DNA of 61,835 nt, filler included, from Globobulimina sp. (lineage: Eukaryota), in the NCBI GenBank assembly GCA_003354225.1. It is 14 parts of 14 records of this genome, joined end to end, with 100 filler letters (N's around TTAATTAATTAA, not from the genome) between each part and the next. Parts side by side here need not be neighbours in the genome. Positions count along the whole stretch, not along the records: positions 39,835 to 44,156 come from PIVH01001353.1; 13 more parts are not named here. One strand, written 5' to 3'. Under the pieces are notes generated by a model. The model was not told the origin of the DNA. It saw nothing but the letters and a program-made list of their open reading frames with translations, and made no database searches. The position numbers were made by a program, and so were the translations under genes. Positions 1 through 61,835 of the stretch are shown here, piece by piece (the first letter of the stretch is position 1; every line of letters starts with the position of its first letter).

Positions 1-8
1 TCGAGCCA

Positions 9-3000
9 ATGGATGATCGATCGCAATATATCCACCATACGCGACATTCCATTGCTTCTACGCAATCCCCACAGTCCGGGCTGCATTCGCCAACAAGCAA
101 TTATTCGTCAAATAACTTTGCATTGTCACCCACCAGAACCATTGTTTCTGTCTCCTCCAATAACAACAATACGAATAATAATAAAATAGCAAAGAAGAAT
201 GCAAATACTATCAGTTTATCATCAATGTATAGCTATGATGGCTTAGAAACGGTTTATACGCCGCATGAGCAACATACTGTTATTACTCCGACATCCACCA
301 ACTCAATATTTAATTTCTCAAATAATGCATCAAATTCATTCAATAATAACAATAATAATAATGGCTTTTCCTGGAGTGATTTTGATATATCACAACAATT
401 TATGAAAGCAAAGAATTTTATATCTGCGGAACCGATATTAAATGAATTGGTTTTATCGTTGATTAATTTTGATTGCAATGCTCCAAATATACCGTATTTT
501 AATTGTATTCATTTATATGCGCAATGTTTATATGAAATGAATAAATTTGAAGATGCATTGAAATACTTTAAAATGGCATTGATTTATAATGAGCATCATT
601 GTGATTGCAATTATAAATACGCCAAATTATTAAAGAAGTTTGAACAATTTGATGAGTCGCAAATATATTTTGAGAAATGTTGCAAACTATCACCATATGA
701 ACCGGATTACTTCTATCAATATGGCTTATTATTGGAGCTAATCAATGAACAAAGCGAAGCCATCAAACAATTCGAGAAAGCATACTATTTAAAACCCGAC
801 ATATTGAAATTCAAAATGAAATTGGACCAAATTAAATTGAAAGAGAAAAATAAAAATATGAGAAAACAGCAAGATAGAATATTAAATGGCGAATGTTACA
901 ATAACGAACAAGCAGACTTCGAAGGAGATATCCAAGACATTGAGGATATGGATGAAGAGAAACAAAATAAAGTCTATCCATGTCAGCCTAACGATGCTGT
1001 TGAGAATGCGGAGGAAAACAAATTAAAAATGGCTCAGAAATGTGTAGCTGAAAAGGATTGGAATGGAGCTAAATTATTATATGCCGAATTAGTAGATTTC
1101 GATGGAAACAATACAGATTTTAACATCCTATATTCGTATGCATCGGTATTGAGACAATGTGGTGCATTTAAGCAATGCGTCGAATATTACGAGTTAGCCA
1201 TTGGCATTAATTCCGAGCATGCTTTGTGTTTCTATGAATATGGCAATGTATTACATCGCGAATTAAATAATATAAACAAAGCCATGTATCAATACGAGAA
1301 ATGTTTGAAATTAACAAATTACAAAATGCATTCCTGTTTATTTGATTATGCCATTGTTTTGCAGCGGAAAAAAAAGACCAAAGAAGCCGCCAAATATTTT
1401 AAAAAAGCAATCATCGAATTAACGCAATTAAGCAAAACCATTGAAAGCGAGAAAAGTCGCAAAACATTGATAAACACATTGGCGAATTATCACAATCGGT
1501 ATGGTTTATTATTACGCAATGAGGCAAAGTATTTACTGGCAAACGAAGAATTTAAATTGGCCATTTCCTACAATTCGCACAATGGCAATTCCAATCGCGT
1601 CGATTTCGAAGCCAACCACGCGTACTCCTTATTTTTAAATGAGCGATACAAGGAATCCGAAGTGGGCATATTGTCCTGTTTGGAGCGCGACGACGAGAAC
1701 GCGTTCGTCAATCATGTGTACGCATTGTTGTTACGCAGAACCAACAGATTTGCCGAAGCCTTCCAATATCACCACAAAGCCATCCAATTGAACCCACACA
1801 ACAAGGAATTCAAGAAACGGTACGACGAATTCCTGGAATATTCCAACCGATTCAGCCACGACGAAAAGCAGAAAATGAAGCGCAAATTCGACAGAGCGCA
1901 GCAAATGATCAAAACCAAACATTTCGAGAAAGCCAGAGTTTTACTGAAACAGCTATCGAATGTGAACCCGTATAATATTGTGTATGTGTTCAAATTTGCG
2001 TTTGTGTTACACCGATTGAAGCAGTATAAGGAAGCGGAGAGATATTACAAATTGGCGTTGAATGTGGAAGGCGATCATAGTATTTGCCATTTTGATTACG
2101 GATTAATGTTATCCAAACTGCGGAGATTGGAGGAGGCGCAGTATCATTACAAGAGGTGTTTGCATATGAACCCTCAGGATTGGATTTGTCACATTAATTA
2201 TGCGCGACTGTTGGAGAAGAAGTGCAATTTTAAAGACGCGGCGTTTCATTTGGAGAAAGCGCTGCAAATTAATCCAAATGATGCGGAAGCACACCAATGT
2301 TATTCGCAAGTGGTTAAAAAATTGAAACAGCAGAAACATTGGACCAAAAAAGAGCAATCCACGGCCAATAATAATCATAATTGCAGCGCGAAGGCAATAT
2401 CGCCGTGGCGGAGAGTTACGACGCCGTCTCCGAAGAAGTTAACTGACACTATGTCGGAGCAACACGTTCAAGAGAAAAAAAAGGAGCAGCCCGCCATGGC
2501 GAAACCTGCCAAACCTACAAAGGCACCAATACGTAATCGACCCATTTACAATTTAAGCAATGCATTGAATTTGTATGAAAATGGACAATTTATCAAATCG
2601 AGGCAAATATTTATTAAATTGGTTGAGACGGATCGTACCAATTATCAATATGTGATTGGATATGCGCGCTGTCTATATTTTGGATTGCAAGAATTGAATA
2701 ATGCGGAACAACAATATCGAAATGCATTAAATATCAATCATTCCGACGATGAGTTACATTATGAATTAGGTCTGGTGTTATTTGATTTGAATCGCTTGAC
2801 CGAATCTGGCGATTTTATCGTGAATGCGTTGGAAATAAATGCGGATAATATCGAATATAATTATCAGTATGCGCTGATTTTGCAGGAATTGAATGATTTT
2901 CGCAGTGCGTTATCATATTATCATAAATGCGCAGAGATGCAATCGGATTATAAAGATATCCAAACGCGGATTGATGCGTTGTCCGCTTATGACGATGCCT

Positions 3001-4328
3001 TTGATGATTATAATAATTTTATTGAACCAGAAAGTGATTCACAGTCCGCATTGATGGATGTGAATGATATTATGGTCGAGATTAAAAGTTTAATATTTTT
3101 GACAGAATATCGCACTGCAAAAGAATTGTTAGCGCCATTCATGGCCGACGCTAAATTAACAATTGATAACTTTGAATATATTATAAAATACGCAGAGATT
3201 TTACTGAAATTGAATGAATTTAATGAATCTGAAGAATATTATAAAATCGCATTGAAATTGGAACCGGAGGAACCAACATGTTATTATAATTTGGGCATAA
3301 TTTGCGAGCAACGGCACAGAAACGAAGAAGCTTTGATGTATTTAGAAAAGGCAGCGGCATTACAACCAAATAATAACCAATTTCGAAATAAATATAATGA
3401 ATCCCTCGTAAAATTACAACAACAACAACACGCAAATTCCAATATAGCGTTTGGATCATTATTTGCTGGTTCTTCATTTGATATATTTCATACCGATCAA
3501 CCACAACCACCGCAACCACACACATCTACATCTGCGCCATCCTCAGGACCACCAATACAGACACAACCAGAAGGAGAGGGAGAAGAAAATCTAACAACGA
3601 ATAGCAAGCCAATTGAATATGATTATAATTCATATTTATTTGCTCCATCACCTTCGCCGGTATTTTATAGCAATGATCAACAGCAACAACAGCAAACACA
3701 GCAGCAACAAGCACAATATTATTACCATCATCATCACCATCACTCTCATTCTCATCACCATGAGTATGGCATTACCGATGAGGAGAAAATAAATGATATA
3801 TTTGCGACTCTGCCCTCCATTACAGACGACATCGAGACAGAGACAGTGCAGAGCAGCATCAATGAGGAGAAGACCGTGGAAGAGACTCAGCATCAGTCAT
3901 ATTGTGAGAAACAGCGGCGTTTAGAATTTCGATTATTTCTACAAGAAAAGGTGCAATTTAATACTAAGCATTTTGATCAATACTTTCGTCGCTTTGTCAA
4001 TGAAGGATTAGCCGATATTCGTATGGTGCCATATTTGGACGAATTAACTCTAACAAACATTGGAATGATTAAACCGCACCAAAAGTTGATGTTAAATAAA
4101 ATTGCACATTTTCAACAAGACATGAAATTATTTGCAAATATATTTAAAATCGTTGGTATTCCGACCAGATATTTTAATAATTTTGGCGATTATGGAATAT
4201 GTACAATACAATCATTTTGTAATAATTTCAAAAATAAATCAGATTTAAGATATATTATGGATAACAACGATGTAATTATTGAACAGTTATGGCAGCAAAT
4301 ACAAATTGCAAAACATAATGAATATAAT
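9..4328 (+). CDS. TPR-repeat protein with C-terminal SAM-like domain(s); runs to the contig end
   Basis: Many 34-aa TPR units (e.g. CHFDYGLMLSKLRRLEEAQYHYKRCLHMNP). C-terminal FDQYFRRFVNEGLADIRMVPYLDELTLTNIGMIKPHQKLMLNKI is SAM-like. Asn/Gln/His low-complexity tracts. Confidence 0.85.
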
Positions 4329-4428
4329 NNNNNNNNNNNNNNNNNNNNNNNNNNNNNNNNNNNNNNNNNNNNTTAATTAATTAANNNNNNNNNNNNNNNN
4401 NNNNNNNNNNNNNNNNNNNNNNNNNNNN
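4329..4428. other. Artificial contig spacer (N44-TTAATTAATTAA-N44), repeated at 8757, 13185, 17612, 22039, 26464, 30888, 35312, 39735, 44157, 48578, 52998 and 57417
   Basis: Identical 100-nt spacer with stops in all six frames. Contig lengths fall steadily from 4328 to 4319. Confidence 0.98.
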
Positions 4429-4446
4429 TTCTCGCCGCCGTAATAT

Positions 4447-5049
4447 ATGACGGCTTTTTTTCTCTTTCTCGCCGATATCATGTGTGACATGACGATATCG
4501 ATTGGTGATGACAACAAAATTAATTATGAAACAACAAGAGAGTCAAATAAAATCAGATCATTTGTATGCAAATCCTCAAATATTAAACAAGATATCAATG
4601 GAATTATGCTAACATTACAAGAAAGATACATTATTATCAATGATAATAAAGAAAAGTATTTATCTATGAAACAAATTGTATGCGAAACATTTGTAAATTG
4701 CAACGAATGGAATTCTTACGATATCAGAAGGTGTAAACACATTGATTATGATCAAAGAAACCAATTAATAAATAAATACATTGTAAATAAAGAAGAAAAA
4801 ATTAAAAAATACATGAATAATAACAAGGTTTATTTATTAAACAATAAATGGTGGAAATCTGATGAAGATAAAACACAAATTAATGAATACGCCACATATC
4901 AAAAAACATTCATTAATATAAAAGTCATAAATAAAATACTTTATAGAGCCATGGAATTATTACCTATCGAAGTTAAAGAAAAAATCACATTAAACATATA
5001 TTACAAATATCAACAAGCAATATCAAGATTGATACATAAAAAACATTAA
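4447..5049 (+). CDS. C-terminal part (motifs 6-7 and thumb) of a Penelope-like RT, 5'-truncated; no GIY-YIG motif seen
   Basis: CDMTISIGDDNKINYETTRESNKIRSFVCKSSN...GIMLTLQERYIIIND parallels the PLE pattern FLDitIsi..gkl.t..yrK.t....yl...S.HP...gi......R...icS. Confidence 0.55.
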   Translation: MTAFFLFLADIMCDMTISIGDDNKINYETTRESNKIRSFVCKSSNIKQDINGIMLTLQERYIIINDNKEKYLSMKQIVCETFVNCNEWNSYDIRRCKHIDYDQRNQLINKYIVNKEEKIKKYMNNNKVYLLNNKWWKSDEDKTQINEYATYQKTFINIKVINKILYRAMELLPIEVKEKITLNIYYKYQQAISRLIHKKH

Positions 5050-5537
5050 TTTATTTTTATATTTAATTTCATAAAAAATCTCTATTTATTTTTCACATTT
5101 TATATGTGTATGATTAAAAATAGAAATATAAAACCTCTATTACAGGAATTTATATTTTTAATTTTGGTCTGTAACAAATATGTTCAGATAACGTTGTTTT
5201 GAGTGTGTTTTGCCTTTTATGTGCATTTTATGCGTTTTTCGCATAAAGTTATTGATGTCTTTACGAGTTAGTAAAGTTTTTAAGCAAAACATCAACAACT
5301 TCTCTCCTTTTACCTTTGAATAAGAGGGATCCTAGTAATTATTTCTTATTTCCTGTTTAGATTACGAAAGATACCAAAGTCGATTATATTTACTATATAA
5401 TCCCGGCTCAACCTCGCTGCGCTCGGTTTCGCCACCTCGCTACGCTCGGTGTGAAAAAATATTGTAAACACTTCGTATCAATCAAACGGAAACAAAACAA
5501 TCATCAAACCATTTGCATATAAAAAGTATAACTCAAT

Positions 5538-7298
5538 ATGCAAACAAATAACATTGATAACTATAACAATGAAAATCAAATCAACAACAATTTAAATACA
5601 ATTTTAACTAATCCACAAACAACAAATCCTCCAAATCCTCCAACAACAATACCCCAAACACAAAATGCCACGAAAAGAAAGAGCAGAAAACGTAGAAATT
5701 CGGTGAGTTTAACCGACTACGAAATTAATTCTATTGGCAACAGACAAGAACGAAAAGGGTATATTCAAACTCTTCAACCACAAAATACAACAAATACTCA
5801 ACAACCACCATCCACAACGAGTATAATACCATATACAAGTAACGAAGCGGAAGAAACTGAATTAAAATATGATAATGACAGTGACAACGATGTAGTAACA
5901 ACGACATTAAATACAACAATAAATCCACCCACTTTCAGCCAACAATCACCGACTTCGCCAATACTTGAAATTGATAATGAATTAAATCAACAACAAAATA
6001 ATCGATTGAATATGGATGTGGATAATGAAGAAGTTGATATAATTAATAAATTGTATCATGATTTAAATCAACTCGTAAATCCAAATGAAAATGCGGCGAA
6101 TAACAATAATTTGCAGCAAAGTGACTATAATAATTTGCAAAAAGTCCTTAAAACGGAATTTATGAACAATTCCATGAAAGTCATCAACGAATCTCTCAAG
6201 AAATTAACTGAAATATCTACAAATATCTCATCATTGCACAATACCCCATTTGCTCCAAATATTAATAATCGTAAATTAAATTCGGTAATTAAGGAAATTA
6301 AAAGCAAACAAGAAATGTTATACAGTCTTAAAATGATTGTATTTAAACAGAATTTGTATGTCAACGCATCATTCATTCCAACGCACGAAAGGTTAAATAT
6401 TAAATTGATACAAAATCAAATCAAAGAAGACAATCAAGTGTCGCTTGAATATATTAATCGGACATTAAATACAGCCATGAAACTGTCAAAAGATAACTAT
6501 TCGGCGCGAATTAAAGAGAATGCAGCAAAGTTAAAATGGGCAAAAGAGCAATTAGAAAAAACGTATATTGCATTACGTATTGAAATTAGTCGCCACATTG
6601 CTACATTAAAGAGAGCGAATTACGCCATGAATACAGCAAAAGATGCACTGATTTCGCAGTACAAACAAGAAATTAATTTGATGCATAAAATCATCATTGA
6701 TTCAGCAAATTTTCATAAAGATAAATTTGATAAATACCAAACAAACACAGTATACGAATTCAGTAAATTAGCTGAAAAATTAAAAATTAAAGTATTGGAC
6801 TCAAATGAATGTAATTATGGCTATATTTTAGATAAAGCAAAATTACAAAAAGAGAAAAATAAAAACAAAGTATATAAATCAACCATTACTGACACCAATT
6901 TCAATCCATTCATACCAAACAATCAGAACTCTCTAGAAAAAGAAGAAAAACGTGAATGGGAAATGTTTAAACCGCAAATGATGCGCTTCAAACAATTTAA
7001 TTATATCAATATTAATAGATTTAAATCCAGAGAGATGGTCGTAAAATATTATGGAAACGAACACGATATTTATTCAATAAAAAGATCAAAAATGTCGTAT
7101 CAAAATAAAATTAAACAGCAAAAACAAGCTGAAATTAAACGGAGAAAGAAAAACAAACAAAATGGAGGTAAATCAAATAATAAATACAAAAATAAAAACA
7201 AAAACAAAAATAAAAACAGAAATAAATATGGCAACAAACCATATAAACCGTATGGTAGCAATCCAAACAAAAACAAGAGACAAAAATCACATTTTTAA
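5538..7298 (+). CDS. ORF1 of the Penelope-like element: low-complexity N-terminus, coiled-coil core, highly basic C-terminus
   Basis: 586-aa ORF directly upstream of the RT. Heptad-rich helical middle, KRKSRKRR NLS-like motif and KNKNKNKN tail. Confidence 0.65.
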   Translation: MQTNNIDNYNNENQINNNLNTILTNPQTTNPPNPPTTIPQTQNATKRKSRKRRNSVSLTDYEINSIGNRQERKGYIQTLQPQNTTNTQQPPSTTSIIPYTSNEAEETELKYDNDSDNDVVTTTLNTTINPPTFSQQSPTSPILEIDNELNQQQNNRLNMDVDNEEVDIINKLYHDLNQLVNPNENAANNNNLQQSDYNNLQKVLKTEFMNNSMKVINESLKKLTEISTNISSLHNTPFAPNINNRKLNSVIKEIKSKQEMLYSLKMIVFKQNLYVNASFIPTHERLNIKLIQNQIKEDNQVSLEYINRTLNTAMKLSKDNYSARIKENAAKLKWAKEQLEKTYIALRIEISRHIATLKRANYAMNTAKDALISQYKQEINLMHKIIIDSANFHKDKFDKYQTNTVYEFSKLAEKLKIKVLDSNECNYGYILDKAKLQKEKNKNKVYKSTITDTNFNPFIPNNQNSLEKEEKREWEMFKPQMMRFKQFNYININRFKSREMVVKYYGNEHDIYSIKRSKMSYQNKIKQQKQAEIKRRKKNKQNGGKSNNKYKNKNKNKNKNRNKYGNKPYKPYGSNPNKNKRQKSHF

Positions 7299-7333
7299 TA
7301 GTCCCTCAACACATTTCTTCCATCATTCATTTA

Positions 7334-8756
7334 ATGCATACAATATTTTATAATGCCTTTTATTTTCTGCATATAATAAAATTTATGATTAGTAATGAAA
7401 TTATTATATCATTATTAAAATCATTTGCATTGTGTGTTGAGGGTATAAATATTTTAATATCCACATTCTTAATATTTTCTATTGTCTCAAGCGCTCTGTA
7501 TAGCAATATACAGTTCAAACAACCACATTATTCTCAATTTAATAGCTCATTATCAAATATTTACGATAATGATATCTCAAATTTAATCAATAATAATTCA
7601 TTACAATTTGACACAAATATTGAAATAATTAATGACGACATAAAACAATACGTTGAGCTAACAATTTGGAGCAACATATTCAACAAAAATCAGTTGCCAT
7701 ATGACATAAAATTGGCTACCTATAAACCATTGAGATGGAGACCCACCGATAAAAATTATCAATTATTTGAAAGTGACATGGAAAATATACCAAATAATTT
7801 CATTAAAAAAGTTGAAAAATTAATAAATAAACATTTTACAATCAATCTCAATGTATGGACAAGAATACCATTTATGAATAAATTTAATAAATTTAAAAAT
7901 TACATAAAAAGCGAATTCAAACGGTACAAATCAAGCATCACCAACAAAAATATCAGAAATATTAATATGAATCCAACGCAAATTAATATTTTAAAATTCC
8001 TACCAATTAAATATCCATCCACTGAAATTTTAGTATGTGACAAAAATCGTGGAAATGCCATCATTGACACATATATTTGGAAAGAATTGCAAGCAAAATA
8101 TATTGAAAATAATGGAAATAATTTCATTAATATACAAAACTGCGTATCTGTCAATGAACTAATAAACAACGGCCGCACTGATTTAATTAATATAATATAT
8201 AAATATAAATCATTGATACCAAATTATGGCAAAACCGTTGGTTTATTAAATGCAGGAAAATATGATAAAATTGGAAAATGGAAACCGATCCCCAAAATCC
8301 ATAAAAAATACAAAGAGGGCCCAATGAAAGGAATGCAAAAACCCTCAGTCAGACCAATAATATCTTTGAAAGGGACATTATTAGAAATCTCAGGCAAAAT
8401 ATCAATGGAAGGGGCGAGAAAAATTAATTATGGCTTAATTCATTATTATCCAAACAAAACATTTGAAAGCGATGACATTAGAGACATTGTGATAAAATTA
8501 GATGAATTGAACAATAATTTAATATTGAATGACAATGACATTATATTTATATCGGACATCAACGTAATGTACGACCATATTGATGGTGATATGGTACATA
8601 AATCGTATGAAATAGCAAAGAATCACTTGTTACCACCCAATTATGTAACCGATGAAGAAGTAAATTTATTCCATACTGCCACAAACCAAGTTTACGACAA
8701 CGCATTTTTTAGTTATCACGACACAACGAAGAAAATAATCAACTCACAAGTACAAG
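7334..8756 (+). CDS. Penelope-like reverse transcriptase, N-terminal part (cut by contig end)
   Basis: CDKNRGNAIID, WKPIPKIHKK, VRPIISLKGT, FISDINVMYDHID and NAFFSY appear in PLE motif order. Confidence 0.8.
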
Positions 8757-9364
8757 NNNNNNNNNNNNNNNNNNNNNNNNNNNNNNNNNNNNNNNNNNNN
8801 TTAATTAATTAANNNNNNNNNNNNNNNNNNNNNNNNNNNNNNNNNNNNNNNNNNNNAAAGTAGGAAGAAAAAAATATATATTCAGATCACCTGATGGGAT
8901 CAGCAAGATATTAATGATTGGTATTCACTATTCAGCCGACCGTGTTTCTAATAGCAAAATTTCACAAACAAAAACTACCTCTCGACCTCTACTGTCATAT
9001 GGAAAGACGGAGGCGGTTTGTATGTAAATTGAAACTTGCGACCGTTTTTCCTTGTTATTTTAATTGTAGCTCATCACGTTTTTAATGGTTTGCATGCTGT
9101 TTGCGCGGTTGCACTGCGAATCTGGTTCAAAAAGAATCTTAGAAACGTTTTACTTAATCAATGCAAAACTGACAGCATTATCGGAAAAAATGTAAAAAAA
9201 AGGAATAAAATAATATTCAATATAGCAGAAAAAAAAAGGATGTAACCAAATATAACTCAATAATACAAATATATTTTTATATATACTCACAAAAAATAAT
9301 TGAAAAAAATAACTCGTTGCATACAAACATTTAACAATATAAAAATATAATAAATCAAAATCCA

Positions 9365-11506
9365 TTAATCATTTAAATAATAAGTATCCTCGACAACTGT
9401 CGATCTGGTTTGAGAATGTGATTTAAAATCCGAATACGTCGGTTCCTCCTTTCCTACCAATCGAATAGCATACGATACTCGGTCTGGTTCCTCCTCCTCA
9501 TTAACAACCATACTATCCTCAAATCTAAACTCCTTCATATATTCCTTTGGTGCAGGCGTGTGTTCCAACGAATAACTCTTCAAACTTTTACTATGATCCT
9601 CTGCCACTTCCAACGCAATGTGATGCTCATCACCAACGCCATTATTCCCTTGCTTTTTTATCCCAACCTGCGGTGGATTGCATTTAAACTGCTCCCGGAT
9701 TTGAATAATTTCCTCTTCAATATGTTGCATAGTTTGCTGCATATTATCTTTTTTAAGATTAATATCACTCATCGCATGCACATGGATGCCATCCCTAGTC
9801 TTGATCTGTATACTAATCAGTGGCGACGGCGAAATGGACGGTGTTTTCCGACCATAGGGCTCCGTGGAGAGGGTCGGGTGTCGCACAGCTCGCATTGAGT
9901 CCATATCCTTATCACTTTCACCATCAAACGTGATGGTATGCAACTGTTTCATTATGGTATCATCCGACAATGATTCGCTATCTTCCACATACCGATTATA
10001 GCACTCCTCGTCACTGTGTGCATGCGCACAGGTGTTTATTTGTGGCGGTGGCGGAATGTTTGACCTGCGCACATTTGGATGAATGGCTGGAAACCGTAGC
10101 GATGAGTCGGACTCTGGCAATGGTGGCGGTGGCGGAACAGTATGAGTATAATGTATGTACGGAGGGATATTCGTAGGTGGCCGCGGTGTGTAATTCTTAT
10201 ACAATGTGCGTTGGGTCAAAGGCAAAGAGGTTCGGGTATGACTTGTCTGACTATGCTTGCCCGGCAGTGTGGTGTTATTGGTCTGGCGATGTATCATTAA
10301 ATCATACACATTAAATTCTCTATGCGTAGAATTTATATCAGGAAGGGGAGTGATTCGGACGCCTTCGTTTAACGACACAGAGGTCTCGCTATCAGTGGAC
10401 GACTCGGGGTTGGATACACATGTCATGGCAGGAGCAACACTGGCAATGTTATGGTTGTTTTTGCTGTGTTGCAGTTCGACTGCAGTGGCTGTGGCTGGTG
10501 TGCTGTTATCAGATTGTACTCTGTAGATATATGGCACATTGCCAGTCGAGGTTGGAGTTAATATATTCTTTTTATGGCAGCCAGTGTCAAAAGAGTCATT
10601 GAAGGAAGTGGGTATATTCAATTGCGAGGGATTAAAATTGACGGATTTTGAATCTAATCTGCGTTGTTCATCGTGTATTAGTTTTTGGGTATGATAATGA
10701 CTGAGATATACCCAACAAAACAGTATACAGCACACGATGAAGATTAATAACAATAAGATGATAATCACGTAGTATAATGGATGTACACCATGGATTGTAT
10801 ACAAATCGAAATCAGAAACATGTACATATTTGACTTAATGTTAATTTATAGAATCGTTTTTTTTATGTTGTACAATTTAAAAATACAAACCTGATGGAGA
10901 TACTGTTGGAGATATTGTTGGTGACATTGTTGGCGATGTGGAGGTTGAAACCGTTTCAATTGGATCTAAATTATTACTGTATTTCTGAGTGGAATCAGTG
11001 GATGGTGCAGTGGTGGGAGATAAAGTAAATATGTTTGGTATATTTGAGAATGCGCAGTATCCATTGCATTGGAATGAATGTGCGATGCTAGTATTTATAA
11101 ATCCAAATGATTCACAGCTAGCTTTGCCTTCGCATGATATTTTACAATCACCAGCACCACATAGCAGTGTGTTGGATGATTTGCAAGTGTCTTCTCCATT
11201 GCATATAAGATTTACATGGGTGGCGGTGCGTGCTTGGATAGTAAGTGTATCGGAACAGGCAGCTTTAGCTTCGCAACGAATTTCACATGGATCGCCTGCT
11301 CGACAATATAATGTTGTGGATTTACAACTGTCCTTTGCAGTGCAGTTAAAGATGCAGGTTTCGCCAGTTATTGATGCAGTGGGACAATGACATTCGCTCG
11401 ACGTAGGTGTGCAAGTTATTATTTGAGAATGTGTCGTGTGTATGGAGAAGATGGATAGAATGAGAACGGAGACTAGAATATGTTTAGTTTTATTATTTGA
11501 CGCCAT
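9365..11506 (-). CDS. Type I membrane protein: signal peptide, Cys-rich ectodomain, TM helix, Pro-rich cytoplasmic tail; intron 10834-10890
   Basis: Two ORFs join in frame through a 57-nt GT...AG intron (TCA G|TC AAA). Hydrophobic TM YVIIILLLLIFIVCCILFCWVYL. Confidence 0.8.
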
Positions 11507-11603
11507 GATGTAGTAGTAGTTTAGTTGAGCTAAGTAGAGCTTTAACGCAGTTTATTTTCTGTGACATAAAAATTGCTTTGAAAGAGGGTATGCTGACTTT
11601 TGC

Positions 11604-12135
11604 ACGAGAAATACTGAAAATCGTTTTTTTCGTTTCGAGAAATACTAAAAAATATTACAAGAGAAATACTAAATATTGATGAAATCACAAAAGTTCTATT
11701 GTATTTATTATGTATTTCGAGTATATTTCGTTAGTTATTTTAAAAAGTGATTTCATCAATTTTCATGTTTGATTTTCACCTGTATTTCTAAATTTAAAAG
11801 ATCTCTTGTATTTCTCTACGATATTGACGATTTCTTATTTTCTCCTATATTGATGATTTCAAATATATACATTAGAAATACAAAAAACTATAATTTGATT
11901 TTTTGTAAATCGAACATATTTCTACAATATTGTTGACGGTTTGATGATATTTTGATTTTCTCTTGTATTTCTAAGCCTACTTTCTCTTGTATTTCTAAAG
12001 CATAAAATGGGACTAGAAATACATACATATAACAGTAGAAACTACATTTTAAAATACAAGAGAAGAGCAAATCACGATTTGCTATTCTCTTGTATTTCTA
12101 AGCATACTTTCTCTTGTATTTTTTTAGTATTTCTT
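11604..12135. repeat. AT-rich array of TCTCTTGTATTT(CTA) / AAATACAAGAGA units in both orientations
   Basis: Units near 11656, 11802, 11959, 11983, 12053, 12087 and 12110. Confidence 0.6.
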
Positions 12136-12704
12136 TATAAGTTATAATAAATTTCATATAGATTAATCAATTTGACAAAAAATAGAATTGCAGGCAGTCG
12201 AACACTTGAGACTTCCAAGGTTATTGCAGCAGACACGAGAAAAGATTTTCTGATAAACTATAAACTAACTCTACTTAAGTTATTCATCAGAAATGAAAAA
12301 CTTTTCTCTTTCCTTCTTTAAAGAGTACAACCCTGGCGCCAGAAGAGCGAAACTTAGTATTACGTAATTATGTCCGCAGAACGAATATGAAAGTAGAAAA
12401 GTAACAAGCCAGTAATCACCTTTATTGACATTACATAGTTACATTGTTGGTGCGGATTAATTTTTTATTTAACAATACAATTTGGTGTCATTCACACTGT
12501 GTTATGATTGAATATAGGCATTCCAGTGGTGATTCGCTTGGCGTACAACAGTTTGATAACTGATGAGTATTGTTTTTGTCCCGATGACTGGTTTTAAACA
12601 TGAATGAATGAATTGTTGTGGTAATGATGAAATGCGAAGGGATTATGCATTGTTTCATTGACAATACTTATATTTATTAAATGAATTACCAATGCAGAAA
12701 AAAA

Positions 12705-12850
12705 TTGCGTAGTTAGCCGATTAAGTATCGGAGCAACCAACTGTTTGAAAGTGCCAACGATGTAGAAATTGCGAATAAAGTTAAAGTGGTCCACAGTTGC
12801 GTAGTTAGCCGATCAAGTATCGGAGCAACAAACTGTTTGACAGTGCCAAC
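12705..12850 (+). repeat. Two 54-bp direct repeats (12705-12758, 12797-12850) separated by 38 bp
   Basis: TTGCGTAGTTAGCCGATYAAGTATCGGAGCAACMAACTGTTTGAMAGTGCCAAC with 3 mismatches. Confidence 0.9.
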
Positions 12851-13530
12851 CAGGCAAAAGTGCTAGAAATACCAATAAGTGTACAGCAACAAGTCTTATC
12901 TCCTGATTATCGTAACTGCCATTGTAATATACTATTATATAAAGTGAAAGCAGTTTTTTTTTCGGCGCAATTGATCGTATGGATTTGAAGGTATAACAAC
13001 ATTGGTAATGCTATGGCAGGCACGTAAAAACGGTTAACTTCAAAACTGTCGTCTTAGATTTTTGAATTTCGATTTTATTTTGGAGAAAACAGTCATATCG
13101 TTATTTTTGTGCATAATTGTTTACTGTAAATATTGTAGCTGTAAATATTTCTATTCATAATCATATATTTTTAGTTTAATAATCNNNNNNNNNNNNNNNN
13201 NNNNNNNNNNNNNNNNNNNNNNNNNNNNTTAATTAATTAANNNNNNNNNNNNNNNNNNNNNNNNNNNNNNNNNNNNNNNNNNNNACATGTGCTTTTTTTG
13301 ACCAAGTGTTATAATATATTTTTGCTTTTTGTTTTTTTTTTTTACCCAGTATGAAAGTTAATATTTATTTAGAATTCTAAATTCGATTTAATTGACATCT
13401 TGACTTTGTCACTTTTTTTTACTTTTTGCTTTTTTTTGATTACAATCAAAAGTTTTATGATTTAATTTTTAAAATTTATCCATCAAATCTTTCTTAGCCG
13501 CAATTGATGAAAATTGAACAGAGGGGAATT

Positions 13531-15243
13531 TTACGCAAAGTCTAAAATGGTGTAAGCAAAGACAGCGATGAAGGAAATCAATGAGGTGCCAGTTATTATA
13601 AACGACCACGAAATGTGGGATATCCAATCCTTTGTATTTGACGTTTTTTCAACGTTTGCATTAATATCGTCATCGATACATATTTCCTTTATAAACTGCT
13701 TTGATTTATATTGTAAATAACAAGGCGCCACATAACAAGCTAACAACTTAAAAGCACCAGAAATTGCTAAAATTACTTCGAAATCCCATTCAACCAAAGC
13801 CAAGCCAGAAACTAATGTGCAAAGAGTAATTTTAATAATCACCACATATCTCTGATTATGACAGGATTCGTAACACGTTGTTATTTCATTTGCATCCATT
13901 TTTTTACTTTTATCATTTGGTATGACACTCAATAAAATCGCCTCAAACGTGTTGGATAAAGTGGTTGCAATCAAAGGGAAGGCAGAGCCAATATCAATGG
14001 CTGGGAGCAACACAATAAACCACGACACGATCAATGCCCAAATGGGTTGACTCGACGTGGCAGCAAAGCCCATAAAGCCTTGCCATGCCAAAGTGCACGG
14101 ACTCTGAGTATCGGCGCCAAAGTATAATGATATGGTCACTCCACAAAGTATGTAAACTATGGAGCATATTGCAATGGACGAGGACCATAATAAATGTTGT
14201 TTGTTCTGTTTGTTTTGCGGCGACAAAGGTTGGATAACATCCATTACACAAAACTGTGAACCAAAAGCAAACGAAGCCACTGCAATAATATATGCTAAGC
14301 CTGACCAATTCCATGCGGATACATCAGACCATGCATAGCGAGCATCTGTTACATACTCATTGCCATCGAAATAATATACAGAGTACATCAGACCGATGGA
14401 CGTGAAGACCATTAAAAATATGATGACGATTCGAGCGATTGTCGCCGATACTTGCAACCATTTTTGATGTCGAAAATCTATTAAAGTTATCAGCAAAGTC
14501 CATAACCAGAATATTAACACATAGACACTGTATAAAACGCGACAGTTTTTGTCTGGGTCTTGTTCCATGTTACATGCATTGGATATGATTGGTATTCCAA
14601 TGTTGCGAGCTAAGGATACACCAAATAATACATTGTAAGACCATAAGCCGATTAATGTTGACACACCAAAGGAAATATCGTACGCTGTATTGGTATGTAA
14701 TATATTTTGACAATGATTACATTAAAAAAAATAAAAATATTGCGAACCTAAACGGCACCATTTACCACAAAAAATATTGACTAATTCTGATAATTGGTAC
14801 TCGTTACGTATAATTTTATAATTTGCTCCAATGTTTTGCGCTGTTATTTTATTTTTCAATCTTTGTTTGACATAGTCTCCATTTGAGACAATTTCGTGTT
14901 TTTGTATAGAATATGATTGTTTTGCAATTGTTGTGATGGCTTCAGCTCTGATTATCGCATCGACGACATACATATTGGTGATGTAGGACAATAATCCAAT
15001 GAACAAAATCATTAATGAGCTCAATATATATCCAGTTTTGTAAAATTCAAACGGGAGTCCAAGTATTCCGGCACCGATCGAATAATTTAAGGCAAAGCAG
15101 ATTGAAACATATATCGAGTATCCACGTTTTTTGGCAGTTCCATCTATGTTTGCAGTGTCATCATCTGTATCATGCGAATGGTGCGCTACTTTGGTGGACG
15201 TGGCCCTCGGTAATAAGGGTAATTCCTCAGTGAACGCGTCCAT
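13531..15243 (-). CDS. Amino-acid transporter (AAAP/Aa_trans family); intron 14685-14747
   Basis: NYSIGAGILGLPF motif and many TM helices. The 63-nt GT-AG intron joins the two ORFs in frame (TTA G|CG TAC). Confidence 0.88.
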
Positions 15244-15284
15244 ATATTTTACTTACTTAATTAAAAAACCTGAGTTGTATAATA

Positions 15285-16958
15285 ATGCCAAAGAAACACA
15301 AGAAGAAATCCAAAAAGAAAAAGGAATCCAAGAACAAATGGTACGAATGGTGGATAATGCCATCATTTGCAATTGCAATCATTTCCATTTTATTATATTT
15401 CACAGTGTCTCATCAAACCGCACTATCCGCCATAATATTGGGTCAGCCTCGAACTCCTGCTTCAAAGCAACAAATTGATGACTTAACCACAGCCATCACA
15501 GCGTTGCAAGCTGCTAAGATCAACGAATTGACATCAAAATATGAATTTAATTTCGACTCACCGCCGCATGCTCCAATGGCAATGACAATGAATGATTTCT
15601 TCACAAATTGGTCAGCCAATATCCACGACAATAAATATTCGCAGCGGCTGGACATTGTCCGCCTATTAATGAATAGCACAAAGATTGAAAGTTTGTGTTT
15701 TTGCCATCAATTGGCAGAGTACCGAATCATTGATGCTTTGCAATTGGTTCTCGCGGAAATGTCTGACGAAGCCATCCAACAATGTTTTATGCAAAGCGGT
15801 GCCAACAACAACAATATATTCCATCGAGTGAGCAAATCCAAAGCAGCTTCCTTTGCGAGACAATTATTAAAATTGGGAGCGAATAACCAAAAATTAAGCA
15901 GTTCCTTCAAAAGGTTGCATATTTTCATGACAAAGCAATCCAAGGCACAGCGCAGGAAACGCATTGTATCGCAGACAAACATCAAAAAGTGGACCTCGCA
16001 GATTGATATCGAATTAATTGTCGAATATGCATTGAAGGCAAATATTAATGAACGCTTTTTTTTTGCTACAAACACTGAAAATTACACAGGATTTGATTAT
16101 TGGATTTTGAACCATGGACAGGATGAAATGAATGCATTTTTGCAACGTTATCAACATTTATTTGCTCAATATTTGAAATATAATCAACACAATAAAAGCG
16201 TGCAAAATAAGGTGCAATTTGTGAATATGGAACATGTAAATCATTGTAATCTGTCTGCAGACACATTGGGTTTCTGTGGGAGCAATGCATGTTTTCCACC
16301 GATTATCACTGACTGGAGCGACTTTGCTGTGTATTGGGAACAACAAAGACCAGTAATTATCAGAGCTGGTGATCCGAAACGAAATAAAAACATTAATTTG
16401 ACATCTTTGATGGAGCAGTTTGGCGATTTATCAATGATGGTTTCCGAGATTCCCTATGCTCCATTATTTGGTATGAAAGCGTGGTCGATTCCGATCAAGG
16501 AATATATGAATGTCATATTGAATGGCGAGCATAGGAGCAATATGTATGCGTTTGATAAAGCTTTGATAGCTTCGAATGAAGAGTTGCGAGCATATTTCAA
16601 CTATTCTGTGCAGTTTATGCATGATAAAAGTGTGCAATACGTAGAAACCTATCAGTTGGCTTTGGGGCCATCGACATCCGGCTCTCCTCCTCATTGGCAT
16701 CCACCTGCATTCAATCAAGTATTTATTGGCAGGAAGTTGTGGTGGATGTTTAGTCCAAGAAATTCGTTTTTCAGTTCTCTGAATGTTATGGAATGGCTCA
16801 ATGAAGAATATAAAAAGAAAAAGAAGTATCGCGGTGCCAAACGCAGACATTATTGTTTTGTTCAACAAGTTGGCGATGTCGTGTTTGTGCCGAATGAATG
16901 GTCGCACGCTACCAATAACTTACAAACCACTCTTGCGATTGCTATTGAATTCAGTTAA
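15285..16958 (+). CDS. JmjC-domain protein, JMJD8-like, with N-terminal membrane anchor
   Basis: LGPSTSGSPPHWHPPAFNQVFIGRKLWWMF and QQVGDVVFVPNEWSHATNNL. The HxH metal motif matches JMJD8. Confidence 0.82.
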   Translation: MPKKHKKKSKKKKESKNKWYEWWIMPSFAIAIISILLYFTVSHQTALSAIILGQPRTPASKQQIDDLTTAITALQAAKINELTSKYEFNFDSPPHAPMAMTMNDFFTNWSANIHDNKYSQRLDIVRLLMNSTKIESLCFCHQLAEYRIIDALQLVLAEMSDEAIQQCFMQSGANNNNIFHRVSKSKAASFARQLLKLGANNQKLSSSFKRLHIFMTKQSKAQRRKRIVSQTNIKKWTSQIDIELIVEYALKANINERFFFATNTENYTGFDYWILNHGQDEMNAFLQRYQHLFAQYLKYNQHNKSVQNKVQFVNMEHVNHCNLSADTLGFCGSNACFPPIITDWSDFAVYWEQQRPVIIRAGDPKRNKNINLTSLMEQFGDLSMMVSEIPYAPLFGMKAWSIPIKEYMNVILNGEHRSNMYAFDKALIASNEELRAYFNYSVQFMHDKSVQYVETYQLALGPSTSGSPPHWHPPAFNQVFIGRKLWWMFSPRNSFFSSLNVMEWLNEEYKKKKKYRGAKRRHYCFVQQVGDVVFVPNEWSHATNNLQTTLAIAIEFS

Positions 16959-17167
16959 TTGATGCAAGGAACTGACAGACTTTTTACATAACCCCACTCA
17001 CTGTATACTGAATATTTTTCTTACGTTTCCAACAAAAAACATCAATACTTGCATGAATATGCACAAAAAAATAGCACACCAAACAGAAAAAGACAAACAA
17101 ACCAAAAAAACGAGAAGAAAACACAACAAACAAATATACATAATATTAATTATAATTTACATAATAA

Positions 17168-17611
17168 CTATTTAGTTTTACAAATTATTAATTCATTTTT
17201 TATTAACTGAACAGAAAAATTACTCTCAACAAATGTACAACGCATTTCATCTGGAAATTCATCAAATAACCATTTCCTTCCTGGATCTTTAATTATTATT
17301 CGATTAAATGTTTTTGGTAATATTGCTGAATCAATAATTGATAATAAATTAGAAATATTAAATGCATATAACTTACCAAAGTATAATCCACCAGCCGTAA
17401 TAATTATTATTTCATTCATATTTGGAAATAATTCAAATAATAATGGTTTAAATAAATTAATATTATTATCATCAATATCTGAAACAGATTGTTCTTTCAC
17501 TGAATGCATTACCAATGATTTAAATTTATTATTATTAACACTTGTATATATTTCGTCTAAATTTAAAACAATTTGTGCTTTCTTGATTGCATATAAATAA
17601 AATGTATCATT
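17168..17611 (-). CDS. C-terminal fragment of an uncharacterised protein, resembling the tail of the 26564-29162 protein
   Basis: Open frame from the contig end. LFELFPNMNEIII is similar to LLAIFPSLRTLFL near 26570-26610. Confidence 0.45.
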   Translation of the reverse strand, partial: NDTFYLYAIKKAQIVLNLDEIYTSVNNNKFKSLVMHSVKEQSVSDIDDNNINLFKPLLFELFPNMNEIIIITAGGLYFGKLYAFNISNLLSIIDSAILPKTFNRIIIKDPGRKWLFDEFPDEMRCTFVESNFSVQLIKNELIICKTK

Positions 17612-17792
17612 NNNNNNNNNNNNNNNNNNNNNNNNNNNNNNNNNNNNNNNNNNNNTTAATTAATTAANNNNNNNNNNNNNNNNNNNNNNNNNNNNNNNNN
17701 NNNNNNNNNNNGGCGATTAATCGGCCTATTAGGGTAAAGAAAACAATGAGTCCAAATAATAATAGAAATGTTTTAAACATATGATTTTTCTC

Positions 17793-17959
17793 CTAACAAC
17801 TTTCTTTAGAAAGCAGAAGTTCCCATTGACGATCTATCTCTGCCTGCAGTTCTTCAATGACAGACTCCCACTGTGGGTCTTTTAGATGTTTAAAGCGACC
17901 CTGTAATAAGAGCCAGTCCTTTATGGGTTGTCTTTCCTTTGGCTGATAATTGATTTTAT
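17793..17959 (-). CDS. porB: Prokaryotic pyruvate/2-oxoacid:ferredoxin oxidoreductase beta subunit, C-terminal fragment
   Basis: KINYQPKERQPIKDWLLLQGRFKHLKDPQWESVIEELQAEIDRQWELL carries the QGRFKHL signature. It is followed by an AGGAG RBS and an ATG at 17780. Confidence 0.7.
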
Positions 17960-20692
17960 ATTCACATTGAACGAATCGTTGATAATAAATCCAAACATTC
18001 CAAAAGGTTTGAAACATATTCCAAAGAAATATTTGCAATCCACCTCGTCATTGCTATCTTATTCATCCATCCCATCCAATATTAAAATTGCAAAATGTGC
18101 CCAAAAAAATCATGAAATCACTCAATATGCAGTCGCTGCAAAACAAATTCAAGAATACAAACAACATTATACATTACCGGTGGATAATGATTATGAGAAT
18201 CCTTTGGTTCACTTATCGTCGCGACATACAATTCCGGTCTGCACTCACTTTCTTTTTTTCTCTTTTTCTGTAGTTTGCAAACTCAAACAAACCTACAAGG
18301 CATCGCTTGACAAATCAGAATTTCCTCCAGTTTTGAGTCAATTTTCACGTATTTTAGGGTCGACATATGCTGACCATACAAATTACGAAGCACCTTCCAC
18401 CAAAATTGGCTTATTTTATACGCCAACATCTTCCCTTTATCGCATAAATACCACTTCAAAACAAATCGAATACACCGATTATTTGCCTTTTTTCCAATGC
18501 AATCCTGAAAAATATTATGCTGGAAATGCCAAGAAATTGCTTGAGTATCAGTTGAAATATAATTTTGCAGAAAATAAGGAAAATAGATCCGATGTGTCAT
18601 GTTTAGAGATAGATATTGCAACATCCTACAAACGGTATTATGAATATATATATAATCATATGGATGACTGTGATGCTTTTATTCCTTCGCTGAGAGATGA
18701 ATTAATCGCAAACATATTAAACAAATTAGAGCCTGATTTAGCTGTCATTTCGCAGCAGAAAGTCGAAGAAATATTAAAAAATAATTTAAATGCTATACAA
18801 TGCGACAATGTGACTGCTATCAAACAATCGATATTGGATTATGTGCTAAAGAATAAATCGGAGAGAATCCGGTTAAATATTCAGATCCCACCGCATCATA
18901 TCCATGAATGGGGATATTCGCCTCTACCATTTTCAGCGCCATTAGCATGGAATAATCAGTTGCAAAACGCCTGGAATTCTATAAACAGCTCGGCATATTT
19001 TGTCAATATATCCATCATTGAAATGCTAGCTTTATGGCAAAATTATAAACATTATCGCTTATTTTGTACACCATCAAAATTGCAGCAAGATGAGAATGAT
19101 AAACGTATGGCACACAAATATATTCAGCCAATGTCTCTTCAGGAATTCAGCGAGGAACAAGAACAGCATTTGGAATTTGTGAGAAATGTATTTGTAAATA
19201 ACTGGTACAATGATTGCGTAAATATTATGAAGAAATATGTAGAAGAAAACGGGTTGGATTCGTCGGAAGAATCAACCTTGAAATTATTCTCCGGAGTGGC
19301 CGCATTTATGAGCTGTAAATTATGCGAAATTGTATACGAATCCTTAAAAGATGTTATTTTGTTTTTTGAAGAGTACAAAACTGCACAGATTGCAGTTTAT
19401 GATGAGAATGTATTAAATATTGCAAATCCGCAATATAAATATCAAAGTTTATGGAAGATTGGCTTAGAATTTATGGGTAGAGATGGTATCGAATATGAAA
19501 TGCCGTTGGAAGAGATTGAGGTGACAATCAATGAGATGATCGAGAATATTGTCACCTGTTTTGATGGAATTAATTGTGTGGAAGGCAAAATATTTGGTTT
19601 ATTAGAAAATGTAACCAATTTAAGTGTATTTGTGGATGCTGAAATTCAGCAAAAAACCAGAAATAACATATTAAATGTAACGAATGTATTTATTAAAGAA
19701 TTGATATGTTTAAAAGATTTATATTCCAATCAGTTTGCTTCATTGTTTGCAAATAATGAGTTAACGACACAGTTAATGCAAATTGAACATAACCAAGATA
19801 TAACAGATAATTTATCGGAATTTAGAAAAGAAATTCAAAAATATGAAGAAATACGGCAAAATGTGATAAATAATGGCAAATTAACCGTAAAGATTGGATT
19901 GTTTTCTGTAGAATGTCAAACCATAAACTCTTTGATTGTTAATCATGCGCAAGATTTAAAAAATGGAATAACAAATTACGTAGCAAAGAAATTAATAAAT
20001 AAATCACAACATTTAGTGATAAATTATGAGGAAAAATCAAAAAAGTTATTAAACAAACCACAAAATGCGACGGAATTAATTGATTTAATAAAAGAAATTG
20101 TAGTATTTAATAAATCAGAATTATCAGAATGGGAAAATATTTCTAATGAAATTGGCAATGAATTGAGTTTTTTATTTGAAACAGATCATGGATTAACTCA
20201 TGATTTATTGCGAAATGTTGGTCGTGTTTCAGATTGGAATAAAAAAATAATTCAACACAAACGCATTGGCGATAAAAATGTAATGACACAAACAGAATGT
20301 ATTAAAACTATGGTTAATGAGAAAGCGAAACAATTTGAGATTAAAATGAAGAAATTGTATCAAGAGGTTGAGGGTTTACAGTTATTATCGGAGATTAGAG
20401 ATGATGCCAAAATTGAGAATGTAAAAGCAAATATGAAATTAGTTGCCGGCGAGAAGGAATATATAGAAAATGAGCAGCGATTATTAGAAATTGATCAATC
20501 ACAGTTTAAAATGTACAAATTGCTGCAGTACGTTAAATATATATTTTTAAAATGAATTTGTAAAACAAATTTAAAATTAATATATGATAAATAATTATAA
20601 ACAGGGATGCCGTTGGAAAACTGTAAAGATTTACTAATTTTGTGGGAAAGAGTACGTAAATCGAATGAAACGAATCATGCAATTTGTGTGTA
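17960..20692 (+). CDS. Axonemal (inner-arm type) dynein heavy chain, N-terminal region only; probable introns 18237-18299 and about 20528-20604
   Basis: SILDYVLKNKSERIRLNI, PLAWNNQLQNAWNSI, KPQNATELIDL and ENEQRLL resemble the DNAH3/7/12 N-terminus. No motor domain follows. Confidence 0.65.
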
Positions 20693-21385
20693 AACCCATT
20701 GTATTTAAACAATTTTATTTAAATTGAGCTTATTCAATAAGTAATTAAATAAAAATTAAAACATTTTTAATGTTCTTGATACATAACCGACCGCCGCTGG
20801 TTAGATAACCGTTTTTAAACATAAGGGAATGTTCTTGTATTACGTAATTAGACTATAGAACATTCCCTAATAAGCGGTGTAAACAAATAAACACAGCCAA
20901 AAATTGATATTATCGATTATGTTGCAACAAATCTCTACAACGAACACATACAATTTATATTAGAACAAACACAACGAAACAATAAGAAAAAAAGACAAGA
21001 AAAAAGAAGCAGCAATAAATGAGACGATAAGTGATAGAATATTTGAATTTGGATTCCATTCGAAGCATATTCATGATGGTTGACATGATTTGCAAATTCG
21101 CAAATCATAACATTTGCAGGCAACTTTCCACAGAAAACGATTCACAAAAATCCAAATATATTTAATTTGTGATGTAAGTCAAATACTACCATAAATAGAC
21201 AGATTTTGTTGAATTTTGCTGAATTGCTGATGACCATGATACGGTACACAAAGATTCGCAGAAATTTGTATTGTACATGAAACAGATTTTACTTTAATGG
21301 TTTGATAAAATAATATGGTTTTGAACAAATATGGCTACTTGAATACATTTTTTATTTTTGGTGGCATCTGTTGTTATATTTATAT

Positions 21386-21679
21386 TCAACTCATTGCAAT
21401 ATCACCTTCGGAATCATTGATACCGTTTTTATAATTTGTGTGAGGTCTCGTAGATGCATATAAATGTTCTAATTGCTGCATTCTATCAAGTAATCGATTT
21501 ATTATCGTTTGATTGTAATATTGAGCAGTTTGTAATTGTTGCATTCGATGTAAAATGCCATCATATTCTTGTTTTGTGATAAATACCATCTGATCAGCAG
21601 TGCTGTTTTCTTCTCTTTTATTTTTTGTATTTATCTGTTCGGTTTTGTATGTTTTAGTGTCAAATATAGATTTAGACAT
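21386..21679 (-). CDS. Small hypothetical coiled-coil protein
   Basis: 97-aa ATG-started ORF with an internal RMQQL duplication. Confidence 0.35.
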   Translation of the reverse strand: MSKSIFDTKTYKTEQINTKNKREENSTADQMVFITKQEYDGILHRMQQLQTAQYYNQTIINRLLDRMQQLEHLYASTRPHTNYKNGINDSEGDIAMS

Positions 21680-22138
21680 TTAGTGCAACTAATATGTTAC
21701 TTTCTATTTTATTGCTTAACTGCGACAGCATTGTATAGGGCACTGGGTGTGGAAGAAGGAATCGTTGACATTGTTTAATTTACAATAAAAGATTGGAGGG
21801 AGATGAGGTTTGCAAATAATAAATGTAGAAAGTCTGCACAATGTTTGTTGGGTTTCGTCAGTTTTACTGGTTTGTGTTTCTAATGGCACTGGCTATGTAC
21901 AATTAATTTTTCCTTCAATTGATAAATAGTAATGCTATATTTGGTATTAATTTGATGATAATAACGGTGGTTTTGGTATTTGATAAGTGGTTTTGGTATT
22001 TGATTATCTCTCCAAACAAACTCAAGTAACGGATCAGTNNNNNNNNNNNNNNNNNNNNNNNNNNNNNNNNNNNNNNNNNNNNTTAATTAATTAANNNNNN
22101 NNNNNNNNNNNNNNNNNNNNNNNNNNNNNNNNNNNNNN

Positions 22139-22559
22139 CAAATGGTCGAGATTACAACTTTAAGACATCAGTTAATTGCATTGAAATTATTCAAATGACA
22201 CAATGCATGACACCATACATAGATTAATAGCTTCCCAATTTGATGGGGAAGAGGCTATGCCATTATATGGAACAGAAAAGCGTTTAAGTACTTCCTTAGA
22301 GAAAGCCAAAACAACTGCAGACATGAAAGAATTTTTAATGTGTCAATACAAATCGATGGATATCGATTCAAGTGACGAAAATAGAGAGCTTAGCCCAGAA
22401 ATACTGACGGCAATCAATGATGATCAAGAAATGAGAAATTTATTTCGAAATAATTGTGAAAATGGTCGGGATAATGCTGCGTTGACTGAGGAGAAAAATG
22501 AAATGACTGCGCAGTTAGCTCATTTAATTTCGCATTATGTCAGTCTCGATTCAAATTAA
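22139..22559 (+). CDS. C-terminal fragment of a hypothetical protein
   Basis: Open frame near the contig start ending at TAA 22557-22559, with protein-like composition. Confidence 0.45.
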
Positions 22560-22853
22560 AATTGACATTGTATTGTAATTCAGTATTAATAATTTATTTG
22601 TTAGCTTTTATGTGTTTAGATTTATGTTTAGATTTTATAATTTTATATTTTTAACACCTGCATTGTGATACATTTTTATCACAAAATATTTTTATAAACT
22701 TAACCGATATATTCCAACTTGTATACATTTCAGTTATACTTTTAATGGAATATATCAAAAAGGAGGTAGTTACCGAAGTAATCCAACAAAATTAGTAGCA
22801 CGGACTAAGTTTTTGCGGATTCTAAGCTGCAGAACGGATCGTAGAAGACTTTG

Positions 22854-23492
22854 ATGGCAGAAGAAAAAATGGAGGAAGCTCCATTAACGAAAGAGATTCC
22901 ACACAAATACGGTTTAGAAAACGTAGGTGATTTAAAAATAGATATATTGGATGAAGATGGGGAAAGAGTGGATTTTTCAGCCATTTATGGATCCAAAGCA
23001 AAAACAATTATCGTGTTTTTGAGGCATTTTTTATGATTGGAATGCCATGACAGGGCACAAGAAATAACAGAATTATTTGTGTCAAATTCAGGCCTGTTTG
23101 ATTTGAAAGATATTAATATTGTGGCCATCGCCAATGGCTCCTTCAAATATATCAAATCATTTAAAAACTCTATGAATTTCATTGGTGAGTCGTATGCCGA
23201 CCCATCGGGACAAATATACTCTGCGTTGAATATGAAAAAATATAAATGCGGAGATATGGGTTGCTGTGAAAGAATAAGCTGTCCCTTTCGAACCATGTTT
23301 GTTTGCATCAAAGCCATTTATTTACAATGTTGCAAATGTTGGTGTACCTGTTCTAATCCTGGCGATATCTCACAACTTGGCGGCGTTGTTATCATCGACC
23401 AGAAAGCAAACATAGTATTTCAATTTATCGACGACGAACCGGGACTACCTTTGCCAATCAACGAGATTAAGAAATACATGACAACAAAATAA
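22854..23492 (+). CDS. Probable selenoprotein of the AhpC/TSA_2 (PRXL2/AAED1/SelU-like) thioredoxin-fold family; TGA 23034-23036 read as Sec
   Basis: Two in-frame ORFs separated only by TGA give IIVFLRHFL-U-LEC, which aligns to the family pattern VVVFVRHFLCxxC. Downstream YADPSGQIYSALNM and GDISQLGGVVII are conserved. Confidence 0.82.
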
Positions 23493-24065
23493 TTATTAAT
23501 ATAGTATAAGTAGTATTATATATATCAGATATCTGTTGAATGCAATGGAATGGAGACTGACAGTCACAGTGATTATTGCGCCTTTAATAGTTGCAATTTG
23601 ATTGATAAATATATGGTTATCAGTCACCATTTCATGCATAATATTGATAATTGATAATTGACATAGTTTAATTATTAAATATTTTACTTAATTCTTCAAT
23701 TGAAATTAATTCACGTTAATAGTGAGTTCTATAGATCCGATCACAAGGAACATCCATCTGTTCTGAGAAACGTTTCATGAGAAACTAGTTACGGAATGAG
23801 AAACAATAAAATCGTGATTGTTCTTCATGACTTCATCATTATATTAGATGGCTGAGTACGAGTATATGCAGCAACTCATCGTCTCCTTGCACAACACACT
23901 ACGATTTATCTATCCTTGCACTCTGAGCATATTCAATGCCAACAAAAAGAACCTACACAAAAATAGCTTTTTGATATTATAATTAAAAAAAAACCAAAAC
24001 AATTTAAATTATTACATTTAATTCATTCAACCTGTGGTGACAAATAAAATTAAATAAGACGCTCT

Positions 24066-24932
24066 CTACGCAATAAATGCATTATAGATATATCCAACAC
24101 AGGCCATCAACACAACGCATAAAATCAACACCGGGCACCATCTCGTGGCACCACCAGAGGCTTCCAACAATTTCTTAATTTGTTCATTTCTGGATTCTAA
24201 TTTCTCAGTCACATTATCTATTTTCTCTTCAACTTCCTCCAACATTACTTGCTGTTTATCCAACTCCTCATTTATATCCGTCCCGATCGCATTCAATTGC
24301 ATCACGCCTTGCTTTATAACATCTAATTTGGTGTCCAACACTTGATCCCTTTCAATTGACTCCTGGATAAAGGCTTGTTGTTTGGTAGTAAGTGGCGCCG
24401 TGTCTGACGACATGAGCCCATCCGCCCTCTTTTTTTTTCGTTTCTCCCTCGCTTTCTGTGCTAATTGGAAGCCTCCGCCACCTACATCGCCGCCGCGTGG
24501 ATCGAACTCATTCTGTGTATATTCCAAATCCTGTTTCATTAATTGCATCAATTCTTGTCGGGATTTGACATCATCAGATTTTAATTCAGTTTGTCCGTTA
24601 TCTAAATCACGTTCATTCTCTCGATATGCGCCCTCCATTTTGCGCTGACAACGCTTGGCCTCCTCCATGTTTTTGTTGATTTTGTTTTTCAATTTGATCG
24701 ACTCTGCGTTTGTACCGACCCGTTCTTCGATACCTTTACGTGTCTTAATGTCTTGCTTTAATAGACATAATTTCTCATTTAATTCTAGTTTTGCGAGCTG
24801 GAATTCGTCCAAAGAGCTGGTCTCTGCGGAACGCGCTTTCTTTCCGCCGCAATCGTCTTCAATGATTTCTATTTCTTTTAATAATTGGGTTAGCGTACGG
24901 AGTTGCGTTTTGTCGATCCTATTCTCTGCCAT
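24066..24932 (-). CDS. Qc-SNARE / syntaxin (SYP7-like)
   Basis: SNARE motif DQVLDTKLDVIKQGVMQLNAIGTDINEELDKQQVMLEEVEEKID and C-terminal TM helix. Confidence 0.85.
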   Translation of the reverse strand: MAENRIDKTQLRTLTQLLKEIEIIEDDCGGKKARSAETSSLDEFQLAKLELNEKLCLLKQDIKTRKGIEERVGTNAESIKLKNKINKNMEEAKRCQRKMEGAYRENERDLDNGQTELKSDDVKSRQELMQLMKQDLEYTQNEFDPRGGDVGGGGFQLAQKAREKRKKKRADGLMSSDTAPLTTKQQAFIQESIERDQVLDTKLDVIKQGVMQLNAIGTDINEELDKQQVMLEEVEEKIDNVTEKLESRNEQIKKLLEASGGATRWCPVLILCVVLMACVGYIYNAFIA

Positions 24933-24999
24933 TTGAGATTTGGAGTTCAAACAAGGTTTTTGCAAGTTGTAGAAAGCAGATTTTGCACACTATCAAAAC

Positions 25000-25914
25000 A
25001 TGTCTTCGTTGCGCAGACTGATAAAAATTAAACCTGTGTTTAGGAATGCAATGAGATATAACTCATCATCCAGCCAATTGCAACAAGATATTGTTAAATT
25101 CGACCGTTTTGATGAAACGAGTCCCTCAGTATATGCCATTACAATGAATGATATTAAAACAAGGAATTGTTTATCTTCAAAAATGGTCGATTCCTTGATA
25201 TATTATATTGAAAATGCCGCTGCATTAACATCCGGAGAATGTCGTGTGTTGATTATAAATAGCAATCCAAATGGCACTACTTTTTGTTCTGGGCATAATT
25301 TAAAAGCATTATTCAATGCTATTAATGAGCAAAATGAAGAAGAATGGCAAAAACACTATGTAATGTGTAGTAATTTGTTACTATCGATGCAGTCATGTTC
25401 GTTGCCAATAATATGCTGCGTCCATGGTACCTGTACTGCATCGGCAATAGAAATAGCCAGTGTAGCTGATATGACCTTATGTACCAAAGATACCACATTT
25501 TGCATTCCTGGAATGAATTTGGGTCTCAATGCGTGCAAACCAGCCACAACTTTTAGCAACTCATTGAATCATAATTCATGGAAATTGGGATTGGAAATGT
25601 TATTGACTGGGAGAGAAACGATGGTTGATGCGACAATGGCGTATAACAAAGGATACATCAATTATGTTGCAGAGGATTATAATGATATGAATCGAATGAC
25701 GTTAAAGTATGCGGATAAAATAGCGAGTAAATCCAAGTTATGTGTATCCATCGGAAAGGACACTTTTTATCAACAGTTGAGATATAAAAGAGATATAAAA
25801 AAAGCATATCAATTGGCGTCTAATGTAATGGCTGATAATATGTTAACATATGATGCACGGGAAGGTATTCAAGCATTTTTGAATAAAACCATTCCCAAAT
25901 GGCATGATAAATAA
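25000..25914 (+). CDS. Mitochondrial enoyl-CoA hydratase/crotonase family protein (ECHDC3-like)
   Basis: FCSGHNLK, PIICCVHG, EMLLTG and DAREGIQAFLNK motifs, with a basic N-terminal transit peptide. Confidence 0.88.
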   Translation: MSSLRRLIKIKPVFRNAMRYNSSSSQLQQDIVKFDRFDETSPSVYAITMNDIKTRNCLSSKMVDSLIYYIENAAALTSGECRVLIINSNPNGTTFCSGHNLKALFNAINEQNEEEWQKHYVMCSNLLLSMQSCSLPIICCVHGTCTASAIEIASVADMTLCTKDTTFCIPGMNLGLNACKPATTFSNSLNHNSWKLGLEMLLTGRETMVDATMAYNKGYINYVAEDYNDMNRMTLKYADKIASKSKLCVSIGKDTFYQQLRYKRDIKKAYQLASNVMADNMLTYDAREGIQAFLNKTIPKWHDK

Positions 25915-26563
25915 TTTCCATTCCTGTTATATTAAATGTAATATAAGTTTGCAATTTCCAGAGTTTCAGAGGTGTATATATTATGTCCTACTGATTTTTA
26001 CCTATAAATAAAAATTACTGTAAATGTAACACCAGGATCTCTGTTGCAACTTGCATAAAGATTTGATTTAACACCAATATTGAATCGGAATTAAGAACTA
26101 GCATTAATATTAAAGCCACTGTCGACAGATGTGAAACGACTAACGAGTTAAGTTATAGTTTGTCCTGACTACTGAATTTCTCCTCTTGTATATTTCTAGT
26201 TAAAAGGTCTATTATATATTTATAATACCTATCCTATTACGTATATTCAAAATTTATTATTTATTACTTAAAATTCATTATTTATGTTTAAAAAAAAAAA
26301 CAATTATTGAGTTAAAATTGCAACAATCGATACAACGAAGGCGGCAAATGCCATCTTTTTTGCTTTTGCATGACTTGTGGTGGAATAAGCAATATCCATA
26401 AACATCTGCATAGTATGTGGATATCCATCGCCATCCGTACAATAGAACCAATACTCGACACTTNNNNNNNNNNNNNNNNNNNNNNNNNNNNNNNNNNNNN
26501 NNNNNNNTTAATTAATTAANNNNNNNNNNNNNNNNNNNNNNNNNNNNNNNNNNNNNNNNNNNN

Positions 26564-29162
26564 TAGTAAAAATAATGTTCTCAATGAAGGAAATATTGCC
26601 AATAATATGTCCCAGTTAAGTTTCCCCGATTTGTCAAAAAACATTGTATGAATCATTCTCCTCAAAGCGTCTAAATCCAAACTACCAATTGCATGGACGC
26701 ATTTGTTGTACAAAACGAAATAAAAGTTACATTTCGACAATAATTGTCAAATAACGTTTGCACATATTTCGGTATTTTTGGTAAGTTGATTGTATCTTTA
26801 GTTTGTTGAACAGCAACACATCGATAAAACCGATTCAACAGCAACACATAACCAATTTTCACAGTCATATGATACGCATCGGCTTTACTATATACTGCAA
26901 CATCTGATAATGCTTTGGCAATACATTTGATTGCATTCACATAATATCTGTAATCGTGATTCTGTGACTGCACAATAATAGTATTAAAATAAAAAACATC
27001 ATATCCACCAATAAATAATAGTTCTTGCTCATTCGAATAATCACTAAAAAATATGCAATCAATCCATGCACTTCGCCTAGCTATCTCTCCAAAACTCCAA
27101 TTATATCTAAAGCCAAGTTCCAACGTCACACCTGCTCCTCCACTAAAATTTGTAGCCACTGCATAGTCAGTTGTTGTACTCAGTGGGCCTTTAATATTGG
27201 CCCTGACAGTGGCAAATTGTGGCTCAATACTAATACCATGATAAACTTTACGATTCCACATATCATGATTTCCCAGCTCAGAACCGTAACAATCCACAAA
27301 TTCTCTCAATAATCTGCCCATATTGGCAAAATTGCTGTGTCTCCTTTTCAACGAAGCAATATCTTCATTGTTGATTTTGCGATACGTTTCTGAGAATTTA
27401 TACGCTAACTCCTGGGTATTTTTATTTCATTTTGTGATCCAAGCAAATTAAAGAAAATATAGATAATTGCGGCATACAGTATGATTACAATAAATCATGA
27501 GTGCCACCACATGGCGGGGTGTTAATGGAGAGCCTGATTTAATGCCATAAACAACATCTCTATCTTTCCCAACAGATGTCAATTTTTTTGCATACTCTGA
27601 ATGTGTATGAATTTGTGCTTTCTCAAATTCAGCATTCCACTCTGTATTGCCTAAGGTACAAATGGTATTATTCAACATCTCACCTTTCAAACTATCATAG
27701 TCTGCTCTAACATACCAATCTTTGAGTTTATATCCTTCATTTGTTGCATTATCTCGGTGATTTGACTTAATAATTGTGTCTATTTCATCTTCTTTATTCT
27801 TGTAATACGCCCAATAAAAATAACGATATCCATAATCATAAAATAATTGATGTGAATGATCAACATTTAACACAAATTTATTTACAGCGCCAACAGCTTT
27901 TAAAGCACTTTTATCTGCAAATAATTTGTGTCTCTCAGCCATATATTTTTGCATTTTTATAGTTGGAAGACATACTTCATCGCTTTTACTTTCGTAATTA
28001 TCTTTTGTATCATCCAATATTCGTAGTTTCTCTTTTCGTGTGAACCTAAATCCAATATCAAACGTATGGAAAAAATGACAATGTAATTTATCTAATATTT
28101 GTTGTCTGGCCCTATATTTTGCATCGTTACTATATTTACTATGGACCGGTGTCAACATTCTGTCTCTGTGCTGCCTTTTAGCCATTGTGCAATCTGTTAA
28201 TTTGCAAATCTCGCCATCATTACATTCTGTTACTAATAAATTAAAAATTTCTTCAAATTGATGATCATGTTTTGATAATAAATGATGAAAATCATTCAAT
28301 AATAATATAACATCATCTCCTTAATTCCAAAACCGATGTCATGTTTATATTCTTCATTGTGTTGCTGCTGGGAAGTAAACGCATAATATCTCTTTAAAAC
28401 CGTTGCAATTTTACTCACACATTCCTTTACATCGCATTTCGTATCAAACGTGGCATCGTTTGGCATCTGTACTAAATATGTGGATGTTGAGTAAACTTGT
28501 TTGACTTCTGTCAGTTCTGTGTTATTTTATTTTGTGTTGTGTATCATATTTGTCATATCAAACAAGTAGAAATATACAATAATGAACGAACCAGTTTCAT
28601 TAAGTTCATCAAATAACGTCTGCAAAAGATGTTGTTTCTCATTATTAACTTCTGTAACAACTGTTCCTTTTGATTTCAATTTAATGGCATTCAAATACGT
28701 TTGCTGTTTATCATTTTGGTTTGATTTCACATAAACAACCAAATATTGAACTTTCCTGAATGCTTTTTTGAATTTTACCTTTGCTTTTTCTTGTAAAGTT
28801 ATTGTTTGTCCCTTATTCAATTTTTTTGTGCTGCATTCATAGGATATAGCAGGTGCCATATCGTCAATGTCATCAAAATTCACCTCTTTATTTTGTGTAA
28901 CATAAATATTAATTGTTTTTGGTGGAGATATGTCTTCGTTAGTTTTCATTGTTGCTGTTTTTGCATAAAATGTAATTGATTGCAAATGAATAGCTTTTCT
29001 AAATCCAAATATGATCAATAATTCTTCATCAGCATCGGATGTCACATATTTTAATTTGTCTGCTTTGTTTTGTTTAATGAGTTCATATTTATCTTTGAAT
29101 GTCGAACAATCATCGCTGAAATTCAAAATATCAAAATCATCCACAAGTTGTGAAACATCCAT
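26564..29162 (-). CDS. Multi-exon protein: N-terminal PITH domain, central Cys/His region, ADP-ribosyltransferase-like domain; junction near 28320 uncertain; cut by contig end
   Basis: PITH: SDADEELLIIFGF...PPKTINIY...KVQYLVVYVKSNQ. ART-like: VYHGIS...GPLSTTT...SDYSNEQELLF. Introns at 28517-28591 and about 27412-27477. Confidence 0.6.
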
Positions 29163-29196
29163 TGAACTAAAAACGAGAAAAAAACGTTTGCCAAAA

Positions 29197-30597
29197 ATGG
29201 GTGGAATCTTATCAACAAACTCTATAACAGAGACAACAGAGGCAACAGACACATATCCACCAGTTGTTAACGAAAAAATATTATTACTAGGATATTTAAG
29301 ACAACTCTGTGTTAACAATGCACTGATTCCAAATGATATATTTGAAATAGTTTTATTATATTATCATTTAAATGTTTTATGCATAATATCACAGAATGAT
29401 AAACTTAATATAATTGAATTAGATAAAGAAAAAAATATTCGCTACAACAATCCAAGAGTATATAGATACCGTCGCGATGTGTTATATCAACGGAAATTAG
29501 GTATAATTGATTACAATCTGATACCATATACTTTAAATAAATCATTACTTGAACAAATTGAACCATTACAAAGGAAAAACACTAACTTTCGAGACAATAA
29601 TAAGTTTATAAAATCGCACATTGAAAACGAAAATGAGAGCAATAATCTCAAAATACAAGATTTAATTGATCCGTATAATAATATTCATACATTTAAGTCT
29701 AATGAAATTCATTGGATACCGACAATATTTGAGAGAGAAAAAGATAAAATTAATAATAAAGTATGGTTTAAAATAGTATCAGAAATTAACGATTTACCAT
29801 CAAAAGAATATGGAAATAACTTGTATCAAACACTAGAGAATATATTCAATGAATTTGTACCATTATTTAACGATATTATGTACGATCCATTGTGTATTGA
29901 AAAGAAAAGACAATTTGCTGCGCCGAATTGTAATAATATATTTGAAAATATTTATTCCGAAAAGAGATTGTTTGTCGTAATTAAAATGCAGGATTATATA
30001 TTTAATGGCAAATGCGAATATAAACCAAATTGGCACAAAGAAGGTTATGATACAGAATGTATTGAAGCTGTTGGAATATATTATTTTCATACTACAAATT
30101 CAAAATATTTTCAATGCAATGAGTTGGAATTAAAATGCATCACAGGTTTAGAGGATAAGGCAAATGGATGTGGCAAATATTGGAGGAAATTTGATAAGAA
30201 AAACATTGAAACCGTTGAGAATATGTGCATTGCATTTAAAAATGATCCAAAGTTTTCTTCATTTTCATACCGGTATGTTATTGATGGAAACGAGAATGCC
30301 ATATTACACAGAGCACATTTAAAAGTTGCTGATATGGATGATAATAAAGATAGCGTTTCAAGAAAGATTTTATCATTTTTTGTAATTGATCCAATTCATG
30401 GATATGAGAAATGGAACGGTGATAACACAAAATCGTTATTTCAAAATGTAAATGGTGAGAAAATGAGTAAATTAATGTATAATAGAAATAGAGAGAAAAA
30501 AAATAATCCACATAATTTGATGTATAGTATGAAACCACCCGATTGGGTGGAAGATGATCCATTGACTCGGATTGTCTATGCTGGAATGGGTGATTAA
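29197..30597 (+). CDS. DUF4246-family putative 2OG-Fe(II) oxygenase
   Basis: WIPTIF, SEINDL, VVIKMQDY, WHKEGYDTECIEAVGIYY, ILHR and RKILSFFVIDP motifs. MG N-terminus. Confidence 0.75.
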   Translation: MGGILSTNSITETTEATDTYPPVVNEKILLLGYLRQLCVNNALIPNDIFEIVLLYYHLNVLCIISQNDKLNIIELDKEKNIRYNNPRVYRYRRDVLYQRKLGIIDYNLIPYTLNKSLLEQIEPLQRKNTNFRDNNKFIKSHIENENESNNLKIQDLIDPYNNIHTFKSNEIHWIPTIFEREKDKINNKVWFKIVSEINDLPSKEYGNNLYQTLENIFNEFVPLFNDIMYDPLCIEKKRQFAAPNCNNIFENIYSEKRLFVVIKMQDYIFNGKCEYKPNWHKEGYDTECIEAVGIYYFHTTNSKYFQCNELELKCITGLEDKANGCGKYWRKFDKKNIETVENMCIAFKNDPKFSSFSYRYVIDGNENAILHRAHLKVADMDDNKDSVSRKILSFFVIDPIHGYEKWNGDNTKSLFQNVNGEKMSKLMYNRNREKKNNPHNLMYSMKPPDWVEDDPLTRIVYAGMGD

Positions 30598-30987
30598 TAT
30601 TGACACTCATTCTATGCCTATCACAAACACTCATATTCAAATGTAGTGCACATTTAATTAATTATATGTTTGTTACTAATTATTATTTTTTATTTGTATT
30701 AATAACGTACTATTATGTTATGTGAAGAACATGTGATAAAAATAAAGGAATGCATTAAAGTCAGAGGTTTGAGAGGTTGAGAGGAGAGGTTCGGAGGTTT
30801 AGGCGTTGAGAAGTTGAGAGTTTCAGAAGTTGAATTATTATTGAAACAAGAATCCAATTCTACGATACTTTTATCCACCAACTTCCTNNNNNNNNNNNNN
30901 NNNNNNNNNNNNNNNNNNNNNNNNNNNNNNNTTAATTAATTAANNNNNNNNNNNNNNNNNNNNNNNNNNNNNNNNNNNNNNNNNNNN

Positions 30988-31973
30988 ACGAGCAAATAAC
31001 AGATTCAATCAGTCATGGCAGTATTATTGGTTCGCCCAACGGAGATGTTTCCAATGAACATGAATTAATTGAATTATTTAAAGCGGTAAACAACGCATGT
31101 TTGGATAATATGGGTATAAGGATTACTAAGGCTTTTTTTCTATTTGTTGCGAATTGGCAAATACTTCAAACATATGATTCAAACGTAAATGAAAACACAT
31201 TGTTTTTATATGTGCGATTTGAGTCACATAACGATAACGCAGCATTTCATCTTTTGGATAAACAATCATTAGGGTTTAAGGTTATTGTTGCAGTCAGAAA
31301 ACCTAAAATAAAAAAAGCAATTCAAAGTTGTAAACCATATCGTCACAAATTCTCAAAGGAACAGCAAACAAATCCTCAAAGGAATGATACAATACATCAA
31401 AATCTACCAATTTTTCATGGATCATCAAACAAATTGAATTTTTCCCATTGTCACGAACTGTTTGCTAAAAAAAATAAAAAAAATAATAATTATCAACAGC
31501 ATCAACTCGTACAAGATATATTTAATCATAAATTATATACACGCATTCCAGCCATGCCTCCAATAAAAGTGAGCAATAAAAATAATAATATGAATAATAA
31601 TATGGATAATATGAATAATGATAATATGAGTGGTCGTGGCCCATTCAATAATAATAATAATAACAACAATTCAGATTTAAATAATGCACGTAATGGATAT
31701 AAAAATAATAACAATAATAATAATAATCAATATAAAAAAATGCAAAATGAAGGAAATAATAGAAATAGTGTTCAAAATGGACAAAATGCAGAAAATGAAC
31801 CTAATATGGCAATAAATGAGGAAAATAACGACAATGATAGTGGTTTATGTGATAGATTGGATGCATTAAATGGTGAACAAAATAAATTGATTCAACAAAT
31901 GCGAGCTAAAATTGCTCGATTGGTGGAAGAGAATATAGCTTTGAAACAAAAATTATTGAATCAAAAAAGATAA
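30988..31973 (+). CDS. Hypothetical protein fragment with Asn-rich tract and C-terminal coiled coil
   Basis: Long ORF with poly-Asn and LIQQMRAKIARLVEENIALKQKL. Confidence 0.45.
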
Positions 31974-32148
31974 TTCCAATGATTAAATCTCACTGTCTTT
32001 GTTATACCTTTTCATCATTATCAATTAATTTAAGTTTAAAGAGTCTGATCTGATCCTTCTTTTCAAATTATAAAAAGAAAAGAATACTAAAAAACTGTTA
32101 TCATTAAAAATCAACACTTCACTTTTTCTTTTTTTCTTGTTTCTTAGC

Positions 32149-35100
32149 ATGAAATCGTCCTCATCAGGTATTTGTAATCATTCATGAAGATAATTCAATT
32201 ACAACTCAATTAACACAAATCTAAACAGTCGTCCTCCTCTTTATCGTTTTATTACTAGGTTGAAAATAATTTTCGTCTTAGTCATTATGTTGTACATATA
32301 TATTTAAGCGGACCTTATAATATATTTAATATACATTCATTACAGCTAATAAATCGTTGGCGAGAAGAGCTACCCGTTGGAATAAACGATTTGGAGCAAG
32401 ATCAAAATCAAAATCGTCCTCCTCCAAAACTGGTGATATTGCTCGTGGTTCGTGGAGAAAAGGAAGAAATGCAAAAAATGATGAAAAAGGCACAAATATT
32501 GGTTCATTGTCACAATGTAATGACCAATCCAATTGTTTAAATTTTGAAACAAATAAAATTAAAAAATCAAATGAATATGAATATGAAATGTGTGTTTATT
32601 GGGATGACGAAAATCCAAAATGTAATAAAAAAGAAGCAATATCCTCAATTTGTAATGCAAAAAGAATAAAATCACGACGAAATGGTTGGAATGCCGGTAT
32701 TTCGAATAAAATTTGTAAGAAAGTAAGATGTGGACAAGTCGCAAAATTTGGAGTTAAAGATGGTGATGGATGTAAATCGTCATCATCAGTAAGTACATCA
32801 TTCAATAATATTAAAGCAGAATGTGTATATGATGGCGGTTATTGCGCTGAATGTAATGCAGCAGATTGTTCGTGGAAGATACAGGCACCAAAATGTTATC
32901 AATCTCTATCAGAATCACAATCAAAATCAGAATCAGAATCAGAATCAAAATCAGAATCAAAATCAAGTTAAATACCTTGTTCTAAACAAGTCAGATGACA
33001 CTAGGTTTAATTTATGATAATATGCAGAACCAAAGGCGACACCAAGACCAACCAAATGGAGAAAAACATCTGACTCAAGCTCTGAATCTGGAAACAAAAC
33101 CCGTAGAAAAAAAAGATGGAAACGAAAACAAGAAGAGACATCCTCAGATTCCGCGAAATCAAGCACAAGTTCAAGTTCATCATCTTCACCAAATGGAAGC
33201 AGCAAATCGCCTACAAAAACACCAACAAATTGGAAAACAAATAAACCAACAATAAGACCTAGTTAATACTAATAAATTCTTGTTAAAAAATTACCTCTCA
33301 ACAACACAAATATATAACAGGTACAACACATATCGGAGAGATTTGTCGTTATTCATTTTTCAAAGATAAGAAATTTGATTTTTTGATCTTATTTGATAAT
33401 TCATGCGGTTTATCATTCAATGATTGCAATAATTTGCTTACAGGAATTGGTAAAATTATATCAAACATAAAAGGTAATGATCCAACACAATCAAGAGTTG
33501 CTGTGATGCAATTTACTGCACACACACCACAGACATTAATCCCCTTTGATTCTTCATTACAAAATAATGTTTCACAACTTATAGATTATATTTCGCAAAA
33601 TGGTGAATGTAAACATGGTGGGCACGATAAAACAAATTTGGTTGAAGCTTTAAATGATGGACAGGAACTATTTGATGTTGCTGATGATCGAATTGATAAA
33701 ATTATTATAGTTTCAGCTTGTAAAGATTGGCGAAGTAAAACAATTTGTGATGAGATTGCACCAAATTTATTTGATAAAAGGATTGATGCATCGATTGTTA
33801 ATTTAGCAGATACATCAGATGCAGACAATGTTATTATAAAACAAGAGTCGCATACATATTTACAATGTGTTGCTGATAATGATTCGCATCGAGTGTGTAC
33901 CGGATGCGACTTTGACGATATAATAGAAAATTGTTTACTGCCTCAAATATGTTCACCAACAAAATGGCAAACACCACAACCAACGGAATGGCCAACAAGA
34001 GAACCAACTAAATTTCCGATAAAAGAACAATCTCCAAATCCTACAAATAAGCCAACAGCTCAACCTACACCAAGTCCAACAAAATGGCCAACTAATAAAC
34101 CAACATCATATCCCACACAATGGCCAACTAATAAGCCAACAAAATGGCCAACATACACACCTACATATATTCCAACATCAAAGCCAACAAAAAAACCAAC
34201 ATCTGAACCTACTAAATTCCCAACTCATGATCCAACACCTCAACCTACACCAAATCCAACTAAAAATCCAACAAATCGGCCAACTCAATCCCCTACAAAG
34301 CGACCAAGTTATTTCTATTGACAAAAATTTCAAATAAATAATAATAATATATGACAGCACCATCGCCAATTGAAGATATCTGTCCATATGAAGTTAGAAA
34401 AGGATTTGAATTCGATTTTATTGTATTATTTGATAATTCGTGCGGATTAACAGATGATGATTGTGATGACTTATTAGAAGGTGTTGGTGAGATTATATCA
34501 AAAATATCTGATGATAGCAATAATACGCGGGTTCAAACCATGCAAATTAATCAAAAGGGTGCTCCAGACATTGTTGTTCATTTTAATAATATAAATTTAC
34601 AAAATGATCCTTTGAAATACGTACAATTTGTAAGAGAAAATGGTGAATGTACAGATGGGGGACAAGGTCAAACAGATTTAGTTGCAGCATTGAAGGATGC
34701 GGCACTTTATTTTGATTTGAATGATGATCGAATCGATAAAATGATCATTATAAATGCATGTAAAGATAAGAGGAACAAAATATGTGATGAGATAGCTCCG
34801 AATTTATCAAACAAAGGCATTGACTCATATGTTGTTAATTTGCTTGCTGCATCGGATTCAAATAACACAATCACAAAACAAGAATCAAACACATATTTAA
34901 TTTGCATGGCGGATAATAATATAAATAGAGTATGTTCAGGCAAGGATGGAGAGGGTGTCTCAGTGGATGAATTTACAGATATTATTCAACACTGTTTATT
35001 ACCGGAAATATGTCAACCACCAACACCATCACCAACAGATTATCCAACCCCAGAACCAACACCGCAACCTACACCATGGCCAACCAGATGGCCAACTAAT

Positions 35101-35311
35101 AAACCAACAGAATGGCCAACCTATACACCTTCTAATAATCCAACGATACAACCAACAGAATTGCCAACAGAATGGCCAACAGATTATCCAACATTAGATC
35201 CCACATACAATCCAACTATAGAACCTTCACCATCACCAACAGCATTCCCAACCGAAGACCCAACATATGCCCCCACACCCAACCCAACCGAGAATCCAAC
35301 CGAATGGCCCA
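32149..35311 (+). CDS. Secreted multi-exon protein with two VWA-like domains and PT(xx)P repeats; cut by contig end
   Basis: Spliced signal peptide MKSSSSVVLLFIVLLLANKSLA (introns about 32168-32228 and 32259-32345). Duplicated DFxxLFDNSCG MIDAS-like domains near 33380 and 34410. PTxWPT repeats. Internal exon boundaries are approximate. Confidence 0.65.
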
Positions 35312-35411
35312 NNNNNNNNNNNNNNNNNNNNNNNNNNNNNNNNNNNNNNNNNNNNTTAATTAATTAANNNNNNNNNNNNNNNNNNNNNNNNNNNNNNNNN
35401 NNNNNNNNNNN

Positions 35412-35584
35412 ATAAAGACAAACAAATTAAATTGTTGAAAGAGATTGAAAAACGGGAAAAGAAGAGGAAAAGGAAAAAGAAGAAACACAGAAAACGGAGA
35501 TATAGATCACGTTCACGGTCGAGATCTAGGGAGCGACGTAAAAAAAAACGAGTACGTAAACGTTCCCGTTCCCGTTCGCGTTGA
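35412..35584 (+). CDS. Arg/Ser-rich C-terminal fragment (splicing-factor-like)
   Basis: KRRYRSRSRSRSRERRKKKRVRKRSRSRSR followed by a stop. Confidence 0.6.
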
Positions 35585-35721
35585 TAAAACATTGTAACTT
35601 AAATTAAAAAAATTCGCCTTGCTCCACGGTTTTTTTTTGCTGATAACATCCTTGCACTCGAATACACTGAAAAAGTAATCTGATTATATCTGATATGACA
35701 ATAAATAAACATTGACGAGAT

Positions 35722-36645
35722 TTAGCTCCACCTTGTTTTTTTCCTTCGTTTTGTAGGTGGCTGATTCGCATCATTTCCCTTTAGCTTTGCCTTGGAATCG
35801 GAGGAATATACAATTGTATCCTTATGCGTCCTGACCCCCAATATACTTTGTTTGGTAGTATTAACATTTGTATCCAATGTATTTATGGCAGCAATTCCAT
35901 TATTATTTGTGCGCGCAGTTAATAACATTTGTTGCATTCTGATTTGTTGCATTCTATTACTTGGCATATAATGTTGTGTCCGTGCATTCAAAATGAGATT
36001 TTTTTGCATGACATCCACCGTTGTATTTGCATTATTATTCTGAACATTAAAATTCTTAAAATTCCTGATATATTGCATGATATTAATTGGTTTATGTTGT
36101 GGTTGTTTGATGGCTGTGATAACTGCACTTTGTTTGAGCTGTTGTTTAATGAGTTGTTGTTTTTTGTGTTTTTTTATTTCCTCAATGCACCAACATCCTT
36201 TCTTTGTGTTTGGATTATGAATGGTTGGACAGCCAATGTCTGTGAATTGCTTCACAATATGCAATGACGTGCCTTCATCCATTAATTCCATGCTTTTTGT
36301 TTTTGTGTGTTTTATGAATGATTGATATTCGTATTTATGGTTATTTAAATTGAATTTATTGATCTGTTCTTTTATGGTGACAGTGTTATTAAATTCAGGC
36401 TTATTGCATGTATTTTGTAACCATGTTTCATTTGAAGCCTCCAATTCGAATTTCCTGAGTAACAAATCTGTGGCAGAGGTCTCATCGTGTTTAGTTTTGG
36501 GCGATGGTGGGATTGTTGGTGGTGGGTTCAACGCCCTTTCTTTTTTCTTTTTATTATTTTTATTATCATTGGTGTTGTTATTGCTTTCTTTTTTTTTTAG
36601 TTGTTCTGAAACAAGAAAATCTAACGTTTTTTTGGTTGATGTCAT
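35722..36645 (-). CDS. Hypothetical nuclear protein
   Basis: About 307-aa ORF ending in the NLS-like KRRKKTRWS. Confidence 0.6.
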   Translation of the reverse strand: MTSTKKTLDFLVSEQLKKKESNNNTNDNKNNKKKKERALNPPPTIPPSPKTKHDETSATDLLLRKFELEASNETWLQNTCNKPEFNNTVTIKEQINKFNLNNHKYEYQSFIKHTKTKSMELMDEGTSLHIVKQFTDIGCPTIHNPNTKKGCWCIEEIKKHKKQQLIKQQLKQSAVITAIKQPQHKPINIMQYIRNFKNFNVQNNNANTTVDVMQKNLILNARTQHYMPSNRMQQIRMQQMLLTARTNNNGIAAINTLDTNVNTTKQSILGVRTHKDTIVYSSDSKAKLKGNDANQPPTKRRKKTRWS

Positions 36646-36760
36646 GCCTGTCTTATTTGTTGTTGTCAACAAGTCGACGATTTGCTCTGATAATTAAATG
36701 TCTAAAAATAGAATTGAAGTTTTTTGTTTAAGTAATTAAGCATATACAATGGACGATTAA

Positions 36761-37747
36761 TTATTTAAGTGGACGATTAATTATTTTGTTGAAGAGATCA
36801 GCTGGCAACCAACTAACTACTGTAAATATTTTGCGCCATCCAGGCCTGTATATTTTCATTGGATATCTTGCGGTCAATCCATGAACAATATCATCAACCA
36901 CATCCTCCCATTGTTGATGCATATGTCTTTTAACAGTATCTTCTTTCACTCTGTTCACAAAATCATCATATTCATAAATATCCCACACCTTTTCATCGAT
37001 TTCTGCTTTCAATCTATCCAAACTATCACCGAGATTCCATATCCTTGTCGCATATCCTTCCGGTTCCACAGCACAACAAAATATACCAAATCTTGGTGAT
37101 AATTCATATCGCAATGAATGTGACCAATATGTGATTGCGGACTTTAACGCTCCATATAATAACCACACATTTGATGGAACGTGAACCGATGCACTCGATA
37201 TATTGATAATTCTGCCACCATTTGCATTTGCAAAGCTTAAGTCCAATTTTCCTTTTTTATAATTCTTTCTCCCTTCAATCAATGATAAAAACTCCCGAGT
37301 TACATTTAGATGGCCAATGAGTAATACATTGGTATATAAATTCATATATTTTGGTATAAACATTTCAAATGTTCCCACTTCTGCGACTCCTGCATTGTTA
37401 ACCACTGCCCATAATTCTTTATTGGCGCATTTTAAGTGTTCTTCTACTTTCTGTCGAACTGAACATATATTTTCAATGTTGGTTATATCCATTACAAAGG
37501 AGCATGAATCATTTTTATTGCTGAAGGAAGTATTAAATTTATCTGCTGACTGTTGATGCAAAACGGTCGCAATCACACAAAAACCGATTGAATGCAATCT
37601 ATGTGCGGTCGAGTTACCAAATCCCGTATCACATCCTGTTATTAACACTGCGCGTTTATTGATTTGTTTTGTGGAATGGAATTGTTTTTTCGAATATCGA
37701 TAAGTGTTTCTGAATCTTTTCAATATATACAATATTGTCACTTTCAT
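36761..37747 (-). CDS. Short-chain dehydrogenase/reductase (RDH/BDH1/17beta-HSD-like)
   Basis: ITGCDTGFG, VNNAG, GRIINISS, YGALK and VEPEG motifs. Confidence 0.92.
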   Translation of the reverse strand: MKVTILYILKRFRNTYRYSKKQFHSTKQINKRAVLITGCDTGFGNSTAHRLHSIGFCVIATVLHQQSADKFNTSFSNKNDSCSFVMDITNIENICSVRQKVEEHLKCANKELWAVVNNAGVAEVGTFEMFIPKYMNLYTNVLLIGHLNVTREFLSLIEGRKNYKKGKLDLSFANANGGRIINISSASVHVPSNVWLLYGALKSAITYWSHSLRYELSPRFGIFCCAVEPEGYATRIWNLGDSLDRLKAEIDEKVWDIYEYDDFVNRVKEDTVKRHMHQQWEDVVDDIVHGLTARYPMKIYRPGWRKIFTVVSWLPADLFNKIINRPLK

Positions 37748-37907
37748 TGTTGTATGGTATTGCGGTGTGTTTTGGGTTGAAATGGTAATATGGGAAACAA
37801 TTAACTTGCTATTAATACTTTGGCTAGTTTTGGGTTCGACACTGTCAACGTTTTCAATTTTTTAAACAATAAAACTAACGAAGACATGCTGTGTCACTGT
37901 GTCAGTC

Positions 37908-38105
37908 ACGATGACTAGCTCACTTCAAGAAAATCTTAATATCAAGGTTCTCACCGCACCTCATAGACGACAAAATTTTACCTTTATTGCATAGATTTGT
38001 CTCTTCTTTCATATGCTAGGATCCTGGAAAAATCTATCCTTGCACTGTCGTCTATGAGGTGAGAACGCTGATATTAAGGTTTTCTTGAAGTGAGCTAGTC
38101 ATCGT
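37908..38105. repeat. Long imperfect inverted repeat (arms 37908-37972 and 38046-38105, 73-nt loop)
   Basis: ACGATGACTAGCTCACTTCAAGAAAA... pairs with ...TTTTCTTGAAGTGAGCTAGTCATCGT. Confidence 0.9.
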
Positions 38106-38402
38106 ATTACTACTTTCGAAACGATGCAACTTTGTAAGTGTGGTTTTTTTCGATGATTCCCATGATTCCATTAAAAACAATAATTCCGATGATTCCCTTA
38201 AAAACGATAATTTTTTTCAACTTTTTTCCGTCTTTTTTTTTAAGGGAATCATGGAAATTATTGTTTTTAACGGAATCATGGGAATTTTTTTTTCACGGAA
38301 ATCCAAAAAATCGAAAAAAAGTACTGTTTTTATGAAATTAAAAGTTTTGAGGAATCAAAAAAGCCACACTTACAAAGTTGCATCCTTTCGAAAGTAGTAA
38401 TA
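38105..38402. mobile_element. MITE-like element with ~45-bp terminal inverted repeats and a possible TA target site
   Basis: TATTACTACTTTCGAAACGATGCAACTTTGTAAGTGTGG ... CCACACTTACAAAGTTGCATCCTTTCGAAAGTAGTAATA, with internal GATTCC/GGAATC subrepeats. Confidence 0.75.
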
Positions 38403-38427
38403 GCTGGGTATATAGTAAACGTACAAA

Positions 38428-39651
38428 ATGTTGCGGGTTTTATTTTATGGAAATGTCAAGTTATTTTTCTTTTGGATTTATAGCTCTTTTCAATTATGGA
38501 ATGAGTTGCCATTAGAATTGAGCGACTCCAATGCATTGGCAAAACGCATGGCAAATGGACAAGAATTTGTTGTTAATGTAAATAAATCATTTATAAATAA
38601 ATACAATAATGATATGAATCAACTTGGCATTGAATTAAAATCTTTACATAGCGGACGTCCATTATCTTTTAAAATGCGTCTCATTGGATTTTTTATCGTA
38701 CGAATACTTGTAATTTTAACTGCTTTTAGTTCCTATCCAATGATGAGTTTCGTAGTTAGTTTATTGCAATTTATTGTTTTGCCGTATTCTGTATTTGTTT
38801 CAATTGGTTATGGCATTGAGACCGCAATTGCGTTATTTAGTGGACATATTTTAATTTTTCCACTTCTCAAATATTTTGTTGATTTATTATGTCCAATGTA
38901 CCTCAACGTATACATTTCCTTCTCGCCACTATTTTTAATTATTTTTCTCATCGTTGATGAAATTATTTGTGCATTGTGTTTGATCCGAACACCAAAGGGA
39001 ATCACAAAGAAAATGAGTGTGAATCGGGTGTGGCAATCCGTGTGGTTTGGATTTCTAAATTGTAAAACATATTATTTGGTATTAATCCCATTATTATTTG
39101 GTCAAAGTCTGCCATTAACGGTGTGGATTATTGATGCTGTGTTGGGTTTATCCGATCTGATTACTAAACGTATTATGGGTTATTGGGAGTTGATGTTTTA
39201 TCACGTTCATCGAATGGGACATGTTCAGAATGTGTATCCCGATGCACATAAATTCCATCATTATTTGCATGATACCACGGCATTTGATGCGCATATCTTT
39301 GGCTCTGGAGCGCCGGAAGAATGGCTATTGCTTATCATTGAGTTTTTAATTGCAGTATTTATCTGTGGCGGTGTACCGCCCTCACTCAGTTACTCTGTTT
39401 TAGCCGTGTCATGGTATGGTAAATGGGGATTGCATTCGCGTGCTATTAAACCAGAACATCATTCAGATAATTTTCATGCCGATCATCACGTGAAACATAT
39501 TATAAATTTTGGTATGGAGACTCCATTAGATATGGTCATGCAAACAACATCAAATCGAGAGCATGCATTCAATGGATATAAAATAAAAAGAGTTGAATCT
39601 GGGAATGTAGTTAGTTTACAATTTACACCATTGGCTCAATCATCGCATTAA
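38428..39651 (+). CDS. Fatty-acid hydroxylase / sterol desaturase superfamily membrane protein
   Basis: His boxes YHVHRMGH, HKFHH and FHADHH, with several TM helices. Confidence 0.75.
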   Translation: MLRVLFYGNVKLFFFWIYSSFQLWNELPLELSDSNALAKRMANGQEFVVNVNKSFINKYNNDMNQLGIELKSLHSGRPLSFKMRLIGFFIVRILVILTAFSSYPMMSFVVSLLQFIVLPYSVFVSIGYGIETAIALFSGHILIFPLLKYFVDLLCPMYLNVYISFSPLFLIIFLIVDEIICALCLIRTPKGITKKMSVNRVWQSVWFGFLNCKTYYLVLIPLLFGQSLPLTVWIIDAVLGLSDLITKRIMGYWELMFYHVHRMGHVQNVYPDAHKFHHYLHDTTAFDAHIFGSGAPEEWLLLIIEFLIAVFICGGVPPSLSYSVLAVSWYGKWGLHSRAIKPEHHSDNFHADHHVKHIINFGMETPLDMVMQTTSNREHAFNGYKIKRVESGNVVSLQFTPLAQSSH

Positions 39652-39836
39652 AAACTTCTGAACGTGTTTGTTTGTATACTGTGTATACTAAATTATCTAT
39701 TTTAAGTTTTACGCTCGAAAATCCGCATTCTAATNNNNNNNNNNNNNNNNNNNNNNNNNNNNNNNNNNNNNNNNNNNNTTAATTAATTAANNNNNNNNNN
39801 NNNNNNNNNNNNNNNNNNNNNNNNNNNNNNNNNNAA

Positions 39837-41510
39837 TTGATTTATATATTGGATATTTGCAAATATTGTTATATAATGTATTTAATATGGGGTCCAGGGT
39901 TCAAATTGGCCAAAACAGATTTGGCGACTGCTTTTAGGCAGTTATATTTGGCAATAACTGAACCGGAAAATTGTGTATATAAATTTGATAATAAATTAAT
40001 TGCAGATTTTTATGATTTTTGGGGAACCAGATCTGGTTCAAAACATACCCAAGATGTCGGGCAATTAATTTGTAGATATTTTAATATAAAATTAAATGGA
40101 TTAGAATTGTTGGAAGATATAAATGAATGTATTGAAAAAAGGAATGTTTTATTCTTTAATTATAAGTTTAATAAAGGAAGAAATAAAGAAATAAATAAAG
40201 AAATAAAGGAAGAGAGTTTAAATTTTATTTATGACAATAAAGTTTTATTTAAATGGAATAGTATTTGTGTAAAAAGATGGTTGGTTGAAAATAAAATGAA
40301 TAAATTATTACCTTTTGTGAATAGTCTATTATTTGATGGAATACATTTATTATCATTTAATATACATAGAGCAGGAGATATATTATCAAATAATGAATTG
40401 TGTTTATTTAAGGAAGCAAATTTCTTTATTTTATTAATAAAATTAAAAATTGAATGTAAACAATTATTAAAAGGAATAGTTAATAATTATGTTGATGATT
40501 ATATGCTATTTCTCCCTCCATCTCAAGTTGTGGCAGATAAGATATTCAATGATTTCTGCGATTTTATCAAAAAAGCAGGTTTTATTGAAAAGGAGAAAAA
40601 GAGGGAGGGTCCAGGAGATTTTTTAGATTTAATTGGTTATGATATAGATACGAATGAAATGTTGGTACAATTGAAGGAGATAAAAATAAGAAAAGTTGAA
40701 GAGTTAATAAATGAGTTATTAATACATCAGGTGGTTGACTTAGAGACATATGAATCAATTATTGGCAAATTACAGGACTTTTCGTGCCTAAAATGGCCGG
40801 GAAAGGCCTTTTTGAAAAGATTGAGAGATAAATTGTATAAATATATTGAGTTATATGGGAGAAAGAATGTACTCATTATATTGGAGAGATGGGAGTTATT
40901 AGATTTTTTATGGTGGAAGAAATATATAAGAATAATAAACAAAGCATCCATTTTCGACATATGTGACCCGTTATATCCTGAAGATGAGATACATTTTGAT
41001 GCAGCGACCAATGGCTGTCGTGAGTTAGGTTGGTGTCCGGCAGTCTGTTGTTGGTATAAAGGTAATTGGTTTGCAATTCCATTACCAATGGAATATACAA
41101 ATATGTATAGATCGTTGAGAACTGAGTATGTTAAGGAATTCGCGATCGCACATTTCGAAATGTTGGCAATCATCATAGGATTGTATACATTCAGACATTT
41201 AATCAAATCGCATACAAAAATATTGTTAAAAACTGACAATAAGCACGTTGAAGCGGTTATAATTAATAAGAATTCAGACGACGAATTCTTACAAGATGGA
41301 GTTCGTTGGTTATGTATGTTTGCTGTGGAGCAGTCAGTAAATTTGTACATTGATTTTATTAATTCAAAAGCAAATAAAATCCCTGATTTAGCGTCGAGAT
41401 TCGACATAAAAACATTATTAAAAGTGGCAAGGAAGAAATGTAGGAGAAATGGATGGGAATTGACCGATTTCTCAAAAAATTGTGATATTCCTAACATACA
41501 TGAATGGTGA
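39837..41510 (+). CDS. DIRS reverse transcriptase-RNase H with a SAM-like insertion between RT motifs B' and C
   Basis: KTDLATAFRQL, FWGTRSGS, NYVDDY, KKREGP and LIGYDIDT (RT). HFDAA, HFEMLAI, KTDN and NKIPDLASR (DIRS RNase H). Confidence 0.88.
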   Translation: MIYILDICKYCYIMYLIWGPGFKLAKTDLATAFRQLYLAITEPENCVYKFDNKLIADFYDFWGTRSGSKHTQDVGQLICRYFNIKLNGLELLEDINECIEKRNVLFFNYKFNKGRNKEINKEIKEESLNFIYDNKVLFKWNSICVKRWLVENKMNKLLPFVNSLLFDGIHLLSFNIHRAGDILSNNELCLFKEANFFILLIKLKIECKQLLKGIVNNYVDDYMLFLPPSQVVADKIFNDFCDFIKKAGFIEKEKKREGPGDFLDLIGYDIDTNEMLVQLKEIKIRKVEELINELLIHQVVDLETYESIIGKLQDFSCLKWPGKAFLKRLRDKLYKYIELYGRKNVLIILERWELLDFLWWKKYIRIINKASIFDICDPLYPEDEIHFDAATNGCRELGWCPAVCCWYKGNWFAIPLPMEYTNMYRSLRTEYVKEFAIAHFEMLAIIIGLYTFRHLIKSHTKILLKTDNKHVEAVIINKNSDDEFLQDGVRWLCMFAVEQSVNLYIDFINSKANKIPDLASRFDIKTLLKVARKKCRRNGWELTDFSKNCDIPNIHEW

Positions 41511-42658
41511 CATAGTTTTATCGCGTTTTGAGTTGTCATTTGTGGCAATATTTGCAATTACCATTCAATATTGCATTAATATCCATTTATTTACAATAAA
41601 TATATCAATTCGTAATATGTTATTTTATTTTTGTTGTTTTGTTAATACATTAATATGTTAATAATAGATATGGTTATAATAAATGAATTGTATTAATATA
41701 TATATTGATTTTTAGCATTGGTTTGTTTGTAAATGGTGGACTTTGAGTTTTTAATCGACGTTGTTTGTGATAGCAAAGAACGGATTGACTTAATTAATGA
41801 ATAAAATCTGTGTAAATGTGATAGTATATTATGAATGAATGAGTTTTTAAATAATTGCATTTTGTGTATAAATAATTTGTTTACTTTTTGAAAAATTCAC
41901 ATCGTTTTGTCGATATTGGCATTGCTTGTTTTTTGATAAATATTGTTCAAAATGAATATGTGATATCAGATTTGATGAGTAATGGGAGAAAATGCTGGGA
42001 TTTACGAATAAATTAAGTCATTGAACGTATTGTTCATTTTCATACAAAGACGTTCGTCCTTTGTCATTCGTGTGAAATATGCATCAGATTATGTCGAATT
42101 ATCTGACATTTGGGGTTGATGTTAGTTTCGCAGGCGATTATTATATGGAATACCATGAGAATGTATAGCTGTTGTTGATATATGTAATATTGACACATTA
42201 TCTTTGTTTTGATGGTTTAATTACAGAGATAGTTGTTTACCACATGGGATACCATGGAAACGTTTATCTGTCATTTACAATTAATATATGCATGTTTGAT
42301 GAATAAAAATGTGTTTATTAATGAATTTCAAATACAATATGATTAGTCAGATAATATGGAGATATTTCCTGTTATGATTATAACAGAGTGACTATGTATG
42401 ACTAAGAGATGACTATAAGTGATATTGCAACCATTATAGATATAGGTAATATTGCTGTGACGTACGGTGTCATGGAGTTACATTTTTATAAGGGGCAGGT
42501 TTCACTTTTGAGTTTAAAGTACAAAATAAAAAAACTTTGTGTTTGGTTTGTTAGGTTTGCAAAGTTTGTATTTGTATAAATAATATACAGTAAGAGGCAA
42601 ACATTTTAATCACCCGGTTTGGTCAAAAGTAAGTCCGATTTATAAAGAATTGTTATAT

Positions 42659-43933
42659 ATGGCATTAAATGGTGGGGTGAAAGTAACATCGGAGTCGACG
42701 TATATGACGAATTTCCTATTTTATTGGAAGACAATGAGAAAGTTAGGATTATCAGATGAAGAGGTCTGGACTTTTCCAACTCCGGATGCATATTTGCAGC
42801 TATATACCATACATTGTTGTATGGTGCAAGAAAAGGTAAACTGTTGGAAGACGATGAGATTGAAATATCGATCGATTGACTTTGTGGCACAATTATGCGG
42901 AGAATTTCAGTCATGGTCAGATAATCCATCATTATTTGCATTAACAAAATATGTTAAAAAGACCAATCCGGGAAAAGGTTCTGATACTTTACCCGTGACA
43001 ATAGATATTTTGTTGCAGATAGTAAAATTTATTCTGATGTGTAAAGTTTATAATGGTTTGATATTGACGGATTATGAAAAGAAATTAAAAACTGATTGGT
43101 TAACGTTCGCGAAAATATGGAATGACACCAAGAGATTATTTTGGTACATGTTCGCGATGTCCCTTTTATTTGTAGGAATTTTAGGTTTAAGGGGGGCAGA
43201 GTGCTATGAGAATAATAAAAAAGAATATGAGGGTTACGGTATTTATTTATCGGACTTAGACTTTTTTTGGAGAAATAATGGAAGGAATTCCATATATAAA
43301 AGCAATGGTTATTCTCTTGCATTTGATAAATTACATCATCTTCGAATAAGATTAAGAAATTCCAAGGGACAGCAAAAAGGGAAGGATGTGATGTTAAGAA
43401 TTGGCAGAACCAATAATAAGATTGAGCCGGTTTTAATATTTTATCATATTTATCAAATACAGAAAAGAAATTTAAAAAAGATACATAAGAAAAGTTTAAG
43501 AAATTATTACTTTTTCCAACCAATTAAAAGAAGCTTTAAATTAACAACGATTAAAAAATATTGGAAGGAGATTATTAATGAAATGGGTTTTTGGGAGCCA
43601 AAAAGGTATCGATTTCATGGTTTAAGAAAAGGTTTTGCGACGACGCTACAACAGAAAGATGTGCCAATGAGTTTAATTGCATATGCAGGAAGATGGAAAT
43701 TAACTGCAGCAATATATAGATATTTGATACATTCACAAAGAGATTTGTTGTGTTTGGTGAATATTTTGGTTTATGGAAAGAATAAAAAGTTATTTGCCTT
43801 AGATATGGATGCAGCAGAATGCAATTTGGTGAGGGAATATCCGAATAATAAAGATAAATTTTCCATGGATTTTATTAATAAATATCAAGAAAGCTTATGT
43901 GAATATGATATTGATTTGAGTGGGGATAATTAA
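42659..43933 (+). CDS. Tyrosine recombinase of the DIRS element
   Basis: Catalytic residues in GLRGAE (R), NSKG (K), FHGLRKG (HxxR), AGRWK (W) and IYRY (Y). Confidence 0.9.
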   Translation: MALNGGVKVTSESTYMTNFLFYWKTMRKLGLSDEEVWTFPTPDAYLQLYTIHCCMVQEKVNCWKTMRLKYRSIDFVAQLCGEFQSWSDNPSLFALTKYVKKTNPGKGSDTLPVTIDILLQIVKFILMCKVYNGLILTDYEKKLKTDWLTFAKIWNDTKRLFWYMFAMSLLFVGILGLRGAECYENNKKEYEGYGIYLSDLDFFWRNNGRNSIYKSNGYSLAFDKLHHLRIRLRNSKGQQKGKDVMLRIGRTNNKIEPVLIFYHIYQIQKRNLKKIHKKSLRNYYFFQPIKRSFKLTTIKKYWKEIINEMGFWEPKRYRFHGLRKGFATTLQQKDVPMSLIAYAGRWKLTAAIYRYLIHSQRDLLCLVNILVYGKNKKLFALDMDAAECNLVREYPNNKDKFSMDFINKYQESLCEYDIDLSGDN

Positions 43934-44256
43934 TATATAGATATTTTCAGTTTTATTGTTATACGATGTGGAGTTAATGATATATGTTTAGTATTAATTT
44001 GTATATATTATAATATGTTTTGATTATAAACGAAATGGAGATTGGTATAGGTTTGGTATGGTTTGGTATAAATTTGTTGTTATTGTTAATATGTATTATG
44101 GTATATAAATAATTAAGTTTAAATTAATAGTTTATTTTATCCACATCGAATAATTANNNNNNNNNNNNNNNNNNNNNNNNNNNNNNNNNNNNNNNNNNNN
44201 TTAATTAATTAANNNNNNNNNNNNNNNNNNNNNNNNNNNNNNNNNNNNNNNNNNNN

Positions 44257-44948
44257 ATAAGGAAAGCTCCGTCATAAATATATTATATATCCATAACCAT
44301 CGACAAAAAATTCTACACATATCAGCCATACATAATGTTAAGAAGATACACAACAAATTAAATGCACAATATATGAATGAACTGACTAATGCAATTTTGG
44401 CGTAGGCGGTGTACGACTTTGAAAATAGATAAAATGATGTTAATGATATATGTGCATCACTGTGACAGCCGGCCTTTTTATTCAAATTCCAATTCCATGA
44501 TTTATACTTATTGTCATCGTAGCTGTTCCAGGTCGCGTTACGAACGGGACAGTTATTATCATTTCTAGGCCCATCGTAATTAAATGAGTCCGAAGCTGTA
44601 TATTTTAACATTGAAAGTGTGGCAAATATATACATGAAGCAGTTATTTAATTGTTTGGAACCTGAAGCATTGAATATGTCATTGCATGTCCGACAGTCTG
44701 TGCACTGCGGCATACAATATGATAAATCAAATCTTGTGTCTGATACGTTATAAAATGATGCATTTTGCAAAATAAAATAACAGTCACAGCAGTCTGGATT
44801 GTACCTCTTAATTTCGTTAGCATTCTTATCATTTGCTTTGAAAACAAGAAAGCCAATAATTAAAAATCGAATAATATTCCAAATTGTCCATATTATAAAC
44901 CACAGAACTCCTTGCGGATTGTGGCACTCTTCTTTGAGTTCAGACATG
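44257..44948 (-). CDS. Multi-pass membrane protein with Cys-rich loop, N-terminal part; the same family continues in 47945-48577
   Basis: Ends in ...CRIFCRWLWIYNIFMTELSL, the peptide that begins the 47945-48577 ORF. Confidence 0.7.
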
Positions 44949-45227
44949 GCCGGTATTTGGGAGCAAGAAATTTTTAATTGAGTCACTATACAATTTTATA
45001 ATACAATAATGGCAAAATCAAACAATACCATCCATTCCAACAGACAATAATATCGATTCTAATTTGTCATTTCGTTTTTGAAATTTACAACTTTGTTTTT
45101 GCGTTTCAATGAAGGAATTACCATAAAACGATAACAATTCCTCACCCTTTCCAACATCACGTAATGTAACACCAAACACTCTCGGCCATCCATTATAGTG
45201 TACTGTAATAAATTTTACATTGAAATA

Positions 45228-45260
45228 CTATCCTATCCTATCCTATACTATCCTATACTA
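45228..45260 (+). repeat. (CTATC/CTATA)n microsatellite
   Basis: ctatcctatcctatcctatactatcctatacta. Confidence 0.8.
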
Positions 45261-45314
45261 AGACTATTCATATTTGATTTTTTGGATTGTATGTGTTTCA
45301 TGCAGCTCTAACAT

Positions 45315-45492
45315 AAATATCCCATCTATTTCTTACATTACAAATCACTGCAGTCACAACTATTGAGTTAATTGCTCACCACAATAAATTACTAGTAGCG
45401 ATTAACTGCAAAAGTTGAAATCCGATCACCAAAATTGGCTCAATAGTTGTGACTGCAGTGGATTTGTAATGTAAGTAATAGATGGGATATTT
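45315..45492. repeat. Long inverted repeat (arms 45315-45367 and 45439-45492, 71-nt loop)
   Basis: AAATATCCCATCTATT-TCTTACATTACAAATC-ACTGCAGTCACAACTATTGAG and its near-perfect reverse complement. Confidence 0.9.
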
Positions 45493-46095
45493 CGGTTTGT
45501 GTTTACCTGTTGTGCATCCAAAATTCAAATATAAATTAGTCCAAAATAACCAAACAAGCCTTAGATTCTGTACAAATAAAGATTGACAAACCCCAGCTGT
45601 ACTTATGGGAACTCGCAACGATAATGTGTAAGGACAGCTATTTTAAAATGGCATATATTCAAACAATATTATTATTCATGTTCTAAAGTATAACAAATAC
45701 AGACTAGTTTTTCATATTTATCATGTACAGAAAGAGCCAATATGTATCCCTCCATTCAATTGATTCAAACTGATTCAAAGCATTCAAAATCATTCAGTTT
45801 CATTCAAATGTTGAATGGGTTGTATACATAAGGGCTTATTCAATGAATACAGAGTTTCACAAATTCTAACCAACAGATAATGGATATAATAGCAATAGAA
45901 TATAATGATGGAACGCATCAATGATACTAATAATATCTGTATGGATGCATTGAGTCCTACAGTTTCTAACGTATCCACTTACTAATAATTGGGATCGTCT
46001 TTTCCTGACAGCATTGTTCAAAAATTTATTAAACTATAACTGAAGCAAATAAATAAATTAAACAATGTAATTATAGCATTCAAAGCAAAAAGGTG

Positions 46096-47784
46096 TCAAT
46101 ATTCCTGCATTATCTTTTCAAAATATTGATCAAATTCAACCGCGTGATTATGATATGGATTTTCTTTCGGATTAAACAATTTGCAGTTTGTAATAATTAA
46201 TTTAAAATCACTCACAAACTGCGTTATCGATTTATATTCATATTTATTCAATTTCTTCTGGATCTGACTCAAATCCATTGGTCTTTTGATCACATTGTAA
46301 TAATTACCAGCTTGCACAGCATCGACCGGCTTATTAAATACGCCCACTTTGCTGTGGTTATGTAATTGTTTCAATATCCCAGATATCCTCGCCGTGACTT
46401 CAACAATTTCGCCGGGCTGACTCGTCGCAAACAGCTTCGTTTTAGTTTTGGTTTTCTGAGCTGGCACCCCTGGGATATCAATAATATTTATATTGTTGAC
46501 ATAGCGAAACTCGTTCAAACCTTTCCTTTTCACCACAGAATTGCTGATATCGCCAATTTTATTCACCAGCTCGCGTCTGTTGGCAATCAGATGTTCATTC
46601 AACTTGCAATAATTGACATGTTTTATAATGCGCGAATGCATTAACTTTGCTCCGTTGTATATCTTTATATATTTTTGTTGAATGATCTCATCAAAGTCAA
46701 TATTTTTACTGCCATATAACCGGTCAATTTTGTCATCAATTTTGCACCGTTTTGCCACCAAACATTTATCCTCAGATTGGTCCAAAGGGATTCGTTCAAA
46801 GCCTTGCTTTGCAAAGTAATCAATGGCATTGTTATCGGCAAAGGTGACAATGTGATAAATCCCCATTCTTTTCAGCGTCTCTTTCAAGTGATTCATTAAA
46901 CGCGTTCCAAAGCCTTTGATCTGATCCGAAGGCGAAATGGCCAAAAAAACAACTTCGGCAAAGTTGCGTTCAGGAAAGGGACGAAAACAAACACCGCCAA
47001 AAACTTGCTTGTCCATCAAAGCTGTCATAGAACGGTGCTTTTTGTCAAATAATATCCGAGTTATGTATGGAGTGGGCATTTGAGGCAAACATTCGTGGAA
47101 TATCTCCTTTAAATCAATCAGTTTTATCCATGCTGCTTCAGAGCTGTCATTGTAAATCAATTTGAATTTCAATGAGTGGCTTTCTTCCAATTTGCGAGGA
47201 GCATCGTCTCTGTTTTTGTTATGTATTGTTGTTTGTGTGCAGTGCAAGGATATTTTGCATATTTGCCAGTACCTCAAATAATGCTTTCTTGTATATGGCC
47301 CAAAGTCAGATTCAGTCAATTTTGGCCGTTTGCTGTTAGTGTGTCCAGATTGTGGTAACTTTCGTTTTTTGTTTGTTTGCTTTTGTTTGGATGCATTTTG
47401 TTTGGATTTGAGTGGATTTATTTTTCTATTAATTTGGGTTTGCAATAATTGAAAAAATCGATGGATTAATGGATGGCATTCATGGTTGAAATCGAAATGA
47501 GTGATTATGCCGCGTTCCACAGATGTTATTATTTTGGAGAATTCAGTGATGGACATGGTCAATGAACGTGGTAAGGATTGGATTTCTTGCAATTGGCTGT
47601 TGTTTTTGTTTTTATTTATTTTGTAGTTGGAGTCAATTGTTTGTAAGGTTTGGTGGTATATTCGAGCATGAAAATTGATTAAATGAAAGTTTTTGTTTGT
47701 ATTGGATGCGGCACATAATCTCTTTTCATGTTTACGAATAAATTCGGCTAAAAATAGTGATATAGTTGGTACGCTACAAGACAT
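46096..47784 (-). CDS. GCN5: Histone acetyltransferase GCN5/PCAF (GNAT plus bromodomain); probable in-frame intron 47210-47272
   Basis: LPQMPTPYITRILFD, GGVCFRPF, FAEVVFLAI, QIKGFGTRLMNHLK and TFADNNAIDYFAKQGF. Bromodomain YYNVIKRPMDL...NCKLFN. Confidence 0.93.
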   Translation of the reverse strand: MSCSVPTISLFLAEFIRKHEKRLCAASNTNKNFHLINFHARIYHQTLQTIDSNYKINKNKNNSQLQEIQSLPRSLTMSITEFSKIITSVERGIITHFDFNHECHPLIHRFFQLLQTQINRKINPLKSKQNASKQKQTNKKRKLPQSGHTNSKRPKLTESDFGPYTRKHYLRYWQICKISLHCTQTTIHNKNRDDAPRKLEESHSLKFKLIYNDSSEAAWIKLIDLKEIFHECLPQMPTPYITRILFDKKHRSMTALMDKQVFGGVCFRPFPERNFAEVVFLAISPSDQIKGFGTRLMNHLKETLKRMGIYHIVTFADNNAIDYFAKQGFERIPLDQSEDKCLVAKRCKIDDKIDRLYGSKNIDFDEIIQQKYIKIYNGAKLMHSRIIKHVNYCKLNEHLIANRRELVNKIGDISNSVVKRKGLNEFRYVNNINIIDIPGVPAQKTKTKTKLFATSQPGEIVEVTARISGILKQLHNHSKVGVFNKPVDAVQAGNYYNVIKRPMDLSQIQKKLNKYEYKSITQFVSDFKLIITNCKLFNPKENPYHNHAVEFDQYFEKIMQEY

Positions 47785-47944
47785 TGTCGGTTTACTTTTA
47801 TTGGTGTTTTTGGGAATACAATGTTTTTGTGTTAACTTTTAACTTTAAACAGAGAAAACAGTAATATGTACAAAGGACGGTATGAATGGAGATTATTAAA
47901 GACAATAAAACAGATAATGTGTTCATTAGATTGGTGTATTGATG

Positions 47945-48577
47945 TTATTTGCGACAAAGTTTCCGTATACTATTTGCAATTACTTTTACTAAAAACCACG
48001 GATTATCAAACAACGCAAATGCTAACAATGCGGATACGGTCCAAATTCTTTCTTTCTTCCATTTTGTTCGATGACCCGCTTCGATCATATCCACACAAGA
48101 TATCACGACTAAAACTAAAAAAAATATCATTACAATAAATGCAGTGAAACCAATACAGGCCCACAAAAATGTGAATTTCTTTGAATTTATATTTTCTGGG
48201 AGAGCATTATAATTATCATGTGCTTCTTGTATATTTTGAGTGTGTTGCATTGACATCGCCTCTGACCATGAAGACACTGACACATTTGCACCGCGATGAT
48301 GTCGCTTATAACTTTTTATACATTTAAGCAAATAATATATTCCCCATCCAATCACCCATAAAAAATGAAATGTTACGAATGCAACAGATATTGCAATAGC
48401 ACCGGATAACATATTTTCCATTAAGTCACTAATCGAATCAACTTCGCATGTTATTTTTCTGTTATTTGCGCCAACAAAAAAGTACTTATGATAATATTGA
48501 AATGGTTTAAAAAATAAATATAAGGAAAGCTCCGTCATAAATATATTATATATCCATAACCATCGACAAAACATTCT
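47945..48577 (-). CDS. Multi-pass membrane protein, C-terminal part
   Basis: Open from the contig end with TM helices. Shares 58 nt with 44257-44314. Confidence 0.7.
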   Translation of the reverse strand, partial: RMFCRWLWIYNIFMTELSLYLFFKPFQYYHKYFFVGANNRKITCEVDSISDLMENMLSGAIAISVAFVTFHFLWVIGWGIYYLLKCIKSYKRHHRGANVSVSSWSEAMSMQHTQNIQEAHDNYNALPENINSKKFTFLWACIGFTAFIVMIFFLVLVVISCVDMIEAGHRTKWKKERIWTVSALLAFALFDNPWFLVKVIANSIRKLCRK

Positions 48578-48911
48578 NNNNNNNNNNNNNNNNNNNNNNN
48601 NNNNNNNNNNNNNNNNNNNNNTTAATTAATTAANNNNNNNNNNNNNNNNNNNNNNNNNNNNNNNNNNNNNNNNNNNNTTTTATTTGATTCTATCTCTATA
48701 AGACCATCAAAATTAACAAGATCACACTCTGATTTATACTGAGCAAATAACCATTTCCCTGAACTTGGCTTATACAAAATATTATTTAGTTTTTTTGTTA
48801 ACGCGACAACATTCTCTATATAAGAAAAGTTATTATTTAAAACCATTGAAATTTTCTTATCCGAAACTTTAGCATTTTCAACTAAACCATCTTCATCAAA
48901 ATCATATCTAT

Positions 48912-50285
48912 CGTTTATTAACTCTTTAATGTCACCGGAAAAAAAACCAATCCGTGCACCCACTCTCAAACACATTATTTCTACGCTTCTTTCGTAATTA
49001 TGCGCCAACGGCAAATAACTTAATATTACATCATCATTACCTGAGTAGATAATATATTTAATTTATATTAAAACACAAAAACAATGTTATATTAGTACTG
49101 TATACCTTGGAAATACTCCTTTGTACGTACCAACCAGCCGTTGACTGCCGCCATAATATGAGCATGTGCCAACATTGCGCCCTTTGGGTTTCCTGTAGTC
49201 CCCGACGTGTAACATATGGTATATAAGTCCGCCGGCGATGGCAATACATCAGCAACGATGTGTTGTGAACCAATCGACTCAATCTCCGAAAATAAATGGG
49301 TATACCCGACCACATTAATATCATTTTTATTTGCGATATCTGAATCCATTAAAATAATATATTTCAAAGTGGGACATTTATGTTTACATTTTATGATTTC
49401 ATGCAAGGTTTTCAAACTGCAAAAAATAGCTTCCACGCCAGCGTGATTTGTAATATATTCAATGGCATTTTTGCTTAAAGTGTCATAGAGTGGGATGGTT
49501 ATGAATGATTGTACGTGATTTGCAAAATCAGCCAACACCCATTCAATCCGGTTAATAGAGCAGATGCCAACTTTGCTTTGATGCGGTGTCAGGCCTAAAT
49601 ATCGAAGACCGGACGCGATTGTTGTCACGCGATCGCTGACTTGTTTGAAGGTCATCCATTCATAGTCACCGCGGCTACCATCTGCTAAATATTTCCGTGT
49701 CCCAAAGTGTCGTAAGTCTGGTATTTCCGCACATTTTTTGCGTAATGTTTCACCAATGGTCGTGTACTGAGCATCATAGTTTAGTAACTTAGGCGAGGTT
49801 CGATGAATGAATCCATGGTCCTTTTTATTTTGTGGATATTGTAACCAAAATCTAATTGCTGTATTGGATACATTGGATAATAATTGATTATCATTCATTT
49901 GTTTATCATCAAAGGTAAACCGGATATATTCAGCATATTCGCCAATGATTTTGCCGAATAAAAATTTTAGATCTAATTGATTATCATTTACATCAATGTT
50001 TAATGGATATGCGTCTTGGTTATAACCAAGAATCATAATGGCAATGCTGGCATTTCTTGCTGGTTCACGTGATTTGCATATTACTCTGGATGGATAATCA
50101 AAATTATCCACACCTGCCTCTAACGATAAACGTTGAGAAATCGGGGCGATTGCATATTTTTCGTGAATTTTTCTTTTTAATTCGCACACAACAGATCTTA
50201 CCCGTGTATCAATTGTAAAAAAGTCAACTTTACCAGTGTCTGCAAACACAACCTCTAAACTTTGCAACTGTTTTGAGCTTGCCAT
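48912..50285 (-). CDS. Long-chain acyl-CoA synthetase with an N-terminal ubiquitin-like region; intron 49041-49105; homology breaks near 48912
   Basis: ICYTSGTTGNPKGAML, IPLYDTL, SYLPLAHNYER and IGFFSGDI motifs. N-terminal VCELKRKIHEKYAIAPISQRL. Confidence 0.82.
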
Positions 50286-50341
50286 GATCTGTCAAGTAAA
50301 AAAGTGTTGTATAGCTGTGTTTTTGTGTTTTTTTTATACAG

Positions 50342-51495
50342 ATGGCCGGCCAGATTGAATATGATAATGATCCAAATATCATCTGTTTAAATGATGCTGT
50401 AATGTTGCATTCGAACCGTAAAGGCGTTGTTCGCTATATATCGGATAAAACACAAGATAGGATCGCAGTGGGAATAGAGCTAACAGAACCAAATCCGTCT
50501 GGTTTTGCGGATGTCAGCAAATTATTCGCCTGCAAACCACAACATGGCATATTAATACCATTAACTCAAATTGCACGCAAACTGATGCCGGAAGAGTTGT
50601 TAATTCAATTACAATTTTTAACCACTAAAGTCATTAAATATCATAAACAAATCGAAGATTTAAGGAAAAAAATCGTTGAAAATGAAAACCGATATGCTTC
50701 ATGGATTACAAATCAATTTCTTTCTGTAAACAATTTCTGCAGAAATAACACCAGCAACACGAACAATAATAACTATAATAAAGGTCCGCAAAGACATCGC
50801 AGAAATCATTACATATCGCATCGAAGTAACAGTAATAATCAGCATAAACATCGGCTTAATAATAATGAAAACGATATCAATCAAAATGTATACACATTCT
50901 CGTCGAACCACAACCAAAAAAGAAGAGGCCTCTATGACGAAGCAAGCCATACAAGTCATACTCAGCATACTCAACATACTCAGCCGCTGCCTGGGACAAA
51001 ACGAAGAGTGGCCAGACATAATTCGCACAGCGGAATAGATTTTATATCAAGCGATGTAAATGTATCTTTGCAACAATATCAAGATCCAAATAATAGATTA
51101 TCAATGAGTTTAAATCTAAAAAACGAGAAGCGTTTGCATGGAATGCCAACGTTTTCAAAACGGACAGCATTACAATATAATGAATATAATGAAAAACAGA
51201 AACGGCGGCAAATATCAAAGAGTAACAGTATTTTTCGAAGGAAAAAGAAATTATCAACGGCTACATCACCAGCAAGACATCATAAACACAGCAAAAATAT
51301 AAAAGGTATATGTATATTGTATACGGTCTTGAAAATGAAATACCACACAAATATCATTTGTTGTATACAGATAAAGATATATCAATAGCTGCAAATACTT
51401 ATTTGGTAATGGAATCAGATATCGATGAAATGTCCTCAAATAGTAATGATGGCATAAATCATCATAATACCAATATAAATATCAATCATGTTTGA
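50342..51495 (+). CDS. CAP-Gly domain protein with coiled coil; intron 51306-51370
   Basis: RKGVVRYI...VGIELTEP...LFACKPQHGILIP. The 65-nt GT-AG intron joins the last exon in frame. Confidence 0.78.
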
Positions 51496-51627
51496 ATGTT
51501 TGAGTTATTTTTTTTATTAATCATGTCATTTATGTGTTTTATTATAAGTTATTGCGTGATTGTTGCACTATAAAATAGAAATGTTTTTGTTTAGTTAAAA
51601 AACATAAGAAAGTTTTTTAAGGAAATA

Positions 51628-52997
51628 ATGTCGTCGAAAGATTCGGACGCCGTTCAAAAACGCGCGAGATTCCGATTTAAAGCAGAGATATATGATACAT
51701 ATAAAGACAATAACAATATTTCATTTTATGTGATTAATGTAAAGATTTATGGTTTAAATGTGGATGAATATGAAATAAAGAAACGTTTTAGTCAATTTGC
51801 AAATTTTGATGCTCGATTAAGAGCGCGATTTCACCATAAACGGCTACCACAATTACCTTCTAAAACGTTTACAAACTCTTCCAAACACGCCGACGAATTT
51901 ATATCCAAACGGAAAATCTCATTAAACCGCTATTTACGCGGTGTTGGACAAAGATTATATTTACAAAATTGCGAAGCTATCTGGCATTTTTTTGAATTCA
52001 TAAATAAAATCAATCCATATTTGCATCGATATCGTGTATTACATTTAAAATCCATCCAATGTAATGATTATCAATTCATTGATGAAAAAGACGTCCCATC
52101 AAAAGAAGCGGAAACAAAAAGGTACAGCAATCCTTACCTTGTCATCCTTGCACATTCTCTGTGTTATCATCCTTGCACAATATACAAAGCTCCTCCTTCT
52201 CGTTTCGGAACTTATTCGCCAGCGCATCGGCCACTAAATCCACCAATAAATTATCATTCGCCACGTCCAAATCCAACAAGAAAGTGTTGCGCGAATGGAA
52301 GGTGCTCTATGGCGCCTTCATCGCGTCCAACATATACTTGTCAGTCTCCACCATCCACTCCGACAACACCAAAAATAACTGGTGGGACACTTTCATGTCC
52401 ACCGCAAACGACCTCCAATCCCAAATATTGTCCAATAACCCCATCACTACCAATGACGAGCTCGACAATGACATGGATGACTATGACGACGACCAAATCG
52501 AGCAGCCACCGCAAAGCATAAACCCCGAAGCAAAAACAAAGGACATTGACGACGAGGACGAGCCGTATAATCGGCAGGATCGGTTGGAATCTGTTGATTT
52601 TGACACCCAATCCGATTTAAATGCAAATGTGAACCCCAATCCGTCGGCAAACACCGCCAAAAAGGGGTTATCCGCGTGGGAGGCCGAGAAATTAGCCTTT
52701 GCCGAGAACGAATTTTATTTGGGCAAAATCGAGATCTACAAATGGGAGGATGCCAGCAACCACAACGACAGCGATGAGATTATGTATACATCGTATTGCA
52801 GATTCCCCTTAGTCCGCAACCGTCCGTCGTGCGCCATCTTCATCAACGAAGATGACTTGTTATTGGTGGGCACCTCGCATGGCAAGGTCTTGTGCTTCAA
52901 ATTGAATCGGAACACGTACACAATCTCACACATCTGTTATCTGCCGCGGGTGTTTGGCAGCTATGTGACGGACATGATCGCCGTGGAATGCTCGTTG
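51628..52997 (+). CDS. PX-domain protein with a probable C-terminal beta-propeller; intron 52122-52189; cut by contig end
   Basis: IKKRFSQFANFDARL...LPQLPSK...FISKRKISLNRYL. The 68-nt intron joins the frames (AAA AG|C TCC). Confidence 0.82.
52144..52178 (+). promoter_or_regulatory. Recurrent non-coding motif ATCCTTGCAC (two copies here; also 23912, 35648, 38036, 47242 on minus, 61085, 61741)
   Basis: Eight exact copies, none in a predicted exon. Function unknown. Confidence 0.6.
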
Positions 52998-53257
52998 NNN
53001 NNNNNNNNNNNNNNNNNNNNNNNNNNNNNNNNNNNNNNNNNTTAATTAATTAANNNNNNNNNNNNNNNNNNNNNNNNNNNNNNNNNNNNNNNNNNNNATG
53101 TTTAGATTTATTTTTTTTATTCCTTTTTATGGATGTTTGTATCTGTTTGATTATTAAATATTATATAATGTAAGAGACTCCCTCTAAATTATTGCAATTT
53201 AGAATTTTGTGGCGTTGTGATGAAAGTCTAGTCTCTCTATCATCATATAATAACTAA

Positions 53258-55459
53258 ATGCAAAAAGCCCTGAAAGTTTTTCTAGTTTCTAGTTTCTGCA
53301 ATATATCAAACGTCTGTAGCACTGCACTCATGCAACAACAAAATGACAAAATACAACAGAAAACATGTACACTGTTGTATTTAATTACAATCCAATTATG
53401 CGCATCTCAAACGAGTGTCCCGTTCACTGGTTTCACCGCTGGTTCACCATTGATGCCAGATCCCAGGGCATTGCTACTTAGTGGTTATCAAGCATCAGAA
53501 AATAGAATCTGGCTTATCGGCGGGGGATCCGCCGGTAACGAATTCAAAAAATGGCATTATGATATCGACACCAATATATTCACAGATCTCGGCAATATAT
53601 CCATAATTGCGGGCGTTTTAGACTCTCAATGTTCCTTCCAATGGGCTGAGAATCTTATAACATTTGCAAATGGAGGACTATTACGAGATTTTTCAATGGT
53701 TACTGGACAATTATCTCCATGGACTGGGACATTGCCATATTATCGAGAAGCGCCATGCGTTGCTAGTAATTTGTTTCATCGCTTTATATTTGTAACCGGC
53801 GGGATTCTCATCGACGGGCAAAGTCAATCAGAAAGTTCACGTATTCAAATCTACGATGTCACTACGGATGACTGGATCATATTAGATCCGCCGGGCTCGC
53901 CATATATGGTCACTCCCCGCGGAAAGCATGCTTGTGTGTTATACAATGCGTTTCTATATGTTTTCGGCGGGGTGAACGTCGGTGCGGTCGTAGCTTCTAA
54001 CGAGAAACTAGATGTTTCAGACCCCACTGATAACAATTTTGGCAATAAAGATTGGGACAACACAATATCTTATCTTGCTGATAACAATTTGTATTTTCAG
54101 CGTGCAGTAGTTGACAATACGAATAATTTAATTTATTTAGTTGGCGGCAGGGACGACAGTTACGGTGGCGGATATTCTATAAATATTCAGATTTACGATC
54201 CAGTCATGGATACAATCACATTACTTTCAGCACCAACGCAACGGCTAAATGTAGGCAGATCCTCGCCAGCGGTCATTTTAGTCAATCATAGATTGTATGT
54301 GTTTGGTGGAGCTGGGCCGACAGATACGTGGGAATATTCCAATAGTTTGACGTTTGCACCGACTGCAGCACCCACCCCAGCTCCCACCATGTATCCCACA
54401 ATGAGTCCTACATTGAGTCCAACCGCCTCTCCTACGTCGGATCCTTCATCGAGTCCAACATTGGACCCAACCAATGATCCAACAACAGATCCAACAGCCG
54501 ACCCGACTGAAGATCCTACATTGGACCCAACCAACGATCCAAGCTTTATGCCAACGAATGACCCAACGTTTTCGCCCACATTTGACCCAACATTCATACC
54601 AACATTGATGCCAACTTCTGATCCAACAGCTGATCCAACAAAAGACCCAACCTTTGATCCAACGTTTGACCCAACAAATGACCCCACAACAGATCCAACG
54701 TTTGAGCCAACCGTCGAGCCAACGTGGAATCCAACATCTGAGCCAACAACGCCTACATTTCGACCAAGTGCAGCTCCAACCACTGCACCAACGTGGATGC
54801 CGTCATTCGCTCCGTCAAAAGCTCCAACACCGCACCCGATCATTGAGATAATACCGACAGTCAAACCATTGGCAAATCCATCCGTGCCATCAATATCGAG
54901 CACAGAACGAATGGCAACAGCTGAAAGCAATGGAAATGCACAGAATCCGCAGATTAACCTCAATACTTTGGACAGGTTGCCACTTAAAACGTATATACTG
55001 ATCGGATCTATTATAGTTTGCTTGATCGGCTGTTGTTGTTTATTGATATTGCTGCTTAAGACGAAAAGTAGGAAAGGAAGGAAGAGGAAATATCTAGCTT
55101 CTTATAAAAAAAAAGTGAATAAATCTGTACATGTGACTGTCACAGAAATGATCAAAAAGAAATCGGAACCCATTCGAATCACAATGGAGACATGCACACC
55201 GATGAAGCATGTGGCCAGTACGTCATCCATGGATTGCATTATGGAGAACAAAACTACAATGGGAGCGGACATGGGAATGCGAATAGTTCCTGTCGATGAT
55301 GAAGGAACCACGGAGGAGGAGGACGACTCAGATGACGATGATATGTATGGGAAAGGAACCGATGGGAATACTAATAGGGGTACGGGAGCAGGGACCGCTG
55401 GAGAACCCTTTGATGGAAATGTACATACATCGGATGTGGTCACCATCGGAAGAATATGA
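53258..55459 (+). CDS. Kelch-repeat ectodomain, PT-repeat stalk and TM helix (type I membrane protein)
   Basis: Repeated WLIGG, FVTGG, YVFGG and YLVGG kelch motifs, PTxDPT repeats and TM ILIGSIIVCLIGCCCLLILLL. Confidence 0.85.
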   Translation: MQKALKVFLVSSFCNISNVCSTALMQQQNDKIQQKTCTLLYLITIQLCASQTSVPFTGFTAGSPLMPDPRALLLSGYQASENRIWLIGGGSAGNEFKKWHYDIDTNIFTDLGNISIIAGVLDSQCSFQWAENLITFANGGLLRDFSMVTGQLSPWTGTLPYYREAPCVASNLFHRFIFVTGGILIDGQSQSESSRIQIYDVTTDDWIILDPPGSPYMVTPRGKHACVLYNAFLYVFGGVNVGAVVASNEKLDVSDPTDNNFGNKDWDNTISYLADNNLYFQRAVVDNTNNLIYLVGGRDDSYGGGYSINIQIYDPVMDTITLLSAPTQRLNVGRSSPAVILVNHRLYVFGGAGPTDTWEYSNSLTFAPTAAPTPAPTMYPTMSPTLSPTASPTSDPSSSPTLDPTNDPTTDPTADPTEDPTLDPTNDPSFMPTNDPTFSPTFDPTFIPTLMPTSDPTADPTKDPTFDPTFDPTNDPTTDPTFEPTVEPTWNPTSEPTTPTFRPSAAPTTAPTWMPSFAPSKAPTPHPIIEIIPTVKPLANPSVPSISSTERMATAESNGNAQNPQINLNTLDRLPLKTYILIGSIIVCLIGCCCLLILLLKTKSRKGRKRKYLASYKKKVNKSVHVTVTEMIKKKSEPIRITMETCTPMKHVASTSSMDCIMENKTTMGADMGMRIVPVDDEGTTEEEDDSDDDDMYGKGTDGNTNRGTGAGTAGEPFDGNVHTSDVVTIGRI

Positions 55460-55631
55460 TATGGATTGTAAGAATAACAAAATAAATAATAGTCTTTTTG
55501 TAGTAATAAACATTGTTCGTGTTATACGTTTACATGATTGCTAGTTTCACATAGTTGTGCTTTTGTTTTTGGAAACTTTAAAAAGTGACAAAAGTGAGTG
55601 TCGTAAAATGTCCTCAAACATGACATTGCGG

Positions 55632-57392
55632 TCATAACTCATCATCATATGCTAGTACATCATCGTCATCCGTAGCATCAGTAACCTGCACTTCATTGTC
55701 AATATCAACAGTCTCATTCTCCAACAAATCATGTTTTAACGGATAATTAAATCCAAAATCATTGGCATTGCTTAAGAAGTTTTTAATATCCCTTGCATTC
55801 GTCGCATAAATGTTGATACACAATCTCCCATTTAATTGTTCCAATCGCTTCATTTTACTTAAATATTCTCTGCGTTGCTGTTTATCCGCCAAACTAAATA
55901 TATTTTTATTTCCTACCAATTCCATTTCCACATCTTGTTCTTCCTTCATTTGCTGTCTATTTTTTTTATATTTTTCCATAAATGGTTTCCGCAATTTACT
56001 TTTATTTTTTTTTAATAACAACTTGGTTTCATTAATATTATTCCCGTTCCATTTGATAATTGTATTTATTTGCGCTCTCAACTCACATTTTAGAAATTCT
56101 TCATAATCCAAATATCGATCAATGTCTTTATCCCTCCAATTTTCATCTAAATTGACATTTTCCTCATATTTCTTCTTCGTTTTCTGGCAGTAATCCCTCC
56201 AACAAACATCAGCCACTGTTACAAATTGATTTGATTTCATTTTCATAACTTCTTTGATGGAATATTTTCGCCGTAATTGCGGATTATAAATCAAATATTT
56301 TAAGCGCTGTAATCTGACCCAGGTATAGTTAAAAATCCATCCATTTGAAATCAAGTATTTTACGCATAATTTATACGCGGAACATATGATCTCTTCATTT
56401 AATAAACTTTTATCCGTTCCAATCTGTGTCAAATCGATATCGTCAAAAAAGAAATATTTTTGTTTTCTCAAAATCACTCCGCTTCCAAATTCCATAAAAA
56501 ATCTAAATTTACTTAATAACGATAAATAATCTGTTTTTAGAATATTCGGATAAACTTCAAATAATTCGATAAGTTCAATTTGCGATAAACCCATATTATT
56601 TGTATAATTTACGCACAGCAATTTCTTTAAAACATGGATTTCTTTTATAATTTCAGCAAAGTCTTTGGTTAAAAAAATAGAAACGTTTTCAAAAAATTTA
56701 TCCCAATCAATAAGTTCTATGATTTCGGATTTATTTAAATATTCTTCGTTATATTTCTCAATGTCGTTATTTTTTTTATCTTTATTTGGTTTAAAAAATA
56801 AATGATTATATTTATTTGGATTGGTTGTCTGCGATAAATGTGTGGATATCACATCAATTAAATCAATTTTGCGTTTTTTGATGGTTAATAAGGTCAAGGT
56901 TAAGAAATATGGATTGTAATAAATGGCTTTATTTAATATCATATTTGGGAATATTTTTTGTACATTTTCCAAATACCTTTGTGCTAAATGTGGCGATCTT
57001 AAATGTTTACATTCCTCCAATGTATATTCAGCAAATTTGGCAATATCTATTTTTAATGAAGATAATAATTTTGGATCACTGTATTTTCCATGACCTAAAT
57101 TTATTAAAATGTCAATGTTGTATTTGTTAAAATTGAGTGATTCCCAAAATTGATTCATGTCTGATACCCATAAAAACTCTTTGTTTTTCAACGGATTTAT
57201 ATTATCTTGAATCATTTCTAGTGTTTCTGTCTCGTTTTGATGATTGCATTCAGTTTGGAGAGGCGTTGCAGAGGATTGGTATCGTAACGATATTGAATGT
57301 GCTATCATTTTAATATTATGGTTGTGTTGAATGCATTTAAAAGGATTCATTTTTAATAATACTCTTTTAGTCACTTTATTGATGCAATTCAT
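55632..57392 (-). CDS. Probable mitochondrial protein with mTERF-like repeats
   Basis: Basic transit-like N-terminus and MGLSQIELIELFEVYPNILKTDYLSLLSKFRFF. Confidence 0.5.
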   Translation of the reverse strand: MNCINKVTKRVLLKMNPFKCIQHNHNIKMIAHSISLRYQSSATPLQTECNHQNETETLEMIQDNINPLKNKEFLWVSDMNQFWESLNFNKYNIDILINLGHGKYSDPKLLSSLKIDIAKFAEYTLEECKHLRSPHLAQRYLENVQKIFPNMILNKAIYYNPYFLTLTLLTIKKRKIDLIDVISTHLSQTTNPNKYNHLFFKPNKDKKNNDIEKYNEEYLNKSEIIELIDWDKFFENVSIFLTKDFAEIIKEIHVLKKLLCVNYTNNMGLSQIELIELFEVYPNILKTDYLSLLSKFRFFMEFGSGVILRKQKYFFFDDIDLTQIGTDKSLLNEEIICSAYKLCVKYLISNGWIFNYTWVRLQRLKYLIYNPQLRRKYSIKEVMKMKSNQFVTVADVCWRDYCQKTKKKYEENVNLDENWRDKDIDRYLDYEEFLKCELRAQINTIIKWNGNNINETKLLLKKNKSKLRKPFMEKYKKNRQQMKEEQDVEMELVGNKNIFSLADKQQRREYLSKMKRLEQLNGRLCINIYATNARDIKNFLSNANDFGFNYPLKHDLLENETVDIDNEVQVTDATDDDDVLAYDDEL

Positions 57393-57516
57393 GTCGAATT
57401 TTCTGGAATTTTAAACNNNNNNNNNNNNNNNNNNNNNNNNNNNNNNNNNNNNNNNNNNNNTTAATTAATTAANNNNNNNNNNNNNNNNNNNNNNNNNNNN
57501 NNNNNNNNNNNNNNNN

Positions 57517-58040
57517 AGTAAAAAGGAAATTAATATATTAATACATGCGACAATTATGATAATAGGAGAGAATGTTTTGATGTTACCAAATGTTGCTTTA
57601 TTATTTAAAAACCAATTCGATTCTAACGATGATTTGTCAATGATATGTTGCCAATTTTTGCTATGGAAATAATACGCATAATTCATATCGTACCAAATAC
57701 AATAAAATTTTAAGAAAATTGCCCATTTTAAACCATGGACTGAGACTGGCCATAAAACATCTTCTGGATACACACATATTGCACATATTTGTGTTAAATA
57801 CAATATGACACACGGATAGCCAATGACTGTATGTAATAAAATAAACATTACAATTGAATATGTTATGTATGGATAATGTTTTTGAATAATTATATGATGT
57901 CTATGTTGGTAATATTTCCATGTAAAATAACAAACAATTGGTGTATATATGAACCAACACACACTAACCAGTATCCAACCAACCAGTCTAGTTTTATCAA
58001 TATTGACAATGTCAACCGCATTATTTATGCGAGACACCAT
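57517..58040 (-). CDS. N-terminal part of a multi-pass (GPCR-like) membrane protein
   Basis: At least four hydrophobic helices; cut by the contig edge. Confidence 0.55.
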
Positions 58041-58229
58041 GCTCAAAAAAATATTTTTTAGGCGAAAAAACTTGCACTACATTTTATTCATCATTTATAT
58101 AAGCCAAAAGCAATTAAGTTATATTTCATCCAATCATATAAATAAATATTAAAGTACAGCCAATCTAATACAGCCAGCAATTTCTTGTCAGAAATTATCA
58201 GAAATTCATTGGACAATAAAACTTGCAAT

Positions 58230-58652
58230 ATGCTGTTGGTTCTATTGTATTTTTGCTTCTGTTTAATATTTGGTTTTGGCACATCAGATGACAGTCCACC
58301 AGCTTTGTCAAAAGAGATTCCATCGTGCTTTGGTCCGCCAACTTGGAAATTAACAGAGGCGCATAAACCATACCATACGACTCCAATATGGAACAAAGAC
58401 AGCATTCCAGGCGCATTAACTAAAAGGCATAATACACCAAAAGGTGTCACTGGACTCATACATGTGGTTGAAGGGGAATTGAAAGTGACTGTTTTTGCGA
58501 ATAAAAAGGACGTCCCAACGGATGAAATATTGATTTTAAAAAAAGGTGAATGTGCAATATCAGCACCACAAGAATATCATAAAGTTGCTGCCAATACGGA
58601 AGATATGAAATTTTATGTAGAATTTTGGAAAATTGATAAAGAGGATTTATAA
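58230..58652 (+). CDS. DUF1971 (TehB N-terminal/YeaR-like cupin) protein with signal peptide
   Basis: TPIWNKDSIPGALTKRHNTPKGVTGLIHVVEGELK...SAPQEYHKV...FYVEF. Confidence 0.75.
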   Translation: MLLVLLYFCFCLIFGFGTSDDSPPALSKEIPSCFGPPTWKLTEAHKPYHTTPIWNKDSIPGALTKRHNTPKGVTGLIHVVEGELKVTVFANKKDVPTDEILILKKGECAISAPQEYHKVAANTEDMKFYVEFWKIDKEDL

Positions 58653-59087
58653 CTTATAAGCATTGATATATAAATTTATAAGGTTGACATTTCAGTGTGA
58701 ATTTAATCAATTTATAACGTTCCATTGAAACTTTATGTATTTTAATGAAATGAGCAATCTGTTTAGGTGAAAACCAGAGGATTAAAAAGTCCGAACGTAC
58801 AGTGAGTTGCTGTTATTTTGACAGATAGCATAAGCTTCTTCAAAAACACTAAGACATTGAAGAGGAACTTAATATTATGACTCACAAAAATATGGAAAAA
58901 CCTCCTTCAGTTTGCAAAAGAAACAAAAAGATTTAATTTAATACCGATACCAAGTGGACCTAATGAATTTATCTCCGATCATTTCGGATTAAGGGAACTA
59001 TATACTTTTGTATTAGTTTCAAATATTTTTATTTACCTTTGTTCATTGGCTTCACCTCCAAATAAAAGGGATGTATTATATTTTTAT

Positions 59088-59666
59088 TTACCTAATTGTT
59101 TCTGGTATTATATTTTTATTTTGCGTATATACATATTGTACAAAATCATCAGTCATTTGTTCAAATCCAATCTCAATGGAATCTTTAAACAAAAATTGAA
59201 TTATTGGTGACAATGGACCTGAATTAATATCAAAATGTCTCAATAAAACATATTTGTTGTCAGCATCCAATTTGATTTCCATACATCGCCTTGTTTTTAG
59301 GGTGAATGTCTGAATCCATTCTGGAACCATTTGATACGACCAACATATCCTTTCATTTTCTGTAATCTCAACAAATTTAAATAATAATGATAATTTTGAA
59401 TATTTATCCTCAAAAAATGGTTGTTTCAATCGAACTGACACAGTCGCAAAATTATTTTCTTGTCTTTCAACTTTATAAGTGAATGTGTTCCATGTTGCAT
59501 ATTTCTCAAAATCAAAAAAAATATTCCATGCAAACTCCAATGATTTGATAGGTTTCGAATCAACTTTGAGCACTGCTTTCCATTGGGTTTCAGCAATAAA
59601 TTGATACTGGATCAATAACCCACAAATAACAACCAGTACAAACATTATTAAAGCGCAGGACGCCAT
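59088..59666 (-). CDS. SRPBCC/polyketide cyclase-like protein with N-terminal anchor
   Basis: AWNIFFDFEKYATWNTF, ICWSYQ and GFEQMTDDFVQYV. Confidence 0.7.
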   Translation of the reverse strand: MASCALIMFVLVVICGLLIQYQFIAETQWKAVLKVDSKPIKSLEFAWNIFFDFEKYATWNTFTYKVERQENNFATVSVRLKQPFFEDKYSKLSLLFKFVEITENERICWSYQMVPEWIQTFTLKTRRCMEIKLDADNKYVLLRHFDINSGPLSPIIQFLFKDSIEIGFEQMTDDFVQYVYTQNKNIIPETIR

Positions 59667-59720
59667 CGTTTTAAAATTAAATTGTTTTTTGTTGAAAACG
59701 ATCAAAAACACTGCACGACA

Positions 59721-60458
59721 ATGACCGAGAGCGATAGAGTTTGGTATATGTCCTTATCACATACTATGCAAAAATAACAATTTTGCAGGAGAAAGTTTGT
59801 ATTTTGGGGGCAGGAACAGTTGGAAAAAGTGCCATCACCATTCGAATGGTTGTGAATGAATTTAAACATGGCTATGAACCAACCATCGAAGATAGTTATA
59901 CGTAAGTGACTGTACACTTGTATTGTGCTGTATTTATATATACCATTTGATAAAACCATGCAAAAATGTCTAAAAACGACATATAGCACCAACATAACAG
60001 TGGATGATAAACGTACCACGTTAGAGATAGTGGACACAGCGGGTCAAGAGAGCTTTGAACAATTACAAAGAATATGGATTCATGAATCAAACGCATTTTT
60101 ATTAGTATATGCTGTAAATTCAATGGTTACATTCAAGGCAGCACAGAATTATTATAAAACCATTTGTCGGATTAAAAACGAAGAGAGAATACGATGGGAC
60201 ATGGTATTAGTTGGCAATAAATCAGATTTATTGCAACACAAAGTGTCTTGGGATATGGGTAAATCGCAAGCTGATTCGTGGGGTGTTCCGTTTATTGAAA
60301 CCAGTGCCAAAACTGGAGGCAATGTACAAGATGCTTTTAAAACAATTGTTGCTGAGGTAAGGAAAGAGAAAGCAGAGTTTGTAGAGGATAAAAAAAATAA
60401 GGACGAATTTGGTGATGATAATGTTCAACAATGTGCTTGTAGCTGTAATATTTTGTAA
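59721..60458 (+). CDS. Ras-family small GTPase; introns 59739-59788 and 59902-59986
   Basis: Spliced product has GAGTVGKS, YEPTIEDSY, DTAGQE, GNKSD, ETSAK and the CAAX box CNIL. Confidence 0.92.
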
Positions 60459-60735
60459 CAAGCAATTAATAATTATATTGTTAGTGTGTACCAATTGCAT
60501 TTTGTGTTTGTGAGTGTACGTATCTATTATTGTGCGCGTATTCCGCCAAATTATATTCAATTATTAGCTCTTTCCTTTCCTTTGTATTGTTAATTAATTT
60601 CTTCTCCACTTTGCAGAACATAAAAACGAAAAACATTGAAGTGCAGAAACCTAATCGTCTGTTGCCATCCAGTCATTCACGCTCCTTTAGTTCTATTTTG
60701 TTTTCTTTCTGTACAAAGAAGCGCACTCCATCCAT

Positions 60736-61042
60736 ATGGGTATCTATATGCTTTATCCTATCAATAATATAATTAATTTTAAATTTTATAATGTAAACAC
60801 AATTAAATAAAAAAAAAGCCTTTATTATTAATGCGATTTATTGGTTCATATGTTTTATTTTATGCATTATGTTTATATATCCATTGGCATGCTTTTTATA
60901 TTTGATTTGCAGCATATTAACTGTTTGCATTTCTGCGTGTAAAGGATTAACAGATATTTTTAAAAAATGGTTGGAATCGCCTTCAAAATGTTTGGAAAAT
61001 TGTTGCAATGGAAGTGCAATTGGATGCGGTTGCTTATTTTAA
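60736..61042 (+). CDS. Small Cys-rich membrane protein, copy 1 (missing from the ORF track); intron 60740-60818
   Basis: ATG G|CC TTT... gives MAFIINAIYWFICFILCIMFIYPLACFLYLICS...GCGCLF, a paralog of copy 2. Confidence 0.75.
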
Positions 61043-61295
61043 CTTCATTTTATGTCTGTAACTCTGTAATGTGTGGTGGAGCTTATCCTTGCACTTTATG
61101 TAAATAATAGTAGAATAATTTATATTCTTTTGATAGTCTCATATCTATGCCAAAAAACTCTGTCTGCGCATCATTTTTGATAAATTAAATAGTCTCCTTT
61201 TTTTATAGCATTAATACTTTTATCCTCTAGAACCTTATAATTATTGTCATCTAGTTTTTGTTCCCTTTCTGCACAAAGACGTTCCATCAATCACT

Positions 61296-61597
61296 ATGGC
61301 TTCAGGTATCTATGTTAAATATTATAGTTAAATGCTAATAAACAGTAAACACAAACAAAAAAAACAGGAGTAATGTGTCTTGTTAATGCCATTTATTGGT
61401 TAATATGTCTTATTTTATGCATCATGTCCGCTTCCCCATTGGCATGCTTTTTATATTTAATTTGCAGTATTATAGCTGTTTGTATTTCTGGTTGTAAATC
61501 AATTGCAGATATTTTTAAAAAATGGTTAGATGCTCCAGCTGAATGTTGTAAAAATATGTGTAAAGGAAATGCCATTGGATGTGGCTGCCTATTTTAA
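61296..61597 (+). CDS. Small Cys-rich membrane protein, copy 2; intron 61306-61367
   Basis: MASG|VMCLVNAIYWLICLILCIMSASPLACFLYLICS...GCGCLF. Confidence 0.78.
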
Positions 61598-61835
61598 TAT
61601 ACTTTAATTTAAAACAAATTTATATGTTACAACGTTGCCTATCAATTAATGACTTACTTTTTGTATAATATGGGATTATGGATATCATGGATTTCAATTG
61701 TAAGCATTTTTATTGTATTTTGTTAATTTATTCATTTGATATCCTTGCACGTAAGCAAGTTTTTTTAGTTTTGATATAAGATTAACAGCTCTAGGGATGA
61801 CTAGATCTCTTTAAAAAAGTTTTGGAATTGTTTTT

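Follow-up and report, generated by a model that had tools for sequence, protein, structure and literature searches.

The window analysed here is a stretch of 61,835 nucleotides of DNA from Globobulimina sp. (GCA_003354225.1). It is composed of 14 unrelated foraminiferan contigs of ~4.3 kb separated by N-spacers, and its real bases total 60,535. Among its genes are GCN5, a PX-WD40 gene, AhpC/TSA-like, SNARE-like and Arg/Ser-rich open reading frames (ORFs), and two small Cys-rich genes that stand in tandem. A tyrosine recombinase and an RNase H-like match mark contig 10 as a retroelement contig. Dispersed over 5 of the 14 contigs are eight exact copies of a 10-mer, ATCCTTGCAC, which group into seven clusters, and one variant copy, CTCCTTGCAC (Table 1).

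Table 1. Motif copies in the window and the features that contain them.
Feature	Coordinates	Strand	Context
Variant copy CTCCTTGCAC	23883..23892	+	29 nt upstream of exact copy, between convergent genes; 391 nt past the plus-strand stop
Exact copy	23912..23921	+	420 nt past stop of AhpC/TSA-like ORF (+); 145 nt from stop of SNARE-like ORF (-)
Exact copy	35648..35657	+	64 nt past TGA of Arg/Ser-rich ORF (+); 65 nt from stop of convergent ORF (-)
Foldback (inverted-repeat) element	37908..38105	.	Loop contains the 38036 copy; 51-nt arms, 92% complementary
Exact copy	38036..38045	+	3' edge of inverted-repeat loop, between divergent genes; ATG of + ORF 383 nt downstream
GCN5 intron, 63 nt, GT..AG	47210..47272	-	Starts GTACTG, ends ACAG; in frame, stop-free
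Exact copy	47242..47251	-	Sense strand, bases 22-31 of GCN5 intron
PX-WD40 intron, 68 nt, GT..AG	52122..52189	+	Starts GTACAG; phase fits; 29-nt alternative possible
Exact copy	52144..52153	+	Sense strand, bases 23-32 of PX-WD40 intron
Exact copy	52169..52178	+	Sense strand, end 11 nt before 3' splice site of PX-WD40 intron
3'UTR of small Cys-rich gene 1, as far as transcript contigs go	61043..61157	+	X8 record 28, X7 record 23
Exact copy	61085..61094	+	3'UTR of small Cys-rich gene 1; 43 nt past TAA; ~200 nt before ATG of tandem paralogue
Exact copy	61741..61750	+	144 nt past TAA of small Cys-rich gene 2

None of the eight copies (0/7 clusters) lies in an exon of the window, though long ORFs span 57-67% of the real bases. 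Three copies are found in two short GT..AG introns, those of GCN5 and PX-WD40, four lie past stop codons and one lies in the loop of an inverted repeat. This is the layout that a sequence-only reading of the window had described, with three sense-strand copies in the GCN5 and PX introns, four copies downstream of plus-strand stops, one in a hairpin loop and none in exons. The same reading held that two retroelement contigs are free of the motif; one such contig, contig 10, was confirmed, and it has no copy.

The arms of the foldback element lie at ~37908-37973 and 38047-38105, and its predicted fold has an energy of -103.2 kcal/mol (z -15). Among the window copies, inverted repeats flank the one at 38036 only. 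A second foldback, at 38147-38302, gave only weak plant-miRNA-like Rfam matches. A GTACGT upstream of the 35648 copy was considered as a 5' splice site and rejected, as it falls within the Arg/Ser-rich coding frame.

Enrichment and sharpness of the word

The eight exact copies in the window compare with a shuffle mean of 0.08, an excess over chance of about a hundredfold. The largest count in any shuffle was 1, and 0 of 100 shuffles gave eight copies. The sequence-only reading had put the chance expectation at under 0.1 copies, in agreement with these shuffles, and every copy that it had listed was found again, including the variant at 23883 and the spread over five unrelated contigs. In an unbiased k-mer count of the window, ATCCTTGCAC ranks top among all non-AT-rich 10-mers. 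The 8-mer core, CCTTGCAC, occurs nine times, each time within an exact copy or the variant. Copies with one mismatch are not enriched (4 vs. ~3.1 expected).

The word recurs in metagenome assemblies. Ten AT-rich, eukaryote-like metagenome contigs with unrelated flanks carry 29 exact copies, compared to 0.03 expected, and 3 copies with one mismatch. These ten loci were picked by eye, for low GC and unrelated flanks, from the 25 shown of 116 loci; the majority of the 116 come from other organisms, as tandem repeats or chance pairs, and were not considered further. The sole locus whose taxon was checked by protein search, L083, encodes a protein closest to those of Bolivina and Nonionella.

Across the 8 window copies and the 29 metagenome copies, 10/10 bases are identical and the flanks are random. 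The flanks cannot be aligned except for Y at -1 (32/36) and W at +1 (33/36), which gives the extended consensus YATCCTTGCAC(W). This 10-11-mer has a density of ~1 per 8 kb. In the 37 copies, no position within 70 nt of the motif other than -1 reaches 0.45 bits, and C/G skew in the flanks does not discriminate between the strands. A weak WCAAT tail is present 3' of the motif. An Rfam scan of the window and the ten metagenome loci returned no match at or near the motif and no snRNA. The 10-11 bases seem to be read all or none, which hints at base pairing or at a reader of modular design.

The copies could instead be a non-functional by-product, either what remains of a short mobile element after decay or templated repair filler in dispensable DNA, later duplicated locally. 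Motif pairs often share extra flank bases, as from local duplication (18 nt in L055, 15 nt in L083 and longer in L097), the L104 motif belongs to a repeat unit of ~120-150 nt, and one window copy sits in the foldback element. Moreover, tolerated insertions would likewise be confined to non-coding DNA. However, neutral remnants would be expected to erode as their flanks do, and there is neither a surplus of decayed one-mismatch copies nor a longer repeat family that includes the window copies, while the edge of identity is sharp in all 37. The sense bias described below is also unexpected of a by-product, and such an origin is considered unlikely.

A library, primer or assembly artefact has a negligible probability. 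The assembly is made of short contigs and adapter remnants occur as loose ends in the runs, but these adapters differ in sequence from the motif, which lies within collinear genes and fits an intron defined by homology. It is found with 0 differences in a run from another study (X2) and also in several metagenome assemblies, which excludes a match to a primer or adapter, a concern raised when the motif was first noticed.

Copies in introns and transcript contigs

The motif is found in 2/6 verified introns, both of which start with GTAC. The GCN5 intron corresponds to a 21-residue gap in comparison with two foraminiferal homologues, P0001 (Nonionella) and P0003 (Ammonia). In PX-WD40, the frame jumps between 52083 and 52185 relative to the homologue P0160 (Nonionella). 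In each of these two introns, 22-23 nt separate the GTAC 5' site from the start of the first exact copy. No copy is present in the remaining four verified introns, which start with GTAAGT, GTTTGG and, twice, GTATCT. The PX-WD40 intron also contains a ATCCTTAC look-alike at 52130.

The motif resembles the signals of U12-type introns, as the sequence-only reading had remarked together with the ordinary donors of the host introns; TCCTT is common to the motif and both U12 signals, and the introns are GT..AG. The motif reads TCCTTGCAC, which is one base longer than the U12 branch consensus TCCTTRAC. It could thus be a branch-site-like signal of a divergent U12-like intron class, served by a lineage-specific snRNA. 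The sharpness of the word suits RNA pairing, the first AG past the motif is the splice acceptor in both introns, and the motif-carrying introns are the two that start with GTAC. The A of the last copy in the PX intron precedes the 3' splice site by 12 nt, but the GCN5 copy is 33 nt from its acceptor. In addition, 5/7 window clusters lie outside introns and four verified introns lack the motif. The 5' sites are not U12-type: [AG]TATCCTT is absent from the intron starts (GTACTG in GCN5, GTACAG in PX), the motif stands 22-23 nt inside, and AT precedes only 2/9 copies, variant included. The three RTATCCTT matches inspected, at 14613, 25650 and 35816, seem to be coding, judged by eye. Strict TCCTTRAC occurs once in the window, on the minus strand at 41130, in the retroelement contig and away from all motif copies. 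With these donors, the extra base and the clusters outside introns, U12-type splicing as such is not upheld, and a divergent U12-like class is very unlikely.

For contig 14, read-through of the motif was compared with public-run contigs; among the runs listed with matching sequence, none is on record as RNA. The small Cys-rich tandem paralogues of this contig are 78% identical over 229 nt, mostly coding. Their 3'UTRs cannot be aligned, yet each has one exact copy at its own distance past the stop. A spliced contig, X8 record 28 (60609-60738 joined to 60818-61157), runs through the 61085 copy, and X2 record 7, from the run of another study, spans it with 0 differences. The 61741 copy is read through by X7 record 24 (61438-61774) and, again with 0 differences, by X2 record 8, which is composed of 61668-61828 plus 760 nt past the end of the window contig. 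Contigs from four runs cross both copies on both sides, and no splice joint in the run contigs uses either copy. Contigs of two runs stop or jump at 61157, in a genomic A6 run, where contigs cannot prove an RNA end. With the 61085 copy in a spliced contig and the 61741 copy in other contigs, processed messages carry the motif as RNA.

Because the motif is kept in a mature 3'UTR on contig 14, a breakage site and an adapter are ruled out and the branch-site reading is weakened further. A general spliceosomal branch site was also rejected, as only 2/6 introns carry the motif and the 61085 copy is kept after splicing.

The wider class of chromosome-breakage, amplification or replication-origin signals would likewise take the form of a dispersed, exact, non-coding word. 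Two copies lie <240 nt from contig ends, but 2/7 clusters near contig ends is the chance expectation. Contig 11 has near-identical 58-nt ends. Read-through of both copies on contig 14 is seen in contigs from four runs, one of which continues beyond the contig end, and the motif is found inside introns and mRNAs of ordinary genes. Such a signal is highly improbable, and the earlier suggestion of breakage or amplification is abandoned.

Reading as RNA or as DNA

Orientation is sense in 6/6 of the non-coding clusters where it can be judged, with a p of only ~0.02. These clusters are the GCN5 intron, the PX intron, the 3'UTR of small gene 1, the 3' region of small gene 2, the L039 pair and L083:6394. 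The L039 pair lies between tandem cathepsin and G-alpha genes, with spacer distances of 140 and 93 nt. L083:6394 is the variant CTCCTTGCAC in the spacer of tandem CLC and SOD genes, 61 nt past a stop and 34 nt before the next ATG.

The tentatively preferred reading, for which we put the chances at somewhat below even, is that the motif serves as a signal at the RNA level, located in non-coding transcript regions and recognised by a factor of very high sequence specificity. YATCCTTGCAC(W) would be a functional cis-element of foraminiferal nuclear genes, carried by ~1 gene in 5. We infer that it acts as RNA, from the sense strand of transcribed non-coding DNA, namely short 3'UTRs and spacers, 5' leaders and short introns. 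Its reader would be one trans-acting factor of high sequence specificity, which could be an RNA-binding protein of modular build or a small RNA complementary to the word. Most probably the element would govern mRNA fate or, in the very short spacers, termination or the formation of 3' ends, and the intronic copies would tune the splicing of introns with weak GTAC 5' sites. A role in 3' processing is possible. The copies between divergent genes, at 38036 and in L097, are assumed to be transcribed. An RNA-level reading is weakened by the small sample and by the L083:1178 copy, which is antisense and apparently within a coding exon. L104 also speaks against it. This locus has six copies on both strands of one 900-nt spacer upstream of an ORF, which point outward from the centre and are often preceded by a T-run; for this layout, a promoter region is as likely as RNA.

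The main rival, doubtful on balance but with a substantial claim, is a site for an abundant sequence-specific DNA-binding protein. The protein might be a general regulatory factor or one of insulator type; alternatively, the site might act at gene boundaries as a core-promoter element or terminator roadblock, or serve as promoter for a multitude of tiny non-coding RNA units, comparable to the nematode piRNA upstream motif. Many copies stand in very short spacers, as at L083:6394, L039 and 35648, and ~1 copy per 8 kb suits an architectural factor. The outward, two-strand arrangement in L104, often past a T-run, the copies between divergent genes, the antisense copy in an exon and the weak WCAAT tail are all consistent with a DNA site. 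However, orientation is sense in every judged cluster, two or three copies lie within introns of merely 63-68 nt, and, where genes converge, no downstream gene is there for a copy to promote. Protein sites usually allow mismatches, but one-mismatch copies here are at chance level. A small-RNA promoter would be expected to have a conserved base at a fixed distance, as a small-RNA start, and none is found within 70 nt.

A narrower form of RNA recognition, improbable in our estimate, would be a lineage-specific abundant guide RNA, snRNA- or snoRNA-like, whose antisense element of 10-11 nt base-pairs with YAUCCUUGCAC in non-coding regions of ~1/5 of pre-mRNAs. If true, it would be a new snRNP-to-message recognition system, in which the splicing of weak-GTAC introns is coupled to 3'-end formation in a genome with intergenic spacers of only 100-250 nt.

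Returning to the sequence-only reading, a signal recognised genome-wide was proposed there. The non-random, strand-aware, sharp and non-coding character of the motif and its recurrence in foraminifer-like contigs agree with that proposal, while the breakage, amplification and U12 mechanisms offered for it do not stand. Together, the evidence points to an undescribed regulatory signal.

Comparison with known systems and significance

Short words read by a dedicated factor are known from other organisms. The Rbfox element (U)GCAUG and the STAR/Quaking element ACUAAY are short sense words in introns and 3'UTRs, and one such RNA-binding factor can act on splicing when bound in introns and on the fate of the mRNA when bound in UTRs. 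The motif is similar in being a near-invariant sense word of introns and 3'UTRs, often in pairs tens of nt apart. It differs in having 10-11 fixed bases, not 5-7, in being lineage-specific, and in that its reader and its effect as RNA are proposed.

Genes for minor-spliceosome proteins contain a tandem enhancer that resembles the U12 5' site and is bound by the U11 snRNP. The motif shares ATCCTT/TCCTT with this system, as well as tandem pairs, a location in introns and a 3'UTR, and a sharpness that suggests snRNA pairing. In contrast, it is not at the intron start, the upstream RT is absent in 7/9 copies, and it is mostly outside introns. It is also far too frequent for U12 signals (~1 per 8 kb), is one base over the branch consensus, and occurs with GTAC donors.

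Three further systems are dispersed DNA words. The core motif upstream of nematode 21U-RNAs (piRNAs) has thousands of dispersed exact copies in introns and intergenic DNA with unrelated flanks. Like it, the motif is a short, exact, dispersed non-coding word with unrelated flanks, but it has no fixed-distance downstream base within 70 nt and is biased to the sense strand of its host genes. The Tetrahymena Cbs, a dispersed, nearly invariant non-coding word of 10-15 nt, is found at sites which undergo cutting and disappear from the expressed genome; the foraminiferal motif, in contrast, is inside genes, is transcribed and is crossed by the contigs of four runs. In yeast, Reb1 sites and the PAC element can serve as promoter organisers and roadblock terminators. 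They resemble the motif as exact words of ~7-10 bp in short spacers at the 5' and 3' ends of genes, whereas the motif is also present in tiny introns and mature mRNA, has a sense bias and lacks mismatch tolerance.

Among the 30 of 847 full-text matches listed for the word, its complement and the RNA spellings, all were of primer type and no published description was found. The topic literature on foraminifera contained nothing on such a motif, again among the matches listed, and in the passages of PMC6783311 covered the term 'motif' occurs 0 times.

Foraminifera are a major group of marine protists. Their genomes are difficult to assemble and annotate, and almost nothing is known of how they mark gene boundaries and control RNA processing. 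The motif offers a concrete handle: its copies can be counted across a genome, it can serve as bait to capture its reader, and reporters can be built with mutated versions. If it is an RNA-guided or gene-boundary signal, gene prediction in foraminiferal genomes would improve. If it is an ordinary transcription-factor site, it would still be the first candidate regulatory word for foraminifera. The complement of the motif may also bear some likeness to the 3' end of the small-subunit rRNA.

A sharply bounded ten-base word

The exact 10-mer ATCCTTGCAC occurs eight times in the window, at every position given in the sequence-only reading, which had put the chance expectation below 0.1. Shuffled sequence holds 0.08 copies on average, and none of 100 shuffles reached eight. 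In an unbiased count of 10-mers, it is the sole non-AT-rich word to reach eight copies. Up to one mismatch, there are 12 matches against 3.19 expected; the four one-mismatch copies compare with ~3.1 expected. One of these is the variant CTCCTTGCAC, 29 nt ahead of the exact copy at 23912, and the other three lie within long ORFs. Sub-words are scarcely found in the window apart from the full motif, and a pyrimidine directly precedes it in 9/9 window copies.

Motif sites in genes, spacers and transcripts

The window is composed of 14 size-ordered contigs of 4319-4328 bases each, with separators of the form N44-TTAATTAATTAA-N44 and a GC content of about 26-41%. By protein matches, the genes are of eukaryotic type. 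The GCN5 ORF is 68% identical to a Nonionella stella protein and 47% to an Ammonia sp. protein, and Nonionella also supplies the best named relative of the PX-WD40 gene product, which makes the source organism a foraminiferan.

Though long ORFs occupy 57-67% of real bases, none of the seven motif clusters is exonic. The placements proposed earlier, with three sense-strand copies in introns of GCN5 and the PX gene, four downstream of plus-strand stops and one in a hairpin loop, were borne out by homologue alignments (47242, 52144, 52169), by ORF positions (23912, 35648, 61085, 61741) and by the inverted repeat around 38036. The proposed absence from exons holds in the window; in the metagenome locus L083 one copy is apparently coding.

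Motif copies and introns in the window and in metagenome loci
Feature	Position	Strand	Context or evidence
Variant and exact copy	23883, 23912		Spacer between convergent AhpC-like and SNARE-like ORFs
Exact copy	35648		64 nt past TGA of Arg/Ser-rich ORF; 65 nt from convergent ORF's stop
Exact copy	38036		Loop of strong inverted repeat, spacer between divergent genes
GCN5 intron, 63 nt GT..AG	47210-47272	minus	Segment absent from Nonionella and Ammonia GCN5 proteins
Exact copy in GCN5 intron	47242	minus	Sequence match
PX-WD40 intron, 68 nt GT..AG	52122-52189	plus	Frame jump in Nonionella protein alignment; phases fit
Two exact copies in PX-WD40 intron	52144, 52169	plus	Sequence match
Contig-14 intron	59902-59986		Transcript-contig joint 59901/59987
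Intron, small Cys-rich gene 1	60740-60818		Transcript-contig joint 60738/60818
Intron, small Cys-rich gene 2	61306-61367		Transcript-contig joint 61302/61365
Exact copies	61085, 61741		43 and 144 nt past stops of small Cys-rich genes 1 and 2
Motif pair	L083	sense	72 and 117 nt past Arp4 stop
Variant CTCCTTGCAC	L083	sense	103-nt spacer, tandem CLC/SOD genes; 61 nt past stop, 34 nt before ATG
Motif copy	L083:1178	antisense	Apparently coding
Motif pair	L039	sense	Between tandem cathepsin and G-alpha genes
Three copies	L097		Divergent spacer, upstream of OTU gene
Six copies	L104	both, directed outward	900-nt spacer

In the GCN5 and PX-WD40 introns, both of which begin GTAC, an exact copy first appears 22-23 nt inside. 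An alternative PX-WD40 intron of 29 nt would make the first copy exonic, but is unlikely given the 50-85 nt span of verified introns in the window. Four verified introns carry no motif copy. The 3' ends of verified introns are mostly A- or C-rich, without a pyrimidine tract, and their 5' sites vary (GTAAGT, GTTTGG, GTATCT, GTACTG, GTACAG).

Contig 14 was compared with transcript contigs from four public sequencing runs. These runs hold spliced RNA-derived sequence, because all carry the GT..AG joints listed for this contig. An X8 contig (record 28), with a splice at 60738/60818, continues across the 61085 copy to 61157, and an X2 contig from another study (record 7, 61070-61288) includes the same copy with 0 differences. 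The 61741 copy is spanned by X7 record 24 (61438-61774) and by X2 record 8 (61668-61828, then 760 nt past the window contig's end). The motif is thus retained in processed RNA at both sites, and no splice joint in the contig-14 transcript contigs of the four runs uses either copy. At 61157, a genomic A6 run 63 nt past the motif, the X8 contig ends and an X7 contig jumps, which could hint, weakly at most, at a poly(A) site.

Because contigs of several runs read through, neither site is a chromosome end or a one-library artefact. This contradicts the suggested role in chromosome breakage or amplification, which we consider very unlikely. The earlier call to exclude a library origin is likewise answered by contigs from more than one library, leaving an artefact a negligible prospect.

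Metagenome loci and the nature of the motif

Metagenome contigs were scanned for two copies of ATCCTTGCAC 5-35 nt apart, yielding at least 116 loci, most of them tandem repeats or coincidental pairs from unrelated DNA. Ten whose GC was low and whose flanks were unrelated were picked (L083, L063, L039, L104, L035, L097, L101, L055, L080 and L068; 29,274 bases); they may or may not represent species distinct from that of the window. Where 0.027 exact copies are expected, these loci have 29, of which 20 are given by the selection for pairs and nine are extra, and one-mismatch copies number only three. The Arp4-like protein encoded in L083 has its best named relatives in Bolivina and Nonionella. 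L039 and L104 carry an accession prefix that, according to PMC6783311, denotes the unassigned contigs of a Globobulimina sample. Motif contexts in the ten loci echo those of the window. Across the pooled 36-37 copies, Y stands at -1 in 32/36 and W at +1 in 33/36, with a weak CAA(T) tail and no further conserved positions within 70 nt.

Orientation is sense in 6/6 judgeable non-coding clusters (introns, tandem spacers, RNA-supported 3'UTRs). This orientation, the presence in mature mRNA and the all-or-none 10-11-mer narrow the field. With its random flanks, the all-or-none word also speaks against a decaying repeat. We tentatively favor, at somewhat less than even confidence, an RNA-level element on the sense strand with a single, highly specific factor as its reader, the simplest joint account of the copies in introns, 3'UTRs and 5' spacers. 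The factor might aid 3'-end formation or termination in the 100-250 nt spacers, control mRNA fate, or assist splicing of introns with weak GTAC 5' sites. Words of the Rbfox and Quaking RNA-binding-protein type are found in both introns and 3'UTRs; by analogy, they appear nearest to ATCCTTGCAC in behavior.

The main rival, a site at gene boundaries for a DNA-binding protein, is rated somewhat less likely than the RNA element; the outward copies on both strands of L104, the copies in divergent spacers and the antisense exonic copy in L083 favor it, whereas an all-or-none word with random flanks is unlike an ordinary degenerate protein site. The proposed resemblance to U12 signals stands in form, as does a likeness to the nematode piRNA upstream motif, but ATCCTTGCAC lacks the defining features of U12 signals, general branch sites and ciliate breakage sequences. 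A branch-site or U12-like role is improbable: the 5' sites of the host introns do not fit, the motif has an extra base, four introns are without it and it is retained in mRNA. Among the matches listed for the word itself and for foraminiferal topics, no description of the motif was found. It is rated a lineage-specific non-coding cis-element. The observation is solid and could be pursued directly in any foraminiferal genome.

Other repeats and elements

Directly adjoining the hairpin at 38036 is a second nested foldback (38106-38403) of MITE-type look, with 49-nt arms, 94% complementary, plus outer arms, and weak matches to plant miRNA-precursor families. On contig 14, two tandem paralogues (60736-61042 and 61296-61597) encode small Cys-rich membrane-like proteins. 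Right behind its opening codons, each has an intron with GTATCT at the start and a long A-run at the end. Transcript contigs also contain a third member of the family that looks recombinant (joint 60931/61517 with 30 other letters). Transcript contigs of a Ras-like gene extend to 60577 and those of its neighbor begin at 60609; these transcription units may be only ~30 nt apart, with no motif copy in the spacer.

In L104, positions 1-900 consist of ~120-150 nt repeat units, each with the motif behind a T-run, and two inverted 20-nt arms (633-652, 706-725) form an outward-facing pair. L080 has four head-to-tail 12-nt units of the motif plus two bases (1569-1614), one with a C-to-T change, adjoining a PT-repeat-like gene. 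In the window, long in-frame 12-nt-period repeats encoding Pro/Thr-rich (PT-repeat) stretches lie at 33200-35300 and 54400-54750 in two unrelated genes, one with Kelch repeats.

Contig 10 (39837-43933; strong GC skew, 0.33-0.37) has two long ORFs. One weakly matches an RNase H-like reverse transcriptase, and the other matches a tyrosine recombinase of the phage-integrase family; judged by sequence, this pair is the make-up of a putative DIRS-like retroelement. The ends of contig 11, which carries GCN5, are 58-base direct repeats, 98% identical (44257-44314 and 48520-48577), suggesting a tandem duplication of ~4.26 kb, a circular assembly-graph path or a dispersed repeat that lies at each end. 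A possible second candidate motif is ATTTGCAAA, mostly in the form of the palindrome ATTTGCAAAT, with 17 sites in the window against 5.3 expected (shuffle maximum 12, n=100), including 4130, 21088, 28200, 39855, 51795 and 53662, several of them within ORFs.

Follow-up and report, generated by a model that had tools for sequence, protein, structure and literature searches.

Results

A tyrosine-recombinase retrotransposon with Ngaro-like gene order

The window, by which we mean the whole 61,835-nucleotide stretch of DNA analysed here, from the AT-rich eukaryote Globobulimina sp., consists of 14 unrelated contigs of ~4.3 kb each, joined through N44-TTAATTAATTAA-N44 linkers. The element described here is confined to one of these contigs (Table 1). 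All sequence beyond that contig belongs to the others and is unrelated to the element. The contig covers a tyrosine-recombinase (YR) retrotransposon over its 3′ two thirds, the 5′ end being truncated: it starts inside the reverse transcriptase (RT) and ends 223 bp past the YR frame. Because the contig starts where it does, the RT is without ~178 N-terminal residues. A tblastn search of the window with P0002, a relative that is 50% identical to the window's RT protein, found a single copy of the element, and no significant terminal repeats were detected in its contig.

The RT/RNase H frame is open, as had been described, and its product is 36-50% identical to ten proteins of 544-742 aa. The catalytic residues of both domains had also been reported as intact, and in a 12-sequence alignment D28, Y218, D220 and D221 of the RT and D388, E441, D467 and D517 of RNase H all fall in invariant columns. 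The YVDD motif is encoded by TAT GTT GAT GAT at 40488-40499, exactly where it had been placed. The window protein has no match to Pfam RVT_1, and its match to Pfam RT_RNaseH is sub-threshold (E 6.8e-4, 20.2 bits versus a cut-off of 24.8); RT_RNaseH was matched in 10 of 12 family members. The predicted structure of P0002 has a retroviral-type RT-RNase H fold that matches the RTs of CaMV, Ty3, foamy virus, MMLV, XMRV and HIV-1 with E-values of 1e-12 to 1e-9. The enzyme has the features of an LTR-retroelement or retroviral-type RT: fingers, palm and thumb, the motif A aspartate and a YxDD hairpin, followed by RNase H.

Downstream on the same strand lies the YR frame, which matches Pfam Phage_integrase (E 1.2e-6, 28.8 bits versus a cut-off of 27.1). 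A related-locus search with an 8-row alignment returned one locus, L001; the same search returned none with P0019, which, like P0015, lies on a contig of 10-11 kb. L001 is also 5′-truncated and has the same layout, with RT(SAM)/RNase H and then YR. Its YR is 38% identical to the window's over 405 aa (E 9e-98), and the aligned tyrosine is common to both copies. The recombinase, whose catalytic residues had been listed as intact, has an open frame and retains LRGAE, HGLRKG and this tyrosine. The two frames are separated in L001 by 127 bp and in the window by a spacer with stops throughout all three frames, of which we found no other copy within the window.

RT and RNase H with a tyrosine recombinase in place of a DDE integrase, all on one strand, characterise the DIRS order of retrotransposons, and L001 has the same pair of frames. 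No Pfam methyltransferase domain was found in either frame of the window copy, the spacer holds no open frame, and the RT/RNase H frame stops 40 residues past the last RNase H aspartate; the methyltransferase that follows RNase H in DIRS1-like and PAT-like elements is thus absent. Ngaro elements carry RT/RNase H and then YR, with no methyltransferase. The window element has this gene order, which is outlined in two surveys (PMC3783388, PMC3266345). The label DIRS in the initial annotation holds only broadly, for the DIRS order as a whole; the element has no methyltransferase domain, and its genes are arranged as in Ngaro. As judged from its sequence, the element is a tyrosine-recombinase retrotransposon of the DIRS order with Ngaro-like gene order.

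Table 1 Features of the element and its contig (residues are those of the RT/RNase H protein unless called model residues)
Feature	Position	Strand	Details
Contig with the element	39835..44156	+	4322 bp; linkers end at 39834 and resume at 44157
RT/RNase H frame	39837..41510	+	557 aa and stop; 5′ end lost at contig start
RT motif A (FKLAKTDLATAFRQL), catalytic D28	39900..39944	+	D28, F33 and L38 invariant in 12-sequence alignment
RT motif B and helix (WGTRSGSKHTQDVGQLICRYF), residues 62-82	40020..40082	+	12-sequence alignment
Insert part 1, helical hairpin NGxxLLxDINxAIE..., residues 83-112	40083..40172	+	helices at model residues 32-42 and 47-59
Insert part 2, variable K/E/N-rich linker, residues 113-135	40173..40241	+	mean pairwise identity 0.10
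Insert part 3, SAM domain, ~70 residues, 136-205	40242..40451	+	invariant W140, W148 and G168; profile and fold matches
Native strand into motif C hairpin	40452..40523	+	strands at model residues 157-161 and 164-168
RNase H domain (D388, E441, D467, D517)	40977..41426	+	four acidic residues invariant in 12-sequence alignment
Spacer between RT/RNase H and YR	41511..42583	+	1073 bp; no long frame
Tyrosine recombinase frame	42584..43933	+	449 aa stop to stop; Pfam Phage_integrase

An insert separates RT motifs B and C

In RTs, which rank among the most intensively studied enzymes, the stretch between motif B and YxDD is normally short and invariant in length. The initial annotation had noted a gap of about 130 residues between the motif B helix and YVDD. 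The gap itself is real and measures 135 residues (83-217, 40083-40487), but the true insert is ~123 aa (residues 83-205), since relatives that lack the insert have equivalents of the 12 residues directly preceding YVDD. We compared spacings as the distance between the glycine of motif B and the second aspartate of YVDD. This distance is 159 residues in the window copy, and among 20 complete relatives with the insert it lies at 143-175. By contrast, it is 42-43 in five insert-less relatives, confirming that the gap is abnormal for the lineage. The distant P0012 also has a spacing in the range of 42-43, and the values for P0091 and P0089 are 33 and 22.

We divide the insert into three parts (Table 1). 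In an AlphaFold model of the window segment, a helix at model residues 8-30 spans most of the motif B stretch and continues into the start of the insert, where the hairpin follows. The linker differs in length among relatives, and model confidence drops there to a pLDDT of 73 in the window model and 57 in that of P0002. Beyond it, the helices of the third part lie at model residues 85-149 and have pLDDT values of 93-98.

The insert contains a SAM domain

A SAM-like domain between motif B and YVDD had been proposed from the residue pattern, and the peptide quoted for it, KWNSICVKRWLVENKMNKLLPFVNSLLFDGIHLLSFNIHRAGDIL, is present exactly as written. Profile searches and structure prediction now bear this assignment out. 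A search of the PDB with a profile of the insert alone returned 36 sequences at E≤10, 34 of which are SAM or PNT domains by molecule name. The best matches were liprin-beta-1 (E 1.5e-6) and the SARM1 SAM domain (E 1e-4), and six had E≤0.01. Among 1.84 billion proteins, 74 matched the same profile at E≤1e-3: 22 RT relatives, 2 ambiguous fragments and 50 other proteins (multi-SAM cell proteins). Eighteen of the 19 proteins scanned from this last set pass the Pfam SAM_1/SAM_2 cut-offs. Chance resemblance to the SAM pattern was considered separately and is ruled out by the profile results.

The window's own insert alone matched no Pfam family and, by phmmer, no PDB sequence at E≤10. Single relatives matched Pfam SAM_3, SAM_PNT or SAM_2 below threshold (E 0.0034-0.18), and no single family member passes a Pfam SAM cut-off.

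The initial annotation had allowed that the segment might have no SAM fold, and the structural predictions argue against this. The model of the window segment has a pLDDT of 89.8 and a pTM of 0.80, and its ten best Foldseek matches in the PDB are all SAM domains (probability up to 0.92, E 0.5-2.7). Target-normalised TM scores were 0.5-0.71, with 0.71 for the Aveugle SAM domain and 0.61 for that of Scm. The best matches among viral structures (BFVD) were giant-virus proteins named as SAM domain proteins. No Foldseek match reached E≤0.001 in either the PDB or the viral library. In the full-length model of P0002, which has an overall pTM of 0.85, the insert has pLDDT values of 83-95 outside the linker block. 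Profiles and models show that the insert begins with a helical hairpin, continues through a flexible linker and ends in a true SAM domain of five helices.

The insert is conserved across a diverse clade

One concern raised at the outset was that the insert might be unique to one decayed copy. We found it in at least 28 distinct proteins and one metagenome locus. The insert keeps the reading frame in L001 and in each of the 21 alignment rows that have it, its SAM core residues are conserved, and every relative seen has an open frame. The relatives' inserts are 17-38% identical to that of the window. Within the insert, mean pairwise identity reaches 0.31 for the hairpin and 0.24 for the SAM part, the latter being 2.4 times the value of 0.10 for the linker; the catalytic parts have 0.34-0.43. 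Within the hairpin, N5 and N14 of the insert alignment are invariant. The L001 protein is only 36% identical to P0002, and synonymous sites are therefore saturated. At the level of protein sequence, the comparisons show what appears to be retention of the insert by purifying selection since its gain.

These findings bear on an explanation in which the insert lies outside the working protein, as an intron, a neutral passenger or the mark of a dead copy. No part of the frame is more AT-rich than the insert, which has a GC content of 0.18 versus 0.289 elsewhere in the frame, and the frame-less spacer downstream indicates a copy that is not compact. AT-richness is, however, expected of a less constrained part. 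Because the insert is in frame, its SAM core is kept and its relatives are so diverged within it, we consider it very unlikely that it is spliced out. Furthermore, the source run contains copies that are 85-99% alike; a diverged one covers 40244-40614 with 54 substitutions and no indel, and in the three runs compared no contig joins across the insert. An insert outside the working protein is, in our assessment, extremely improbable.

The same comparisons, together with the model of P0002, could also be read as evidence for an internal buttress with no outside partner. Packed beneath the palm, it would stabilise or regulate an RT that stays monomeric, in the way that the catalytic subunit is propped by the second one in dimeric retroviral RTs. 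The high confidence of the insert within the full-length model would fit fixed docking on the enzyme, and no part of the insert is better conserved than the hairpin. However, the variable, low-confidence linker between the hairpin and the SAM domain suggests a domain that is tethered rather than rigid, and one fragment, P0047, carries the SAM domain in the absence of the hairpin. We regard a buttress as distinctly unlikely.

The insert-bearing rows formed one clade in a quick tree (SH-aLRT 97). In a careful maximum-likelihood tree, an insert-less clade was nested within the insert-bearing rows at nodes with 18-20% bootstrap support; a tree in which the insert-bearing clade was constrained had a log-likelihood 8.1 above that of this free tree (p-AU 0.766). 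More than one change of insert state is required in 22% of the bootstrap trees. A single ancient gain, in the common ancestor of this diverse group of elements, suffices on the tree, and in view of the nesting and the multi-change bootstrap trees the insert may possibly have been lost later in the insert-less clade. The sources of the relatives differ in base composition (GC 0.29 versus 0.475), and one is labelled as a foraminifer. No longer fused forms turned up in a search over 1275-3640 aa, although this is weak evidence. Capture of the SAM domain from a host is plausible; among cellular SAM domains no donor stands out, the best single one scoring only 35 bits.

The SAM domain may act as an interaction module of the RT

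The insertion occupies the loop through which the motif B helix normally connects with the YVDD hairpin, at the first hairpin strand. From the geometry of HIV-1 RT, we assume that this loop exits the palm opposite the template-primer cleft, and the polymerase would then still be functional. The interpretation that we favor, with moderate confidence, is of an RT with a SAM insert gained once, in which the SAM domain would behave as such domains usually do and serve as an interaction module for protein-protein contacts, through which the enzyme would be multimerised or tethered. It might join RT molecules to one another, as a dimer or head-to-tail oligomer, or it might dock the RT on a protein of the replication complex, be it the element's Gag, its recombinase or a host SAM protein. 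The PDB profile matches (SARM1, liprin, DGK-delta, TEL, Shank, Scm/Ph and Aveugle) are what we take to be oligomerising or heterodimerising SAM domains, and none of the 36 is a Smaug or Vts1 entry. Since the matches are all of the former kind, a protein-protein role is favored over an RNA-binding one.

Some SAM domains do bind RNA, and an alternative is that this one binds nucleic acid in the manner of Smaug and Vts1, gripping a hairpin in the element's RNA or the primer beside the palm. Such binding could aid template choice or the template jumps of the circular-intermediate model. It would suit a SAM domain that is built into a polymerase and whose last helix runs nearly directly into the YVDD strand. 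The consensus also has basic residues in or near this last helix, and the K of an LKI sequence preceding YVDD is invariant; both L and K are invariant in 10 of 10 insert-bearing sequences. However, insert-less P0011 has LK at the equivalent position. Because LK is present in insert-less relatives, it is part of the RT and not of the SAM domain. The absence of Smaug- and Vts1-type sequences from the PDB matches likewise weighs against it. We judge nucleic-acid binding to be unlikely.

Another alternative concerns the partner. The SAM domain might dock the RT or the pre-integration complex on a host SAM protein, for chromatin targeting or to blunt host defence, comparable to the chromodomain of chromoviruses. 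Heterotypic pairing between SAM domains is frequent, the PDB profile matches include liprin, Aveugle/CNK and Scm/Ph, and many of the proteins matched by the insert profile are multi-SAM cell proteins. Given how widely the sources of the relatives differ, however, the partner would itself have to be widely conserved, and we consider docking on a host protein quite improbable. Docking of this kind is a special case of the interaction module outlined above.

For the interaction module itself, a more specific form is that the embedded SAM domain polymerises the RT head to tail or into rings, so that the enzyme doubles as a scaffold of the replication complex. We put this forward tentatively and think it rather unlikely. 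A complex prediction for two copies of the SAM part gave a score of 0.00, which carries no weight for or against binding. Association of mid-loop and end-helix surfaces is not universal among SAM domains.

Discussion

The element resembles Ngaro-type and other DIRS-order elements in having RT/RNase H and then a tyrosine recombinase frame on the same strand and, like Ngaro, in having no methyltransferase. It differs from them in carrying a SAM domain and a helical hairpin within the RT, between motifs B and C. Passages retrieved from the DIRS and Ngaro surveys (PMC3783388, PMC3266345) make no mention of a SAM insert in RT. A search of freely accessible papers found no report of a SAM domain in the RT of a YR retroelement. 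The initial annotation had called the architecture unusual and not known to be described, and both the clade-wide conservation and this lack of a report in the literature searched agree with that view.

The closest comparison is with the insert-less sister group (P0011, P0085-P0089), whose proteins are 33-37% identical to the window's and share the same RT, RNase H and C-terminal tail as well as the LK...NYIDD strand. That group has neither the SAM domain nor the hairpin, and its motif B-to-C spacing is 42-43 residues (22 in P0089) in contrast to 143-175. Cellular SAM domains (SAM_1/SAM_2; SARM1 SAM1-2, liprin-beta-1, Aveugle and Scm) share with the insert profile similarity, a helical bundle and the W...W...G...L pattern. 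Unlike them, the SAM domain described here is nested in the catalytic domain of an enzyme, rather than terminal or in tandem, and is too diverged for the Pfam cut-offs.

Extra polypeptide between RT motifs is not without parallel. The telomerase IFD and the additional RT segments found in group II introns and LINEs are insertions that leave catalysis intact; most are located between motifs A and B′ or within the fingers. To our knowledge, none of them is a copy of an independent, widespread family of globular domains. The chromodomain of chromoviruses is a cellular interaction domain that was recruited into a retroelement protein and kept across a clade, and DNA methyltransferases are enzyme domains captured in like manner (PMC5890265). 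Those domains, however, stand at protein ends or in separate regions, whereas the SAM domain interrupts the polymerase palm.

The SAM insert would thus represent a new kind of capture of a host-type domain by retroelements, one nested in a catalytic domain and not appended to an end. That a clade keeps an independent interaction domain between motif B and YxDD points to a permissive site in the palm, which may be useful in RT engineering. If the SAM domain does polymerise the RT, it would be a new mode of RT multimerisation, unlike the subunit dimers of retroviruses and Ty3, and the resulting polymer might serve the template jumps that lead toward the circular cDNA integrated by the recombinase. 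The insert also offers a way into the replication complex of tyrosine-recombinase retrotransposons, which is poorly understood.

An insert separates motifs B and C of an otherwise canonical reverse transcriptase

The reverse transcriptase (RT)/RNase H frame begins at the first bases of its contig, and the RT N-terminus is therefore short by ~178 residues (full-length relatives have 693-742 amino acids). Translation and alignment agreed with the initial annotation on the places of motif A (KTDL, with D28), of the motif B segment including its helix (residues 62-82) and of YVDD (residues 218-221; 40488-40499). The gap of about 130 residues that it reported before YVDD came to 135 residues, flanked by F82 and Y218. 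The distance from the motif B Gly to the second motif C Asp was 159 residues in the window copy and 143-175 in 20 complete relatives, compared with 42-43 in five close insert-less relatives and in P0012, which is distant; P0091 has 33 and P0089 has 22. Insert-less proteins have counterparts of the ~12 residues leading up to YVDD, among them an invariant LK of the insert-bearing sequences, so the true insertion spans approximately residues 83-205 (40083-40451). The RNase H acidic residues were invariant in the alignment of relatives. A full-length relative that is 50% identical to the window protein (P0002) yielded a model with pLDDT 89.3 and pTM 0.85, in which the insert had pLDDT 83-95 except for one linker block at 57. 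This model resembles the RTs of CaMV, Ty3, foamy virus, MMLV, XMRV and HIV-1 (E 1e-12 to 1e-9). The insert lies in an open frame with the RT catalytic residues intact; in this otherwise canonical RT it follows the motif B helix and precedes the motif C hairpin.

Features of the element and long frames on other contigs (residues are those of the RT/RNase H frame)
Feature	Position	Strand	Remarks
RT/RNase H frame	39837-41510	+	open, 557 residues (translation)
Insert part 1, conserved helical hairpin	residues 83-112	+	consensus NGxHLLxDINxAIExxNIxYF
Insert part 2, variable-length linker rich in K/E/N	residues 113-135	+	identity 0.10
Insert part 3, ~70-residue SAM block	residues 136-205	+	invariant W140, W148, G168; identity 0.24
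Spacer, 1073 bp	41511-42583		between RT/RNase H and recombinase frames; stops in every frame
TPR protein, 1442 aa	3-4328	+	long uninterrupted frame, other contig
JmjC protein	15261-16955	+	long uninterrupted frame, other contig
GNAT acetyltransferase with bromodomain	46099-47838	-	long uninterrupted frame, other contig
Kelch protein with PT repeat	53258-55456	+	long uninterrupted frame, other contig

The hairpin carries two invariant Asn and has a mean pairwise identity of 0.31 (20 relatives); by the same measure the flanking catalytic parts reach 0.34-0.43. The linker has the lowest model confidence of the insert, and conservation of the SAM domain is well over linker background. P0047, a 217-aa fragment, has the SAM part but neither the hairpin nor the linker, both of which stand before it in every other member. 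The insert region (40083-40487) is the most AT-rich coding portion of the element: its GC content is 0.18, whereas the RT frame as a whole has 0.289 and the recombinase frame 0.316.

The profile and the predicted fold point to a SAM domain

For the window insert alone, Pfam gave no family at E<=10 and phmmer gave no solved chain, and individual relatives produced only sub-threshold Pfam matches (SAM_3, SAM_PNT or SAM_2). We searched a profile of ten inserts (A2), with the RT flanks left out, against all PDB sequences. It matched 36 at E<=10, and 34 of these are SAM or Pointed-domain proteins by molecule name. The best were liprin-beta-1 (1.5e-6) and the SARM1 SAM (1e-4), and the set also includes sphingomyelin synthase 1, TIR-1, neurabin, Aveugle, DGK-delta, TEL, Shank, SLP-76, Scm and Sfmbt; the two non-SAM matches were a ribosomal protein and a nucleoside diphosphate kinase. 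An exhaustive search of 1.84 billion representatives with the same profile returned 74 proteins at E<=1e-3, which a family HMM sorted into 22 insert-bearing RT relatives, 2 ambiguous short fragments and 50 other proteins. Pfam scans of 19 of these 50 placed 18 above the SAM_1/SAM_2 cut-offs, many of them carrying SAM domains in tandem along with SH2 or PDZ domains; the sole exception (P0036) had low-complexity matches only. The strongest non-RT matches (P0016, P0017, P0029 and P0032) are 881-2400 aa long and combine 4-11 tandem SAM domains with SH2 and PDZ domains.

AlphaFold modelled the window segment confidently (175 aa, 24-row alignment; mean pLDDT 89.8, pTM 0.80), with model residues 85-149 helical and followed directly by both strands of the YVDD hairpin. 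When this model was compared with the PDB by Foldseek, the ten best matches were all SAM domains (SARM1, TIR-1, Aveugle; probability up to 0.92), with target-normalised TM-scores of 0.71 for Aveugle and 0.61 for Scm; E-values of the best matches were just 0.5-2.7, and none of 205 matches reached 0.001. Among viral models, the best matches were giant-virus proteins named SAM domain proteins, with weak E-values. Because sequence profile and fold agree, we accept the assignment: the SAM-like domain first proposed from the nucleotide sequence is very probably a SAM domain.

The insert recurs in a set of relatives, and one gain suffices

The insert was found in at least 28 distinct proteins and in L001, a metagenome locus, from NCBI, ENA, JGI, Logan and EukProt sources. 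One of the proteins is labelled Nonionella stella, a foraminifer, in EukProt. The nearest insert-less proteins form a group of six (P0011, P0085-P0089). In a quick ML tree built with the insert columns taken out, and with two outgroup branches of great length as the root, the 21 insert-bearing rows formed one clade (SH-aLRT 97) that was sister to the six (98). A careful ML search nested the six inside the insert-bearing rows, at nodes with 18-20% bootstrap; a single change was enough in 78% of its 200 bootstrap trees, and the clade-enforced tree had a log-likelihood 8.1 above the free tree (p-AU 0.766). Collectively, the quick tree, bootstrap counts and enforced-clade test indicate that one gain of the insert suffices. 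The six may never have had the insert or may have lost it. No SAM donor was apparent; among single cellular SAM domains, the top score against the insert profile was 35 bits.

In the one run that contains the element stretch (39836-44156), 141 contigs matched it at 85-100% likeness, 39 of them at >=99% and 42 at <90%, indicating that in this sample the element forms a family of many diverged copies. One diverged contig piece covering 40244-40614 had 54 substitutions and no indel. No contig joining across the insert was present among the contigs of the runs aligned to the element, and that the insert is non-functional or an intron is most improbable. Low-complexity sequence at 40170-40208 drew unrelated contigs in two other runs.

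Gene order and genomic setting

Downstream of the spacer lies a tyrosine recombinase frame of 449 residues, barely above the cut-off of Pfam Phage_integrase. L001 has the same arrangement of SAM-insert RT frame, gap and recombinase, with a gap of 127 bp compared with 1073 bp in the window element; the longer spacer may represent untranslated sequence, an additional frame that has decayed or another insertion nested there. The two recombinases are 38% identical over 405 residues (E 9e-98) and share LRGAE, HGLRKG and an aligned Tyr. GC content is 0.475 in L001 and 0.288 in the window element. We found no methyltransferase domain in the window element, so that it differs from DIRS1-like and PAT-like elements and is Ngaro-like by gene order. 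The initial description as a DIRS retrotransposon holds for the order taken broadly.

The 61,835 bases comprise 14 contigs of ~4.3 kb each, ordered by descending size, and are not one stretch of chromosome. Thirteen linkers of the form N44-TTAATTAATTAA-N44 join them (spanning 4329-57516; e.g. 39735-39834 and 44157-44256), and adjacency across a linker carries no meaning for neighbourhood. The SAM-bearing RT sits within contig 39835-44156; dehydrogenase and hydroxylase frames just upstream are on another contig and therefore provide no context. Window GC is ~0.26-0.41, and the long unbroken frames on other contigs suggest an intron-poor, AT-rich eukaryote. GC skew on the element coding strand is strongly positive at 40001-44000 (0.37 and 0.33 in 2-kb windows), far exceeding the remainder of the window. 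An antisense open frame of 276 codons (40727-41557, minus strand) lies opposite the RNase H-coding portion of the RT frame and may be a by-product of skewed composition.

A predicted role in protein contacts

In HIV-1 RT, the loop after the motif B helix emerges from the base of the palm, on the side facing away from the template-primer cleft, and a domain at that loop therefore need not disturb catalysis. The same loop is near the site where the second subunit props the catalytic subunit. An insert acting as a putative internal buttress, with no outside partner, seems quite unlikely. Most SAM domains serve protein contacts, whether homo- or heterotypic, as do the solved relatives matched by the A2 profile. 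None of the 36 PDB matches was a Smaug/Vts1-type SAM, which argues against a putative domain that binds RNA or primer beside the active site, a reading we regard as unlikely. For these reasons we favour a predicted protein-protein role, to which we give about an even chance: the SAM would self-associate RT molecules or, alternatively, tether RT to another component of the replication complex. Docking onto a SAM protein of the host, whether for targeting or to counter defence, would be one particular form of this protein-protein role and is improbable.

Domain capture by retroelements is well known, as are lineage-specific RT insertions. No SAM domain in such an RT was found in the freely accessible full texts searched or in passages from two DIRS/Ngaro surveys. 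What is new, as far as could be found, is that a widespread globular interaction domain sits within the palm and has been retained throughout a deep clade.
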